A stretch of DNA of 64,000 bases from Candidatus Bathyarchaeota archaeon (GCA_963733095.1 CAVTBV010000014.1:100599-164598), one strand, 5' to 3'. Positions 1 through 64,000 are shown, counted from the stretch's first letter. A program made the numbers and translations. The notes: generated by a model not told the origin, from the letters alone.

Positions 1-293
1 TTAAAGGCAAATGGTTCGGCGTGCTCCGATGGCTCGGTATATCAGAAAACAACCAAGGCATAACCCTAAAATGGATCACAGAGGACGGCGCAATCCAAAT
101 AGCTGCCAACATACAAGGAACCGCCCTAAACATCGAAGCCAAATTCTTAACCAGCAACAACGTGAACCTGGCATTGAAGGCTTCATACCAGCTGATGTCG
201 CTTATAGGCAAACTCTGCATAACCTCACAACCCAGCAGACAAGTCATGGCAAGAAATGTAGGTTACTATAGCGGTTTCACGATGCCTGCCTAA
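1..293 (+). CDS. hypothetical protein, 5'-truncated by window edge
   Basis: Frame of ORF 21..293 stays open to the window start (KGKWFGVLRW...). Confidence 0.6.
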   Translation, partial: KGKWFGVLRWLGISENNQGITLKWITEDGAIQIAANIQGTALNIEAKFLTSNNVNLALKASYQLMSLIGKLCITSQPSRQVMARNVGYYSGFTMPA

Positions 294-364
294 TTTTGTG
301 ACTGACTTTGCCCATTCCTTAGTCAACAAATACCTTTTTGGCTATTAGTACTTCAGTGAAAAAT

Positions 365-1297
365 ATGGCTCAATTAGTTAACCCATTAGAAGTCTTAAAA
401 TCACTCTCAGAAGCAACAAGCACACTCATCAAGAAAACCTCCGAGTCAGTTGTTAGCGTCAAAGCGCAGATGTCAAGAGGCACAGGCGTTATCCTAACCA
501 AAGACGGCTACATAGTCACCTGCAACCACGTCCTTCAAGGCTGCGGTACCGTGAAAATCGGGCAAGGAGAAAAAATCTTCAACGCAAAAATCGTAGGCAC
601 AGACCCATACAACGACATAGCTGTACTCAAAGCAGAGAAAGGCGAATTTACACCCATCGAAACAGCGGATTCAGAAAAACTAAACGTAGGACAATACGTT
701 CTGGCTCTCGCTAACCCATTCAATAGAAACCAGCCAACAGCAACAAGCGGCATTGTAACAAGCGTGAACAGCACCATCAGAGGTTGGCGAGGATCAACCG
801 CGATGGAGAACGTCATCGCTACCGACGCACAACTAAACCCCGGCTTCAGCGGCGGACCACTCATCGACGTTCAAGGCAGACTAATCGGCATAAACACTGC
901 TTACGTTTGGCAAAGAGGCATAGCCATCCCCGTAAACAAGGTAAAAGCAATCACAGACCGTTTAATGACTGGAAAAGTCGCGCAAAGAGGATACCTTGGT
1001 ATAGTTGCCAACACAGTAGCCATTCCAGAGGAAATCGCTGAAGCCGCAGGCTTAGAGCAGGACACAGGCGTTATGATCTTTAGTGTTGAAGCAGGTTCAC
1101 CCGCGCGCAAAGCAGGTTTAGCAATGGGCGACGTACTCGTCAAGTTCAACGGCAAACCTGTTACCGAGTTCTATGACCTGCCAAGGCTCCTATCCGAAGA
1201 CGTAATCAACAAAGAAACCACCCTAACCATAATCCGAAGAGAAAACCTAATCGAAACAACCATAATCCCAACCGTTCATGGAGGCGAAGAAGACTGA
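365..1297 (+). CDS. htrA: HtrA/DegP-family trypsin-like serine protease with C-terminal PDZ domain, no signal peptide
   Basis: Catalytic motifs TCNHV, DIAVL, LNPGFSGGP; PDZ motifs GYLGI and SPA..AGL..GD. ATG at 365 preferred. Confidence 0.9.
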   Translation: MAQLVNPLEVLKSLSEATSTLIKKTSESVVSVKAQMSRGTGVILTKDGYIVTCNHVLQGCGTVKIGQGEKIFNAKIVGTDPYNDIAVLKAEKGEFTPIETADSEKLNVGQYVLALANPFNRNQPTATSGIVTSVNSTIRGWRGSTAMENVIATDAQLNPGFSGGPLIDVQGRLIGINTAYVWQRGIAIPVNKVKAITDRLMTGKVAQRGYLGIVANTVAIPEEIAEAAGLEQDTGVMIFSVEAGSPARKAGLAMGDVLVKFNGKPVTEFYDLPRLLSEDVINKETTLTIIRRENLIETTIIPTVHGGEED

Positions 1298-1443
1298 TAA
1301 GCCATGCACCAGTAGAAATTGAACCGCCCTCCCCCATGCCAGCGCCGCCCCTGCGTAAAAGACCCACAATAACCCCGCAATTCCGCAGCGTTCCACGAGA
1401 AGACCCATCTCTCCGATTATTCACAAATGAGCACTGGAACTAA
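1294..1443 (+). CDS. possible small proline-rich protein (49 aa, CTG start)
   Basis: Open frame (L)ISHAPVEIEPPSPMPAPPLRKRP...HWN* overlaps the htrA stop. GGAGGCGA lies upstream and a T-tract follows. Confidence 0.35.
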   Translation: MISHAPVEIEPPSPMPAPPLRKRPTITPQFRSVPREDPSLRLFTNEHWN

Positions 1444-1585
1444 ACTCACAGCCTTTTCTTTTTTTTGAACACATTTTTTTGTGCTGCTTTGCGTTTTCAA
1501 TGTACAGGTTTTGTTTTGTAAGATTACAAACTCCTTTGAATACCTTATAAATATATTCAACCTATTACTAGTTCGAGGGATTTGC

Positions 1586-1981
1586 ATGCATGCTGGACTA
1601 GCTTTCGTCATAGGTATTTTAGCTACTTTAGCGGCTTTTCTGTTCGTTGCTGCAATTTCCGGAACGACTTTCTATGGCTTAGCTGTTTCGATCGAGTTAA
1701 CCATTGGAATTGCATTAATCATTGTGGCTTTGATTGTGGCTGTCATCTTCTATATGGGTGTCGAAGCTCAGTTTAGGAGAGTAAAAACTGGCAAAGAAGC
1801 CCTAATCGGCGCCAAAGGCATAGCGACCTCGGACCTTAAACCCAAGGGTGAAGTCCGTGTGCTGGGTGAGTTCTGGGAAGCCACAGCCAAAGAGGCGAGA
1901 CTCGTAGCTGGTCAAATTGTAGAAGTCGTGGGAATGGAAGGCATGTTTTTGGTGGTTGTACCCGCCGAGCAAAAAGCTTAA
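1586..1981 (+). CDS. NfeD-like membrane protein (C-terminal OB-fold)
   Basis: Hydrophobic N-terminus, then TGKEALIG..G....L.P.GEV.V.GE.WEA. Directly upstream of an SPFH gene. Confidence 0.85.
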   Translation: MHAGLAFVIGILATLAAFLFVAAISGTTFYGLAVSIELTIGIALIIVALIVAVIFYMGVEAQFRRVKTGKEALIGAKGIATSDLKPKGEVRVLGEFWEATAKEARLVAGQIVEVVGMEGMFLVVVPAEQKA

Positions 1982-2021
1982 TTCCCAAAAGCGTAACATA
2001 GCACTAGTCGAGGAATGAAGT

Positions 2022-2891
2022 TTGGTTGACGTTTTAACTCCTATTATTGGTTTTATTGCTATTGTTGTTGCACTTTTTCTGTTAAGCGGTATTCGTGTGC
2101 TTAGAGAATGGGAACGTATGCCTGTTTTACGTCTTGGGCGCTTTATTGGTCTGAAGGGTCCAGGTATCATGTATCTGGTTCCGTTAATCGACCGTGCACC
2201 CCTAAAAATCTCCACACGCCTAGACACAATTCAATTCCGAACAGAATCCACCTTAACTAAAGATAACGTACCTGTAAATGTTGATTCTGTACTATACATG
2301 AAACCTGTCGATCTGGAAAAAGCTGTTTTGCAAGTTGAAAACTACTACCAAGCAACTCAGCTTGCGTCACAGACGACTCTGCGAGAAGTTATAGGCAAAG
2401 TTGACTTAAACGAGTTACTTGCTGAACGCGAAAAAGTCGGTGCACGCCTAAGAGAAATCATCGATGAAAAAACGGAGTCATGGGGCATCAAAGTTACCGC
2501 TGTCGAAGTTCGAGATGTCATCATCCCCGCCAACCTACAAGATGCTATGAGCCGCCAAGCACAAGCTGAACGGGAACGCATAGCAAGAGTAACCTTAGCC
2601 ACAGCAGAGTTCGAAGCATCAACAAAAATGATTGAAGCAGCAAAAGCGTACGAATCGAGCCCCGAGGGTCTAAGACTTAGGTGGATGAACATACTCTACG
2701 AGTTAGGTCAACAATCACAAACAAACACTATAATGCTTGTCCCAGCATCCATGCCTGAAGCTGGCTGGCCTCCAATTGGAACCTACGGCTTCAAAGACCT
2801 AACTCAGGCGCAACAGGCCCTATCAAAGAAGAAACCGATGCTACGAGCAGAACCGTTGCCGCCTGCACCATCTGAGCAAGAAAGTGAATGA
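2022..2891 (+). CDS. SPFH/band-7 stomatin-like (slipin) protein
   Basis: N-terminal TM, RLGR....GPG, TKDNV.V.VD, QTTLR, WGIKVTAVEVRD, RQAQAERER. Confidence 0.92.
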   Translation: MVDVLTPIIGFIAIVVALFLLSGIRVLREWERMPVLRLGRFIGLKGPGIMYLVPLIDRAPLKISTRLDTIQFRTESTLTKDNVPVNVDSVLYMKPVDLEKAVLQVENYYQATQLASQTTLREVIGKVDLNELLAEREKVGARLREIIDEKTESWGIKVTAVEVRDVIIPANLQDAMSRQAQAERERIARVTLATAEFEASTKMIEAAKAYESSPEGLRLRWMNILYELGQQSQTNTIMLVPASMPEAGWPPIGTYGFKDLTQAQQALSKKKPMLRAEPLPPAPSEQESE

Positions 2892-2933
2892 GAAGATTTT
2901 TTTCTTCTTTCTCTATTTTTTGCCAAAACGAAA

Positions 2934-3965
2934 TTAGATTTTAAAATTTGCTTTTACCGCTTTTACTGTATGCTCCAAAACAAGTGCGGCTGAATCTTGA
3001 TTGGGCCAGCCGCCTAGTCCGCAGTCAGGACCGGTAAAAGTCATCCTCTCACCATACTTTTCTTTGGCAGCACGGTACCTCTTTTGTATGCCTTCTACTG
3101 AATCCACTAACTGTTCATTGGATGGCTTGGTGATTCCTTTCTCGTAGAGTTCAGCCCAAATGGCATCGATGTCTGTTCTGGCGATGCCAACGCGGATTTG
3201 CTTGTCAGCTTTTTCGAGTACGCTCTTTGGGACATCTTCTATGTTCTTTGGAGAAGCTGCATATTCAAAAGATAATACATCGAGTCCTTTAACAGTAAGT
3301 AAATCATGGATTCCTGAAGAAAAATGAAGATGGATCTGCCTAACTGGACCCTTAAAGTCATAGGCTTTCTCGAGCGTTTTCCGAATTAATTCTGGGGTGC
3401 CTGTGAAGCTGCTGTGTCCAAGGCTGGGTTCATCTATGGATATTACTTTGGTTTCTATGTACTTGCTGTTTAGTATGCTGTTTTTTGCGAAGCGGTTAAG
3501 GGTTTGGGCAAACCCGTCTAGCACATCAGGGTAAGCTGTTGCACCAACTTCAGATAGGTACTGTTCGATGGGGCCGAAGATTGAAACTCGTAAATGGATT
3601 TTTTTGCCAAACTCTTCGCTTAGGAGTTTGGCTTCTTGGTTTAGAACGTAGATTTCTGGAAGAAACGCCCTCTCTTCGTCGACGACAAAAGAGCCCTTCT
3701 CCATAGCAGCATGGACGGCATCGCCCACCTGTCTTATTCCGCTAAAATGCTGAGGAAAATTCACAATATCTAAGCCTGTGCGAAGTTTTGTTTTAAAAGA
3801 ATCAACCACTATCGAGTAAAAGTTTCTTTGGATAAAATCGTCTTTTGCGGGGTCTTCATGGTTGATTATGGCTTGTCTTGCCTGTTCGTATGCTTTGGCG
3901 TAGGTTTCTCTTTTGATTCCATCAGGCAACGGGAAACTGCCAACATCGTCAACTAAAGTGTCCAT
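2934..3965 (-). CDS. single-barrel cobalamin-independent methionine synthase-like (core MetE family) protein
   Basis: DVGSFP, SIDEPSL, QIHLH, LSFEYA and GPDCGL motifs. Confidence 0.8.
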   Translation of the reverse strand: MDTLVDDVGSFPLPDGIKRETYAKAYEQARQAIINHEDPAKDDFIQRNFYSIVVDSFKTKLRTGLDIVNFPQHFSGIRQVGDAVHAAMEKGSFVVDEERAFLPEIYVLNQEAKLLSEEFGKKIHLRVSIFGPIEQYLSEVGATAYPDVLDGFAQTLNRFAKNSILNSKYIETKVISIDEPSLGHSSFTGTPELIRKTLEKAYDFKGPVRQIHLHFSSGIHDLLTVKGLDVLSFEYAASPKNIEDVPKSVLEKADKQIRVGIARTDIDAIWAELYEKGITKPSNEQLVDSVEGIQKRYRAAKEKYGERMTFTGPDCGLGGWPNQDSAALVLEHTVKAVKANFKI

Positions 3966-4037
3966 AAAGTATTATTGATTGGGGAAATTCTATTAAAGCT
4001 ATATCCTACCAACAAACCGCTGAAAGGTATGACTGTC

Positions 4038-4463
4038 ATGTCTGAGAATTGTATATTCTGCCAGATAATCCGAAAAGAAGAACCAGCATGCATCGTTTAT
4101 GAAGATGACCAAGTGGTGGCTTTTCTGAGTAACCGGCCCGTTAACGAGGGGCATACATTGGTGGTTCCCAAAAAGCACTACGAGAACATATATGAGATTT
4201 CTGAGGAGGAAGCGGGTTATCTGTTTAAGATTGCGAAACGGGTTGCGCATGCGGTTAGGGATGCAATGGGTGCTGAAGGCATAAGACTTGTGCAGAATAA
4301 TGGGTGGGCGGCTGGGCAGGTGGTTTTTCATTTGCATGTCCATATTATTCCAATGGCTCCAACTGAAGGTTTCATTTATGGTAAGGCTTTCCGTGACCAC
4401 GCAAATCCTAGGGAATCACTGGAATTGGAGAAGGATGCTGAAAAAATTAAGCAACGTTTTTAG
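4038..4463 (+). CDS. HIT family nucleotide hydrolase
   Basis: CIFC, GHTLVVPKKH, GQVVFHLHVHIIP (HxHxH). Alternative ATG at 4029. Confidence 0.93.
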   Translation: MSENCIFCQIIRKEEPACIVYEDDQVVAFLSNRPVNEGHTLVVPKKHYENIYEISEEEAGYLFKIAKRVAHAVRDAMGAEGIRLVQNNGWAAGQVVFHLHVHIIPMAPTEGFIYGKAFRDHANPRESLELEKDAEKIKQRF

Positions 4464-4616
4464 GAGCACATTAACATGCTGATTTTCAGTGATTAAAATA
4501 AGGGACTAAAGTTTATGTTAAGAGTTGGACAAGCAAGGGTTTTTTTGCCACAAAAATAGGCACATGTATAAAAGGGTGAAAAACAATCTTGCTCTATTCA
4601 AAAAGCTGGATAATAC

Positions 4617-4961
4617 ATGACTCAACAACCCAACGAGCAAAACAATAATAATGAATCATCCCCCAAAATAGAGAAACTTTTAATCGATGACCTCTCGAAT
4701 TTTCAGTTCCATGCTGCATACCTTGTTTATGAAGAATCATTCGATAAGGTAAGTGACGATGATTCTAAAGAGGCATTAAACCAGAGCATTCAAGATTTGA
4801 AAGATAACAAAATTTCAGCTGAAACCTTCTATGGAAACGTGTCTCGCTATAGGAAGCTAGATGTTCCTCGTCAGGAAAGGTTTTCTATGCAGACGCAGCG
4901 CAAGAAGGATTGGCGTAAGAAGACGCAGCGTCAAGAAAGAATAAGACGACACAAAAAGTAG
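4617..4961 (+). CDS. hypothetical protein with basic C-terminus
   Basis: ATG ORF of 114 aa with TATA-like TATAAA upstream and T-rich sequence downstream. Confidence 0.7.
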   Translation: MTQQPNEQNNNNESSPKIEKLLIDDLSNFQFHAAYLVYEESFDKVSDDDSKEALNQSIQDLKDNKISAETFYGNVSRYRKLDVPRQERFSMQTQRKKDWRKKTQRQERIRRHKK

Positions 4962-5119
4962 CCAATTAGCTTAATCCCTATTTCTTAATTTTGTTTTTAT
5001 ATTCAGTTTGTTCTTTGAAAATAGGTTCTTGGCATCGTTAAAGTTTAAACACGTTTAAACAATCTTTACGGAATCCTTAATTGCTTGCTGAAGTTGAAAG
5101 TAAAAAATAAAATTAGAAG

Positions 5120-5875
5120 ATGGTTCATTTGAAAACTCAAGATATTGCCGTTACAGGAATCTGTGCAGCACTCTATGCTGTTGTTGGAATCTCGACAGCA
5201 AACGTGAATTTTTTCGGTATAGGTTTCTTGCCGGCTGTGGTTATACCTGCCGTTTTCGCAGTGCTTTATGGTCCATGGGTGGGCGGAATCAGCGGAGCAC
5301 TCGGAATCTTCATACGGGATATGTTTGTGCATGGAAACGCCGCCTTGAGTTTAGTAGCTGGTGTGCCACCGAACTTCATACTGTTCTTTCTAATCGGCTA
5401 CATATCATATCGAAACATTAGCCTAAAACAGGTTATTGCAGGAGTAATAGTGGCTGCTGTAGCATTATTAGCGCCCACAATCATTCTTCTTCCAGACGTC
5501 ACAGCCTACACTGGATTATCAACTGAAATATTCATCCTGTCTTTCGCATCAACGTTTATTCTAAGTCTTGTCATTATCACTGCGGTTGCAGTTCGCTGGA
5601 AAGAATGGCGAAGCTACGCAATCGCAGCGGTGGTAGGGCAAGCTGTGGGAGCAGGTTTACTTTCAATTACTGTGTGGGCAGCCAGTCCTCTTTTTCTATC
5701 TTACTTTGGAGCCCCACTTTCTGCGTCATTAGTTTTTCCAATATTTGTTTGGACTTTCGCGACTGAACTTCCGTTCATTCTGCTTGCAGGACCCCCAATA
5801 ATTAAAATATGTTATAGGGCATTCCCCAACTTAAGACGCAAAGAAAAACAAGTGATAGGTATTGAAAAAAGCTAA
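5120..5875 (+). CDS. ECF transporter S-component (QueT/PanT-like)
   Basis: DIA...I.AALY, P.V....F..L.GPW.GG...A.G.FI.D pattern; multiple TMs; overlaps the pantoate kinase start. Confidence 0.8.
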   Translation: MVHLKTQDIAVTGICAALYAVVGISTANVNFFGIGFLPAVVIPAVFAVLYGPWVGGISGALGIFIRDMFVHGNAALSLVAGVPPNFILFFLIGYISYRNISLKQVIAGVIVAAVALLAPTIILLPDVTAYTGLSTEIFILSFASTFILSLVIITAVAVRWKEWRSYAIAAVVGQAVGAGLLSITVWAASPLFLSYFGAPLSASLVFPIFVWTFATELPFILLAGPPIIKICYRAFPNLRRKEKQVIGIEKS

Positions 5876-6794
5876 AGCCTTCGCACCAGGTGCAATCTCG
5901 AGTTTCTTTGAAATCCACGACACAGAAAACAACATGCCGATTGTTGATTTGGAGAAGATTGGTGCGGTAGGTGGGGGTTTTGGGCTTGAGAAGGGCGTTA
6001 TAACCACCGTATCTGCGCATGAAGCAGAAAAAAACAGCATAAACATTTTTATAAATTCTAAACCCGCCGCCCAAGCAAAAACCACAAAACAAGTAATTGA
6101 AACCCTTCTAACTAAAACAGAAACAAAATATGCCATCACCGTTGAGCACAAAATCGAAGTTCCCATTGGAACAGGGTTTGGCACCAGCGCAGGAGGCGCG
6201 TTGACTGCAGGTTTGGCGCTTAGGGAAGCTTTAGGGTTGCCGCTGACGTATAATCAGATTGGCAAAATAGCGCATGTTGCCGAAATCCAATGCCAAACTG
6301 GCTTAGGAACGGTGAGCTCCTTAACTTTTAGCGGGGGTTGCGTACTTGTTGTTGAACCAGGTGCCCCGGGCATCTGCCAAATCGACCGAATACCCCTAAC
6401 ACCCGATTACATTATTGTAGCTGGTTTTTTCCTATCAAACATTCTAACGAAATCCCTGTTATCTTCCCCTGAGAAAAAAAGGGAAATCAACCACTACGGA
6501 CAAGAAACGTTAAAAGCAATCCTTGCCCAACCGAGCTTGGAGAATTTTCTCGATTGTTGCTGGGAATTCTCGCAAAAAGCAGGCTTCGCAACCGACAAAA
6601 TTCGCAAACTCGTAGCGGCCGCAAAGAAGGCTGGTGCAGTTGGTGCAGCCCAAAACATGATCGGTGAAGCCGTCCACGCCGTAGTACATGAGGAGAACGC
6701 TGACTCGGTAGCAGAGGCTTTTAAACAAACCTTGCCCCAACAACAAGTAATAGTCAGCAATATAGATTTTCAAGGTGCAAGGCTGGTAAAATGA
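5862..6794 (+). CDS. pantoate kinase (GHMP kinase family)
   Basis: AFAPG.IS.FF, P.G.GFGTS.GG, AHVAE....GLGTV, QNMIGE are typical of archaeal PoK. Confidence 0.88.
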   Translation: MKKAKAFAPGAISSFFEIHDTENNMPIVDLEKIGAVGGGFGLEKGVITTVSAHEAEKNSINIFINSKPAAQAKTTKQVIETLLTKTETKYAITVEHKIEVPIGTGFGTSAGGALTAGLALREALGLPLTYNQIGKIAHVAEIQCQTGLGTVSSLTFSGGCVLVVEPGAPGICQIDRIPLTPDYIIVAGFFLSNILTKSLLSSPEKKREINHYGQETLKAILAQPSLENFLDCCWEFSQKAGFATDKIRKLVAAAKKAGAVGAAQNMIGEAVHAVVHEENADSVAEAFKQTLPQQQVIVSNIDFQGARLVK

Positions 6795-7273
6795 GAAAAT
6801 TTCGTAAAGTTGCGGTTGGCGGAACCTTCGATGAGTTGCATCGAGGACACAAGAGACTACTGGGTAAAGCCTTCGAAGTAGGCGACAAAGTCGTGATTGG
6901 CCTATCGTCTGACGAGTTTGTTTCAAAAATGGACAAACCCCACGCAACCGCACCGTACAATGAAAGGCGCAGAGACCTCGAAGCTTACCTGAAAGAGTTA
7001 GACTTTGCGAAGCGTTCAGAAATTGTGCCTCTAAATGACCCATTTGGATTAACTATCTCAAGTAAAGGCTTGGAAGCTTTAGTGGTTAGCAAAGAGACGC
7101 AGAAAACCGCCGAGAAAATCAATGAAGAGCGTCAACGTGCAGGGATTGCGCCTCTAGAAATCGTTGCTGTGAATATGGTTCCAGCCGAGAACAACTCTCC
7201 GATATCCACAACGCGCATACGCAGTGGAGAAATCGACCGCAATGGACACATGCTAAAAAGCATCCAAAGCTGA
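6791..7273 (+). CDS. coaD: archaeal phosphopantetheine adenylyltransferase
   Basis: GGTFDELHRGH, DPFG, LVVSKET, ISTTRIR.GEID; in operon with pantoate kinase. Confidence 0.9.
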   Translation: MRKFRKVAVGGTFDELHRGHKRLLGKAFEVGDKVVIGLSSDEFVSKMDKPHATAPYNERRRDLEAYLKELDFAKRSEIVPLNDPFGLTISSKGLEALVVSKETQKTAEKINEERQRAGIAPLEIVAVNMVPAENNSPISTTRIRSGEIDRNGHMLKSIQS

Positions 7274-7278
7274 CTTCC

Positions 7279-8067
7279 TTAGAGTATTTCTCCGACGACA
7301 TTGATTGGTTTAGCGATTAGCGAAGTTAAATCTTCGAGCTTCTCCCGGTCTATCGTTGCAAGAATTACTGTTGCTGGACCCGCTGACTTGTCCAAGTCTA
7401 AACCTTTCACTTCATAGAGTTTCAGTTGTCTGCCGACACCGTAGGCCATCATTCTGGCTTCACTGGCAATCCCGAACCCTCCAACCGGCGAGATATCGTG
7501 AACGTACTTTCGTTGAGACAGCTGGGTTACGTTTTTAAGGTCGGCAATTTCTCCTCTTGCCTCTGACGCGATGACTTCGTCTCCAACTTTAGGCTTGCCG
7601 ATTGCAACAATTAAGTCACCAGGCATAGTTTTTCCAAGTCTAAGGTCTTCTTCATTTGCAAATCCAACCACGGTTAACCCTGCACCTGTCTGGATCGTTT
7701 CAAAATTATCCTCTGTATTCTCCATCAATACCTGATTTGGGTCAAGACCTAAATTTCTAGCTTCACGCCGGATCCCTTCCATTATCGTGTTGCCCGTGGG
7801 GTCCTTTTCAACGCCCAAAGTAACAGATAATACCAGTGGAAAAGCCCCTGTTGCGGTAACATCCATTAATGCAACCCTTGCCAAGAACTTTCCCAACACC
7901 TGCCCATCCACTTTGACTTTATCCATATCCTTTGGACCTACCGCTCCAGAAGAAGTTGAGCCTGCGACAATAGCATGTCCAGTTGGAATTTTTAGGATTG
8001 AAACATCACCTCTTCGGGTGTAGGTTATTTGAGCGGGCTTTACTTGGAAGACTATGGGTCTTAGCAT
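7279..8067 (-). CDS. AIR-synthase/PurM-fold protein similar to alpha-ribazole kinase CblS, probably the C-terminal part of a frameshifted fusion
   Basis: G..G.K..D.VKV, ARVALM, TL.VE..PTG, TEDNF.T.QTG.G.TV.G, GKPKVGDEV, PVG..GI, LDKSAGPAT. Confidence 0.75.
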   Translation of the reverse strand: MLRPIVFQVKPAQITYTRRGDVSILKIPTGHAIVAGSTSSGAVGPKDMDKVKVDGQVLGKFLARVALMDVTATGAFPLVLSVTLGVEKDPTGNTIMEGIRREARNLGLDPNQVLMENTEDNFETIQTGAGLTVVGFANEEDLRLGKTMPGDLIVAIGKPKVGDEVIASEARGEIADLKNVTQLSQRKYVHDISPVGGFGIASEARMMAYGVGRQLKLYEVKGLDLDKSAGPATVILATIDREKLEDLTSLIAKPINVVGEIL

Positions 8068-8209
8068 GGTCGCCGACGTTTTCTGTTAGGTGAATGTAGA
8101 TGGTAAGGGCTTGGCGCATGACTTCTGAGCGGGTGAGGTTGTGTTTTTTTGCAAGTTTGTCGATGTCTGCGGTTAATTTGTTTGGTAGACGGACGTTTAT
8201 TATATCCAT
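8006..8209 (-). CDS. CopG/MetJ-type ribbon-helix-helix domain, probably the N-terminus of the downstream gene
   Basis: IINVRLP..L...ID.LAKK...TRSEVMRQAL; sequence after ...ENVG looks out of frame. Confidence 0.75.
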   Translation of the reverse strand: MDIINVRLPNKLTADIDKLAKKHNLTRSEVMRQALTIYIHLTENVGDHAKTHSLPSKARSNNLHPKR

Positions 8210-8219
8210 AATAACCAAC

Positions 8220-8228
8220 TGTATTACA
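8220..8228. promoter_or_regulatory. palindrome TGTA-T-TACA, candidate operator
   Basis: Lies 11-19 bp upstream of the RHH start codon. Confidence 0.3.
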
Positions 8229-8641
8229 ATCTTAGTGCGTTCGAGCATGCCTTTTATTGTTTACCCTAAAGATTTGATTGCCACCTTGGTTTATTAATTT
8301 GTGCACCAAAGTTTTTTCGCCTGATGATTATTGCAAGAGGTTGAGGTTTTTTGAGGCTTATAGGGTGTGACGCGTTCTGGATGTTTTTTTAATTCATTCT
8401 CTTCCTGGATTTTTAGTTTCGATTTTACCCGTTTTAAAAATTTTTTAAAAGTATATTCATATCGTTTGTTAAGTTTAGCGCTTGATTGAAAGGTGTACTC
8501 ACAAGCTTTGCAAAGAGGAATTTGTGATAGTCGAATTTGATTTAAGGTAAATTGATTAATTTTGGTCTTATTTTTCTGTTGAAGCGGATTAGCACAAATG
8601 TTATATGCATCATACGTTTACAAAAATTGGGAGGGTCAAAC

Positions 8642-9598
8642 TTGAAAAACAAAATTTTAGCTTTAAGTCTTCTTCTTATTTTAACAACAATGATGATAAT
8701 TTCCTTTTCGCCTCCAGTGAAGGCTGTAGGTGAAGGACAATGGATAACCACCTACCAAATTGAGGATTCATCGGGGCAACTTTTGGTTCAATACGACCCC
8801 CTAACCAATACAACTAATACTTTAGCGCCAGTTTTGCCTGGAGCCGACATTAAAGTAACCTTCACCGTTAACATCATTGCACTAGGTGCAGATACCCTGA
8901 GACTTTCCACCGTATTACAAAAATCCACGGCAAACCCCAGCGGCTACTGGGACCTTCAAAGCTCAACATACGATATGGGCTCCACATACAACCCAGCCGC
9001 ACAATCTACAACGTTCAAATGGACTGAGGGAACCTTTGACATGGTTCTCTATGGTAAAGTGCCAAACAGCGCCTCAAACGTCGCACAAACCATAAACGTT
9101 GTTAGCTTATACAGCGGGGCCGGAGGTTCTGCTATCGACCAAATAGTTGTGCAAGCTACCAGCGCAGGCTTAGCAAACTTTAACGTTCTCTACAATCAAC
9201 AACAAACAAAACTCAACAAACTCATTTCCGACGGTGTATCCCAAGGTTACATCGATATATTCACAAACGTTCTCAACGCCTCCAGAACAATAGCTAACGC
9301 AGGCGACGTCACCGATGCCATGGCTCTCTTGAACGGACTCAACACTACTAATGCACCAGTATCTTCAACGATGGAATCTTTGTTCCTACCGATAGTCGGT
9401 GTGTTGGCAGCCTTAGCGGTGGTGTTCGTGGTTCTGTTCCTTAGAATACGTGGAAAAGTAAGCTACTTCCAACTTGTAGTTGAAGACCAAATCAAAGACT
9501 TAGAAGGCTTAACACTTCGCGCATCGAAAATTGACAGGGCAATGTCCTCAAATCTTGAGTCCGTTAAGGACAGATTGAAAAGATTAGTTGGGATGTGA
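8642..9598 (+). CDS. secreted single-pass membrane protein with short cytoplasmic helical tail
   Basis: TTG start after GGAGGG; signal peptide KNKILALSLLL...VKA; TM LFLPIVGVLAALAVVFVVLFL; amphipathic ~50-aa tail. Stop lies 3-6 bp before the tubulin-like frame. Confidence 0.8.
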   Translation: MKNKILALSLLLILTTMMIISFSPPVKAVGEGQWITTYQIEDSSGQLLVQYDPLTNTTNTLAPVLPGADIKVTFTVNIIALGADTLRLSTVLQKSTANPSGYWDLQSSTYDMGSTYNPAAQSTTFKWTEGTFDMVLYGKVPNSASNVAQTINVVSLYSGAGGSAIDQIVVQATSAGLANFNVLYNQQQTKLNKLISDGVSQGYIDIFTNVLNASRTIANAGDVTDAMALLNGLNTTNAPVSSTMESLFLPIVGVLAALAVVFVVLFLRIRGKVSYFQLVVEDQIKDLEGLTLRASKIDRAMSSNLESVKDRLKRLVGM

Positions 9599-9601
9599 TA
9601 G

Positions 9602-12280
9602 GTTACGCGAATATATCAAAACAGTGTTCAGTTGATCGGGCTTGGTTCAGCAGGCACCAACATCGTTGAAACTTTCCTAACGAACAAGAAGACCAAAGAG
9701 CTGTTGGAGAACGACCTAACGCGTCTTTCTCTTTTAGCAATCGACATAGCTGACCCAGAAATTAGAAGCCTCCAAGAAACCTGTGAACAAATAACGCGGC
9801 AAATGATTAAAGCTGGTATCCCCCGCGAGCGAATGCGTCTGATTGCTCAATCCGTAAAGTTCCCGACTGCCGAAGCAATGTTTGATTTTATCAACCAAAA
9901 ATACGGCGAATACCTCGTAGGTGAGGGTTCGAAACTTGAAAACTTTGTTCCTTGGCTGCAAACCACTATGGCTATTCCACCAATGGCTGGTGGCGCAGGC
10001 AGAAGACGGGCATTGGCAAAAGCAATCTACGCATTAAATTACTATCAACTCGGCATCATCCGCAACTGCATAAACGCATTCAAAGAACAAGCACTTTCAT
10101 CGATAGTAACCCCGACCGTAGTTTTGGTCTATGGCCTTGGCGGTGGCACTGGAAGCGGGGTCTTCTTTGACTTTGCCCGACACCTTCGAAAAGTCTTGGG
10201 CTCCGGTGTGCCAATAATCGCTTTTGTCATTACGCCCTGTGGCGGAGATGACCCTCCAGCAAAAGGATGCTCAGCTTTCGTAGCCATGAACGAGCTTTCA
10301 TTGTTACTCAACAAAGACTACAACGAATACGTCACTAAAACATTCGGCGAAGTTTACCGAAACCCTCTCAACGCATTAATCTATCTGCCTCTGTTGCCGG
10401 CATTCTCGAAGGTTGGCAACATCGTTAGCGCCAGACAAGAAATGGATCTGATGGTCGTTGACTTGCTCTATGTTTTGATGGATTTCGACTTGGCGGACCT
10501 TTTAGGTGGCATAGGTACCGAAGTGGGACTTGGCAACAATTCTTCACATACCTTAGGCATGACAAAAGTGACGTATCCAGTTGAAGACTATATCATGGCT
10601 TACAAGTTGAACTTTGAAGGAATGCAACTGCTGCAGGAATCAAGGAAAGAAAAACTTGACATCCTCGACGAAATTAACAACGTCATCAAAGTAGACAGCG
10701 AAATCACCCGCGAACTCTTCAAGAACTACCTTATAAAAACAGGCACCTACAATGAAGAACAATTCGAAGAAAAACTAAAAACCACCATAAACAGCAACCC
10801 CCGACTTGAAGACGACACAATCCTGCACGTTAAAGGTACAGAAATCCAAGTCAAAAACTGGCTAGACGACATAATGAAGTTTCTAACCACCATAAAACTC
10901 ATGGGCAAAACAGGACCCATCGAGCAGTCAATCATAAGCTTGACCCTGCACAAAGACGGCAACAGAAAACTGGACAACCTCGAAGTCCTACTGACCACCC
11001 TGACAAAAACTCACTTAGAATTCTCTGAGCGAAAAGCGGCAATCGTTGAACGGTTAAACCAGCTTATTCCAAGCTCACAAGTCTTCACCCTCAGACAAAA
11101 GAAAGTTCTAGAAGATTTAGTCAACATAGCTGAACTTGCTGAAAAATCGCTCACTATACTCAAATTCTACGACGAAACCCGATACTTGACAGATGCCCTA
11201 ATGCGGTACTACGAGGTTCTGCCCGAATGCAAAGCTGAACTTGAAGACTTAAAAGCCATCCAAACTGAACTTGGAACCATATACCTCATAATCCAACTCA
11301 TGCTAAGAACCCCCGCTGACGAAGCCAAAATGATTGATGAGCACTTAACTTACATAAACGAAATCTTAACCCAGCGTATGCAGAAAAGAGGCAACTTCGA
11401 CAATGAAGTCATGAGAGTTCAAGAAATCAAGAAACGCAAAGAATTCGACAAAACCAAGATGGAGCGGCAAGTCAGAAAGTTCCTCAGCAGCAAACGGTAC
11501 GCCAGAGAACAATTGCTGAATATAGACCGGGACCTCAAACGGGTAGAGCAAGAAGAGGCTTTTGCGATAGAGAACCTCGATAAAGTTGACAGCACAATCA
11601 AACTCTACGAAAAACTGGCAAAACGCTTCGAACTCGTGTCTGCATACCGCAAGCGACTAAACAAAATCGTTGATTTACACCATGAATACAACGCCAAGAT
11701 TGCTGAAATCGGCTCACAAAAACCATACTTTGAGAAATCTGCAGACTTAACTCAACGCGAGCAATTAAAAATCATATTCAAAATCCTCACCGAACAAGAA
11801 GACACCCTTACCCGCGAAGTAATCTTCAAACAAATCCTCGACATGGACCACTTCAAAGACTACATGAAAAGTGTCATCCGCGCCTTCAAGACCCCGAGCC
11901 TAATGGGCTTCAAACCCACCTACAAGACCGACTACATATGGGTAACCATCTCTACCCCGCCAAACATGTGGTCGGAGGACCTCTCCCAAGAAATCTACAC
12001 AGCACTAGCAGGATACGTAACCAGTGAAGTCTCAAGAACAATCACAGTACGTGTCATAGAATCAAGAGATGCATGGACAACACGAGTCATGGTGGTCGGT
12101 GGACGAGGCAAACCCGAAGACATGGAATCCTTCGACGAAATGCAACTACTCTACAGCAAATCAAGCGACTTCGAAAGACACCTCTCACGCTCATTCCTAC
12201 TGGAACACGGCGTACATGCAGGAAACATAATCAAAGCATTAAATGGCATCGGCAACAATAAAGGCGAGACTAAGAAGTAA
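9602..12280 (+). CDS. FtsZ/tubulin-superfamily GTPase (Tubulin_2/FtsZl1-like) with ~400-aa helical/coiled-coil insertion
   Basis: IGLGSAGTN (T1), GGAGRRR (T3), GLGGGTGSG (signature T4), DFDLADL (T7-like), then long charged heptad-like helices. Frame is open from 9602; first canonical start is TTG 9632. Confidence 0.88.
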   Translation, partial: VTRIYQNSVQLIGLGSAGTNIVETFLTNKKTKELLENDLTRLSLLAIDIADPEIRSLQETCEQITRQMIKAGIPRERMRLIAQSVKFPTAEAMFDFINQKYGEYLVGEGSKLENFVPWLQTTMAIPPMAGGAGRRRALAKAIYALNYYQLGIIRNCINAFKEQALSSIVTPTVVLVYGLGGGTGSGVFFDFARHLRKVLGSGVPIIAFVITPCGGDDPPAKGCSAFVAMNELSLLLNKDYNEYVTKTFGEVYRNPLNALIYLPLLPAFSKVGNIVSARQEMDLMVVDLLYVLMDFDLADLLGGIGTEVGLGNNSSHTLGMTKVTYPVEDYIMAYKLNFEGMQLLQESRKEKLDILDEINNVIKVDSEITRELFKNYLIKTGTYNEEQFEEKLKTTINSNPRLEDDTILHVKGTEIQVKNWLDDIMKFLTTIKLMGKTGPIEQSIISLTLHKDGNRKLDNLEVLLTTLTKTHLEFSERKAAIVERLNQLIPSSQVFTLRQKKVLEDLVNIAELAEKSLTILKFYDETRYLTDALMRYYEVLPECKAELEDLKAIQTELGTIYLIIQLMLRTPADEAKMIDEHLTYINEILTQRMQKRGNFDNEVMRVQEIKKRKEFDKTKMERQVRKFLSSKRYAREQLLNIDRDLKRVEQEEAFAIENLDKVDSTIKLYEKLAKRFELVSAYRKRLNKIVDLHHEYNAKIAEIGSQKPYFEKSADLTQREQLKIIFKILTEQEDTLTREVIFKQILDMDHFKDYMKSVIRAFKTPSLMGFKPTYKTDYIWVTISTPPNMWSEDLSQEIYTALAGYVTSEVSRTITVRVIESRDAWTTRVMVVGGRGKPEDMESFDEMQLLYSKSSDFERHLSRSFLLEHGVHAGNIIKALNGIGNNKGETKK

Positions 12281-12287
12281 AACTGAC

Positions 12288-13760
12288 TTAGGCGGAAGTT
12301 TGTTGCTTCTGCTCTTCAACCTTTTCATTTTTCGGTTTCTTTTTTGTAACCACTTTTTTGGTTTTACGAGTCCTTTTAGGTTTGACGGTTTTTGGTTCTT
12401 CAACAATTGGTGAAGGTTCAATGGGTACTTGAGGTTCTTCTACCGCATTTGATGTTTCTACAGGACCTTCTGCTTCTGCGGATTTCACATCATCCAGAGC
12501 AACCTCGGTAATGACTTTTTTTTCTGTTTCCTGTGTAACTAATGCTTCGGTTACAGTCTCTGGCTCTTCAACGTTTAACGATTCTGTTTTGGTGATGGTT
12601 GCTGACTCTACGGTTTTGAGTTCTGGCTCTGAAGGTTCCTCAATTTTTAGTTCAACTCGCCCATCCGCCGCCATCAACCCCTTCTCGACGGCTTGATTCT
12701 TCAGTGACTGAACCTTCATCTCCAAATCAGCCATCATCTTGCCCAAGTCAAAGCCACCGACAAACAGAACTGCATCTATCCTATCGCTCATATCCTGAGT
12801 ATAGATGGGTTCACTTATGATGATTGACTGCAAACTCGTTTTCTCTTTAAACCACTTGGTTATGGCTAACTCAATTTTATCTCTCGGAAGCTTATCCTTC
12901 AAGCTCAAAGGCATACGTAAAACAACATACAGCAGCGTTGCACTCGATAAGTCAAACGTCAAGAGCGGTTTGAGCAGTGCAGTGTTTAACATGTTTTCTA
13001 AGGAGCCATAAATCCTGTAACTTGCGCCGGTAACAACTATGGGAGTGAAAAATTTTGTGTTGAAAGTTCTGGATAATTCGGAGATTTCTTCAACTAATCC
13101 ATCTTTGGCTAAAAATAGGTTCAAGAGGTAATTTGCAACTGTGTTTCCTTTAAGTAATTCCCCTTTTCGGTCAACGCCCTCATAGCTTTCAATAAGGTCC
13201 CTGTCCATGAGTATGGCTGTTGCTCCTTCAATTGCCAAGCACATTTCTAAGGCGGCATAGGCGTTGAAGTGGGAATCTGTGGGCTGAATTTTCGAGGGCA
13301 AAACCGCTATGGCTAGGGAATCGATGTTTGCAGCCTTAAATTTCCCTATCAACGCTGGTAGCGTAGCGCTTCCAACTCCATCCCAGGCAGACGAAAAAAT
13401 TATGGCGCTTTGGAGTTTTTCTGTGTCTTTTCTCCTTAAACTTTCCAGGACTGATCTATTCCTTGAAATAGTTGGCAAAACATTATACCAGAAATGCGTG
13501 TCAATACGTTGGTCTTCGAAGCCTAAAACAAAATGTGGCGCGTAGCCTTTTGGAAGCCACTTGTAGATTTCATCGCTTGACTTTTCAATCAAAACGGGTA
13601 GGGCTTGCTCTCTAATGGTTGCATCGGGTGTTTTAAGGAGGGTTTTTATGGTGTATTCGCCGATGCAGACTAAAGCTTGTTTGGGTAGGAGTGGTTTTAG
13701 GGCTTTGATGTGTTTTTCTATGCTCTCCAGCACGTTAAAAGTGCTTTTGCCATCCATCAT
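12288..13760 (-). CDS. degenerate FtsZ/CetZ/tubulin-like protein with low-complexity acidic then Lys-rich tail
   Basis: LVCIGE (T1-like), SAWDGVGSA (T4-like), AIAVLP...FNAYAAL, ILMDRD, LL.FDLSSA..LYVV (CetZ/FtsZ C-domain-like). Confidence 0.7.
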   Translation of the reverse strand: MMDGKSTFNVLESIEKHIKALKPLLPKQALVCIGEYTIKTLLKTPDATIREQALPVLIEKSSDEIYKWLPKGYAPHFVLGFEDQRIDTHFWYNVLPTISRNRSVLESLRRKDTEKLQSAIIFSSAWDGVGSATLPALIGKFKAANIDSLAIAVLPSKIQPTDSHFNAYAALEMCLAIEGATAILMDRDLIESYEGVDRKGELLKGNTVANYLLNLFLAKDGLVEEISELSRTFNTKFFTPIVVTGASYRIYGSLENMLNTALLKPLLTFDLSSATLLYVVLRMPLSLKDKLPRDKIELAITKWFKEKTSLQSIIISEPIYTQDMSDRIDAVLFVGGFDLGKMMADLEMKVQSLKNQAVEKGLMAADGRVELKIEEPSEPELKTVESATITKTESLNVEEPETVTEALVTQETEKKVITEVALDDVKSAEAEGPVETSNAVEEPQVPIEPSPIVEEPKTVKPKRTRKTKKVVTKKKPKNEKVEEQKQQTSA

Positions 13761-13821
13761 CCGAGGTACCTACATAAACTTTAAGAAGAGTTTACCTAAA
13801 ATAAGGTTTTAGGTAGATTGA

Positions 13822-16224
13822 GTGAAGAAGCCCTCGCTTAAGATTTCTGGCGTAAACTCGTGGTACAAAACCAGAAGACAGAAAAACAAAGAAAAAGAAG
13901 AGTTGGAACGCAACCTTGAATCTTCATCACTCAAAATGTTCACTTTTCTGGTCACAGCTATTGCTATGGCTTTGGGCATGTCCTATCTACCAATTTTTCC
14001 TCAGCCTCTGCCAATTTTAATAGCGGTTTTGGTTGCTTTTGCCGTTTACCGAAGTCCACGTTTAGGTATGCCCGTTGGAGGTGCCGTCATAGGGTTTGGG
14101 TTACTGTATCACTTGGCTGAGCTGAAGTTCATATCCTTCCTTGGGGACCCACCCGTTCGTGTGACGTTTGTCGTTGTTTGGTTGGCGTTGTTTATAGCTT
14201 TACCCATAGTTTCTAACCGCTACAAAAGTGCTCTCGCAATCGATTTTGGCATATTGGCAGTCACATGTCTTTTCTTTGCACCACTCTACTTCTTAGCTAT
14301 CCCCCTGATTTTGGCTTCAGCTGTATACTTCAAAAAATACGTCAGTTTTTCCGTTATCTATTTCGTATTGCTTATGGTGCCCCTGCAAATCATGCAGTAC
14401 TACACCTATGTGGTTAAACCGATTATCCGATCAGACTGGTGGGTAGAAGCCGGCTCCAGTCCGCCTCTTCTTGTTCCTTTAACCTCAATTGCTAAAGACA
14501 TCAGCGGTTCTGTAGATCAGTTTCGGCTCTACGATTTGTCCAAAGTTGTCTACGACATTGCAGGGCAGACCACGTGGATTCCTGACTGGCCAGGACGCAC
14601 CATAGGCGATGCAGTAACTCAATACCGGGATTCTATTCCAGGATTGTTGATGTTTGTTGTGATCGTGGTTGGGTTGGCAGTGACGCTCATGTTCTTCACC
14701 AGAATGATGGTTAAAGAGGGCATAATAGGAGCTGGCGACAAGTTCTTCCAATGCTTCACAGCAACCATAGCCGCAGCAGTGTTCTTTGTGCTGTTGAATG
14801 CTCTCCAAGTGCCTTTAGCGTTTACAGCTGACGTTAGCCCTACAACGATGGTACTTGGGATTTTTGCAACCTTCCTCCTCACAATACCCGTCCTCTTTAT
14901 CAATACCGCGCCAAAGCAGACCACATCGTTTTCTGAAGTCACAAAGAAAGCTCAAGCACTAAAAGACAAATTACGCATCCTTGAGGCACAGTTAGAAAAT
15001 GTGAAAGAAAACATCCCAGTGATTGTAAGTTCGCCTGAAGGCAAAATGTTAGTCATCAAAGATTCCGTTGATGAAACACTCAAGAACATACTCATGCATG
15101 CTTATGACCAATCAGAGTTAGACATAAAGCTTCGAGAAATTGCCGACCTAAGCAAGGATACGGATGCCATAGAAACAGAACTTAACACCATATTGGCAGA
15201 ATACCAAATCTTCTCCAACTGTCAATTCTCGGATTGGATGGGAAAACTCAAAGCCACTGGATTAGACATCAAAACAACCTTGAATGCTCCTTACCAAAAA
15301 GAGCTGTCGTTGGAACAGAGAATCCAAGCTATCAAAGACATTTTAGAGCAAGGTCGTGCCTTAACTCGGGAAGTTATTGGAGTTACTGAACCTATCTATG
15401 GAATCATAAAGCCGCTTTATGATCCTTCTCTTCCAGAGAAAAGCCGCTCAGTAGAATTTGCCCAAGAAAAACTTGCGACGAAAGAAGCACCCTGGATAGC
15501 TATTGAGGCATTGTATAACTCGCTTAATAACTGGAAGCGCCAGTACGGCTCAGACATTAAGGCGTCCATGAAGTATCTTCGAACCTCCTTGACACCGATT
15601 GCAAGGCTAAGCTGCAGTGAAGATTTAGCGTCAGTCTTTGGTGAGAACACTCAAAAAGTGGTCGGCTACGCCCGGACAGCAGAAGCAATGAAAGCTAACG
15701 CCGAAGTCAGGGCGGAGAAAGAAGAGTTGGACATTTTAGACGTTGTAGCTTTGAAGGATGACGTTCAAGACTATCTTAGAATATCCAACGACGTCTTAAC
15801 CATGCTCTACAGTGGAATAGTCAGCGATGAAGAAGCAATTGACCGTTTATTGCCAACCAAAGATTACCTTTGGGAGAAAAACTCAAACCTGCGCGACCGC
15901 CTAAAGAAAGTCACTGAAACCCTCGCTAACCCATCAACCTACAAGATAAACCAGATAATGGAAAATCTGCCTACTTACCTCTCATATCTGGAAGAGGCCG
16001 TACAAACTTTGGCGGTTTATAGTGAACGCAAAGAGTTCCTGCTCAATTACCCCTTGGCAGAAGCAGCAATCGAAGAACGCCTCAAAGAAAAGCAAAGGCT
16101 TTTGCCCCAGGATTTGCCGTTCCCGCCAAGGTTCGCCGCGGAGTATTTGAGACTCTACTATACCGCAAGGTTTGGCGAGTACGCTTTTGACACGGACAAC
16201 CTGGCGCTGACTAAAAGAGGTTAG
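13822..16224 (+). CDS. polytopic membrane protein with large C-terminal helical domain
   Basis: About 9-10 hydrophobic segments in aa 40-360, then ~440 aa charged helical region. Divergent from the degenerate tubulin gene across 61 bp. Confidence 0.8.
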   Translation: MKKPSLKISGVNSWYKTRRQKNKEKEELERNLESSSLKMFTFLVTAIAMALGMSYLPIFPQPLPILIAVLVAFAVYRSPRLGMPVGGAVIGFGLLYHLAELKFISFLGDPPVRVTFVVVWLALFIALPIVSNRYKSALAIDFGILAVTCLFFAPLYFLAIPLILASAVYFKKYVSFSVIYFVLLMVPLQIMQYYTYVVKPIIRSDWWVEAGSSPPLLVPLTSIAKDISGSVDQFRLYDLSKVVYDIAGQTTWIPDWPGRTIGDAVTQYRDSIPGLLMFVVIVVGLAVTLMFFTRMMVKEGIIGAGDKFFQCFTATIAAAVFFVLLNALQVPLAFTADVSPTTMVLGIFATFLLTIPVLFINTAPKQTTSFSEVTKKAQALKDKLRILEAQLENVKENIPVIVSSPEGKMLVIKDSVDETLKNILMHAYDQSELDIKLREIADLSKDTDAIETELNTILAEYQIFSNCQFSDWMGKLKATGLDIKTTLNAPYQKELSLEQRIQAIKDILEQGRALTREVIGVTEPIYGIIKPLYDPSLPEKSRSVEFAQEKLATKEAPWIAIEALYNSLNNWKRQYGSDIKASMKYLRTSLTPIARLSCSEDLASVFGENTQKVVGYARTAEAMKANAEVRAEKEELDILDVVALKDDVQDYLRISNDVLTMLYSGIVSDEEAIDRLLPTKDYLWEKNSNLRDRLKKVTETLANPSTYKINQIMENLPTYLSYLEEAVQTLAVYSERKEFLLNYPLAEAAIEERLKEKQRLLPQDLPFPPRFAAEYLRLYYTARFGEYAFDTDNLALTKRG

Positions 16225-16409
16225 CCATCTTTTTAACATGCTAATCGCGACGAGAATCACCAATACGACCTACCCCTAAGGTTTCAACATAGAGCCTTAC
16301 TTAGGATCCAAACAGGTGGGCGGAAACGTTTGTGGGTGTGCCATGTTAGTAACCACTTTTTATATTCCTAGTTACTCATTATTTTAGCAAAGAGTTTTGA
16401 GGAATTCAA

Positions 16410-17084
16410 ATGGCTTTTTTTACTGATCGCATCGACGCTGGAAAACGTTTGGCTTTGGCGTTGAAGGATTTTTCAAGCAAGAACGGGATAGTTTTGGGGA
16501 TTCCGCGAGGCGGCGTCGTGGTAGGTTATATGATTGCTAAAGCACTTAACCTGTCTTTGGACGTGATTATTCCCAGAAAGATTGGTGCACCCGACAACCC
16601 GGAACTGGCAATCGGCGCCGTTGCTGAAGACGGAACCGCAATCCTCGACAACAACCTAATCAAGTACCTCGGAGTCAACCGAGAGTACCTCAAAGAAGAA
16701 ACTGAACTCCAAAAACAGGAAATCGGTCGCAGGCTAAAACTATACAGGCAAGACACATCTTACCCAAACCTGAAAGGACTCGACGTCATCGTTGTCGACG
16801 ATGGCATAGCTACGGGCTCAACCATGAAAGCGGCTTTGGCATCAGTCAAAAACAGGGGCGCCGCAAGCATAACCGTCGCGGTTCCTGTGGGTCCACCCTC
16901 AACAATTGAAGAACTCAAAAATATGAGTGACCGCGTCGTTTGCCTCTACAAACCCGAGTTTTTCCAAGCTATAGGTGAATTCTACGGAGATTTCAGCCAA
17001 ACATCGGATGAAGAAGTAATAAGACTGCTCGAAGAAAGCAAAAAGAACCAAAGTGGAAAATCAAAAGGAATGGATGTTTTATGA
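16410..17084 (+). CDS. phosphoribosyltransferase-family protein (COG1926-like)
   Basis: F.DR.DAG..LA, GIPRGGV, RKIGAP.NPELAIGA, VVDDGIATGST. Confidence 0.9.
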   Translation: MAFFTDRIDAGKRLALALKDFSSKNGIVLGIPRGGVVVGYMIAKALNLSLDVIIPRKIGAPDNPELAIGAVAEDGTAILDNNLIKYLGVNREYLKEETELQKQEIGRRLKLYRQDTSYPNLKGLDVIVVDDGIATGSTMKAALASVKNRGAASITVAVPVGPPSTIEELKNMSDRVVCLYKPEFFQAIGEFYGDFSQTSDEEVIRLLEESKKNQSGKSKGMDVL

Positions 17085-17731
17085 TTCACAACCAAACAGA
17101 TATGAAAATTCCAGTCGGAAGCGTAGAAGTTGAAGGAACTTTAACCTTGCCGCCTGGCGCTAAAGGAGTTGTTTTGTTTGCTCATGGCAGCGGTAGCAGC
17201 AGGTTTAGCCCAAGAAACCAATATGTTGCCAAAGAATTCAACAACGCCAAAATCGGAACGCTGTTATTTGACCTCCTCACACAAGAAGAGGAAGAAACGG
17301 ACATAGTAACTGCAGAATACCGCTTTAACATCCCCTTACTTGCAGAACGCCTTATGGGAGCTACAGTATGGCTGAGGAATGACCTCTTGACAAGAAGGTT
17401 AGCTTTCGGGTATTTTGGGGCGAGTACGGGTGCGGCTGCGGCTTTGATTGCTGCTGCAAAACTTCCGGATGACGTTGTGGTGGTAGTTTCGCGTGGAGGT
17501 CGACCTGACCTTGCAGGCGATTATCTGCCCAGAGTAGTATCGCCGACTCTGCTGTTAGTGGGTGGCTTAGATACTGAAGTGATTGCGTTAAACCGCCTTG
17601 CAATGGACCAAATGACAAATGAAAAGAAACTTGTCATAATTCCGGGTGCAACACATCTGTTTGAGGAACCCGGTACTCTTGAAGAAGTAGCAAAGTCTTC
17701 GACTGATTGGTTCCTACGCTATCTGCACTAA
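17081..17731 (+). CDS. dienelactone hydrolase-like alpha/beta hydrolase
   Basis: FAHGSGSSR.SPRN, GYFGASTGAAAAL, VSRGGRPDLA, GATHLFEE; overlaps the PRT gene. Confidence 0.9.
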   Translation: MIHNQTDMKIPVGSVEVEGTLTLPPGAKGVVLFAHGSGSSRFSPRNQYVAKEFNNAKIGTLLFDLLTQEEEETDIVTAEYRFNIPLLAERLMGATVWLRNDLLTRRLAFGYFGASTGAAAALIAAAKLPDDVVVVVSRGGRPDLAGDYLPRVVSPTLLLVGGLDTEVIALNRLAMDQMTNEKKLVIIPGATHLFEEPGTLEEVAKSSTDWFLRYLH

Positions 17732-17744
17732 CGAAGCTGGCCGT

Positions 17745-18176
17745 TTATTCACCTTTGGGCGCGGTTATCATCTTGAACAGTGCGTAGTTCTCTGCGATGT
17801 CGGAGGTGTAGATGATGCTGAAGGCTAAAACCGCTTCTAGGGGTACGTTCATGTAGACTCTTTCTTTTGAGACTCTTAACGCCTGAGATTCTGAGGTTAA
17901 AATCACGTTCAAGGTATCTCCAACTTCCAGTTCGTCCCCAATTCTGTGTCCATCTTCAGATTCCTTGTCAAGGGCTATGACTGTTTTCCAAGCGTCTGGC
18001 CCCCCGAAATCAACGATGATGTAGGGGTGTCCTATCTGAATTATGGACGAGATAGAGATTGAGGGCATACATTTCTCGCATTTTCCCACTAGCTGATTCA
18101 TTTCTGTTTGGCTTAATGGTATGACGAGAACTTTATGCTTAATGCTGGATTGGTCTGTAACAGTGAAAAACTGCAT
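17745..18176 (-). CDS. hypothetical protein
   Basis: 143-aa ATG ORF with AAGG and a TTTAAA box upstream; no family recognised. Confidence 0.6.
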   Translation of the reverse strand: MQFFTVTDQSSIKHKVLVIPLSQTEMNQLVGKCEKCMPSISISSIIQIGHPYIIVDFGGPDAWKTVIALDKESEDGHRIGDELEVGDTLNVILTSESQALRVSKERVYMNVPLEAVLAFSIIYTSDIAENYALFKMITAPKGE

Positions 18177-18431
18177 AAAATCACAAGGTAGTTATGTTTT
18201 TGGAAGCCTTTAAACTTTTTCTGTCCAATTGAAGTTGCGCTATCACGGTTCCCTTAGAAACTTTCTGGTGCTTCACGGTAAGGCATCTCCAAATCGCGCA
18301 GACAACAGACGGTTTGGATCTGTTTAAGCTTTTGCTAGTTTGTCTGAACAGAAAAAAAGAGTTACAGATAAGAAATTTTTATATTTTTAGAAAACAATTC
18401 ATTATATAACAGCATTTTAGAAGGTGATTTT

Positions 18432-18626
18432 TTGGCAAGAAAGAAAGGTGACCAGTATAAGTGTGATGAATGCGGCTTGGTTGTTTTGATTGAAACTCCA
18501 TGCGACTGCGAAGATACCGGGGAACTGATTTGTTGCGAGCAACCAATGAAACCGGTCAAAGCAGCATCAAAGAAGGCTGCCTCTAAAGCTCCAGCTAAGG
18601 CTTCTGCAAAATCAAAGAAGAAATAA
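18432..18626 (+). CDS. desulforedoxin-like metal-binding small protein with Lys/Ala-rich tail
   Basis: YKCDECG...LICCEQPM; AGGTGA ribosome-binding site before TTG. Confidence 0.8.
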   Translation: MARKKGDQYKCDECGLVVLIETPCDCEDTGELICCEQPMKPVKAASKKAASKAPAKASAKSKKK

Positions 18627-18704
18627 TCACGTTCAAACGCTTTTTCACACACACTCTTTTTCTTTCGTAGTGTAAATTATAATTATTTTGAAAAATTTCT
18701 TATC

Positions 18705-19454
18705 TTATTCCTTAAGGATTTTCACCAATTTCTCAACTTGCCCAATAATATACTCGTTTATCTCCTGCCCTTTCTCGACGGTCGCCACCGTTGGGTCGCC
18801 TTGTACTCCGCTTGGAAAATAGAGTTCAGGATGCGCAACAACCTCAAAACGGGGCATCTCTGAGAAACTCGCGGCGCCTTTTGCTTTAACCAGCTCAGGC
18901 TTGATAGCCATCACTCGAGCGGTTTCAATTGTCCCTGCATGCCCATCTTTTTCTGAAGCATACTTGGACGTTAATTCTTGTGCAAAATCATAGTCTGAGA
19001 GCACCATAATCCGCGTCTTCTTCTCTGCTTTTTGGGCGTCGTTTTTTATTACGATGTCTTGGGCTGCCATCCTCAAAGCAATCATATGTGAATTTCCTGC
19101 ATGGCCGCTAAGAACGATGATTCTGTGAAAGCCGTTTCGTAATAGCTCTGAAAGAATTTCATTCACCATTCGGTAAAATGTGTCGAATCCAATTGTAATC
19201 GTTCCCGCAAAGTTGCGTGTAGCATTACAAATGCCATAGCGCAGCGGGGGAGCAACGAGGCATCCTGTTTTTTTGGCGACTTCCAAAGCAACGTACTCGG
19301 GTTGGATACTGTCAGTGCATAGGGGCAAGTGCTCGCCGTGCTCTTCGACGCTTCCTACAGGAAAAATCACGACTGTGCCGTCTTCCGAGGCTTGGGCTGC
19401 TTCTTTGGTGCTTAATTCATCAAGCCAGAAGTGTTGCGTTTTGGAGATTGACAT
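18705..19454 (-). CDS. creatininase/creatinine amidohydrolase family protein
   Basis: PVGSVEEHG.HLPL.TD, SGHAGN, GHAG..ET, SGV.GDP. Confidence 0.9.
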   Translation of the reverse strand: MSISKTQHFWLDELSTKEAAQASEDGTVVIFPVGSVEEHGEHLPLCTDSIQPEYVALEVAKKTGCLVAPPLRYGICNATRNFAGTITIGFDTFYRMVNEILSELLRNGFHRIIVLSGHAGNSHMIALRMAAQDIVIKNDAQKAEKKTRIMVLSDYDFAQELTSKYASEKDGHAGTIETARVMAIKPELVKAKGAASFSEMPRFEVVAHPELYFPSGVQGDPTVATVEKGQEINEYIIGQVEKLVKILKE

Positions 19455-19560
19455 AGCTGTAAGTTGGCGGATGTTCTTCTTTTATTTTTTGGAAAATAAC
19501 CAGCGAAGAACCCTTAAAGAAAGGAATAACAAAACAATACTCTGACTTTTAGAATTAAAT

Positions 19561-21837
19561 TTAGGTAGATACCTTGCAAAGTCGCCGCAAAATGATCGTG
19601 GCTGCCTTCTTGTCTAGGGGTTGGTTTTCGTTTCCGCATTTGGGTGAGTATATGCATGAGGGGCAGCCTTCTTTGCATTCGCAGTTTTCAATGAGCTCCA
19701 GTGTTTTTTCCCACAGCGGCTTTATGTTTGAGTAGAGGGTTTCTGAGATTCCGATGCCGCCTTCAAATCCATCGTAGATGAAAATTGTTGGCTCGCCTGT
19801 ATCCGGGTGCAGAGGGGTCGATAATCCGCCGATGTCCCATCGGTCACACATCGCAAAAATAGGCGACATCGCTATCATGGAATGTTCAACAGCGTGGAGT
19901 CCTCCATCAAAATCAAGCCCTTGTGCTTCTATTTCTTCTCTAATTTCTTCTGGGATAATAAACCACAAACCAACAGTTGAAAAAGAGAGCGGGGGCAAAC
20001 TAAGTGGGGTTCTTTTTATGACTTCATCGTATGTTTTGGTGAGGTAGGTATGGTAAATTTCGGTAATGGATAGTTCTCCTAATCCAACTTTAACTCCGTT
20101 GTTGTTCTCTTCATGTGCTTTTTTGATTGTGACATCGACGTCTTTTAGTGCCTCGGTGTAGTAGTTGACGTTTTCTTGCCTAACTTTAGCAGTTAATTGA
20201 TCCAAGTCGAGGTCTTCTGAGATATAGGTCTCTCCTTGATGAAGTAAAACGGCTCCTGCGTGAGCTTCTTCGTAGGCTTTGTTTAGGGTGAGTGTTTCTA
20301 GAAGGTTATCGTTGCAGGTCACGGTGACGGTTTGATGGGTTATGCTTTCAAGATTTACAATTTCTGTTGTTCTTGCTGTACCTGAGTAGACCCATCCGCG
20401 TGGTGTTTTTCGGATTAGGTTTTCTTGCTCCAGCGCTCGAATGCTTTCTGGGAGCAGTTCTGTGAAAAATTGTCTATCAACTGCTTCGTTGATTGGCAGT
20501 TCGCTTGATGCGCACATTATGTGTCCCAAAGAAATGTATTGGTTATGGAGGTCGATGATTGCTTGTTCGTGTGGTCTTCCAAAGAAGTCGTTTGGGTGTT
20601 TCATGAAGTATTGGTCGAGTGGGTTTTGGAAGGCTACTAGAGTTACGAGTGAATCGGAGTTGCTTCTTCCGGCGCGTCCTGCTTGTTGCCATGTTGAGAT
20701 GATGGTTCCTGGGTAGCCGGAAATGATGACTGAGTCTAGTGAGCCTATGTCGATTCCGAGTTCCAGTGCGTTGGTTGAGACGACGCCGATTAGGTTTTTG
20801 TTTTTTAGTTTGTTTTCTATTTCTCTTCTTTCTTGGGGTAGGTAGCCTGCACGGTAGGCTGTTATGAGTGTGGGTGATTTTTTTCGTTTTGTGAGTTCTT
20901 CTTTGGTCCATCGTGTTATGAGTTCAGCCATTTGTCGTGATGTTGTGAAGCAGAGTGTTTGCAGGTTTTTGAGGAGGTTTAGTGTTAGGATGTCTTTGGT
21001 TTCTTGGTGTGTTGATCTGCGATTTGTGTTTGCTTCGTCGATGAATGGTGGGTTCCAGAATAAAAATGATTTATTTCCTCTTGGAGCGCCATCTTTTGAG
21101 ACTACTTCAAAATCCTTTCCTGTCAGTCTGCTGGCGTGTTCCTTTGGGTTTGCGATTGTTGCTGAGGAGAGTATGATTTGTGGGTTTGCGTGATAGTAAC
21201 TGCAGATTCTTAATAGTCTTCTTATGACCATGGCGACGTTTGAGCCGAAGACTCCGCGGTAGACGTGTGCTTCATCGATTACGATGAATTTGAGGTTTTG
21301 AAGAAAGGTTCGCCATTTGTAGTGCCAGGGTAGGTATTGGTGGAGTCCGTAGGGGTTGGTTAGGATTATTCTTGAGTTTTCTCGTATGCTTGCTCTTTGA
21401 TGCGGGGGCGTATCTCCGTCATAGACATTGGCGTCTGTCTTTATGCATGTGTCTTTTTCGAGTTCTTTTAGGACTTTTAGTTGATCGTTTGTTAGCGCCT
21501 TTGTTGGGTAGAGGTATAGTGCGGTTGCTTTCTTGTCGTTGGTTAATGCTTCAAGAACAGGAATGTTAAAGGCTAATGTTTTTCCTGAGGCGGTAGGAGT
21601 GGCAATTACGACGTTTTTGCTTTGTCTGGCTATGTTTATGGCTTCGGCTTGATGGGAATAGAATTTTATTTTCCTGTTTAACAGGCAATTTTGGATTTTT
21701 TGGGTAAGCGGTTTCTCGAGTTCTGCATAATTTGCTTCTTGAGAAGGAATTTTTTCTATATGTACGATTTGTTTTTTGTAGGACGACATGTGTTTTATCG
21801 ATTTTATGAAGTCATCTATCAAGGTTCCATTCCTCAT
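19561..21837 (-). CDS. mrfA: DEAH helicase with DUF1998 (MrfA/YprA/Hrq1 family)
   Basis: TPTASGKT, YPTKAL.NDQ, DEAH, SATIANP, QQAGRAGR, and C-terminal CECKEGCPSC. Confidence 0.9.
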   Translation of the reverse strand: MRNGTLIDDFIKSIKHMSSYKKQIVHIEKIPSQEANYAELEKPLTQKIQNCLLNRKIKFYSHQAEAINIARQSKNVVIATPTASGKTLAFNIPVLEALTNDKKATALYLYPTKALTNDQLKVLKELEKDTCIKTDANVYDGDTPPHQRASIRENSRIILTNPYGLHQYLPWHYKWRTFLQNLKFIVIDEAHVYRGVFGSNVAMVIRRLLRICSYYHANPQIILSSATIANPKEHASRLTGKDFEVVSKDGAPRGNKSFLFWNPPFIDEANTNRRSTHQETKDILTLNLLKNLQTLCFTTSRQMAELITRWTKEELTKRKKSPTLITAYRAGYLPQERREIENKLKNKNLIGVVSTNALELGIDIGSLDSVIISGYPGTIISTWQQAGRAGRSNSDSLVTLVAFQNPLDQYFMKHPNDFFGRPHEQAIIDLHNQYISLGHIMCASSELPINEAVDRQFFTELLPESIRALEQENLIRKTPRGWVYSGTARTTEIVNLESITHQTVTVTCNDNLLETLTLNKAYEEAHAGAVLLHQGETYISEDLDLDQLTAKVRQENVNYYTEALKDVDVTIKKAHEENNNGVKVGLGELSITEIYHTYLTKTYDEVIKRTPLSLPPLSFSTVGLWFIIPEEIREEIEAQGLDFDGGLHAVEHSMIAMSPIFAMCDRWDIGGLSTPLHPDTGEPTIFIYDGFEGGIGISETLYSNIKPLWEKTLELIENCECKEGCPSCIYSPKCGNENQPLDKKAATIILRRLCKVST

Positions 21838-23062
21838 AGAGCCTCGAGAACAGGCTTCCAAGTGTTAATAGGTCTTGTCTGTTGTGTTCAACTATAGGTA
21901 CAAGGGGTCCAACGTTTTTGGTTCTCATGTAGGTTTCGTAGAAGTGTGGAACTAATGCCCCTGGTATGTTTACGTCTCTTTTGACGCCGATGTATTTTTC
22001 AACGGTATCTAGTCTGCAGTCGGGTAATTTGTGGCGGAGGGCGCGTCTAGTAAAATGCAACATGTCGAAGTGTGTGTTGTCCAAGGGTGCATCTAATCCA
22101 TAGTAAGCTAATCTCTGCTTTATGTATGGAATGTCGAAGCTTCTGCCGTTAAAGGTTATGAGTGACGAGTTGGGTTCAAGCTGTGAGACTAAAGCCCAAA
22201 TCGCGCTTGGTTCATCTTGGATGTCTCTTAGCAGGAATTGGCTTGTGCAAATGTGGGTCTTTGTGGGTTTTGCTATCCCCAAAAGGATAATGGGTCTTTC
22301 TGATAGTCCCATGGTTTCGATGTCTATTATGGCGAAGTCTTGGTCTTGGCAGAACCCTGCTAAATAGTGGAGGAGCGGGTGGGATTTTGGGAGGCGTTGC
22401 CAGAGCCATTTCTGTATTGAGTCCACTTCTTTGTTGTCGACTATTTTCATGTAGTCGGCGGCTTGTTTTCTCCATCGGGAATGACGCTTGAGGTCTTCTA
22501 TTGTTTTGAAGCCCTTGCGTTTTAGTGCTTTTTCACCCACGGGCCCAATTCCTGATAGGACTTTTAAGTCAGAGATGACGTGTTGCCTGCTTTCCTGGTA
22601 AGCTACCAGTTTGAAGTTTGATGCGCAAGATGATGAGATGGCGTAGCATTCGCCCTGTTCATTTGAAACCACTTCGCCAGATATTGCGTCTTCAAGACTC
22701 TTGTCCTGGTATTGCTTAATCAGTTCGCCCTCGAGGTATAGAGCATCGTTGTATTCAGCACTCCATACCCAACTCTCAAAAACCGGTTTCTTGGGCTCCT
22801 CTTTAGCGCCTTCAGATACAACTTCATACTCTTTTGATTCGCCCACCCTTTGCCTAAGACTCTCAGCAGCCCTACTTAGAGCGGATTTTTCCTTGAAAGA
22901 ATTATCAACTTTAGCTGCCGCCGTTTTAGATGTTGACCCCTGATTTTGTACTTTGAAATTAGGCATCAGAAACGAACCGCATGACTGGCAGAATCTGCTT
23001 TGCGCATACTCGTCTTTGGAGTAATTTTTACCGCATTTTCTGCACAAATACGAAATTGGCAA
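21812..23062 (-). CDS. mrfB: RNase_H_2 exonuclease (MrfB/YprB-like) with N-terminal Zn ribbon
   Basis: IDIETMGL, TFNGRSFDIPYI, HFDMLH, HNRQD; CxxC..CxxC N-terminus; overlaps the helicase gene. Confidence 0.85.
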   Translation of the reverse strand: MPISYLCRKCGKNYSKDEYAQSRFCQSCGSFLMPNFKVQNQGSTSKTAAAKVDNSFKEKSALSRAAESLRQRVGESKEYEVVSEGAKEEPKKPVFESWVWSAEYNDALYLEGELIKQYQDKSLEDAISGEVVSNEQGECYAISSSCASNFKLVAYQESRQHVISDLKVLSGIGPVGEKALKRKGFKTIEDLKRHSRWRKQAADYMKIVDNKEVDSIQKWLWQRLPKSHPLLHYLAGFCQDQDFAIIDIETMGLSERPIILLGIAKPTKTHICTSQFLLRDIQDEPSAIWALVSQLEPNSSLITFNGRSFDIPYIKQRLAYYGLDAPLDNTHFDMLHFTRRALRHKLPDCRLDTVEKYIGVKRDVNIPGALVPHFYETYMRTKNVGPLVPIVEHNRQDLLTLGSLFSRLYEEWNLDR

Positions 23063-23320
23063 TTTAGGGTCAACCTACAATCTCTGCAATGATTATAAAA
23101 GCCCTATGTTATTTGGAAATAAAGCAACCACAAACATATGTGAGCACTTAGATTTTTTTGGTTGGTTTAACTTTTGTTTGATTGTTGTCGCTACCGTTGT
23201 GCAGAATGTAGTTCGGCAGCAGCAACAACAACTTCTCTGCGCCTAATGAGGGACTACTCCAGTTGCTTATGGATAAATTATTAATGCAACTTGTATGTTA
23301 ACTGCCTGTCGGGACAATTG

Positions 23321-25120
23321 ATGAATGCTAAGCTTACATTCTACGGGGGCGTCGATGAAATCGGCGGCAACAAGATCCTGCTCCAGACCGAGGATGGTTC
23401 TGTTCTTCTGGATTTTGGTCGCCGAATGGGCAAGTACAGTAAGTTCTTCTCCGAGTTTCTTGTGGCTCGTTCCAAGAATGCTTTGCGGGATATGGTGCGG
23501 TTGGGGATTTTGCCTAAAATCAACGGCATATACACGCCCCACCTGGTTGACATGACTGTCTTGTTTGAGAGCGAAGCGGTCAGCGAAAAAGTTCCTCTAA
23601 ACGAGGCGTTGGATTATTGGAAAACAACAGACGTCTGCCCATGCAACCCCCAGCATCCAGCGGTCGACGGCGTGTTTGTTTCGCATGCCCATTTTGACCA
23701 CATCCAAGACGTCAGCTTCCTTGACCCCTGCATCCCTGTCTACTGCACCGAAAAAACCAAGGTCCTAGCAAAAGCGATGACTGATGTTTCGGTTTCTGGC
23801 GTGGATGACCAATACTACAAAGTCGCTAAGAAAGTCACCATCAAACAAAAATCACCCATGTTTAAGACCCTCTGCCCCGGAGAATGCGCGTGCAGTGAAG
23901 AAAAGGAAGAGGAGCACCCAGTCATTGAAGATCCCAAAACTAAATTCAGATTTACCTACGACATTGCTCCTCAGTACCGAACGTTTAACACGGCTTTGGA
24001 GGGACAGATAAAGGGCATCAAGTACAAGTTGATCCCGGTTGGGCACTCGGTGCCGGGTGCATGTTCAGTTTTGCTTGTTCTTCCAGATGGAAAACGTATC
24101 CTCTACACTGGAGACGTTCGGTTTCATGGGGATGGTGAGGTTTCGACCGATGAATATGTCCGCTCAATCGATGGTCCAGTTGATGTTTTGATTACTGAAG
24201 GAACCCGCATAGGCTCGGATGAAGTAATAACCGAGCAAGATGTTGAAAGAGACATCAGTGTAGATATTGGGCTTTCTGAAGGGTTAGTGCTCATAAACTT
24301 TGGCTGGAAGGACCTAACACGTTTCAACACCATCTACCAAGCCGCCAAAGAAAACAGCCGCACCCTGTTAATCAACCCCAAACTCGCGTACCTCCTCTAC
24401 GAGATGTACCATAATTTTCCCGATGAATACGACGACCCACGAACAATGCCCAACCTCAGAGTCTACTTAAAACGGGAAGGCGACCTGCTCTACTCCAAAG
24501 CAGACTATGACAAATACAAAATGGGTTACCTTCATTACCATGGAAGAAACATCGCCCAGACAGATCGCAACATAGTGCGTGTTGCAGAGAGGTTAGGAGT
24601 AGGTGGCGATTCAAACAACTCCAAAAACCCCTTGCCGCCAACTAGTGATGGGGAACCATACGATTACCAAGAAATCTATTCGTTAGCTATCCATCATCTA
24701 GACAACGGTGTTAGGGCATTCCAGATTAGGCAAAGCCCTACAGAATACGTTTTGATGTTCTCTTATTGGGATGCTAACGAACTTTTCGATATAATTCCAC
24801 CTGGCAGTAGTCATAAGACAAGGTACATTTCTGCTTCAACTGAACCGTTCAATGAGGAAATGGAGATCGATGAGGCTAAAATGGTGAATTGGCTGGATTT
24901 CTTCAACGTTAACTATGACTATGAAATAAAGAGAGAACACAAAATGTTCGTTCGAAGACATGTTTCAGGGCACGCTTCAAAACCGGAACTCAAAGAGATA
25001 ATAGACAAAATTAACCCAGCAAAAATAGTGCCGATACACAGCGACCACCCAGAACTGTTCGAGGAAATGTTCAAGGAAAAAGTCCTGTTACCGAAAGACT
25101 CGCAAGCTATCGAAGTCTGA
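23321..25120 (+). CDS. metallo-beta-lactamase/beta-CASP ribonuclease (RNase J-like)
   Basis: GGVDEIGGN, LDFG, SHAHFDH, GHSVPG, YTGD.R.HG, ITEGT, HVSGHA, PIH. Confidence 0.88.
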   Translation: MNAKLTFYGGVDEIGGNKILLQTEDGSVLLDFGRRMGKYSKFFSEFLVARSKNALRDMVRLGILPKINGIYTPHLVDMTVLFESEAVSEKVPLNEALDYWKTTDVCPCNPQHPAVDGVFVSHAHFDHIQDVSFLDPCIPVYCTEKTKVLAKAMTDVSVSGVDDQYYKVAKKVTIKQKSPMFKTLCPGECACSEEKEEEHPVIEDPKTKFRFTYDIAPQYRTFNTALEGQIKGIKYKLIPVGHSVPGACSVLLVLPDGKRILYTGDVRFHGDGEVSTDEYVRSIDGPVDVLITEGTRIGSDEVITEQDVERDISVDIGLSEGLVLINFGWKDLTRFNTIYQAAKENSRTLLINPKLAYLLYEMYHNFPDEYDDPRTMPNLRVYLKREGDLLYSKADYDKYKMGYLHYHGRNIAQTDRNIVRVAERLGVGGDSNNSKNPLPPTSDGEPYDYQEIYSLAIHHLDNGVRAFQIRQSPTEYVLMFSYWDANELFDIIPPGSSHKTRYISASTEPFNEEMEIDEAKMVNWLDFFNVNYDYEIKREHKMFVRRHVSGHASKPELKEIIDKINPAKIVPIHSDHPELFEEMFKEKVLLPKDSQAIEV

Positions 25121-25167
25121 CTAAAACCGCTTAATAAGTTTCTGCCGGGGTACAATTTACCGATTCT

Positions 25168-25512
25168 TCACGTCTCTATGTACTCTTTTAGGGCTGCAGC
25201 ACTGTTTAGTTTTTCTTCTTTCGAACCAAAAAGGAAGGTTATATTATGTTTTGCGGATTCAGCACTTAATTTTTCAATAGTGTCTTTTTTCTCTTCTAGT
25301 TCAGACCAGTACCTCAACTTGAACTCGGGCCATTTCGCCGGATCATGTCCATACCACTTTCTTAACTCCACACTGGGCGCTATGTCCTTCAACCATTCAT
25401 CAACCTTCGCGATTTGTTTCTTTAGCCCTCTGGGCCAAAGGCGCTCTACCAGAATTCGTTTGCCATCTTCAACATCTGGTTTTGCGTAGGCACGTTTCAA
25501 AAGAATTGGCAT
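25168..25512 (-). CDS. DUF488 (YeaO-like) protein
   Basis: KRAY.....DG.RILVERLWPRG, W.KDIAPS.ELRKWY.HD. Confidence 0.9.
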   Translation of the reverse strand: MPILLKRAYAKPDVEDGKRILVERLWPRGLKKQIAKVDEWLKDIAPSVELRKWYGHDPAKWPEFKLRYWSELEEKKDTIEKLSAESAKHNITFLFGSKEEKLNSAAALKEYIET

Positions 25513-25759
25513 ACATAACCTCAGGTAGTTCTGTTGTATATCGAAGTAGAAATGGTTATCTCTTAAGCTTTTTGACAGTCAAAATAAAGCTTTCAAATGT
25601 AGATCCGTTTTTATCTAAAGGGAAAAATAGGAGAACCCGAATAGAACCTAGCGTTTTTCCAAACACATTATTGTGGGGAGTCAATGAAAACAAGTTCTTT
25701 CGAGGATTTTGAGTTTCAGGAATTTTGCGATTTTTTAAATCTTGAGGAGAGAGAATTGT

Positions 25760-27745
25760 TTGCCTAGAGATCTTGTTGTAGCCAATGGTCGCGTGGCGAT
25801 TGCTTTGGATGGAAAGATGCGGATTAGGGATTTCTTCTATCCGCAGGTTGGTTTAGAGAATCATGTTGCTGGTCACGAATTTCGTAATGGAATCTGGGTT
25901 GATGGGCAGTTCTCGTGGATTGGCGATGATTGGCAGTTTTCTTTGAAGTATTTGCCTGAGACTAACGTTACTAAATGCAAAGCTGTGAATCAAAGGCTTA
26001 ACTTGGAGTTGACGGTCAATGACGCTATCTATAGTTTTCTTGATGTATATTTGAGAAAAATCGTCATCAGGAACGAGGCTGAATCGAAGAGAAAAATTAG
26101 ACTCTTCTTCTCTCATGATTTTCATATCTATGGGGAAGACACGGGAGACACAGTGATGTATGACCCTTCCAGCCGTTCAATTGTTCATTACAAGCGGAAC
26201 CGTTATTTTCTAATAAACGGCGTAACTGATAGGGGAGAAGGGATTTTTGAATATGCAACAGGCCAAAAAGAAGCGTTTGGCAAAGAGGGTACTTGGAGAG
26301 ATGCTGAAGATGGTGTTCTAGAAGGAAATCCGATAGCTCAAGGTTCGGTAGACTCCACTCTATCATTTGAGGTTGATGTATATCCCAAGTCGGCTAACAC
26401 CATTTACTATTGGATTGCCTGCGGCAAGAATCTTGAACAAGTCGAAGAATTGAATACCACCGTAAGAAACATCGGAGTAGAACAGATGCTTTTGGAGACC
26501 GAAAATTACTGGAGCGCTTGGGTAAACAGACATGGCTTAAACCTCAGCATACTACCACAAAAGATTACGCGCTTATTCAAAACCTCTCTACTTATAATGC
26601 GTACCCACGCTGACAAGTCAGGCGCTATTATTGCATCCTGCGACTCAGACGTCTTACAGTTCAACCGCGACACGTATTCATACGTTTGGCCTCGCGACAG
26701 TTCAATCTGCGCAATGGCGTTTGACATGGCAGGTTTTCAAGAAGTGTCAAGAAAATTTTTCCGTTTCTGCAACCGTATAATAACTGAAAAAGGCTATTTT
26801 AGGCATAAGTATTGGTCTGACGGCTCGGTGGGCAGCAGCTGGCATGCACTAATCGACAACAGAGGTGAACCTGAACTGCCCATACAACTCGATGAAACGG
26901 GTCTAGTTCTCTATGCTTTATGGCAACATTACCAGAAATATCATGACCTCGAGTTCATAGCCAGCGTATACCCAAATCTCGTGATTAAGGCGTCAGATTT
27001 CATGCTGAAGTATAAGGATGAAGCAACTCAGCTTCTAAAACCATCATTTGACATGTGGGAAGAAAAGACAGGGGCGTTTACCTCGACAATTCTTGTAGTT
27101 TCCGCAGCTTTGGATGCTGCAGCAAAGTTTGCAGAAGTCTTTTACGATAGCGGACGCCAGAAAATTCTAAATGAAGGTGCAACCCAACTAAAAGATAGCT
27201 TGCTTAAACATCTTTACGATTATAAGTTGAGGCGTCTCAAGAAAGCAATCTACGCTAATGGATCAAGCGATTCTTCAGTAGATAGCTGCCTTCTTTTTGG
27301 CTTACTCTTCAACCAAATTGACTTGAATAGCGAATTATCCCAATCCACTGTGAATGCAGTAGTTGATAAACTGTGGCTAAAGGAAGGAATTGGTGGACTG
27401 GCTAGGTATGAAAACGATGAATACCATAAAGTCGCAAACAACGTCCCGGGCAATCCATGGTTCATATGCACGTTATGGCTGGCGCGATGGTATATTGCTG
27501 CAGCTAAATCAATCAACGACTTAAAGAAAGCCATGGACTTGCTTTCTTGGGCCGAAACGCATTCACTTCCGTCTGGAATTCTAGCGGAACAACTCAACCC
27601 CTTTGATGCAAGCCCCGTATCGGTTTCTCCTCTGCTCTGGAGCCACGCTGAGTTTGTAACCGCCGTCTGTGAGTATGTCGAAAAATACCAGCGGCTTAGA
27701 CAGGTTGAACCACTAATGCCTCATTTGGAGAGCTCTGAAACGTGA
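25760..27745 (+). CDS. glycoside hydrolase family 15 (glucoamylase/trehalase-like)
   Basis: YSYVWPRD, QLDETG, DMWEE, GLARYEND.Y, LAEQ, PLLWSHAE. Confidence 0.92.
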   Translation: MPRDLVVANGRVAIALDGKMRIRDFFYPQVGLENHVAGHEFRNGIWVDGQFSWIGDDWQFSLKYLPETNVTKCKAVNQRLNLELTVNDAIYSFLDVYLRKIVIRNEAESKRKIRLFFSHDFHIYGEDTGDTVMYDPSSRSIVHYKRNRYFLINGVTDRGEGIFEYATGQKEAFGKEGTWRDAEDGVLEGNPIAQGSVDSTLSFEVDVYPKSANTIYYWIACGKNLEQVEELNTTVRNIGVEQMLLETENYWSAWVNRHGLNLSILPQKITRLFKTSLLIMRTHADKSGAIIASCDSDVLQFNRDTYSYVWPRDSSICAMAFDMAGFQEVSRKFFRFCNRIITEKGYFRHKYWSDGSVGSSWHALIDNRGEPELPIQLDETGLVLYALWQHYQKYHDLEFIASVYPNLVIKASDFMLKYKDEATQLLKPSFDMWEEKTGAFTSTILVVSAALDAAAKFAEVFYDSGRQKILNEGATQLKDSLLKHLYDYKLRRLKKAIYANGSSDSSVDSCLLFGLLFNQIDLNSELSQSTVNAVVDKLWLKEGIGGLARYENDEYHKVANNVPGNPWFICTLWLARWYIAAAKSINDLKKAMDLLSWAETHSLPSGILAEQLNPFDASPVSVSPLLWSHAEFVTAVCEYVEKYQRLRQVEPLMPHLESSET

Positions 27746-28047
27746 CCTACCTAAAAATTTGTGACTTGGACATACTTCCTTCGGAAAGTATGAAGCAATT
27801 TCGTATTAATGACAAAGAAATCCTTGCAATTAACTCTGACGGAAATATCTACTGCTTGAGCGCTAGGTGTACGCATGCCGGCGCTCCTTTGGCTGAAGGC
27901 GAAGTGGAAAAAGATGTGCTTACTTGCCCCTGGCACGGCTCTCAATTTAGAATCACAAACGGAGAAGTATTAAGGGGGCCAGCAAACCAGAAACTTGCCA
28001 CTTTCAACTGCATAGTTAAGGATAACATGCTTTTTGCTGACTTATAA
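27742..28047 (+). CDS. Rieske [2Fe-2S] ferredoxin
   Basis: CTHAG and CPWHGS.F motifs; GTG start overlaps the GH15 stop. Confidence 0.9.
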   Translation: MTYLKICDLDILPSESMKQFRINDKEILAINSDGNIYCLSARCTHAGAPLAEGEVEKDVLTCPWHGSQFRITNGEVLRGPANQKLATFNCIVKDNMLFADL

Positions 28048-28158
28048 TTGGGTAACACTGAGTTCCTTTTGAGTTAGCTTCCAGTTTGTGGTTGCTTGAT
28101 GTAATCACGCATCTTTAATTAGACAAATATCTTTGTTGTTATTTGTCGTGATAAAGAC

Positions 28159-28386
28159 ATGGGTATTGTTGTTCCAGAAACTGAAGATAATATAAATATG
28201 TGTCAATGTCCAGGATGCCCGACTTTCAAAGGATCGCCCCTGAATGGCGGGTTCTTTTGTGCTAAAGGCAAGGCAAAAGAGACAGTGAAACAAGCGGGCT
28301 GTCATTGCACGTCATGTTCTGTTTTTACTAAATATGGCTTGAAAACAGGTTACTTCTGCGTGAATGGCAGATCGGCAGATCAATAG
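28159..28386 (+). CDS. DUF2769-like cysteine-rich small protein
   Basis: CQCPGCPT..., FC..GK, GC.C..C.V...Y.L...YFC..G. Confidence 0.8.
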   Translation: MGIVVPETEDNINMCQCPGCPTFKGSPLNGGFFCAKGKAKETVKQAGCHCTSCSVFTKYGLKTGYFCVNGRSADQ

Positions 28387-28522
28387 TCTATGAAGATACT
28401 TCGTGGCATCATATTTTTTTGGCAATTGGTCCATATGTTAAATGAGAAAGAATATTCTAGCGAATGAATAGAAGCTATAACTACTGGTGTGATTTTTCAT
28501 TCAAGAGAATTGTCTTAGGCAA

Positions 28523-29119
28523 TTATTTCGCTGAGACATACCTGTTCTCTTTTATGTAAAAACGCCAATGCTTATTCTTCCATTCCCCAGCATAATCTAT
28601 ACCTATACGAGTTGTTTCAACAATTTCCTTTGGAGGGACGGGTTTAGAGTCTTTAAGGTACAACGGTGGGATTGTGAGGTCGATTTTGTTCTGTGCCTTT
28701 GTTATGTCCATTGCCATGCAGAGCTTTCCGGGACCATTCGTCAAGTTAGCTTTACTCCCATGAACAACATGTCTGCGTTTAGCCATAGTTTCTTCACCAG
28801 CCACAGGTTCGATGGCTCGAAGTAGAACTGCCTCGGGCTTTCCAGGCAAATCGCCTGAGGTAATGTTGATGCAGAAATACATTCCATATATGAAATAGAC
28901 GTAGGCATGCCCTTTCTCTTCATACATGACCTCGTTTCTAGCTGTGCGACGCCCGCCATAACTGTGTGCAGCCTTGTCTTCAGGACCCCTATACGCTTCA
29001 GTCTCCACTATTCTACCAGCGGTTATGCCTTCAGGCGATTCATGAACAATTATTTTTCCTAACAACTCTTTTGCAACTGTTATTACATCTTTTTTATAGA
29101 ACTCTCGTTGCAGAATCAT
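28523..29119 (-). CDS. mpg: 3-methyladenine DNA glycosylase (MPG/AAG family)
   Basis: GRIVETEAY.G..D.AAH, YVY.IYGMY.C.N, NGPGKLC, RIGI. Confidence 0.93.
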   Translation of the reverse strand: MILQREFYKKDVITVAKELLGKIIVHESPEGITAGRIVETEAYRGPEDKAAHSYGGRRTARNEVMYEEKGHAYVYFIYGMYFCINITSGDLPGKPEAVLLRAIEPVAGEETMAKRRHVVHGSKANLTNGPGKLCMAMDITKAQNKIDLTIPPLYLKDSKPVPPKEIVETTRIGIDYAGEWKNKHWRFYIKENRYVSAK

Positions 29120-29161
29120 GCTTTCGGAAAAGACGTCATCTCAAAAATAAGCTTTGCCTTA

Positions 29162-29851
29162 TTAAGGAATAAATGGGTTACTTTGTTTCTTTTTTTTCTC
29201 GACTGCTGCTCTGATATCGTTTATTCTTTCTTCAATGGTTGGGTAGAGTTTGGGTAGGAACCTTTCTATGCGTGTTATTCTTTGGGGTCGCAGGTTGTTT
29301 AGCTTGATCATAGCTGTTATCATTGGTTCGCCGTTTAGGTACTTTACTGAGCTGAGGTCGCATTCTGTTTCTTGGTTTCGGAGCCATTTTGCGTTAACGT
29401 ACAGGGCAGCAACTAAACCAAAAAAACCGAAGAATAAGGTTGCAAGCAAACTGGACACGACTTTTCCTAGACTGTCGACGAGAGGAATTGGATCTATTGA
29501 TGAAAAGTTGAAAAACACAAGGAGACCCGTAAGAACTCCAATTAATGCTGAAGGAACGGTTAATCGAAAGAACTTCTTTGTTCCATGCCTTTTTTTTAGG
29601 TGGGTTAGTTCATGCGCTGCAACAGCTAGCACCTCATCAGGTAGTAGTGTATCGAAATAGGTGGCATCAAAGAAGATTCTGTCCAAGAAAGCCATACCGC
29701 CAACCCGCAACCTTGCCTTATAGTATCTATCTGACATGGGTTTTTTCAAAATTCTGGATATATCCATTGTCTCTGCTAAGTTGTCAAGGGATTCAGATGG
29801 AAAAGGACTTGCTTTTAGTAACCGTGCAAGAAATGAATTGATAATTCCCAT
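29162..29851 (-). CDS. M48/HtpX-like membrane zinc protease
   Basis: AHELTH, two TMs, E..CD, YPTIEERI. Confidence 0.8.
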   Translation of the reverse strand: MGIINSFLARLLKASPFPSESLDNLAETMDISRILKKPMSDRYYKARLRVGGMAFLDRIFFDATYFDTLLPDEVLAVAAHELTHLKKRHGTKKFFRLTVPSALIGVLTGLLVFFNFSSIDPIPLVDSLGKVVSSLLATLFFGFFGLVAALYVNAKWLRNQETECDLSSVKYLNGEPMITAMIKLNNLRPQRITRIERFLPKLYPTIEERINDIRAAVEKKKKQSNPFIP

Positions 29852-29974
29852 GGTGTCTCTCTTCACTTAATCGACTATTATGGCTTCTTTTACGTCCTTG
29901 CGGTTTTCATGATTATTTCTTGGTATGCCTCATCCTTAAAGTCTCTTTCACAAGCTACTAGAACAAGCCTATTC

Positions 29975-30078
29975 CGTACTAAAAGAAACGGTCCACATAG
30001 TAATCTATGATGCCCCAAGAAAATTGGGCAACGGGCGGAAAGTTGCATTCAGAATAACACGCCCAAAGACCCTCAGTA
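29975..30078 (+). pseudogene. decayed 3' fragment of 4-oxalocrotonate tautomerase gene
   Basis: DNA aligns with 49203-49308 (gtccacatag.atctatga...tgggcaacgggcgga..gttgcattcagaa.aacacgcccaaa.accctca) with indel and stop. Confidence 0.8.
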
Positions 30079-30325
30079 CTCGCCTGTGGGAGTTTTCATG
30101 TTGTTTCATTATACTGAAATTCTAATTAAGTTTTTCAATCTTATGGAACGAAGATATAGGTGCAGCAAGGTTGACTGGCGTCGTTCTTTGTAAAATAAAC
30201 CAGGTAAGCAAGTTTAAGAAAACCAGAATACTTGCGCCTAGAGAGTTTTTCGATAGCCTCACTTAAAACCGACTGCGTTTAGTCTTCTTCAACTCTAGAT
30301 TTTTGAGCCTTGAGTAATCGAGTGT

Positions 30326-30790
30326 TTAAGATTTTTTCTTTTGCTCCATTGCTTGTTTTGCCAGAGCAACAGCTTCTTCTCTTGTTTTGCCAAAAAGTGC
30401 CCCAATTCTATCTGCGTCTGCTTTTTCAACGGCGGCTCCTCCGATTATGATTTGAACTTTCCCCTTTAGACCTTCGAGTTCTAGGGCAGAAACCAATTTG
30501 GGAAGATTCTCTTTAGCTGCACTAAGCAAAACCGAAACAACAGCGATGTCGGCGTTTACCTCTTTAACTTTTGAAGCAAAAGCTGTTGGAGAAACTCCTT
30601 TTCCAACATCGATAGTTTTGAACTGGGCGAGTTTGAGCGATTTTCTAACCATATTCTTAGCTGTGTCCATAACATCTGGATGTAGAGAACCTATCACGAC
30701 AGTTCCGATTGGGTTTTCAGGTTCAGGCGGCTCCTTTTCTCTCATAGCTTTCAACCATGCCACTTCAAAAATTCCTCCTAACTCTTTCAC
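30326..30790 (-). CDS. cobalamin-binding (corrinoid protein-like) domain lacking the axial His
   Basis: VVIGS..PDVMDTAKNMV (canonical DxHxxGKN), IDVG..V, S.LL, IIGGAAV. Confidence 0.78.
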   Translation of the reverse strand: MKELGGIFEVAWLKAMREKEPPEPENPIGTVVIGSLHPDVMDTAKNMVRKSLKLAQFKTIDVGKGVSPTAFASKVKEVNADIAVVSVLLSAAKENLPKLVSALELEGLKGKVQIIIGGAAVEKADADRIGALFGKTREEAVALAKQAMEQKKKS

Positions 30791-30895
30791 TATTTAATTA
30801 GAGCAGATCCTTTTAATGCTACCGTTAATCTAGAAAAACAATTGGAGGAAAATGGAGAGACTTATTGGGATAGTTTTTGTCGGTGCTTGCTAAAT

Positions 30896-32548
30896 TTATG
30901 CTTTGACGGAAACGCCTGTGACGTAGTCGGTGATTGCTTTTAGGTCTTCTTCGGGAGTTTTTAGGGGCATGATGTTGAGTTTTTCTACGAGCACTTTGAG
31001 GATGTTTGGGGTGATAAATGCAGGTAGACTTGGTCCTAAACGGATGTTTTTTACGCCTAAGTAGAAAAGAGACAGCAGAATGGCTACAGCTTTTTGTTCA
31101 TACCATGAAAGTATGAAGAACAACGGCAACTCGTTTATGTCGCATTTGAAGACTTCTGCGAAGGCTTGGGCGATTTTGACAGCTGAATAAGCGTCGTTGC
31201 ATTGCCCAATGTCTAGTAGTCTGGGGATTCCGTCTATTTCGCCTAAATCTTTGTCGAAGAATCGGAATTTTCCACATGCCAAAGTGAGAATGATAGAATC
31301 TTTTGGAGACTTTTCGACGAATTCGGTGTAGTAGTTGCGTCCTGGTTTAGCACCATCGCAGCCAGCCACTAAGAAGAAAGAGTTGATGTGCCCGTTCATT
31401 ACTGAGTCAACTATGTTTTCGGCTACTGAAAGAACTGCTTTTCTTCCAAACCCGACCATGACGTTCTTGACTTCGACGTCATCAGAAAAGCCTGGCAACT
31501 CTAAAGCTCTGTTTATGACTGGCAAGTAATCGTGGTCTTTTATGTGAGTTACTCCGGGATAACCGACGGTGCCTGAGGTGAAAATATTGTCCTTATATGT
31601 TTCCGTTGGTTTCTGAATGCAGTTGGTGGTCATCAAGATGGCGCCTGGAAAAGCGGCGAATTCTTTTTGTTGATTTTGCCATGCGGTTCCGTAGTGTCCG
31701 TAAAGGTTGGGGTATTTTTTGAGTCCTGGATAGCCATGTGCTGGGAGCATTTCTCCATGGGTGTAGACTGCGATATTTCTGCCTTGGGTTTGTTTTAGTA
31801 TGTTTTCTAAGTCGATGAGGTCGTGACCTGAGACTAGGATTGCTTTTCCTTTTTTGTGTCCTAGAGGAACTTTAGTTGGAACTGGATGACCGTAGGTTTC
31901 TGTGTTTCCTGCATCCAAGAGCTCCATGGCACGGATGTTGATTTCGCCGCATTTTAAAGCAAGATTCAAAAAGTCGTTAACGCCCAAAGAGGTATCCAGG
32001 GTGGCTGCCAAACCTTGTTGAATGAACTCAAAGACTTTGTCGTCCTTCTTTCCGAGCAGGTAAGCATGATACGTGTAGGCTGATACGCCTTTTAATCCGT
32101 AGATTAAGAGCCATCGTAGTCCATTTAAGTCAGGATCTGCCGAGGGATCAGAGTTCACTCCGACCTGTTTTCCTTGCTTGGCTAGTCCTTCCATTGTCTT
32201 CTCGAGGGACATATCCACTGGGCCATGGAATTCGACGTGGCCTCCGGCTGATTTGACCTTTTCACGTAGAGTGTCACGAAGTTTTGAGGATCTGTTTATG
32301 TATTCGACTATTGCGTCTGGGTCAAAATTCACGTTTGTTAATGTGACAAAAGCTGCCTCGCATATGAATAGGTTTAGTTGCTCATCTTTGACGCCTACTT
32401 TTTGTCCTTCTAAAGCTAACTGGGATAATCCTCTAAGCATGTAGATCAATAAGTCCTGGAGCGCTGCTACTTCAGGGCTTTTTCCACAAACACCATAAAC
32501 TGTACAACCTTTTCCTTGCACGGTCTGTTCACACTGATAACAAAACAT
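30896..32548 (-). CDS. hcp: hybrid cluster protein (hydroxylamine reductase)
   Basis: MFCYQCEQT...GC...GVCGK, SGHD, THGEMLPAH, GCDG, GQCNDAY, SWYEQKA. True start is at 32548. Confidence 0.95.
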   Translation of the reverse strand: MFCYQCEQTVQGKGCTVYGVCGKSPEVAALQDLLIYMLRGLSQLALEGQKVGVKDEQLNLFICEAAFVTLTNVNFDPDAIVEYINRSSKLRDTLREKVKSAGGHVEFHGPVDMSLEKTMEGLAKQGKQVGVNSDPSADPDLNGLRWLLIYGLKGVSAYTYHAYLLGKKDDKVFEFIQQGLAATLDTSLGVNDFLNLALKCGEINIRAMELLDAGNTETYGHPVPTKVPLGHKKGKAILVSGHDLIDLENILKQTQGRNIAVYTHGEMLPAHGYPGLKKYPNLYGHYGTAWQNQQKEFAAFPGAILMTTNCIQKPTETYKDNIFTSGTVGYPGVTHIKDHDYLPVINRALELPGFSDDVEVKNVMVGFGRKAVLSVAENIVDSVMNGHINSFFLVAGCDGAKPGRNYYTEFVEKSPKDSIILTLACGKFRFFDKDLGEIDGIPRLLDIGQCNDAYSAVKIAQAFAEVFKCDINELPLFFILSWYEQKAVAILLSLFYLGVKNIRLGPSLPAFITPNILKVLVEKLNIMPLKTPEEDLKAITDYVTGVSVKA

Positions 32549-32655
32549 TTGATCCAAGATAATGCACCTGCTTATTCTCTTGCTATTTTTGACGTAAATA
32601 GGTTTCGCAGGCGGTTTGGAATCGATTATTTGGCAGTTCTTAATTGTGTTTCTAT

Positions 32656-32793
32656 TTGTCTCTGGAAATTTGTCAGGGTTGCGGTCGAGGTATATCCAAA
32701 GAAGACTACGATATCTGTGTAGGCATATGTTTGGAATGCTGGGACGACCGGGTAAATGAGGAGTCTGACAGCATGTTCGACGACCTAAAGTAG
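32656..32793 (+). CDS. small zinc-finger protein (45 aa)
   Basis: Manual translation MSLEICQGCGRGISKEDYDICVGICLECWDDRVNEESDSMFDDLK*; two CxxC pairs; below the ORF-track cutoff. Confidence 0.55.
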   Translation: MSLEICQGCGRGISKEDYDICVGICLECWDDRVNEESDSMFDDLK

Positions 32794-32798
32794 GAGGC

Positions 32799-32880
32799 AT
32801 GCTCTTGTGGCCTCGTCAGAATTGTGGGCATGAAAACGATTAATCCTCAAGGGTTTGCGATAGTTGTGGCGTTTTGAGGA
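32799..32880 (+). pseudogene. degenerate RanBP2-like zinc-ribbon micro-gene
   Basis: GGAGG then MLLWPRQNCGHEND*SSRVCDSCGVLR, with an in-frame TAA. Confidence 0.4.
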
Positions 32881-32927
32881 TGCTAAAAATTAAATATGTC
32901 TTCTAAACTATCTGCTTGTAGAGCTAA

Positions 32928-33131
32928 ATGTCGTATAGGAACAGTAGTGCTGATAGATGTTCCCGTTGTGGTGGTGCAGTACTTAGGGGTGCACAGGGCG
33001 GTTTCTTTTGTTGTGTGTGTGGACTTGAAAAACGAGAATTTCATGGAGACTACGAATCAGTCGATACCCGAATGTTTTCTCGACGAAACAACCCAGAAAA
33101 TACTAAGCATTTACAAAGAAAAATCTTTTAA
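32928..33131 (+). CDS. small zinc-ribbon protein, copy 1
   Basis: CSRCGG....FFCCVCG; near-identical to 49380..49580. Confidence 0.6.
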   Translation: MSYRNSSADRCSRCGGAVLRGAQGGFFCCVCGLEKREFHGDYESVDTRMFSRRNNPENTKHLQRKIF

Positions 33132-33360
33132 AATATTGTGAACGTGATACGTTGGCTCTGGTCATATTGCATGAACAATTAGTCAATTATACCTAGTTAC
33201 TTCTTTATGTGCGTTTAGATTGAGGTATTGTTCAGAAAACAATCGAAGCGTTCTTGAGTAAAAGTCTTCATTAGTTGAGTGGAGGCGTTTCAATGAAAAA
33301 TCAATTATTACCTCTTGCAGAAGGTAGAAATAAAAAAGATATTACTGCCCCCAGTCTTCT

Positions 33361-33467
33361 TAATTTAAGAATTATAGTGGAAAATTCCTTGAAAATTATG
33401 CCAAGGGTGTACCAGATGACGCTAAGCAGTAATTTAAAATTATATTGAGAAAATAGCGGATAATTAT
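33361..33467 (+). repeat. two tandem half-copies of the AATTAT-N15-GATAATTAT element
   Basis: 33361-33399 and 33430-33467 keep the exact 15-nt spacing. Confidence 0.65.
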
Positions 33468-33836
33468 TTAACTGTGCAAGAGCTAAGCGCTAAATAGAAA
33501 AGGTGTGCAAGCTGGAAATTCATGAAATATTTTGTCCGATTCAACTAAGGTGTTATTGGTTTCTTAACCCAGTTAGCAATAGTCTCACTAAAAGACACGC
33601 GCATGATTTTTTCGCGCGCTAGCCGCCGGCTTTATTTGTTGTTGTATTCGAGTGCCCACAAAGGTTTTTATGCCTACGAGCTTCTCTGCTTTGATAACGC
33701 GCATGCGCGCGATTAATATCGCATCTAACTTTTTGCAAATAACAAGATTGGTGCTGGCTTTTTTGCTAAAACCAATTTTTGTTTGCTTAAAGTTAGTTGT
33801 AATTTGTCAAAAATTAAAGGAAGGAAAAGCAAAAAA

Positions 33837-36683
33837 ATGAAAAGATTTAAAAATAAGGCTATTGCAATTTTGACAGCAGTACTTTTAACGATTTCAATGA
33901 TAGCAGCTATTGCATTACTACCAAACGTCACCGCACACGATCCGGGATACCAGATTCCAACGTTTGCTTACATTGCGGTTCATCCTGACCCAATCGGTGT
34001 CGGCCAGACAGTTAACGTTTTCATGTGGCTCAACCAAATCTTCGGAGTAGGCTTGGGTGACTCAAGCAGCTATGCACTACTATCCAACAGCTACAGATTC
34101 CACAACTACAATTTCACTATCGTTGCTCCAGACGGCACTGTTAAAACTACAATTTTCGAAACTGTTTCAGACACTACCTCAAACCAAATAACAAGTTTCA
34201 CTCCCGACCAAACTGGTACATACACTTTAATGTTCAATTTCCCAGGACAAACATACACAGCAAGCAACGGTAATCCAAACAGTATAATGGTCAACGACAC
34301 ATATCTACCAAGCAGCGCATCAACAACACTTACTGTTCAATCAGAAGCAGTTCCAGGTGCTATAGGTAGTTCTCCGTTGCCGACCGCTTACTGGACACGT
34401 CCAATCTACGGTGAAAACAGTGACTGGTGGACTATTTCCTCAAACTGGCTGGGCGCAGGCTCAGCGGTTAACCCCGCAGTAGGTTCAGGCGTAGTCTCAA
34501 GTTTCTCTACAGGACCACCAACAAACATGTGGGGAGCAATCATGAGTCGAAATCCCGGTGACGCAATAGGGTCCCTGACTAGCCACGTAATGTGGACTAA
34601 GCCGATTCAAAGTGGCGGAGTCGTCGGAGGCAACGCGTTCTATGAAGGCGGTGGATATCCAGGAAACGGTCAAGGAGTCGGCTACTACGAAGGAACTGCA
34701 TACGAACAACGCTACATCAACCCGATAATTATGGACGGTATCCTCTACTACATGGGAGTATTAGGATTCGATGCTCCAAGCTATGGACCATTAACAGCTC
34801 TTAATCTGCAAACTGGACAAGTTGTTTGGACCAGCAATACATTGCCAGCGCCATCATTTGGCTACATATACAACCTTTGGAACCCTGATGAACACGGAAC
34901 TTTCCCACCAATACTAATTTGCCCGAACGGAGCCCTATGGGAAATGGTTGATGGATTCACTGGAACCGTACTGTTTAACGTGACTGGTGTTCCCTCAGGC
35001 TACGTCGCAGCAGGCCCATCAGGCGAACAACTACGATACGTCTTACAGAACAAAGGTACAACCGCAAACCCGAACTGGTACTTGGCAGAATGGAATTCAT
35101 CAAGAATCTGGCAATACGACATTAACCCATTCACAGGTGCAGGAAGTGTTTCACCAGCAATCATCAATGCAAGCACCGCATCATCATTAGTTACAATATT
35201 CCCAGCTTCCAACCAAGCAGCCGCTCAAAATACGCTCATTGTCCAAGCAAACGTAGGATTTAACACAATTGTCCCAGGTACACTTTTGGACTCTACTAAG
35301 TACCCCTCAGAATGCACTTATGACTGGAACGTTTCAATACCCGAACTGAACAACCCTGGCGGATCATCACCTTCAGTAATTGCAGGAATGTACAACAACG
35401 TTTTGATGACCTTGAACGGAACTCTACCCGCATCGCCAAGCAGCTTTAATGGAGCAGGCAGCTATACACCTTACACCTACATGGCATTCGACCTAACCAT
35501 CGGCCATGAAGGGGCATTTAAATGGATAAACACACTCCAACCAGTAGCAGGCAACGTCACCGTTTACTATGCAGGCGTTGATCCGACAACTAACGTCTTC
35601 ATAGAAGAAAACTATGAAACCTTGAATTGGGTTGGATATAGCCTGTTAACAGGACAAAAGATATGGGGTCCAACTCCAGCTATGGAGTCGCTTGACTACT
35701 ATGGTCAAACAGCGCCAAACGAATTCTGCGGTCAACTTGCCTTTGGTAACTTATACACAAGCGCATTCGGTGGAACAGTATACTGCTATAATGATTCAAC
35801 TGGAGAACTGCAATGGACATACGGTAACAGCAACACACCTGGCAACAGCACTCTTGCAGGATTTAATACACCCTACGGCGATTATCCGACGTTCATTCAG
35901 GCAGTTGGCAGCAATGGCGTGATTTACACTGTTACAACTGAGCACACTGTGATCGACCCGATCTACAAAGGTTCATTAGCTCGGGCAATTAATGCCACAA
36001 CAGGTGAAGAGATCTGGACAATTTCAGATTACACCAGCGAATTCATTCAAATGAGTTATGCTATCGCAGACGGATACAACACTTGGTTTAACGGGTATGA
36101 TGGACAAATCTATGTTGTAGGCAGAGGACCGAGTCAAACAACTGTTACAGCGCCAAATGCAGGTTTAGCCTTCGGGCAGAGCGTGGTAATACGCGGTACA
36201 GTTACGGATATATCCTCTGGCACAGAGCAGACGCAGCAGGCAGCTAATTTCCCCAACGGCATTCCAGTTGCAGCAGACGGGATTATGGGTGACTGGATGG
36301 GCTATGTCTACCAGCAGCAACCATTGCCAACTAACTTCACAGGTGTTCCAGTGGCGATCAGTGTGACGGATTCAAACGGCAATACCAGAGTTATCGGCAC
36401 TACGACAACTGACGCAAGCGGCGATTACGCTCTAACATGGGTCCCTGACATCCCCGGTGACTTTACTGTAACCGCAAACTTCGCGGGAACAAATGGTTAC
36501 TGGCCATCAGCATCGACGACCTCATTTAACGTCATGGTAGCTTCAACACCTGCGCCGACAACCTCAGTGCCTTCAGGTCTTGCGTCTACAGATACTGTGG
36601 TGTATGGCATAGTGGCAATTATAGTTGTGATGGTTATAATTGGCATTGTGTTAGCATTGCTCATGCTGAGAAAGCGGCCCTAA
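33837..36683 (+). CDS. large cell-surface PQQ-like beta-propeller protein, paralog 1
   Basis: Signal peptide, P.P.GVGQ Ig-like domain, LPT.YW.RP, repeated TG...W blades, W..YVY.QQP, C-terminal TM+RKRP. Confidence 0.85.
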   Translation: MKRFKNKAIAILTAVLLTISMIAAIALLPNVTAHDPGYQIPTFAYIAVHPDPIGVGQTVNVFMWLNQIFGVGLGDSSSYALLSNSYRFHNYNFTIVAPDGTVKTTIFETVSDTTSNQITSFTPDQTGTYTLMFNFPGQTYTASNGNPNSIMVNDTYLPSSASTTLTVQSEAVPGAIGSSPLPTAYWTRPIYGENSDWWTISSNWLGAGSAVNPAVGSGVVSSFSTGPPTNMWGAIMSRNPGDAIGSLTSHVMWTKPIQSGGVVGGNAFYEGGGYPGNGQGVGYYEGTAYEQRYINPIIMDGILYYMGVLGFDAPSYGPLTALNLQTGQVVWTSNTLPAPSFGYIYNLWNPDEHGTFPPILICPNGALWEMVDGFTGTVLFNVTGVPSGYVAAGPSGEQLRYVLQNKGTTANPNWYLAEWNSSRIWQYDINPFTGAGSVSPAIINASTASSLVTIFPASNQAAAQNTLIVQANVGFNTIVPGTLLDSTKYPSECTYDWNVSIPELNNPGGSSPSVIAGMYNNVLMTLNGTLPASPSSFNGAGSYTPYTYMAFDLTIGHEGAFKWINTLQPVAGNVTVYYAGVDPTTNVFIEENYETLNWVGYSLLTGQKIWGPTPAMESLDYYGQTAPNEFCGQLAFGNLYTSAFGGTVYCYNDSTGELQWTYGNSNTPGNSTLAGFNTPYGDYPTFIQAVGSNGVIYTVTTEHTVIDPIYKGSLARAINATTGEEIWTISDYTSEFIQMSYAIADGYNTWFNGYDGQIYVVGRGPSQTTVTAPNAGLAFGQSVVIRGTVTDISSGTEQTQQAANFPNGIPVAADGIMGDWMGYVYQQQPLPTNFTGVPVAISVTDSNGNTRVIGTTTTDASGDYALTWVPDIPGDFTVTANFAGTNGYWPSASTTSFNVMVASTPAPTTSVPSGLASTDTVVYGIVAIIVVMVIIGIVLALLMLRKRP

Positions 36684-36702
36684 GCTAAAGAACCAAATAA
36701 AT

Positions 36703-36722
36703 TTCTTCCCTTTTTTTTGTTT
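36703..36722 (+). terminator. pyrimidine/T-tract terminator
   Basis: ttcttcccttttttttgttt about 20 bp after the stop. Confidence 0.55.
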
Positions 36723-37082
36723 AAATGTATACGTTGAGGGCTGAGTGGGCTCTAGTTTAATTGGCAATGCTAGTGGCTATATTTTTGTGAGGAGCGTTTT
36801 GCGGTATTGCCGAGTATTCGCCCTTCGCAGAAAAATCAGAATACAAAAAATAGCTCAGCGGCAATCAGTGAATAGTCTTATCAGAGGTTTCAAGGTTCAC
36901 TTGGCGCTCGCTTGAAGTAAGGTTAGATGGCTAAATCACGGCTTTATTCCCGTAGGTAGCAGAGGACACTGTTTCGCTCGGATACACTACTTTCCACCTA
37001 TCGCTCTAAAAAACCTGGTAGTTTGGCAAGTAACAGATCTAACAAAATCATATATTTCAGTTAATATCAACTGATTGTTCAA

Positions 37083-38669
37083 ATGAAAAAGCAGATCTCT
37101 GTAATAACAATTTTACTTCTTGGCTCGCTTATAGCATCTTATGTGGGGTCAGTTCAAGGTTGGAGTAACGGCGGCTATTCTGCTGACCCTTCTTACCCAG
37201 ATTATGGAACGCATGATTGGATTGCTCAACATGCCTTAGATTGGTTGCCAACCCAAGAGAAACAATACATCATTGATAACTTGGCGGCTTATCTTTACGG
37301 AACGGAGCTTCCAGACAACAATAATGCTTCAGTTCCAGGTCATATAGGGGACACAACAAAACACCATATTTACTTCAGGTCCACTGGAGTTCTTCAAGAT
37401 GACGCTGCCGCAGTCAGAGCCGATGAAGAATACCAAAATGCGTTAAGTCGCCTAAACGCTGGAAATCTTTCAGGCGCTGCCACAATTGTGGGAATAATGA
37501 GCCATTATATCGCAGACGTGGCTGTTTTCGCTCATGTAATGGGTGCAAATACTGATTGGGATGCCGAAACAGGTAACAACCATGCTAACTATGAAAGCTA
37601 TGTTGAAACCCGAACAAACGCTTATTCTGACACCTACAATTCCTACTTACTGTTCGATGGACTCTTGTCAAGTGTTTCTGCTTATGATGCAGCGAAAAAC
37701 CTTGCCTATGACACAACTTTTGATAACGGTGGAATCTACAATTGCGTTTGGATGAATAATAACTATGATACTTCTAATCCTAACTCTGCTTATTGGGTCA
37801 GAGCTGGAGAATCCCTCAACCTTGCAGTAAATGCAGTTGCAGATGTCTTGCATACCCTCTACATCAGCTCAAACGCTCAGCCAACATCTACCCCAACACC
37901 AACTCCGAGCCCTACTCCTACTCAAACGGGGACAGATCATATATTAATCAATGAAATCGAACAAAACCCTACTGGAACTGATGCTGGAAACGAATATATT
38001 GAACTTTTTAACCCCACCGTAAACAGCGTAGATATTAGCAGTTGGACTGTATCCTCGACTGCAGGAGCCACAGTTACCTTGACAATTTCTTCAGGAACAG
38101 TACTTCAATCTAATGGATATTATTTGGTGATGTCTGGTTCACAATGGATAGATAACGAAGGCGAATCGGTAATTTTACGCAATTTCAGCGGTAATGAAGT
38201 AGACAGAACTCCTTCTTTTAGTGATACAGATAATAACGGTTGGAGTTGGCAGAGATATCCGGATGGTCAAGATACAGACTCAACAGCCGACTGGGCGTTT
38301 CGATTGTCTACAAAAGAAGTGTCTAACGGCGGGATACCAACTCCAACACCATCTCCAACTCCAAGCCCTCCCCCAACTGTAACTCCAACGCTAACCCCAA
38401 GTCTCACTCCTTCCCCTTCTCCAACGCCTTCACCTGCAGCAACTCCGACGCTCATACCTACCATTGCTCCAACGCAAGCTCCAATAGCGATAACTTCACC
38501 CACACCATTCACTACATCAACTCCGACCGCAACACCGTATTCTATCCAGAACCCGACACCTATGCCTACAATTCCAGAGTTTCCACCAACCATAATGCTG
38601 CTCCTGATGGCTGTGTTATTTCTAATAGTAACTTTAGGTTTGGTTGCCTATCTTAAGCAAAAATCCTGA
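37083..38669 (+). CDS. secreted Zn-dependent phospholipase C/S1-P1-fold enzyme + lamin-tail domain + Pro/Thr linker + PEF-CTERM-like anchor
   Basis: Mature N-terminal W (VQG|WSNGG..HDWIA), PD...HH, HY.AD...HV, H..YE; ILINEIE.NP.G.D...EYIELFN; IPEFP+TM+basic end. Confidence 0.82.
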   Translation: MKKQISVITILLLGSLIASYVGSVQGWSNGGYSADPSYPDYGTHDWIAQHALDWLPTQEKQYIIDNLAAYLYGTELPDNNNASVPGHIGDTTKHHIYFRSTGVLQDDAAAVRADEEYQNALSRLNAGNLSGAATIVGIMSHYIADVAVFAHVMGANTDWDAETGNNHANYESYVETRTNAYSDTYNSYLLFDGLLSSVSAYDAAKNLAYDTTFDNGGIYNCVWMNNNYDTSNPNSAYWVRAGESLNLAVNAVADVLHTLYISSNAQPTSTPTPTPSPTPTQTGTDHILINEIEQNPTGTDAGNEYIELFNPTVNSVDISSWTVSSTAGATVTLTISSGTVLQSNGYYLVMSGSQWIDNEGESVILRNFSGNEVDRTPSFSDTDNNGWSWQRYPDGQDTDSTADWAFRLSTKEVSNGGIPTPTPSPTPSPPPTVTPTLTPSLTPSPSPTPSPAATPTLIPTIAPTQAPIAITSPTPFTTSTPTATPYSIQNPTPMPTIPEFPPTIMLLLMAVLFLIVTLGLVAYLKQKS

Positions 38670-38863
38670 TCTTGAGTATGAGCTTGTATCCATAATTTTT
38701 TTTCTTAGAAACAGAAAAGAGAAAGCCGAAGTAAACTTGCCCAACCAACATTTATGACTGTGAAGTACTATTTTCCCGATAACAACTATAATACATTGAT
38801 TATAACGCAAATTAACAAAACGACAAGTGAATAATTAAAAAAATTGTGTTCGAATTTGTAAAG

Positions 38864-39385
38864 TCAGGACTTGGAAAAGTACCACTTCTTAATTTCTTCC
38901 AAGCTTTTTTGGGATTTATTGAATTCAGACAACATGCAGTCTATAGATTTGGAGCACCCGAAGCACGTTTCAGGTACAACTTCATTTTTGCCTTTTTCTC
39001 TGAGAAACCCAAAATAGTAGGAACACTGAAATTCCGAGGTTCCCCAGGTTTGTTCTTTAGGTCTTTCTCGGCTCTCATTGCTAAGCTCCGCTGACTTTTT
39101 GTTTGAAATAATTTCTACAATATTTGGCTCTTCCAAATGAGAATATGCACGAGCACGTTCAGAGGTTAAATCGAAAACATGCGGGTTTGCTGTTGCCTTT
39201 ACATCAATTACTTTTGTATCTTCAGTTACTATTTCAATTTTCGTCATGCAATGGGGGCAAGCGTAATGTGTTTCTCTAGGAATCTTAGATGAGTCGGTAA
39301 TCATGGTGGGCTTGTCAAATTCTTTCTCGCATCCTTTATAGGGGCACTTGAGCTTACTTTTTTGGAGCTCGCGGAGAAAACGCAA
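38864..39385 (-). CDS. Cys-rich zinc-binding hypothetical protein
   Basis: CPYKGC...ACPHC and C.YYFGFL...PETCFGC....DCM. Confidence 0.75.
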   Translation of the reverse strand: MRFLRELQKSKLKCPYKGCEKEFDKPTMITDSSKIPRETHYACPHCMTKIEIVTEDTKVIDVKATANPHVFDLTSERARAYSHLEEPNIVEIISNKKSAELSNESRERPKEQTWGTSEFQCSYYFGFLREKGKNEVVPETCFGCSKSIDCMLSEFNKSQKSLEEIKKWYFSKS

Positions 39386-39582
39386 ATCGGTCGCTTTCCT
39401 TGATATTCTGGGTTGATGAATATTCTGCTAATTGTGTTACCATGCCTTTCCACTGACTGCAATATTTATGGATATTGTACACATTTAGATATTATGACTT
39501 AATATACAATATTACTACTCCACAAACTCAATACAGAAAAAAGACTATGAGGGCCAAATAGGTCAAAGAAAGGAAGAATAAT

Positions 39583-39837
39583 TTGCCTATTATTCGGTGC
39601 ACGTGCAGTTTTGAGTATCTTTGGTTGCCAGATATGCAAGTTATGGGTCAGGCTATCGAAAAGCATGCTTTGAGCATTTTACGGAGAAATTTTACTCGTT
39701 TCCAAGCGAATGGCGATGTTAAAAGTGCGAAAATTTTGGGTGTTGATGCTTTTGGTGACAGAAAAAAAGCACATTTCGATAACATATTTAGCTTAACGCA
39801 AAATGGAATTATAATGCTAATCTTTTTCTTCTCTTGA
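39583..39837 (+). CDS. hypothetical protein, possibly degenerate
   Basis: TTG ORF after AAGGAAG; only the N-terminal part (MPIIRCTC...AIEKH) looks protein-like. Confidence 0.3.
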   Translation: MPIIRCTCSFEYLWLPDMQVMGQAIEKHALSILRRNFTRFQANGDVKSAKILGVDAFGDRKKAHFDNIFSLTQNGIIMLIFFFS

Positions 39838-39924
39838 ACTTATACACATACTATTGAATGTCTGTCGCCTTATCACTTAGTCAGACGAATATCTCTCAAC
39901 AAAAACAATCTTTGAAAAGTAGGA

Positions 39925-39962
39925 TAATTAAGAATTATGTTAAGAATTCCCAAGATAATTAT
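39925..39962 (+). repeat. half-copy of palindromic element
   Basis: TAATT-AAG-AATTAT-GTTAAGAATTCCCAA-GATAATTAT. Confidence 0.8.
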
Positions 39963-40171
39963 GCGTCAAATTCCTTGTTTGTAGTTGGTTTTGATTTGGC
40001 TCAGTTATTTTCAAGGATGAATCTATAGCACTTCTTTTTTCCAATTTTTTTAATAAACTCTTATCTATTTGTTGATTGGCAGAACAAAGAATGGTTTTCC
40101 CGATTAAGGCAGTCAAGAAAGTTTGACGAAAAAACTTTTATTCTCCTATCAATTGGCACCAATGAGATAAA

Positions 40172-40777
40172 ATGAAAAGAATTGTCTACTTGTTGCTTGC
40201 CCTCTTCATATCTTGTGGATTCCTAGCTGCTTGTGAAGGAGCCGTATGGTTTGAAGGGTACACCCCGCAAGAACCACAGGAAATCCAACTAAATATGCAG
40301 CACATTGAAAATCCCATCGTAAATGCATCTGTTCCAACATGTCATCTTTTGCTTAACGAAACGGGACCTGACAGTGCTGATCTAACCATTAGTATTGGCA
40401 CGGTCGCATTGTTTTACCAAAATGGAAACTTTAGCACTTGGTTCTCCATCGACTCCAAAGCACCAGAAGAACTTGCCAGCATCCTAAAAACAGAACCTTC
40501 AGCCGCTGGAGAGTCTTGCAGCCGCCAATACAATATTACACTAAACGGGTTAAGCAATGGTGCTCATCTCATTACTATTCGAGTCGCAGGACAATATTAC
40601 GGTCCTGAGGTGAGCTATTATGATTGTGAAGGTAACAAAACTGTTCTGGTTAATAACCAAATCACTGCATCTCCAACTGTTCCAGAGTTATCTTGGTTAT
40701 TAATCATGCCCTTGCTGATTGGTACTCTTACAGTTGCACTACTGCTTAGACATCGAAGAAACATTAAGACAAGATGA
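40172..40777 (+). CDS. secreted protein with PEF-CTERM-like (VPEL) anchor
   Basis: Signal peptide; GLSNGAH.I Ig-like strand; PTVPELS+TM+RHRR. Confidence 0.8.
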   Translation: MKRIVYLLLALFISCGFLAACEGAVWFEGYTPQEPQEIQLNMQHIENPIVNASVPTCHLLLNETGPDSADLTISIGTVALFYQNGNFSTWFSIDSKAPEELASILKTEPSAAGESCSRQYNITLNGLSNGAHLITIRVAGQYYGPEVSYYDCEGNKTVLVNNQITASPTVPELSWLLIMPLLIGTLTVALLLRHRRNIKTR

Positions 40778-40788
40778 GTTATAAGTCA

Positions 40789-40851
40789 ATAATTATCAGG
40801 GGATTTTCGGCGCTAATTAAGAATTATGTTGGGATTTCCTATTATAATTAT
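40789..40851 (+). repeat. full 63-bp palindromic element
   Basis: ATAATTATC-N15-CTAATT-AAG-AATTAT-N15-TATAATTAT, 11 bp after a stop codon. Confidence 0.88.
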
Positions 40852-41380
40852 GAGGTAACACGTAGCTCCAGCGCTAAAATTAGTGCAATCTCGATAGAGT
40901 TCATATTAGGTCTGTAGGTGGCAGGTTAGAGATTAATGGGTAAAAAGCTGAAGACTATCTTGCGGGCAGTTGTTAGTATGCCTATTACTGCAATTCTTCT
41001 TCTTTCAGGGGATCTCTGTGTTGTCTACGGTCACGTTCGGTGTCGCACACGCTACGTGGGATATGCCTAAGAAAATGCCGACCAATAACTTTCGAAGATT
41101 CCACATTGAAAGTTGAATGATGGTAACTTGGTTTTTTTATAACCATTTTTGGAAGCACCTCTCTCTTCTTTCTTTGAAACATTATAACGTTGTTATGGGC
41201 AGAAATAAACTTTTGCCTTCAATTAGTTGTTTTACAAAAACAGAGTTCTTAGGTAGCGCGCGCTAATCTACATAGCAAACCCTTTTAATTCAGCTAAAGA
41301 TGATGAAAGTTATGTCATCAACCAAAAAGATGGTTGTTGAGTGGAAAGGTAATCTCTGCTTAGAAGAAATATTTTGTAAA

Positions 41381-41411
41381 AAGAACCGTTGGGAATTCCC
41401 TTGATAATTGT
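41381..41411 (+). repeat. partial copy of palindromic element
   Basis: AAGAACC-GTTGGGAATTCCCTT-GATAATTGT. Confidence 0.7.
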
Positions 41412-41465
41412 GATACAAGCCCTAACCAAGAGTAATTCCGAAATCGGCAACCTAAAGCCGTTGCA

Positions 41466-41870
41466 CTATCGGGACTTGGAAACGTTCAGTTTTACAGCAG
41501 CACGAATTAGGGTCTTGAAGGCTTCCTCGTTAATCTTCTCGCCTTCATGTATGTCGATGGCGCGCCTGACAGTTCCAGGCTGGTTGAACAGGTGCGAGGG
41601 GTCATCCAGCGAAGCACCCTTGAAGAAAGTAAGCTTGACCGCACTCTTGTAGGTCTCTCCTGTACAGATGCCACCGTTGTGGGACCAGACTGGAGTCCCG
41701 GGATTTGTTGGCTTCACCCACTTCCACTCTTCAACTACTTCCGGGTCTGCCTCCTTGATGAGTCGGCGCACTTTAGCTAACGTTTCTCCGCGCCAGTCGC
41801 CTAGTTCCTGAATTTTCCTGTCGATAAGTTGTGAAGGAGACTCGTCTTTTTTCTCGCTACTCTTTGCCAT
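41466..41870 (-). CDS. DUF1801 (YdhG-like) protein
   Basis: DWRGETL..VR.LI.EADP.V.EEWKW..PVW.H.G.ICTGE.YK..VKLTF.KGA.L.DP..LFN. Confidence 0.9.
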   Translation of the reverse strand: MAKSSEKKDESPSQLIDRKIQELGDWRGETLAKVRRLIKEADPEVVEEWKWVKPTNPGTPVWSHNGGICTGETYKSAVKLTFFKGASLDDPSHLFNQPGTVRRAIDIHEGEKINEEAFKTLIRAAVKLNVSKSR

Positions 41871-42068
41871 GTTGTTCACCTGTCAAAAGATTTCATAGTT
41901 AAGAACTTGGTTGCCTAGTTTTAGGTACTCAGTGCCTTATTTATACCCATACTTATTGGCTGAAGGCTTCTTAATTTCTAGAGCACTTGGGCTTTTTGGT
42001 ACTTTAATTAGTCGATAGCATCTATGCGGAACATATTTGTGCGCAGGATGTTGAGTACATCTGAGTTA

Positions 42069-42131
42069 ATAATTATCAGGGGTTTTTCGGCTCTAATTGA
42101 GAATTATGTTGGGCTTTCCCTTGATAATTAT
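42069..42131 (+). repeat. full 63-bp palindromic element
   Basis: ATAATTATC-AGGGGTTTTTCGGCT-CTAATT-GAG-AATTAT-GTTGGGCTTTCCCTT-GATAATTAT. Confidence 0.88.
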
Positions 42132-42176
42132 AGTCCAAACCCGAATAGCTAGCTCGAGTCAATTTAACTAAGTATT

Positions 42177-42194
42177 GGATTAAATTTTAGTCCC
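42177..42194. repeat. 18-bp near-palindromic repeat, left copy
   Basis: GGATTAAATTTTAGTCCC, identical at 43525-43542. Confidence 0.75.
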
Positions 42195-42315
42195 CAAACC
42201 CAAACTACCTAACGTCTAATCGCTATCTCTTCTTCCCCTACTCCCTCTTATTCTCTAAGCGCGCTGTTAAATATTAATATTAAAAACACTAAATAGTCAA
42301 TATAAAGGAAATATA

Positions 42316-43446
42316 ATGAAGAATTCGAAGGATGGCTGGTTCTGGATCAATCTGGAAAGGCCGGACCGGAGGATACTGATTTTCTTTTTCTGTTGCATAG
42401 CTATAATCTTAACTCTGATAATTATAACTGGTATCCTATCATTGGAAGAAGACCTTTTTTTCTCCGCCATTCTTGTTCTCGGTGGCTTGATGAGCGCTTT
42501 CATAATCACAGGAATATTGGCTTTCAGTTACTATTATAAAAGAGCGATAATCTCCACCAGAACGGTTCTGTCATGGTTCGCAATCTTCGCGTTTATTTTT
42601 TCAGCAGTGGCTAATGTCGTCATTTATCTGCTGGCCCAAATGAGATACTTTGGCGCATCCACATTTTTTCTTTTTGACCTCAACACCGTTAGCATCAATA
42701 ATATCTTGTGGCAATTTCTCGTGCTTTTCCTATTGGCCATTTTTGTGCTGATTGAGACCATGTTTGAGGCTTTTGGCCTTATTTGGATGCTGGCAGTCGT
42801 GGAAAAAAATACTTTCCCCTATGCTCTGACGGACATAACGAAAATAACTTCCAATACATCAAATTCAATGTCCAGAAAAAACAAACTTACCAGCAGAAGA
42901 TACTCATTGCTCCAATGGTTGTTCAATATACCAGACGTTCTTGACACAAAACTTCTCAGCATAAACTATGATGAACAGAAGAAAAGGTTCCAATGGAAAG
43001 CCCTCAAAACCGCCGTTCTCTGGGGGTCGTTTCTAGGCTTTATCCTAACAATTCTCGTCGTTAACTACATAAAATCCTTAGCACAAATATCCATAGAAAA
43101 CCTGTTAGCGATATCCAGTATAATAGTAATAATGACACCGGTACTCGTTCTCTCATGGTTTATCTTCCTCAGACTGGATGCCCGCATCAAAGGAGACGTT
43201 AAGGACTTTAAACTCTACAACGGCCTCAAATCCCGTATAACTAGTTACACTGTGACATTTGGCACATTCATTATCTTGATCCGTTTTGCCGTCGAAAAGA
43301 CGGACTTTCAACAACTGTTCTGGTCGTTCGTCAGCTACTACCCGATTTTTTTGGTTTCAGTAACGATTTTCACTTTCATTTACTTCAATTATTTCGAGAA
43401 TAACATAGCAAAGAACATTGCCGACAAGTATCGTAAAAAGGAGTAG
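42316..43446 (+). CDS. polytopic membrane protein of unknown function
   Basis: 376-aa ORF with ~8 hydrophobic segments. Confidence 0.8.
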   Translation: MKNSKDGWFWINLERPDRRILIFFFCCIAIILTLIIITGILSLEEDLFFSAILVLGGLMSAFIITGILAFSYYYKRAIISTRTVLSWFAIFAFIFSAVANVVIYLLAQMRYFGASTFFLFDLNTVSINNILWQFLVLFLLAIFVLIETMFEAFGLIWMLAVVEKNTFPYALTDITKITSNTSNSMSRKNKLTSRRYSLLQWLFNIPDVLDTKLLSINYDEQKKRFQWKALKTAVLWGSFLGFILTILVVNYIKSLAQISIENLLAISSIIVIMTPVLVLSWFIFLRLDARIKGDVKDFKLYNGLKSRITSYTVTFGTFIILIRFAVEKTDFQQLFWSFVSYYPIFLVSVTIFTFIYFNYFENNIAKNIADKYRKKE

Positions 43447-43524
43447 TCTTGGAAATGGTGTAAAAGCGGGTATTTTTTTTTATTCTTGTTTTTCTTAAAA
43501 AGAAAGAATAAGAGTGGGGGTTGG

Positions 43525-43542
43525 GGATTAAATTTTAGTCCC
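43525..43542. repeat. 18-bp near-palindromic repeat, right copy
   Basis: GGATTAAATTTTAGTCCC, identical at 42177-42194. Confidence 0.75.
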
Positions 43543-43767
43543 ACACACATTTTCAACGGCAAAGCCTTGGCTCTGGTTTTACGTTGCTTGATTTCAGGTA
43601 AACAGGGGTCCGCCTGGAGGTCAAATGTAGGTCTTGCGCTCACGTTCAGGTATGTATCTACCATCGAGGAATCTCACCCCATAACACGTACATTTCACAA
43701 ATGAAGAAACGTTCCTCTGATCCTCTCAAAATAGGAATAGATACAGGGGCGTGATTGTTATCTAAAA

Positions 43768-44742
43768 TCAGCGTCTCCAATTATTATATTTGGCGTAAGT
43801 GGTTATATCGGGAGATTCGGTTTTTGCCAATAAATCAGTAATATATTTTTTTGCGGATTCTACAACCTTGCTTTCGAAGGATACGATTCCTGCTTCAAGC
43901 AATCCTCCTCCTGTTGAACCACTGTATAGGTTCATTGAAGAGACTATCGCCACTTTATGGTCAATTATTATGATTTTGGCATGGATAGTATTGATGTAAT
44001 GAATGTTAACTCCTTTTTTTCTCAAAAGGGCATGACACTCTACTTTTTTAACATCATCTTTGTCCTTTTTTGGTCTGGTAGTAACAATTCTAACATTTAC
44101 ACGTCTGTCCTTTGCTTCTGTTAAAAGTGTTATAGGGTGACAACTATCAACATAGGGGCTTGTAACTAAGATTTCGTCTTTAGCTTTTTCAATCAGGTCT
44201 CTGGCTAATTCTTCAAGCCTTAACCCTTCTAAAAAGAATTGTTTTGATTCTAAAGCAATATTGATTGGCTTTGAAGCTACCCATTGAATTAGCCCTTGAA
44301 TTAGGCTATCGTCAATTTTTTCTGAGATGGGTACCTTTTGAACTGGTTTTTCTGCTTCTTTAGGTTCGACATTTGAAGTTGTTTTAGACTCTATTTTTAT
44401 TGAATTTGTTTTTTGTTCGGCTTCTGCTTTTGCCTTAATTTGTTTTTGTATCTCTTGATGTTTTCTGCAAAGAGCCATATTGAAAAAACTTGTAGAGTAA
44501 CTATATTCTTTAGGGGTTATTTCCTCTTGGCATACAACACAGCAATAATTTTGCTTTTCCAAAGTGCTTTCAGGCTCTGATGGTGCATTTGTTTTTTGTT
44601 CAGTTTCGGCTTTTGCTTTAATTTGTTTTTGAATTTCTTGGTGTTTTCTGCAAAGAGCCATATTGTAGAATTTGAGTGAGTAACTTTCTTCTTTGTCTGT
44701 TATTTCTTCTTGGCAAACGACACAGCGATTGGTCATAGCCAA
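43768..44742 (-). CDS. PLD-family (single HKD) nuclease-like protein with two N-terminal Zn-finger repeats
   Basis: Twice CVVCQEEIT.KE.SYS..F.NMALCRKHQ; A..EILVTSPY; HAKIIIID; SSMN; EAGI. Confidence 0.85.
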   Translation of the reverse strand: MAMTNRCVVCQEEITDKEESYSLKFYNMALCRKHQEIQKQIKAKAETEQKTNAPSEPESTLEKQNYCCVVCQEEITPKEYSYSTSFFNMALCRKHQEIQKQIKAKAEAEQKTNSIKIESKTTSNVEPKEAEKPVQKVPISEKIDDSLIQGLIQWVASKPINIALESKQFFLEGLRLEELARDLIEKAKDEILVTSPYVDSCHPITLLTEAKDRRVNVRIVTTRPKKDKDDVKKVECHALLRKKGVNIHYINTIHAKIIIIDHKVAIVSSMNLYSGSTGGGLLEAGIVSFESKVVESAKKYITDLLAKTESPDITTYAKYNNWRR

Positions 44743-45083
44743 ATTTTATCTCAACAAATAATATAAATGGTTCTAATCAGAGATCAACATCCGTTTTACT
44801 CAATCATGTAAAACGTCCTTAACGTCGTAAACTGTGACAGCTCCAAGCTGTAACATTAAAGAACGGTTGGATGCAAAAAGCCCTAATACCTCATTAGTCC
44901 AAGCACGATAATAACCCGAATCAAAAAAATCGGTAACAAACTCACTATCTTACTGTGAACACAGCGACGAAGAACTCAAAGAACAGGCATATCAATTGCT
45001 AATCTGGAAACGAAACTTCAGAAAACACTTCTATAAGACCAGAAAAAGGAGGAGGGATTGGTTTTTTTTGCTTGAGGAATTGG

Positions 45084-47720
45084 CTATGGCTTTTTTCTAA
45101 GTAACAATACGCCGACTATGGCGATTGCAATGATTATGGCGATTACTCCCACTGCGATGTACATCATTATGTCTGTTGTTGTGGCCAAGTTTGTTTGAGG
45201 TGCAGCCGTTGGTTGGGCTGTTGGTGCTGCTTCGCTTGCAGTGAAGTGTGTTTCTGCATTGGAGGGGTAGTATGAGTCTGATCCTGCAAAAGTAGCTATG
45301 ACTGTGTAAGCGCCTGCTATGTCAGGTGTCCAAGTAAAAGCAAACGTGCCGCTGCCATCGCTTGTAGTGGTGCCGATGTTTCTGTAGTTGCCATTAGAGT
45401 CAAGAACATCGATTGACACTGGAACGCCAGTCACGTTGTTTGGGCATGATTGCTGCATGTAAACATACTCCATCCAAGCGCTTTGGCTCGCGTCAGAAAC
45501 ACAAGGTAATCCATTGGGGAAGTTGGCTGCTTGTGCCTGTTGTTGTGTGCCTGCAGAGATGTCGGTAACTGTTCCCGTTATCGTTATTGGTGTGGAAGTT
45601 GTTACGCCAACACTTGGTGCTTCAACTGTTAATTTGCTTGGTCCTTGACCGTAGGCGTATAATTGATTATCATATGCGTTGAGTACCATTGCTTCGCCGT
45701 CTACGATTGGTGCCGCGTTGGTAACGTCAAAGCCCATTATTTTCCATATCAACGAGCCATCAGTAGTGTTTAGTGCCAGTTGCTGTGCTCCGCGGAAAAG
45801 GGGTGGACTATACTCATGACCAACATTAAGTAAATACACTCCGTTTCCAGAAATAGACCCGCCGCTGAAAACCCAAAGTGGCCACACACCGTAAGGTGTA
45901 TCAGAACCAGCTTCTCCAATGAGCGTGTTAGTATTTGTGTACCACAGTTGCTGTCCACTTGTTACGTCAAGAGCCCATATGTCTCCTCCAAAGCCCGCTA
46001 CATAAAGTACGCCATTAGCAAGTTCTGTTTGGTAGCCGCCGATGCTGTTGTATGGGTTTGGCACTGGGAAGTTTCCGTTGTCACCTGAGAGTTTTATTGG
46101 ACCCCATGCCAGTGTTCCTGTATTCAAACTGTAAGCTCTGATTGTGCCTTGGGTTGCATCAATTCTAACTTCAAGTCCATATCCAACCTTAGTGATCTGA
46201 TCCCTTGCGAAAGCATCTAGCGTTCGATTAGTTATCCACAGTTGTGTTCCTGTAACTGAACTGTAACCTGCTTCAATTCCGAACCCAGTATTAAAACTAC
46301 CAGACACGTCTGGAGCAGGAACAGCAGTCAAAAACACCACACCGCTATTGACATTATTAATCGACAGCGTCTGGGGCAGAGGAACACCTGAAATGTCTGT
46401 TGCTAGCGGTGTTGTCCATTGTATTCCACGTTTGAAATCAATGACTTGGTTTTGTAGTGGTCTCCAGTTCCAGTTCGCAACTGTCGTTCCGAGAACGAAT
46501 TGGCTGTTTGGATAGAGAATTGCTTGGGTCGAGTTCCACATGTTCAACGTTGGTGCGGTTGGAATCGTATTGTTAACAAAGTAGCCTATCAAATTTCCGC
46601 TGTCATCTTCTGTTAGCGTCATCGAAGAACCGTTTACAATGCTCAGAATGAAGTTCCCCGTTTGGGCGTCATACATATCCCAAACTGCGGCGTTTACGCT
46701 GGGACCAGTGCCCAGGTTAAATGGGTTTACCAGAAGAGGATTGGCCCATAAGTATGCGATTGACCCAAACTGGTTGGGGTTCACCATTTGTAGCAGTTGG
46801 CCGCATCTTAGAATGTCAGTAGTATTTTTTGTCCATAGTGTTTGTCCAGTGCGTATGTCTACGGCAACCCAGCCGCCTGGTGTAGTGTAGGAATTCGGGT
46901 ATGTTACATAGTACATTATGCCGTTTATGATTATTGGCGCCCATTTTGGCTCATACTGTGAAGTTGAGTAGTAGTTGCTTGTGTCGGTTCCGCCGAATTC
47001 TCCTCCAACTAAGCCTCCGAACGCAACAGGCTTTGTCCATAAAATGTGAGCTGCCAATGGCGCGTCAGAGTATGGATTATAGTTTCCGGTCATGTTGTAT
47101 CTTCCTGTATTGGCGAAACTGTGTGTGCCCAAACCAAGCCAATTGCCCGTAATCGTTGACCATAAACCGTTTCCAGATTGTACTGGGCGCGTCCAGTAGC
47201 TTGTTGGTAGCGGAACTGTCTGTATATATGGGATTGCCTCTGCTTGCACTGTGCAATGTGCTGTTTCACTGGTGGAGGCCTCAAAATAATCGCCAATATA
47301 TGGACCAAATCCTCCGTTTTCACCGGTCAGTGTTTGGCCTGGAAAATTAAACACAAATGAGTAGTTTCCGAGTTGGGTTGGCGTGAATGTTGTGTATGTT
47401 CCTCCTGTGTCATCAGATGTAAATGGCCCTAGCGTTTGTGTGGTTCCATCAGGACTTGTAATTGTCAGTTTGAAATTGTGCCATCTGTCGCCAGTTGCGG
47501 CGAGTGCCGTGGGTGGTGGTATTTGAAGCCACATGCCAACTGTAACTGTTTGACCGAGACCTGCAGGGTTTGGCGCAACGTTAACAAAGGCATAAGTTGG
47601 AATTTGCCATGCTGGTGTATGTGCATTAGTGCTGGGTAATAGAATCATTGAAGTTCCCATAGAAATTGTTAAAAGCAAAGCAATCAAAATAGCCATAGTT
47701 TTATTTTTTAGTTTTTCCAT
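45084..47720 (-). CDS. large cell-surface PQQ-like beta-propeller protein, paralog 2
   Basis: Same architecture as 33837..36683; ends in TM+RKKP. Confidence 0.85.
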   Translation of the reverse strand: MEKLKNKTMAILIALLLTISMGTSMILLPSTNAHTPAWQIPTYAFVNVAPNPAGLGQTVTVGMWLQIPPPTALAATGDRWHNFKLTITSPDGTTQTLGPFTSDDTGGTYTTFTPTQLGNYSFVFNFPGQTLTGENGGFGPYIGDYFEASTSETAHCTVQAEAIPYIQTVPLPTSYWTRPVQSGNGLWSTITGNWLGLGTHSFANTGRYNMTGNYNPYSDAPLAAHILWTKPVAFGGLVGGEFGGTDTSNYYSTSQYEPKWAPIIINGIMYYVTYPNSYTTPGGWVAVDIRTGQTLWTKNTTDILRCGQLLQMVNPNQFGSIAYLWANPLLVNPFNLGTGPSVNAAVWDMYDAQTGNFILSIVNGSSMTLTEDDSGNLIGYFVNNTIPTAPTLNMWNSTQAILYPNSQFVLGTTVANWNWRPLQNQVIDFKRGIQWTTPLATDISGVPLPQTLSINNVNSGVVFLTAVPAPDVSGSFNTGFGIEAGYSSVTGTQLWITNRTLDAFARDQITKVGYGLEVRIDATQGTIRAYSLNTGTLAWGPIKLSGDNGNFPVPNPYNSIGGYQTELANGVLYVAGFGGDIWALDVTSGQQLWYTNTNTLIGEAGSDTPYGVWPLWVFSGGSISGNGVYLLNVGHEYSPPLFRGAQQLALNTTDGSLIWKIMGFDVTNAAPIVDGEAMVLNAYDNQLYAYGQGPSKLTVEAPSVGVTTSTPITITGTVTDISAGTQQQAQAANFPNGLPCVSDASQSAWMEYVYMQQSCPNNVTGVPVSIDVLDSNGNYRNIGTTTSDGSGTFAFTWTPDIAGAYTVIATFAGSDSYYPSNAETHFTASEAAPTAQPTAAPQTNLATTTDIMMYIAVGVIAIIIAIAIVGVLLLRKKP

Positions 47721-47894
47721 TTTATTTTTCCTTTCCTTTAATTTAGGTCAAAAAGTATGAAAATACTTCTTGCAGATTCCCTCTTGTCTACTTCTTATTT
47801 AAATAACTTTGCAATTTACTCCAAAACATTGTAAAGCGGCAGACAAATATCCAAAAGGTGCTGGTAGTAAAACAGGTGGTTTGAATGGGAGCTG

Positions 47895-48108
47895 ATGGAT
47901 AGAATAACGATAGACCCTGAAGTTATGGTTGGTAAACCAGTCATTAAGGGTACCCGTATCACGGTGCAGCTGATTGTTCAACTCTTGGCAAATGGGGCAT
48001 CAGAAGTTGAATACTAAATGATTACTCGGATCTGAAGAAGGAAGACATTAAAGCTGCCTCTTATACGCGTCCGAATGCCTTGGTCGCGAAGAAGTTATTC
48101 CTGTTTGA
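47895..48108 (+). pseudogene. DUF433 antitoxin pseudogene
   Basis: [24 protein letters not shown]..., then frameshifted [16 protein letters not shown] and LYASE. Confidence 0.85.
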
Positions 48109-48128
48109 GCGCAGAGGAAGTCGCGTCT

Positions 48129-48300
48129 TTGGCGAAAATCCTCGTCGACCAAAATATAGCAAAACGTGCCCTGGACTGGCTCAAGCATAAGGGCTTTGAA
48201 ATAGTTACCTTAGCAGATGTCAACCTCAGAGGCCAGCTGACAAGAAGATAGCGGCATTCGCTATGCAAAACAACATGGCGATTCTGACACAAGACGTTCG
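48129..48300 (+). pseudogene. DUF5615 PIN-like toxin pseudogene, truncated
   Basis: MAKILVDQNI....WL..KGFE........RG, frameshift, ADKKI..FA..NNMAILTQD; canonical partner of DUF433. Confidence 0.8.
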
Positions 48301-48347
48301 AGGAAATCAGGTATCGCATACCCTGTGATGGTCTTGCCAAAGACTCT

Positions 48348-48998
48348 CTACAAGCATTTAAGGTATTTGATTAGCCGTTGGAATTCTCCGGTTTTTCTCA
48401 TCTGCCCCCTCTGAAGCATTTCTTCTATGGTCGACTTGACGTAAAGTCCGCCAGGAGGATACAGCTGACGCGCCACTAAGGTAAAGACTTTGCAGTTTTG
48501 TTTTCCAATAGCTTCTTCTTTAAATCGCCATTTGTAGGGACCTCCCGGTGGAAGAAGCGTTTCAGAGAGAACGACAACAGCAAAATTCCGCACCTTGGCA
48601 GTTGCTTCAAGTTCATTGAATTTAACCCGCAGCACCTTGTTGGAGTCTTCGCGTTTTCCGCTCTCCAAAGTCTTGCCGCCGACAGCGTTGTTCTTAACCT
48701 CTATCACTATCTTCACTTGGCTAGATGGGGCTGTTTCTTGGTTTGGGTCTACACCGTTTTTCAAGAGCAGCAAATCATTTTTGATTTTAGATCCTTGAAT
48801 CTTGACGTTTGGAATCATTGACAAATTAAGGCTTCTTCTAATAAGGTGATTGCGTAAGACTGTTTCCGCTGGGCTTCCGTTCCGCTCGCGAGCTGTTTTG
48901 TCGGTTTTTTGTTTCTCAAATTCTTCGCTGACCTCGATCAGCATAGTATACTCCTCATCGGTAGCTGTTAGGAGTGGTTTTTTGGAATAATTGGGCAC
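48348..48998 (-). CDS. PD-(D/E)xK nuclease, restriction-endonuclease-like
   Basis: AE...R..L helix, KNDLLLL, VIEVKN. Confidence 0.6.
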   Translation of the reverse strand: MPNYSKKPLLTATDEEYTMLIEVSEEFEKQKTDKTARERNGSPAETVLRNHLIRRSLNLSMIPNVKIQGSKIKNDLLLLKNGVDPNQETAPSSQVKIVIEVKNNAVGGKTLESGKREDSNKVLRVKFNELEATAKVRNFAVVVLSETLLPPGGPYKWRFKEEAIGKQNCKVFTLVARQLYPPGGLYVKSTIEEMLQRGQMRKTGEFQRLIKYLKCL

Positions 48999-49107
48999 AG
49001 GTAGGATATCACTCGCTTATAAAAAAACTCTTGCAAATTCGGTGAGCAACGCTTTTCTAAGAACATATTAATCGGACGGTAACTCACAACTATTTGAGGT
49101 TGAATGT

Positions 49108-49311
49108 ATGCCGATTGTTCAAGTTTCTGTTTGGGAAGGAATGACTCCTGAAAACAAAAAGAAAACCGTTGAAGGAATAACCAAAGTCTTCGAAGAAATG
49201 GGCGTACCAAAAGACGCAGTCCACATAGTGATCTATGAAGCTCCAAAAAGCAACTGGGCAACGGGCGGAGTGTTGCATTCAGAAAAACACGCCCAAACAC
49301 CCTCACTATAA
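49108..49311 (+). CDS. 4-oxalocrotonate tautomerase family protein
   Basis: N-terminal catalytic Pro (MPIVQV), K...V..IT, V.IVIYE....NW..GG. Confidence 0.92.
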   Translation: MPIVQVSVWEGMTPENKKKTVEGITKVFEEMGVPKDAVHIVIYEAPKSNWATGGVLHSEKHAQTPSL

Positions 49312-49379
49312 TCTGCATAATTAAATCAAAATACTAAAAATTAAATATGTCTTCTAGACTATCTGGCTTGTAGAGCTAA

Positions 49380-49580
49380 ATGTCGTATAGGAACAGTAGT
49401 GCTGGCAGATGTTCCCGTTGTGGTGGTGCAGTACTTAGGGGTGCACAGGGCGGTTTCTTTTGTTGTGTGTGTGGGCTTGAAAAACGAGAATTTCATGGAG
49501 ACTACGAATCAGTCGATTCACGAATGTTTTCTCGACGAGACAACAGAGAAAATACTAAGCGTTCACAAAGAAAATTCTAA
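49380..49580 (+). CDS. small zinc-ribbon protein, copy 2
   Basis: Part of a ~240-bp duplication (49334-49577 vs 32883-33125) that includes upstream sequence. Confidence 0.6.
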   Translation: MSYRNSSAGRCSRCGGAVLRGAQGGFFCCVCGLEKREFHGDYESVDSRMFSRRDNRENTKRSQRKF

Positions 49581-49661
49581 GCATAAGATTGTGCCCTACG
49601 ATGAAAACAATTTGTACTGCTCAGAAATTTTGTTAAATTTGCTTTATGCTAAAAGAAGCAA

Positions 49662-49727
49662 ACAATTATGCCGGAGCTTTCTTGCAACTTATTTAAGAAT
49701 TATGTTTGTAAATACTGCGATAATTAT
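49662..49727 (+). repeat. diverged copy of palindromic element
   Basis: ACAATTATG-N18-TTATTT-AAG-AATTAT-GTTTGTAAATACTGC-GATAATTAT. Confidence 0.72.
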
Positions 49728-49918
49728 GCACTAAACGCCAAGCTACAGTTTACACAAAGCTAAGGTGGGGAAATTAAACGCTACTATATTTTGAGTTTAT
49801 CAAGAGGTAAGTTAATTGGGATTGTATTTATGAAATGCGCATTAAAATCACAGCGTTTTGTTGATAGGTAGTTTAATGAAGAGTAAACTTAAAAAGTGGA
49901 TAAAAAGAGTTTACCTAA

Positions 49919-50710
49919 TTGGAAGTCACGATAATAACTTCAGACAAAAAGACCTCAACAGTTTTGGCAATATCGGGTTCTCTTAGAAGTCCCTCTTTTA
50001 CTGAAAAAATTTTAGACACATTGCTTAAAGGAATGGGTGATGTGGAAGTTCACAAGTTTTACCCGCATAAGATGAAGATTGGACCCTGCACAAGCTGTTG
50101 GAGCTGCTGGCAGGGAAAGAACAAAGGTGAATGCGTCCAAAAAGATGATTTTCAATCAATATACGATGTTTATAAAAAATGTGACTACTTTATCATCGCT
50201 GCACCAGTCTACGTTTTTGGTTTTCCCGCCACAGTAAAAAATGTGATAGATAGGTTCTTCGTAAACTTGGACTCTTCCCAGATTTTAATGGATAATGGGA
50301 TAACTAATCACCCTCAGCGCTATTCACCTAAGGCAAAAGGAGTCTTGGTTTCAACCTGTGGTTTTCCCGACATGGAGAATTTTACTTTAATGAGTGAACA
50401 TTTTAAGAAGATTATGATGCACTTTGGATTAACTTGGGCTGGCGAAGTTCTAATCCCAGCTGCTGGGGCGACAAACGTTCCACATTTGCTTGATGACAAT
50501 ATTGAAGCAGTTAGGCAAGCTGGTGCTGAGTTGGTTAATGGAACAATATCTCCTGAAACAATGCACACTATTAGTGATGTCCCAATATCTAAGAACGACT
50601 ATAGGGAAATGACTAATGCTAGCTTTAAAGGAGGTCTAACAGGAAAAGCAAAAACAATCGCCATCGGCATCAAAGCAATGAGAAAAAAAGGTAAGAAAAA
50701 ACATGTTTGA
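49919..50710 (+). CDS. iron-sulfur flavoprotein / NADPH-dependent FMN reductase family
   Basis: ISGSLR...T, CTSCWSCW......C.QKDD, APVY......K..IDR, STCG. Confidence 0.88.
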   Translation: MEVTIITSDKKTSTVLAISGSLRSPSFTEKILDTLLKGMGDVEVHKFYPHKMKIGPCTSCWSCWQGKNKGECVQKDDFQSIYDVYKKCDYFIIAAPVYVFGFPATVKNVIDRFFVNLDSSQILMDNGITNHPQRYSPKAKGVLVSTCGFPDMENFTLMSEHFKKIMMHFGLTWAGEVLIPAAGATNVPHLLDDNIEAVRQAGAELVNGTISPETMHTISDVPISKNDYREMTNASFKGGLTGKAKTIAIGIKAMRKKGKKKHV

Positions 50711-50947
50711 TAGCTTTTTGGTTCGCAACGTGTGCTGAATAACCGTCTTCTTGATTTTTCTAATAATATTTAGGTTTAAACCAAAAACAGCTAGGCGAAT
50801 AATTGTAAAAAATGATTGTTGAAATGACCCATATCAAGACTGCAAATTTAGAATTTAAGTCAAAACTAAAACAGTTCAGGTATGGAGTCCCAATCTCCTC
50901 TCAGCTTCATTCTTTTGAGGATTCAATTGTGTGATTGTTATCTAAAA

Positions 50948-51251
50948 TCAGCGGTGTCCCCAATACTTGTTGTATGATGTTATGTCGGGAGATTCCGTTT
51001 TCTCCAGCAAATCAGTAATATATTTTGTTATGGAGTCTACAACCTTGCTTTCAAAGGAGATTATTCCAGCTTCTAAGACGCCTCCTCCTGCTGAACCACC
51101 GTACAAGTTCCTCCTATCTCTTGCTTCCTGCAAAGCAGCTGTAAGGTAGCAACACTCAACGTAAAGGGTTAGCCACTAAGATTTCGTCTTTAGCTCTACC
51201 AATAACATCCCTTGTAAACTCTTCAAGCCGCATTCCCTCCAAAAAGAAGTG
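50948..51251 (-). pseudogene. PLD-family gene remnant with HKD segment deleted
   Basis: Homologous to the 3' half of 43768..44742; jumps from QEARDRR directly to NLYGGS. Confidence 0.82.
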
Positions 51252-51299
51252 CTAAGCTTACGTTCTACAGAGGAATCAGCAACAAAATCCATTTTCTCA

Positions 51300-51462
51300 A
51301 AAGCCACCTTTCAGGACCTGCTTCAAACCAGAACTCAAAGAACTAATACGAGAATCAACCAGCCAAAATAGTTCCAATTCACACCACAACCCCAACCAAT
51401 TTGAGGACACATTTGGAAAAAAGAGTTGTTTTCCCGAAATACGCTCAACCAATCGAAGTACA
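51300..51462 (+). pseudogene. decayed 3' end of a beta-CASP nuclease paralog
   Basis: DNA aligns with 24958-25120 (SG.ASKPELKE.I...NPAKIVPIH...IEV) with several indels. Confidence 0.72.
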
Positions 51463-51517
51463 GCCATATGACTTAACAAATCCAAATGAACTATCTTTAA
51501 ATTAACTAAAAGATGCA

Positions 51518-51670
51518 AGAAAATAATTGAAACAATAGCTAATGTTTTTGAAAACTTGGGCGTGCCAAAAGAAGCCGGCCAAATAGTGATCTATGAATCT
51601 CCAAAAAGCAACTGGGCAACAGGTGGAAGATTACATTCAGAAAAACACGCCCCAAACACCCTCACTATAG
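51518..51670 (+). pseudogene. decayed 3' part of tautomerase gene
   Basis: Aligns with 49160-49311 (gggcgt.ccaaaaga.gc...atagtgatctatgaa.ctccaaaaagcaactgggcaac...accctcactata). Confidence 0.82.
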
Positions 51671-51865
51671 CTTGCAGCCTCTGATGCCTCAAATTAAATA
51701 GCGCCTTAGCGCTTTTTATTAAAATAAATCTCAATTCAAATCAAATATTTTCTAGCTCACTTTGAGGAGTTGGTGACAGAAAATATGCCTGGAGGTTGGC
51801 AAGAAAGAATTGTGGCTAACCCTAAGAACTCGTAGGAAATTCTCTTTAGGTATTAAAAGAAAATG

Positions 51866-52132
51866 CTATTTTTTTCTGTTGGTTAGCGTTTGTTTGAACG
51901 AGCGGATCAACCGCTGATACATGTATATAAAATAAAGAAACCCGTAGGCTGTAAGCACAATTTCGAACGCGAGAATAGTTGGATTATTCTCCACCCCCCG
52001 AAAGTATCCTTGGAAAAGAATGCTTGAAAACATCACAACTTGGAGGATTATTGCGCCGCCTATGCAGCTAAGGCCTAAAAAGTGGAAGATAAAGTCACTT
52101 CTACGATTAGGGATTGAATCAGGCGTCGTCAT
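51866..52132 (-). CDS. small two-TM membrane protein
   Basis: 88-aa ORF with two hydrophobic segments; follows the large surface protein on the same strand. Confidence 0.7.
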   Translation of the reverse strand: MTTPDSIPNRRSDFIFHFLGLSCIGGAIILQVVMFSSILFQGYFRGVENNPTILAFEIVLTAYGFLYFIYMYQRLIRSFKQTLTNRKK

Positions 52133-52207
52133 TGCGTTCCTGATTTAGTTCGGTTCTTAAGGCTTATGCTTTATGAATCTCTAATCAACTTGCAGAGCTC
52201 TTAGCTG

Positions 52208-55200
52208 TCATTGTTGGGGATTTTCTGTCGTTTCCAGAAGCCATTCTATGGTGTTTTTTAGCAGAGTGTCGAATTGTGGTGGGGCGTGGAAGTTGAAGTA
52301 GACTACCTTTCCTTTATCCTCTTTAGCTATGATGGCTGGTATGTTGGGCTTCCCGTTGACGCTGGGATATTCTGCGACGACGATGCCTGTGCTGTTCTTG
52401 GAGACGCACACATCGCCTGTGCAGTTCTTCAGGTTTAGTTGTTCTCCTGGGCTAAATTCTGAAACAATGGGATGTTGATTGAGTACTCTTATGGGCAGTT
52501 GACTGGAATTGACAACCTCATAGTTCATGTCTGCGTATCCTAACGCATTCGCCAAGGATTCTGGTCGAGCCAACATATTGCTGCTGAGGATTAGCAGGGA
52601 TTGACCGCTTTTGACGAATTTTACGATGTTGTTTTCCCACTGCTTTTTCAGTTCTACTTCAGGAGAAAGGATCAGTAAATTATAGTTCAAAAGGCAATTG
52701 CACAGGTCATCTGCATCATTTAGTTCATCCCAAGCGTAGGAATGTTTGCTTAACCAGCGCTTGTACACTTCTTGTTGTGAGTTTTTCTGGTTGGATAGAA
52801 AACCGATTTTAACGGCTCTCGTGAAGGCGCTCTTGGTCTGTTCTGAAGTTACTTGACTCTTCATGTCAAATCTTAGAACATAGTGTCCTCTGTCTATGTT
52901 TTTTTCACCTTGAAATTGAAAAACTTGGTTAGAATTTTTGCCCGCTTTAAGAGAGCGTATTGTTCTTTCGTTTCTGCTTATTAAAATTCCAGGTGTTGCC
53001 TGAGCCCTAATCACGATGTCTTTTACGTTAGAGTTGCCTGTGTTTTTTACGTTGATTTGGGCATCATATGGTTTTGATTCCATTATTCTTGGGGATAGAG
53101 TCGCATTCAATTCTAGGGAATTTTTTTCTTTCTGCTTTTTCTTTTTCTTCTTTTCTTCTTTTTCTTTTTGGTTTTCGTTATCGGTGTTTTTTTTGAATCT
53201 ACCTTTGGATCTGAAAAAATTGCTCAGTTTGCCTCGGAAAAGAATCAGGCCACCGGTTAGGCTTATTGATCCTGCCACTGCGGCAACTGAAATCGCCACT
53301 AGACTCAGAGACGTTGATTCTTCAATCGTTATGGCTTGTTCGCTTTTAATTGACCAGTCTCCGTTGTTGTCTTGCACTTGGAAGGAAATCCTGTGTGTTC
53401 CCACTGAGAGATTACTGCTGGAGAAACTGGGCAAAGTGCTAAGGAACCCATCGATGTTTGAGATCCAGCGGTACCCTGTGATGACGCCGTCGATGTCATC
53501 TCCGTGACCATTTAGGGTAACTTGTTGTCCAACAGTGGCTGAACTGGGTCCGATGGAATCGATCACGGCGATTGGAGGTAAATTGTTCTGTTGGAATACG
53601 GCGTCTAAGGATTGATTACCGTTTATCGTCACCAAGTAGGTGAGTGCTTGGCTGACGTTATTGTTGTTGAGCAGCCAACAGCTAAAGCTCCAGTTTGCAT
53701 TGGGTTGAGCTGCAACCTGCAGAGTGCTGCCTAAGTCATAAGTGTGATTGCCGACGGCTGGGCTGGTGCTGCCAGATCCTTGGACGCTAATAGTCAGTTG
53801 AGCTGTTAAGGGGGGCTGTTGCTTGAATACCGCTGTTAATGTATTGTCAGCGTTCATTGAAACGGTGTAGGTAGAAGTGCTACCAACGTTGACCCCGTTG
53901 AGCAGCCAGTAACTGAATGTCCAACCTGAAGCTGGAGCCGCACTAACGCTTACAGCTGTGCCTGCCGCATATTGGTGGCCTCCAGGGTCAGGGCTGATGT
54001 TGCCTGAGCCAGACACTACAGTGCTTAAGGTGTAGGCAGGTTGTTGTGTGAATACAGCTGTGAGGGTTTTGTCGGCATCCATTGTTACGGTGCAAGGACT
54101 ATTGATGCCTTCGTTTACTCCGTTTAGCATCCAGCTACTTAGTGTCCATCCAGATGACGGGATGGCACTGACGCCTACTACTGTACCTGATAGGTATTGG
54201 CGAACGGCAGGTGTAGGATTCGTGGTTCCTGAGCCGGTGACCGAGATGTTCAAAGTGTATGGGATTTGGGTGAACACTGCTGTCAAGGAATCGTTAGAAT
54301 CCATCGACAGGTAGTAAGGACTAACAGAACTAACATTAACACCGTTAAGCACCAGGGAGCTAAGCATCCATCCTGAACTAGGGGTTGCGGTTACATTCAC
54401 AACTGCACCTGATTGATATTGGTAGCTTCCAGGAGCAGGACTAATGGTACCCGAACCGCTAACTGATGTGGTCAACCTGTACTGAATCGGAACGAACACT
54501 GCTGTTAAAGTCTTGTTGGCATCCATCGTTACGGAGTATGGATTGCCGGACCCCACATTGACTCCGTTTAAGGTCCAGGAACTAAGGGTCCATCCTGATG
54601 TTGGGGTGGCGCTGGCACTCACGATTGTGCCTGATAGGTATTGGTGAACTCCGGGTGTTGGATTAGTGGTTCCTGAACCGGTAACTGTGATGTTCAAGCT
54701 GTAGAGATTTTGTGTGAAAACTGCTGTCAAGGTCTTATTTGCATCCATTGTTACAGAGTAAGGACTAAAAGAACTAACATTCACTCCGTTTAGCATCCAG
54801 TAGCCAAAACTCCATCCCGAACCAGGGATTGCATTGACGCTCACAACCGTACCCGGTGTGTATTGATGTATTCCAAGAGCAGGATTAGTGGTTCCTGAAC
54901 CGGTAACTGTGATGTTCAAACTGGAGGGGATCGGTGTGAACACAGCCGTCAAAGTCTTGTTAGCATCCATCAATAAGTAGTAAGGACTAGCAGAACCAAC
55001 GTTAACACCGTTTAGCATCAAGGAACTAAGCATCCATCCTGAATTGGGGGTCGCACTTACATTCACAACTGTACCTGATGCATATTGATGGATTCCAGGA
55101 GAGGGATTGATGGTGCCTGAACCGGTGACTGTGTTGTTTAAACTGTATTGAATCTGTGTGAAATATGCTTCCAAATACTTGTCTGCAAACATCGTCAGGT

Positions 55201-55783
55201 TGTACGGATTGGAGTCGCTTTCATCTCCCCAGTATGAAAAAATCCAGCCAGGAGCGGGCAGAGCAGTAACTGAAACGTTGTCGCCGGGGTTGTAACTATA
55301 AACGCCTGGAACGGGGTTAGTGGAACCTGAACCCGAAATAGCAATAGTCAAATGCATACTCACAGGGTTTTGTTGTACAATGAACGTTGTGGAGCTACTA
55401 ACGCTGGCGTTGTAGCTATCTCCTCCATTGAAAACTTCTCTTTGAAAAAAAAACTGCGCGTGGAAGGTGCCAACTTGTTGTGCCACATATTGTGTGGCTG
55501 CAAATCCTGTAGTGTCAGACGAGAAAGGCCCTAATGTTTCATTAACTCCATCAGGTTTCGTAATGATAACTCTGTAATTATGGAAAACATTCCCGGTTGG
55601 AGGGAATGGGTAAACCGACATCGAAATCTCGACTTTTTGGCCAACACCGATAATTGAAGGCTCTACCCAAATGTATGCGTTGGTTGAAAAATTAGCAGCC
55701 TCAACCACCGAGGGTGTCATTACTAGAGCAATAGATATGCAGATAAGAAACAGAATAACGTATCCTAAGATTTTTCTGTGCAT
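52208..55783 (-). CDS. large single-pass surface protein: Ig-like domain, 8 InlB-B-like repeats, PKD-like domain, TM, then Ig-like and class-I GATase-like domains
   Basis: Signal peptide from MHRKILG; 8x L...V.GSG...P..G...Y..GT.V...A.P..GW....W........LTAVF; N.PP.A.I...D.DG.I..Y.W; TM; poly-Lys. ORF is open up to ATG 55969. Confidence 0.85.
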   Translation of the reverse strand: MHRKILGYVILFLICISIALVMTPSVVEAANFSTNAYIWVEPSIIGVGQKVEISMSVYPFPPTGNVFHNYRVIITKPDGVNETLGPFSSDTTGFAATQYVAQQVGTFHAQFFFQREVFNGGDSYNASVSSSTTFIVQQNPVSMHLTIAISGSGSTNPVPGVYSYNPGDNVSVTALPAPGWIFSYWGDESDSNPYNLTMFADKYLEAYFTQIQYSLNNTVTGSGTINPSPGIHQYASGTVVNVSATPNSGWMLSSLMLNGVNVGSASPYYLLMDANKTLTAVFTPIPSSLNITVTGSGTTNPALGIHQYTPGTVVSVNAIPGSGWSFGYWMLNGVNVSSFSPYSVTMDANKTLTAVFTQNLYSLNITVTGSGTTNPTPGVHQYLSGTIVSASATPTSGWTLSSWTLNGVNVGSGNPYSVTMDANKTLTAVFVPIQYRLTTSVSGSGTISPAPGSYQYQSGAVVNVTATPSSGWMLSSLVLNGVNVSSVSPYYLSMDSNDSLTAVFTQIPYTLNISVTGSGTTNPTPAVRQYLSGTVVGVSAIPSSGWTLSSWMLNGVNEGINSPCTVTMDADKTLTAVFTQQPAYTLSTVVSGSGNISPDPGGHQYAAGTAVSVSAAPASGWTFSYWLLNGVNVGSTSTYTVSMNADNTLTAVFKQQPPLTAQLTISVQGSGSTSPAVGNHTYDLGSTLQVAAQPNANWSFSCWLLNNNNVSQALTYLVTINGNQSLDAVFQQNNLPPIAVIDSIGPSSATVGQQVTLNGHGDDIDGVITGYRWISNIDGFLSTLPSFSSSNLSVGTHRISFQVQDNNGDWSIKSEQAITIEESTSLSLVAISVAAVAGSISLTGGLILFRGKLSNFFRSKGRFKKNTDNENQKEKEEKKKKKKQKEKNSLELNATLSPRIMESKPYDAQINVKNTGNSNVKDIVIRAQATPGILISRNERTIRSLKAGKNSNQVFQFQGEKNIDRGHYVLRFDMKSQVTSEQTKSAFTRAVKIGFLSNQKNSQQEVYKRWLSKHSYAWDELNDADDLCNCLLNYNLLILSPEVELKKQWENNIVKFVKSGQSLLILSSNMLARPESLANALGYADMNYEVVNSSQLPIRVLNQHPIVSEFSPGEQLNLKNCTGDVCVSKNSTGIVVAEYPSVNGKPNIPAIIAKEDKGKVVYFNFHAPPQFDTLLKNTIEWLLETTENPQQ

Positions 55784-56081
55784 CCCGCTTTTATTTTTTC
55801 GCAGAGTCAAAGGAGAAGCGCATATTTTTTTGAAGACTCGAGTAGAGTAAGGAGCAAATCTCGTTGTTCTTGTTGGGTGTATGCTCGCTGCTGATGCTTC
55901 TGCCCCAAGATTCGCCCTTATTTGGGCTTCAATTGGGGTTATCGTTGGTTTACCTCTTTCTTTACTCATATTCTATTCTCCTTTCGAGGTAAATGAGATG
56001 CGAGTTTGATTGCGTCTTCTTGATATCTGTGTTATTTTGAGGAGCTGTTCGGTTTCAGTCTCCGACGAAGGCTTTAGTTAG

Positions 56082-56855
56082 TTAGGAACACAAATCGCAG
56101 TCTTTGAAGGCTTTTGAACTTGCCATTTTCGTGAAGTCAAATTCTTTTAAGTTAACAAGGTACCTTCCTGCAGATTCGCCTACAGTTGAAACAATTAGAT
56201 TTTTCACTATACCAGCGGAAGTGTCCATCTCAATGCTCTCGATTTCGCCGCCTTCTCCGCTTGGATCTTCCACCGGCAAATTCTGCATATGAGTGAGGTT
56301 TAGGGAGCATGACCACAACCGACCGTCATTTGGCGCACCACCGCAGTAGAAGGCTTTCTCTTCTTCGGAGATTGATTGCTTATCTGTGAAGCAAAAGTCC
56401 GAATCGATATCTTGGAAGGCTTCGTTCAAGACTAGTTGCTGTCTTTCTTTTATAGCCGAAACTTTAGTAATTGGAACGAGGTAGAACTTGGCGATTCTTT
56501 CTGCTTCTTCTTTGCTAAAGCCCCGCTTGACAAGTTCGTTCACTTTGTTGGTTGTGTTTTCTATAGTTTTTTTAGCGGACTTAACATTTATGTTATCTGC
56601 TATGCTATTGCCTGCTACTTCAATAACCGCATCAATCAATTCTTCTTTCAGCGAGTTCACCAAGTCAGGAAAAATAAGAATTTTTGCCCGTCCGAGTAAT
56701 TTCGGGTTAGTGCTGAAAATGATGTTGACGAGGGTGCCAAGGGATTTATTGTCTTTGGTAACAACTTTGATGTTTCTAATTAATCCGGCTCTAACAATCA
56801 CCGTTTTTCCCCCAAAAATAATTTTTTTAATGGGAAAACTTTGGAACATCGACAA
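56082..56855 (-). CDS. probable tandem PRC-barrel protein
   Basis: KVVTKD.K.LG.L.NI.F and PVEDPSGE.GEI.SIE.D...G.V..LIV. Confidence 0.55.
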   Translation of the reverse strand: MSMFQSFPIKKIIFGGKTVIVRAGLIRNIKVVTKDNKSLGTLVNIIFSTNPKLLGRAKILIFPDLVNSLKEELIDAVIEVAGNSIADNINVKSAKKTIENTTNKVNELVKRGFSKEEAERIAKFYLVPITKVSAIKERQQLVLNEAFQDIDSDFCFTDKQSISEEEKAFYCGGAPNDGRLWSCSLNLTHMQNLPVEDPSGEGGEIESIEMDTSAGIVKNLIVSTVGESAGRYLVNLKEFDFTKMASSKAFKDCDLCS

Positions 56856-57335
56856 TTCTTGCGGATTAGTATATGTATGATTGAGTATTAATATTTTATG
56901 CAGAATGCCTCAAACGCATCAAAAGAGAGAGAACATTTTTTACAGAACCCTATTTCAATTGAAAATAGAGCTGTTTAGTTAGCGATTGTTTTTTCGTTTT
57001 ATTTCACAAAGTCTGGTCTGGATTGGGTTCACAACCCCAATAATAATCCATAATTTATTACGACTTTTACTAGAAGATGGAGGTGGTGGAGGTAATGGTA
57101 GTTGTCTCAACATAAGAATTACTGCGTTCTAATCAAGCGAATTCAGTTTTAAGGTTTTGCATCCTTAATTGCTCCTAAACTCTGGGCAAAGATTTGGACA
57201 CCTTTGAGAAGGCTATTGTGCTGTTTTTCCCCGATCGCAGCCTCTAAGGTTATGCGCTAAGGAGTTTCCCTTCTTTTGCGACGGAGGTTTCCCGTCTCCG
57301 TCAACCCCACCCCCCGTGGAGTTGGAGGTGAAAAA

Positions 57336-57410
57336 TTGCCCAAAGGCAAAGCCGGATTACCCAGCAAAAACCCAGGAAAAAAGTCAGGCAAAGGAAGAGA
57401 CAATCTCTAA
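57336..57410 (+). CDS. 24-aa basic micro-protein MPKGKAGLPSKNPGKKSGKGRDNL
   Basis: Perfect GGAGGTGA 4 nt before TTG; hairpin GACGGAG-N9-CTCCGTC at 57280-57302. Confidence 0.5.
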   Translation: MPKGKAGLPSKNPGKKSGKGRDNL

Positions 57411-57595
57411 ATATGATTTCTCGTCATTCTGAATAAAAGTGACGTTATTTGCCTTTATCCTCAATCTTTAAACCAATTTTTTGGTTAGAATATAAAGTTG
57501 GCGTTCTTTGAGGCTTAATTGTCAAAAGCAGCAATCTCCATTGCCGCGTCGTTCTGCTGAGGATTCAACCTATCAAAAGTAATTGTTATCTGAAA

Positions 57596-57992
57596 TCAGC
57601 GGTGTCCCCAATATTTGTTGTAGGATGTTATGTCGGGGGATTCTGTTTTTTCTAGCAAATCAGTAATGTATTTGGTTATGGAGTCTACAACCTTGCCTTC
57701 AAAGGAGACAATTCCAGCTTCCAGCACGCCTCCTCCAGCTGAACCACTGTATAGATTCATTTAAGATAATATCGCCATTTTGCGGTCTATTAAAATGACT
57801 TTGGAGTGAATTGTATAAATATAATGAATAGTGACTCCTTTTTTTCCTCAAAGTTGCGTGACACTCTAATTTCGAAATGTCATTCTTGTCCTTTGTCGGT
57901 CTTCTTGTAACGATTCGGACATTCACTCGCCTATCTCTTGCTTCCTGCAAAGCAGTTGTAAGGTAGCAACTATCAACGTAAGGGTTAGTGAC
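57596..57992 (-). pseudogene. PLD-family pseudogene, 3' half
   Basis: HSKVILID retained, but there is a frameshift in an A-run and a premature TAA; 5' part is missing. Confidence 0.85.
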
Positions 57993-58252
57993 TTGCGTGC
58001 GCTAAGCAAATTATGGCACGATTTCAACAAAATAGTTCTCACTTCAATACTCTGATAAGTGAATGGTCTTTTTGGACAAATAGGGTTTGCTGAGACTCTG
58101 GAGACTTTTAGGAGTAAGAAAAATGCTAATTGCAATTCACGATTGTGCTAAATTCGTAAATTCTAGCCAGAGCACACTCAGCCCCAACTCTTTTTCTCCA
58201 ATAATTTTAAAAAACTAAAAAAGGGGAAAGATAGTTTGTAGTTGTTGGCTTT

Positions 58253-60802
58253 TTATGGTCGCTTCTTTACTGTGAGAAGTATTAGAGCACCAACTATAGC
58301 GATTGCAGTAATGATAGCTGCAGTGGCTCCTGTTATGTACATTTCAGTTGGAGGAGGTTGCACAGTTTCTGCGTTCGGTGATGGCGTTGGTGCGTCTTCA
58401 ACAACGAAAGCGGTTTCTGCTGATGAGCTATAGTAAGATGTGGATCCTGGGAACGTGGCGATGAGGGTGTATTCTCCTGGAACTTCCGGCGCAAAGGTCA
58501 TGTGGTAGTTGCCGTTTGCGTCAGAGGTAGCTGTACCAACTTGGTATGCATTGTTGTTTGGATCAATCACGCTTAAGATGATGTCAACACCTGTGGCATT
58601 TGTGGGTCGTGGCTGTTGCATGTACACGTACTCCATCCAAGCTTCTTGGCTTTCTTCTGAGACAACTGGAACTCCAGCTGGAAAACGTGCAATCCTGTCT
58701 GAATTCTTTGTGCCTGGAGATTGGTCTGTAACGGTGCCTTCTGCTAGTACTTTTGTGCCATCTATTGAGAATTTGTTGGCGACTGAGACTGTTGTGGCGG
58801 TTTGACCCTGCCCAAATACATCTAGTTGTTTATCGTAGCTATTCCACTGAACCATCATACCATCTGCAATAGCACCCGGTGCACGTCCACTGAAGCTTTC
58901 TATTTTCCACACTAATTCTCCAGTAGTACAGTTTATGGCGAGACGATGGTATCCTGGACTCATTGGAGGATCGTACATTCGACTCTCTGAGAGGAATAAC
59001 ATTCCGTCGCCCATACTTTGCGACCCAAAGTGCCAAATTGGCCATATGCCGTAGGGGTTATCGTATCCAGCGCTTCCACGTGTAAATACCCAGTTAATCT
59101 TGCCTGTTTGAAGATCAAGAGCATGTACAAAGCCGCCGAAGTCCCAAATGTAAACTTGGCCATAAGCTATTTCTGCTCCTCTTGAAAGATAGCTGAAAGC
59201 GTTTCCGCTAAGCTTTACTGGGCCCCAAATCTGCAGTCCACTGTTAAGAGAGTAGCCATATGCTTCATTGGTGTCTTTGTTGTGTAGGATAAAGACGTTC
59301 TCTCCTGATGCAACCATGGTGACATCTTGATACTGCGGTATTGATTGGTTTAGTGGACCCCATAGTAATGCACCTGTTTTTATGTTGATGCCTGCAGTGA
59401 CCTGGTAGCCTGAAGATGTGTAGGCAATTGCTGTAGGTGCAGAACGCAGAAGTATTACGCCTTCGCCAGTTGCTTTATCAGAAACGGAAATTGTACCAAT
59501 GGAGGTGGGTGTTCCAGCGGGGTATGTATTAGCTATGTTGATTGACCATTCAATTCCGCTAGTCCAGTTTCTCTGTCCAGATGCACCATTTGTGAAGAGT
59601 TTTGATGAGTTCCAGCAGACAAGTTCGGTTGAACTCCCAGAGCCGCTAGTGTAATAGCGTAATATGCTTCCTAAGGTATTGTAATCCCAAGAATCCACTA
59701 TGCCTGATCTGGTGCCTAGCATGGGTGCTGCGGGTGCGTTAGTAACATTTGCCATGTGATCTCCAGTGAATGCGTCATACACATAGAGCATTCCTCCAGA
59801 GCCAGAGGACCAGAAAGTTGCAAAGGAACCGTATTCCTGAATTGTATGGAATTTCTGTATTTGACCCCAGATAATGTCTTCGTTGTTTGTAATTCCGCGT
59901 TGTTTTTCCCACAGTAATTCACCTGTTTTTAAGTCTATAGCTTTCCATACCAATGGATTGTCGATGCCTGAAGGGTTATTTGCGGCACGAAATTCTTGGA
60001 ATATAAGCACTCCAGAGACAATAATTGGGTTGAAGTGGTTCTTTAGTATGGAGCTTGAGGTAAACTGACTTTCTTGATCAGATGTGATTTCGCCGCCTGG
60101 TTGCCCACCAAACGTTGTTGGCATGGTCCAGAGTATGTGTGCGCTTCTTGGGGCTTGACCGTATGGTTGGACGTTTCCTTGAGCATCGTAGCCTCCAGTT
60201 TGGCTAAACGAGGGTCCGCCTAGTCCCCACCAGTTCGAGCCAAGTTGTGCACCCCAATCAAAGTTTGTTGAGTATATTGGTCGAGACCAGTATTCAGTGG
60301 GTAGTGGATTTTGGGCAGTTGTCGGTATTGGCTCTTGCTGTACGGTGAATGTTACAATTGTGCTTTCTGATCCGAGGTATTTGTTGGTTGTTGTGATGTT
60401 TTGTCCTGGGTAAAACGCCTGTACAGTGTAGTTGCCTGTTAGGGTTGGATAGTAAGTCATGAATATTCCTCCTGTAGCGTCAGCTTGTTTTGGTCCCTCA
60501 GTTTGTTTAGTTCCATCGGGGCTTGTAATTACTATCGACAGATCTTCAAATCGAGTTCCTGCAGTGCCCATGCTCGCTCCTTGATTTGGTTTAGTCATGA
60601 ATGCGTTAATGTAGACGGGTTGACCTACGCCCACAGGATCTGGGGTGGCGCTAGCTATTATCCAAGTGGGAAAGTCTATTGCGTTAGCAGTTGGGGTAAA
60701 TGCCATCAATGTACCTGTGGCAAACATGCAAATCAAGATGAGTGTAATCGCGGTTTTTGAGCATAATTTTCTTTTTGTTTTTAGCATTTTTCTTTTCTCC
60801 AT
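58253..60802 (-). CDS. large cell-surface PQQ-like beta-propeller protein, paralog 3
   Basis: PDPVGVGQ, LPTEYWSRP, WMEYVYMQQP, TM+KKRP. Confidence 0.85.
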   Translation of the reverse strand: MEKRKMLKTKRKLCSKTAITLILICMFATGTLMAFTPTANAIDFPTWIIASATPDPVGVGQPVYINAFMTKPNQGASMGTAGTRFEDLSIVITSPDGTKQTEGPKQADATGGIFMTYYPTLTGNYTVQAFYPGQNITTTNKYLGSESTIVTFTVQQEPIPTTAQNPLPTEYWSRPIYSTNFDWGAQLGSNWWGLGGPSFSQTGGYDAQGNVQPYGQAPRSAHILWTMPTTFGGQPGGEITSDQESQFTSSSILKNHFNPIIVSGVLIFQEFRAANNPSGIDNPLVWKAIDLKTGELLWEKQRGITNNEDIIWGQIQKFHTIQEYGSFATFWSSGSGGMLYVYDAFTGDHMANVTNAPAAPMLGTRSGIVDSWDYNTLGSILRYYTSGSGSSTELVCWNSSKLFTNGASGQRNWTSGIEWSINIANTYPAGTPTSIGTISVSDKATGEGVILLRSAPTAIAYTSSGYQVTAGINIKTGALLWGPLNQSIPQYQDVTMVASGENVFILHNKDTNEAYGYSLNSGLQIWGPVKLSGNAFSYLSRGAEIAYGQVYIWDFGGFVHALDLQTGKINWVFTRGSAGYDNPYGIWPIWHFGSQSMGDGMLFLSESRMYDPPMSPGYHRLAINCTTGELVWKIESFSGRAPGAIADGMMVQWNSYDKQLDVFGQGQTATTVSVANKFSIDGTKVLAEGTVTDQSPGTKNSDRIARFPAGVPVVSEESQEAWMEYVYMQQPRPTNATGVDIILSVIDPNNNAYQVGTATSDANGNYHMTFAPEVPGEYTLIATFPGSTSYYSSSAETAFVVEDAPTPSPNAETVQPPPTEMYITGATAAIITAIAIVGALILLTVKKRP

Positions 60803-61711
60803 TCATTTTTTATTGAACGAAACAGAGTTTACACAATGTTGTTGTCCAATGGCTCAAGTATGCGTTGTGTTGACTTATATGACTGATTGGCAAGTAGGTG
60901 CTGACAACAAAAAATGATAATTAATTTTTTTAATATGATGAAAATTTTGTGATTTTTTGGATAGAAATCTAAGTTTGTGAGAATATTGAAGTGGGTTTCT
61001 AGAACATTTTATTCCTGACTTACACAACTTGCTGTAAGTCTAAATCCAGTTCGTTGTGTACCAAGAGTTTCAATAATGTAGATAAGTCAAGTGAAAATTC
61101 CTGAGAGTTTGAGGAGCGATTCGTTTCCTTGTACCATTTAGAAAAGGGAAAGGGTACATAGTGTCTTCTGTTAGTGATGTACATTCTTAGCGTTTGGCTT
61201 GCTTCTGTGATTCCGAGAATAGCCGCTCAAGTTTAATGAGTTCAAAAATGTAAAATTTCGCGCTCTGATGTACTTTCGTGCAGTTATTTTTTATAGAACT
61301 CTGACGGATTTTCCCGTTCATGCGGTTCTAACTTTTTGCCATGTTTTTTCTTCACTTAATCAATCTTCAACTTATCAAGGTCGAACCCTAAGGCAAACCC
61401 CAATCCCTACGCATATGGATTTTACCTGCATCCAACGAAGCATCAGGACAATAGTTCACAAGGTTTCCCAAGTTTGCGGTTATGTCGGTTTCGAAATAGT
61501 AGAGTGCGTCTTGCTGCTGGGAATTTAGATTATCAAAAAGGTTAGCCATCCATTAACACCCAAGGACCGGTTGATTATCACACAAGTTATTGGGCGGTTG
61601 GACACAAATTGCTGCGGAAGGGTCGTCGATGAAAGATTACCGTTAGCCGTTTCTTTGTTAGAGAATTTTTATAATTGGCGCTGACATATTTAGCAAAAAA
61701 GGGATGGGCGC

Positions 61712-62005
61712 TTACTTTCGGCTAAGTTCAATTGTTTCTATTGTATGAAATGTATTGCCTGAAATGTCTTTTTTCTCTCGCTTATATCCCTTGACTGTAA
61801 CCAAATCGTTTATGCTAGGCGTGTAATCGCCCCAAGAGCGGGGCATGGTTTGCAGGTGGTCATTTACTGTGAGGTAGTAGCGAACGTTGTTTGCAATAAC
61901 TGCGTATGCCAACCCTGGCAAGCACGGTACCGTTGTACATGGGTTTTCGATGATACGGTAATAGCCTGTGATTGATTCGATTTCTTTATTCCCTATTGTC
62001 ATCAA
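61712..62005 (-). CDS. small beta-rich protein with CTTVPC loop
   Basis: 97-aa ORF downstream of the C25 peptidase; OB-fold-like ..VTVKG.. Confidence 0.65.
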   Translation of the reverse strand: MMTIGNKEIESITGYYRIIENPCTTVPCLPGLAYAVIANNVRYYLTVNDHLQTMPRSWGDYTPSINDLVTVKGYKREKKDISGNTFHTIETIELSRK

Positions 62006-62069
62006 AAGTTGCCTTCATTTTATATAAAAGAAAAAGGGGGTATTATAGTCCAGTCGGTTGCTTTAGTGG

Positions 62070-63668
62070 TTAAACTTTGAATTGGAAGTAGCGCCAATCA
62101 CTCCAAGGGCAGACAACGCTTCCAACTTTTGCTCTTACTCGCCAACGACCCCTTTGCATACCTACAAACATGTGTTCATAGTTGGTTGCGCTGAACGTTC
62201 CTGAAACAAGGAAAGTTTTGCCTGATTCAGCAGCCCATTGACCAGCAACGACAGCATGAAATGCGTCAATTTCAACTTGGTAAGACACGCCTACATTCAA
62301 AAGGTTTACTGGATTCCAACGCAGGTTCATCATACGCGGATAGTGGTCGAAGACGTCGCCCTCTGGGGGGTCAATTTGTGTTGGAACAGCGCCGCTCCAC
62401 CAGTTTATGGTTGGGTCACCTAGAAGTGTTAGACCATAATACCATTGCCGCATGCCAAGGTCATGTGTTGTGCCTAATGCTTTCCACCAGGCAACATAGG
62501 CTTCGCCGATGGTTTTCCCAGTTGCCATAGAACCATAGAAATTCTCGAAAATCTGCATTGAACCTGACTTGGTGCTTCCTATGGCTGCAAGCCCGTTACA
62601 GATTGAGCCTCCACTTTTATCGAAAATATACCAGCCTGCCATGTAGTCGGATTGCGTGAACAAAGCATTGCTACAAGCGAACAAGTTGTAGAAGAAGGCG
62701 TTGGGTGGATTAACATCACGTAAGTAGGTGTTTTGCACATATTCCGTTGATGCGTTTGGAATTAAGAAACTATGGAGCCAAGGGTTAGAGTGTGAGCAAA
62801 CTTGAGCCCAAGCACGGTACTGGTTGATTTCGCCTTTGTATCTGCTCACATTAGTCTGCGCCGGGTCTGTTATTGTCTCGACGTTGGCAGATGGAAACAT
62901 GTAATCAAATGCGCAGTCACCAAATCCCTGCCAAGGGTCATCTACGAAAGCAAGAGCAGTGTTTATGCAGCCTAAGAGGCCTTTTCTGTATTTATGGTTG
63001 CGGTTAAAGTAATCGTTGATTAAAGCTGCGTCATTGCCGTTAGAAGTGGGAGTGTAGAGACGTCCTACCCAGATTTCGGGTTGTACGTTTGTGGGGTGCT
63101 CGCTGAATTTGCCATCGTTGTCAGGGTCATTCCAGACGCCGTTAAGGTCCATATAGTATAGGTCGCATGGGAACTCTGCTGGGCCGTGAAAGTCATCTGC
63201 CATCTCGAACCATGCAACTGGTAAGTTGCCAATCATGAGGGCGCCTGCAATTGGCTGTTTGCCTATGATGAAATTGCGTAGTTCAGCTGGGGAGCCATTG
63301 CTAACAAGATATACAGTTACAAAATATCCTTCGTAGGCGACATCTTTGATATATTGGTCGATTGCGCCTTTTATTTGTGGGTAAAGGGCACTGTTGATTA
63401 TGACAAGCATTTTTCCTTTGGAAAAATTGATTGCCGAGTAGTTTTGCAGATATCGCAGGTCTGTCGAAAATATGGGTCTGGCCTGCTCTTGGATTGATAT
63501 TGGCGCTGGTGGAACAATTGCGCGGTATTGAGCGAACGTCTGGGGTGGCTGTTTCTCTTTGTTGACGTATTCTAAGTTGTGAACTTTGGTGTAGTCAATT
63601 TTTAATGGACGAAGTTGCCTAACCTTTTCTATATTTATTTTAGAATAATTTTCGGACATAAAATACAC
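62070..63668 (-). CDS. peptidase C25 (gingipain-like) cysteine protease with C-terminal Fn3-like domain
   Basis: GALMIG.LP, D.YYMDL.G.W, PEIWVGR, CSHS / LFACS catalytic dyad region, TIGEA, LLGDP. Confidence 0.85.
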   Translation of the reverse strand: MYFMSENYSKINIEKVRQLRPLKIDYTKVHNLEYVNKEKQPPQTFAQYRAIVPPAPISIQEQARPIFSTDLRYLQNYSAINFSKGKMLVIINSALYPQIKGAIDQYIKDVAYEGYFVTVYLVSNGSPAELRNFIIGKQPIAGALMIGNLPVAWFEMADDFHGPAEFPCDLYYMDLNGVWNDPDNDGKFSEHPTNVQPEIWVGRLYTPTSNGNDAALINDYFNRNHKYRKGLLGCINTALAFVDDPWQGFGDCAFDYMFPSANVETITDPAQTNVSRYKGEINQYRAWAQVCSHSNPWLHSFLIPNASTEYVQNTYLRDVNPPNAFFYNLFACSNALFTQSDYMAGWYIFDKSGGSICNGLAAIGSTKSGSMQIFENFYGSMATGKTIGEAYVAWWKALGTTHDLGMRQWYYGLTLLGDPTINWWSGAVPTQIDPPEGDVFDHYPRMMNLRWNPVNLLNVGVSYQVEIDAFHAVVAGQWAAESGKTFLVSGTFSATNYEHMFVGMQRGRWRVRAKVGSVVCPWSDWRYFQFKV

Positions 63669-64000
63669 TTCAATCCTTCAAGTCTTAAATCATGCGTTTG
63701 CGCATAATAACGTTGCCAACTACTATGTGGAAAAATGAAAGAATTAAAGCTAAAGTCTTATGTTCAAACATGTAGCAAAAAGAGCAAATTCTCAGATTAT
63801 ATGACTGAGGTACTAGTTATTTAGCCATAGTTGTGTTTCGGTCTCCAAACATACGGCTCCACTGATCTAATATTTTGAGTTCTTCTTAAGTAGACTGCTA
63901 TAATTGGGAGGGTCCAATAAATCTTGGAGGTAACGTCCTGCCGCTGTTATCCTATTTTGATTACGTCCAGGATGTTGTTTAGTTTTTCAACCGCCCATTT

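Follow-up and report, generated by a model that had tools for sequence, protein, structure and literature searches.

The 63-bp element scattered through part of the window (the whole 64,000-nt stretch of Bathyarchaeia DNA analysed here) is probably the attachment site of small, recombinase-less gene cassettes confined to one genus of Bathyarchaeia. The cassette arrays represent an integron-like collecting of accessory genes, with a novel attachment site. The reading of the element as a recombination site is supported, and the anatomy of the junctions, the empty and filled targets, the occurrence of one cassette in several contexts, the co-orientation of the copies and their restriction to one genus are direct observations.

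The element is a three-part joint, composed of a left arm, a 14-bp asymmetric core and a right arm. The left arm reads ATAATTATC-N5-ATTTTC-N5, the core TAATTAAGAATTAT and the right arm GTTGGTAAAT-N5-GATAATTAT. In a consensus built from 39 full sites of many genomes, these parts occupy 25, 14 and 24 nt, the core is nearly invariant, and the two arms are imperfect inverted repeats with an arm-to-arm identity of 15.6/24. Each arm of ~25 bp contains two conserved boxes, an outer one (GATAATTAT) and an inner one (GGTAAAT/GAAAAT). Of 51 full sites, 49 have a right box that starts 16 nt past the core, and 40 have a left box that ends 17 nt ahead of it. The first-pass annotation of this DNA had described a symmetric 63-bp palindrome; the symmetry is real, but the layout is 25+14+24 nt rather than 30+3+30, and only three window copies have the full form (40789, 42069 and 49662, the last with a diverged left arm). 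Three others consist of core and right arm only (33362, 33430 and 39925), and the copy at 41374/41381 has a right arm only, preceded by a non-canonical 14-mer (Table 1).

The same annotation had reported seven copies in one orientation (33361, 33430, 39925, 40789, 41381, 42069 and 49662), and all seven were recovered on the + strand. A repeat search of the window returned a 39-nt family with seven members (33362, 33430, 39925, 40814, 41374, 42094 and 49690) and a 68-nt pair (40784/42064, 88% identity). With up to three mismatches allowed, the pattern TAATTNARAATTAT-N16-ATAATTAT gave eight matches in the window, against 0.01 expected, and none of 100 shuffles reached eight; the matches are six + strand sites and two mirrored left halves, which belong to the full copies 40789 and 42069. 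A profile scan of the 2.84-Mb Bathyarchaeia genome, a check that had been proposed from the outset, found the seven window copies, a tandem pair on another contig (C12:116256-116358) and a weak solo match on C8. The host genome thus holds at most 10 elements, in two loci plus one or two weak solo matches, and nearly all of them are those in the window. Among other species of the genus, the element is present in 68 of 119, with 1-15 copies each. A search of 145 genomes, which represent 78 other genera of the class, did not detect it in any; on these genome sequences it is confined to one genus.

Table 1. Sites and segments in the window
Feature	Coordinates	Strand	Details
Degenerate site, left edge of the array	33362..33399	+	core-like AATTTAAGAATTAT 33362-33375, right arm 33376-33399, no left arm
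'E2' variant unit	33421..33468	+	variant core TAATTTAAAATTAT, then conserved ...AAAATAGCGGATAATTAT
Half site	39925..39962	+	core 39925-39938, right arm 39939-39962
Full site	40789..40851	+	left arm 40789-40813, core 40814-40827, right arm 40828-40851
Right arm of the DUF1801 cassette	41374..41411	+	right arm 41388-41411 behind non-canonical 14-mer 41374-41387
DUF1801 cassette	41388..42107	.	right arm, gene 41466-41879 (- strand), left arm, core
Full site	42069..42131	+	left arm 42069-42093, core 42094-42107 (TAATTGAGAATTAT), right arm 42108-42131
7.6-kb multi-gene segment between two sites	42108..49703	.	
Full site, diverged left arm	49662..49727	+	left arm 49662-49689, core 49690-49703 (TATTTAAGAATTAT), right arm 49704-49727

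Single genes are bracketed by copies, as had been noted, at 40172-40777 and 41466-41879 (the second gene ends at 41879, not 41870), and copy 40789 does lie 11 bp past a stop codon, at 40777. The half site at 39925 is the left end of the cassette with the first of these genes, which encodes a 201-aa membrane or secreted protein; its right arm and the sequence downstream are found behind different left flanks in three other genomes (G002, G127 and G121). The E2 unit has 77 copies spread over 61 loci and usually lies 60-120 bp past a normal site. The junction at 41374 is likely a secondary-site or decayed junction.

Comparison between genomes shows that only the core is common to the cassettes, and that each arm moves with its neighbouring genes. 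For example, the DUF1801 cassette of the window is found in eight other species at 84-89% identity, and the homology extends from the first base past one core to the last base of the next. In G094, G065 and G010, nothing but this cassette is inserted between ilvC and a DUF3795 gene. G118 has two inserts, of which this cassette comes last, and in the window it belongs to an array that does not adjoin ilvC. More generally, the ends of homology blocks fall between -40 and +60 nt from the core start in 65 of 440 cases on the left and 64 of 440 on the right, compared with 1.8% of bases. Pairs of sites from different loci are homologous on one side only in 68 cases and on both sides in three. The block ends, the one-sided homology and the junctions place synteny breakpoints inside the element, which the first-pass annotation had named as a check; with the same cassette in different contexts and the empty targets (see below), they bear out its proposal of gene-shuffling sites.

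Where a locus has at least two copies, these copies share one orientation in 64/64 genome loci (some of which overlap one another) and 11/11 metagenome loci. The orientation of flanking genes is random, the four combinations occurring 20, 17, 16 and 14 times around 67 sites, and 65 of the 67 lie outside ORFs of at least 80 aa. MITEs are known as short, non-coding units dispersed in many copies, every copy having inverted repeats and a flanking duplication of its own. The element is also short, palindromic, intergenic and AT-rich, and gene-free units exist (66-155-bp spacings, E2), so it might be regarded as a small non-coding MITE-like repeat that piles up in variable regions and takes no part in gene movement. 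However, the copies are few (1-15 per genome) and clustered rather than dispersed, their orientation is uniform in every locus, and the two halves of the element go with different neighbours, which makes it a hybrid; a MITE-like repeat is accordingly a most improbable explanation.

The main chromosomal target is a core between ilvC and the DUF3795 gene, and the window array is a second one, located elsewhere. Five genomes without a full element beside ilvC were examined (G000, G003, G008, G019 and G072), and in each of them the core stands alone upstream of ilvC and is followed by a CCCTCA-type flank; in G019, ilvC and the DUF3795 gene are 117 bp apart. The core precedes the ilvC start codon by ~36-40 bp, a position that is probably the TATA-box region. 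In filled loci, exactly this core position is taken up by 1-9 kb of variable cargo interspersed with full sites. The ilvC-end junction of element-bearing genomes reads ilvC flank, core, right arm; all 31 unique junctions of this kind are divergent to ilvC and all 31 lack the left box. At the DUF3795 end, left arm, core and CC(C/T)T flank follow one another in ~11 of 26 unique DUF3795 upstream regions. For the left and right ends of the window array itself, a matching empty site was not found in relatives.

The position of the core within the ilvC promoter region in every genome examined raises the question of a regulatory role. A DNA-binding regulator could use the element as its operator or promoter module, binding for example to three AT-rich palindromic boxes, and the mosaic order would arise from ordinary homologous recombination between copies. 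Three such boxes do occur at regular spacing, and several window copies lie 184-209 bp upstream of + strand genes. An operator or regulon is recognised by a fixed position and orientation relative to the starts of the regulated genes. Here, the orientation of genes around the 67 sites is random, the distances range from 8 to 1085 bp, and the sequence downstream of the element is not conserved among window copies. The arms are variable and move with the cargo, and empty sites have 14 bp in common with the element, which is too short for homologous recombination, yet the junctions are exact. The first-pass annotation had kept an operator as an alternative that fixed promoter positions would favour; no such positions were found, and we consider this explanation very unlikely.

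We propose instead that each cassette is a unit of 0.5 to several kb, with zero to a few genes in either orientation and an inverted-repeat arm at each end. Cassettes would enter the asymmetric core TAATTAAGAATTAT in one orientation, after which the core would flank the insert on both sides. The target would therefore be regenerated, further cassettes could enter, and head-to-tail arrays would grow. The 63-bp 'palindrome' within an array would then be a hybrid, in which the shared core joins the end of one cassette to the beginning of its successor. Insertion and excision would be carried out in trans by a putative site-specific enzyme, most likely a conservative recombinase acting via a circular cassette (left arm, core, right arm), and the conserved arm boxes are its putative binding sites.

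The inverted-repeat ends and the 14-bp direct repeat fit a transposon with target-site duplication equally well as conservative recombination. The cassettes might thus be non-autonomous transposons, with the arms (15.6/24 identity) as imperfect terminal inverted repeats and the 14-bp core as the target-site duplication that flanks single inserts, mobilised in trans by a 14-nt-stagger transposase, such as a casposase-like Cas1, or by another enzyme. Methanosarcina mazei casposons are described as having 14-bp target-site duplications, and tandem casposons are described as separated by nothing but the shared duplication, which is the same architecture as that of the cassette arrays (PMC4779613). 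The likeness to these tandem arrays extends to the terminal inverted repeats, the one shared 14-bp direct repeat and the reuse of a specific target (PMC4779613). The host genome also contains a Cas1 gene inside ~190-bp inverted repeats, with no Pfam-recognised cas neighbours among 10 ORFs scanned. But those inverted repeats are unrelated to the arms, and the units here, 0.07-9 kb in size, carry neither Cas1 nor PolB. Cas1 does not track the element (27/69 element-bearing vs 24/51 element-free genomes, Fisher p = 0.46), the most element-rich genomes (G002, G120, G121, G127 and G112) have no Cas1 match, and a 20-aa fragment was the only Cas1 match near the element across 1.15 Mb of genome loci, with no match at all across 0.22 Mb of metagenome contigs. 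Moreover, the direct repeat is always one and the same sequence, and the non-canonical 14-mer of the left junction at 41374 is absent from the other end of the DUF1801 cassette. On balance, a transposon origin is unlikely.

The first-pass annotation had also likened the element to attC and dif sites. An attC site is recognised as a folded single strand, in which the pairing of the R''/R' and L''/L' boxes is kept rather than their sequence; crossover takes place at the 3'-terminal GTTRRRY box, and nearly the whole site belongs to the upstream cassette. Integrons are defined by an IntI-type tyrosine recombinase gene adjoining the array or elsewhere in the genome, with attI alongside. Archaeal MAGs from nine phyla are reported to contain integrons with canonical attC (PMC9668308), and the palindromic, co-oriented sites between small accessory genes would suit a known site family, either attC with IntI or a dif-like site with XerA as in pdif modules. 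Neither likeness is supported. The two arms of a cassette show a complementarity of 3.65 of 8, compared with 3.48 for random pairs, with no arm-to-arm covariation; of the two full copies tested for a hairpin, the 42064 copy is more stable than its shuffles (z -3.35) and the 40784 copy is not (z 0.25); and cargo genes face in either direction. An attC-type crossover was rejected, as both arms diverge right outside the central 14-bp core, each with its own neighbour, and the crossover is in this core instead of a terminal GTTRRRY box. As for dif, the core does contain TAA-N7-TTATGTT, on which the comparison had been based. A dif site has two 11-bp imperfect inverted arms and a ~6-bp spacer (PMC2958812). 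The best 11-N(4-10)-11 inverted repeat over the core scores 7.03/11 in the 39 full sites, no higher than in shuffles (7.15 +/- 0.85). Furthermore, of five element-rich genomes, all of them incomplete, only three yielded XerA-sized recombinases, and no integrase lies next to the arrays in the genome loci and metagenome contigs. A known attC or dif family has hardly any likelihood of accounting for the element.

As an arrangement, the cassette arrays nevertheless resemble integrons: small integrase-less cassettes of accessory genes, mostly for transport, sensing and unknown functions, are arranged head-to-tail with co-oriented sites at one fixed chromosomal entry point, and each joint is a ~60-bp palindromic site that is a hybrid of two neighbouring cassettes. 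They differ in that no intI lies by the array, entry is at the promoter of the housekeeping gene ilvC and not at attI beside intI, crossover is in a shared 14-bp central core instead of at a folded hairpin's 3' end, and hairpin covariation is lacking. Since the cargo genes face either way, there is no dependence on one platform promoter. The pdif modules of Acinetobacter plasmids, bounded by XerC/XerD sites that are 28-bp dif look-alikes and inverted around the modules, are similar in having many short recombination sites that flank discrete accessory modules with no dedicated recombinase nearby, but the sites here are 63 bp long, all direct and without dif architecture.

Integrative elements and derivatives of them that lack an integrase are known to accrete site-specifically, as in the CIMEs of streptococcal ICEs, tycheposon islands and Tn7 islands. 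Here too, direct att repeats bound successive segments at one target, and some segments have no recombinase gene and would need one in trans; tandem integrated elements of archaea have been mentioned (PMC8371274). In contrast to this accretion, the segments here are cassette-sized, nearly all keep both arms, and the target is not a tRNA gene (none was found within the window). In addition, no autonomous recombinase-encoding element using the same site was found in the loci searched, in metagenome contigs or in IMG/VR, MAGs often being devoid of plasmids and viruses.

The earlier suggestion of a recombinase encoded outside the window agrees with a tblastn search using all 20 tyrosine-recombinase/PF00589-matching ORFs of the genome: no recombinase regularly accompanies the element, either across 1.15 Mb of genome loci (242 element hits) or across 0.22 Mb of metagenome contigs. 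One integrase adjoins a copy, on C12, at a distance of 295 bp. Other element-bearing species lack a close orthologue of it, the element is at no locus of its homologues, and its best match (44% identity) is in a genome without the element. Five element-rich genomes have 1-5 PF00589 matches each. Circular cassettes, excision joints and extrachromosomal copies were all absent from the public runs, which offer low-coverage contigs only, and IMG/VR gave no matches to the element. Because of the lack of an enzyme near the arrays, of circles or excision joints and of IMG/VR matches, the arrays could be old and inactive.

The cassettes carry accessory genes, including transporters, PAS histidine kinases, DUF1801 proteins, flavodoxins, TrmB/ArsR regulators and surface proteins. 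The 25 commonest of the 82 Pfam families in 86 cassette proteins include no recombinase family. The cargo first described for the window, a nuclease, DUF1801 and a tautomerase, was recovered by Pfam, the nuclease as PLD-like. The 7.6-kb segment, pieces of which match scattered places in other species, encodes this nuclease together with a 376-aa membrane protein, an 878-aa PQQ-like surface protein, a 216-aa ORF and the tautomerase. The toxin-antitoxin pair and duplicated small genes described earlier are also present there, as truncated DUF433 and DUF5615 remains and one duplicated small ORF. Downstream of the last site lies a flavoprotein gene (49919-50710).

Every one of the seven copies that the first-pass annotation had reported in the window was found at its position and on the + strand, and a repeat search of the window placed them all in a single 7-member repeat family. 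The two best full copies share 88% identity across 68 nt. With up to 3 mismatches allowed, the pattern TAATTNARAATTAT-N16-ATAATTAT matched the window 8 times, compared with 0.01 matches expected, and none of 100 shuffles reached 8; two of the eight matches were the mirrored left halves of full copies, which demonstrates the symmetry of the element. Besides the seven copies of the window, a profile scan of the whole source genome (G000; 2.84 Mb, 16 contigs) yielded two copies in tandem on contig C12 and a single weak match on C8. The element is local and low-copy, not a genome-wide repeat. Solo left arms with a core and no right arm occur on contigs C6 and C8, and these may be the far ends of arrays lost or decayed elsewhere in the genome. 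Over positions 32500-51000 of the window, the sole Rfam match was irrelevant and sub-threshold, and the element corresponds to no known RNA family.

A consensus was built from 39 full sites of many genomes. Each arm has two conserved boxes, one outer and one inner, with five variable bases between them, and these boxes are putative protein-binding sites. When reverse-complemented, the left arm reads GgnTaGAAAAT-cccgt-GATAATTAT and resembles the right arm, so the arms are imperfect inverted repeats (mean 15.6/24 identical), placed on either side of an asymmetric, nearly invariant 14-bp core. Both outer boxes are found in 51 of 148 unique sites, and the right one only in 95. The coordinates and sequences of the features are listed below.

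Features of the site, its variants and associated loci (window, the stretch under study; G000, source genome; C, contig; L, locus or metagenome contig)
Feature	Location	Sequence or property
Left arm, consensus		ATAATTATC-acggg-ATTTTC-tAncC
Core, consensus		TAATTAAGAATTAT
Right arm, consensus		GTTGGtAAaT-cCtgc-GATAATTAT
Two best full copies	window 40784 and 42064	
E2 unit	window 33421-33468; G000:C12:116298-116358	…GGTTATTTAAAATTATA-TGA-AAAATAGCGGATAATTAT-TGGGTTTTAG
DUF1801 unit	window 41388-42107	
Solo left arm and core	G000:C6:56019-56059 (-)	score 24.9
Solo left arm and core	G000:C8:13198-13234 (+)	score 21.9
Ribosomal protein L10 gene (example)	L116:1139-2002	
Cas1-encoding element	G000:C12 ~240142-245929 (L312:8143-13930)	5.8 kb
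PQQ-like surface protein gene	window 33810-36800	966 aa
Second copy of PQQ-like gene	G000:C9:42355-45340	98% identical
Related 57-nt stretches	window 30022-30078, 49252-49308, 51610-51666	70-89% identical
Tautomerase gene	window 49108-49311	
PLD-like nuclease gene	window 43768-44742	
183-bp tandem duplication in PLD-like gene	window 44401-44546 / 44584-44729	82% identical
Fragments related to PLD-like gene	window 50920-51251	74-85% identical

Nearly all strong sites (65 of 67, at 22 loci) lie outside ORFs of at least 80 aa. The four possible orientations of the flanking genes are about equally frequent (20, 17, 16 and 14), and the distances to these genes range from 8 to ~1000 bp, a pattern incompatible with a promoter, operator or terminator that belongs to the neighbouring genes. 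The operator or promoter reading was rejected on these grounds, and the sequence downstream of the copies shows no conservation. The copies themselves are co-oriented in 64/64 genome loci (some overlapping) and in 11/11 metagenome contigs holding at least two copies, with 66 bp to 9 kb (median 1.2 kb) between successive copies.

The gene-carrying unit between two cores, referred to here as a cassette, can be followed from one context to another. For example, the DUF1801 unit of the window is 84-89% identical to its counterparts in eight other species, and the homology starts at the first base past one core and stops at the last base of the next. This unit is the single insert between ilvC and DUF3795 in three genomes of further species of the genus (G094, G065 and G010), the second and final cassette of two in G118, and a unit with other neighbours in G115 and G086, while in the window it is part of a non-ilvC array. 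Its right arm has a GGGAATTCCC-like centre in every species, which makes the variable centre part of the cassette. Between loci, 15% of homology-block ends fall between 40 nt before and 60 nt after the first base of the core, compared with 1.8% of bases, and homology in site pairs was one-sided 68 times and two-sided 3 times. The 20-kb region of the window was found in order in no other genome, and its pieces match scattered places. Six metagenome contigs (L196, L199, L197, L213, L221 and L209) start or stop in the element or within ~60 nt of it; assemblies that break wherever cassette content varies between populations would give this pattern.

The 20 arrays mapped in other species follow one plan: ilvC on the opposite strand, a first copy, a variable stretch punctuated by copies, and then the conserved genes for DUF3795, ornithine/aspartate carbamoyltransferase and D-aminoacyl-tRNA deacylase. 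At the ilvC end in element-bearing species, the order is flank, core and right arm; all 31 unique junctions are divergent to ilvC, and the left box is missing from every one. The DUF3795 end consists of left arm, core and a CC(C/T)T flank, clear in ~11 of 26 unique upstream regions and left as remnants in three more. Five genomes without a full copy at ilvC, the source genome among them, retain the 14-bp core upstream of this gene, ~36-40 bp from the start codon and followed by CCCTCA-type sequence, and in G019 the gap between ilvC and DUF3795 is just 117 bp. The core-only sites and core-bounded junctions together indicate that material entered exactly at the core and that the core lies on both sides of the insert. 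At the ilvC site of the source genome, a decayed right arm only is followed by ~1.1 kb of sequence and then DUF3795. As for the window's own array, relatives have just the Hcp-corrinoid flank in common, with a variable far side, and no empty site for it was found among them. A tRNA gene as the target was discarded, as the window was found to contain none.

Two further observations concern these loci. Contigs C10 and C17 of one MAG, G127 (L033 and L049), agree in their final cassette and in the flank to its right (carbamoyltransferase, deacylase and the genes after them), and upstream of one identical site their arrays differ; this may be strain-level cassette variation within one bin (contamination 4%). 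A ribosomal protein L10 gene lies inside 8-kb element loci at five loci and may mark a second recurrent target besides ilvC.

In the mechanism that we propose, which fits the data, cassettes would insert in fixed orientation at the asymmetric core, which would be regenerated on either side. With a core restored at both ends, arrays would lengthen in head-to-tail fashion, and the 63-bp 'palindromes' would each be a hybrid of two cassette ends. The most likely chemistry is conservative site-specific recombination through a circular cassette. The comparative evidence supports the central proposal of the first-pass annotation, namely that the copies are recombination sites of a gene-shuffling system whose enzyme is encoded elsewhere.

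Variant units and non-canonical junctions also occur. A unit termed E2, of which other genomes and metagenome contigs hold 77 copies at 61 loci, usually lies 60-120 bp past a normal site and looks like a variant core and arm with a conserved centre. In 26 of 38 cases the next gene runs opposite to E2, and in the other 12 it runs in the same direction, so E2 is not a simple promoter of that gene. Inter-core units of 66-155 bp have the look of secondary-site recombination or decay, as does the non-canonical junction at 41374.

For the survey of species, a sequence-only covariance model of the core and right arm was used. Of the 119 other species in the genus, 68 carry the element by this model (1 to 15 matches apiece), as against 0 of 145 genomes representing 78 genera elsewhere in the class; the exact pattern was not found in 24 genomes from other genera of the order. 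Among the matches listed, 75 of 80 matching GTDB contigs are named as Candidatus Bathyarchaeota or Bathyarchaeia, two as 'uncultured archaeon', and three are bacterial-named, one of which is probably mis-binned because it encodes a D-aminoacyl-tRNA deacylase of the flank family seen at the archaeal loci. Two scans of IMG/VR for the exact site pattern gave no match, and 36 matches to a 17-mer there are due to chance, as the right box is missing from all 36.

The search for the enzyme covered several families. The source genome has 20 tyrosine-recombinase family matches, compared with 1-5 in each of five element-rich related genomes, and one of these recombinases lies 295 bp from the C12 copies with its transcription pointing away. 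The closest relative of this integrase elsewhere is 44% identical and comes from a genome without the element; no close orthologue was found in element-bearing genomes and no relative in IMG/VR, and the element is on none of its homologue loci. When all 20 recombinases were compared by tblastn with 1.15 Mb of element-bearing loci from genomes and with metagenome contigs totalling 0.22 Mb, no consistent recombinase neighbour was found, nor was a serine recombinase (PF00239) found in the source genome, which is 95% complete. A duplicated small ORF upstream of two copies was considered as an integrase fragment and dismissed. Cas1 was rejected as the enzyme for want of association (present in 27 of 69 genomes with the element and 24 of 51 without; p = 0.46), and, one 20-aa fragment aside, it was not found around the element in the genome loci and metagenome contigs. 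None of 65 metagenome contigs was circular, and contigs from four low-depth runs held no joint at a core, some of them carrying the element in other contexts, from relatives; this result argues neither for nor against excision. Plasmids and viruses are often missing from MAGs, so the enzyme could come from an unbinned element.

Contig C12 also contains a 5.8-kb element with inverted repeats of ~190 bp (85-88% complementary), which encodes Cas1 (352 aa, 163 bits), a NosD-like protein and several ORFs without known family. Pfam recognises none of the 10 ORFs scanned as a cas neighbour, and a flanking duplication is not obvious. This is a candidate casposon-like element, without recognisable PolB, and its ends are unrelated to the 63-bp element.

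Known systems resemble the arrays in part. Cassettes without an integrase, hybrid palindromic joints, a single entry point and accessory cargo recall integrons; unlike integrons, the arrays have neither IntI nor attI, their crossover lies in the middle of the site, hairpin covariation is lacking and the cargo faces either way. Inconsistent folding and the lack of covariation argue against the attC-type hairpin to which the copies had been likened, and their suggested kinship with dif was abandoned, as no dif-type repeat was found at the sites and they do not fit the dif definition. Archaeal integrons reported to date have canonical attC sites, according to the sections available (PMC9668308). 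Inverted-repeat ends and a 14-bp direct repeat of the target are shared with tandem casposons, for which the accessible text describes 14-bp duplications and arrays parted by a common duplication (PMC4779613). Tandem integrated elements are mentioned in the available portion of a review on tyrosine recombinases in archaea, which has nothing like the element for Bathyarchaeia (PMC8371274). In the accessible parts of the literature on archaeal integrons, XerA/dif and Bathyarchaeia integrons and mobile elements, no description of the element was found. We rate the system as site-specific cassette accretion, a known kind, with a real chance that the enzyme and chemistry are new. It seems rather unlikely that it is a third prokaryotic cassette-capture platform beside integrons and tandem casposon/Tn7-type islands, with the ilvC promoter flank as 'leader', the 14-bp repeat duplicated per acquisition, and an enzyme other than IntI or XerA, perhaps outside every recombinase family so far connected with cassette capture. 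Duplication of the repeat with each acquisition would then mean CRISPR-like array growth, with whole genes as 'spacers'.

Bathyarchaeia are abundant and uncultured, and to our knowledge almost nothing has been reported on gene exchange in this group. The arrays represent a genus-wide system in which accessory genes for transport, sensing and the cell surface are stockpiled at a single defined target of 14 bp; its site type is new, and it has no recombinase gene in cis. The exact site model allows the mobile gene pool to be found in metagenomes, and the empty target and the 63-bp site provide a concrete substrate for fishing out the enzyme. Genetics in the group could make use of the ilvC-adjacent core as a natural 'landing pad' of defined sequence. 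Inverted-repeat ends and a common 14-bp repeat at a fixed flank also bear on the proposed relationships among casposons, CRISPR arrays and integron-like systems.

According to Pfam, the flank and cassette proteins include transporters (MFS, ABC, MMPL, cation and manganese efflux, EamA and ECF), proteins of sensing and regulation (PAS histidine kinases, TrmB and ArsR regulators), surface proteins (NosD-like and PQQ-like), and DUF1801, flavodoxins, DsbA, subtilase and lectin-like proteins. No recombinase family is among the 25 most frequent of the 82 Pfam families in 86 cassette proteins, although one matched by a single protein may rank lower. The PQQ-like gene of the window has a second copy on C9 without the element next to it, which may be a recent duplication or a within-bin strain variant. 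Of the three related 57-nt stretches, the middle one forms the 3' end of the tautomerase gene, which points to three paralogues or remnants of tautomerase within the window. The tandem duplication inside the PLD-like nuclease gene encodes repeated CxxC...CRKHQEIQKQIKAKAE modules, and the fragments related to this gene are probably a pseudogene copy.
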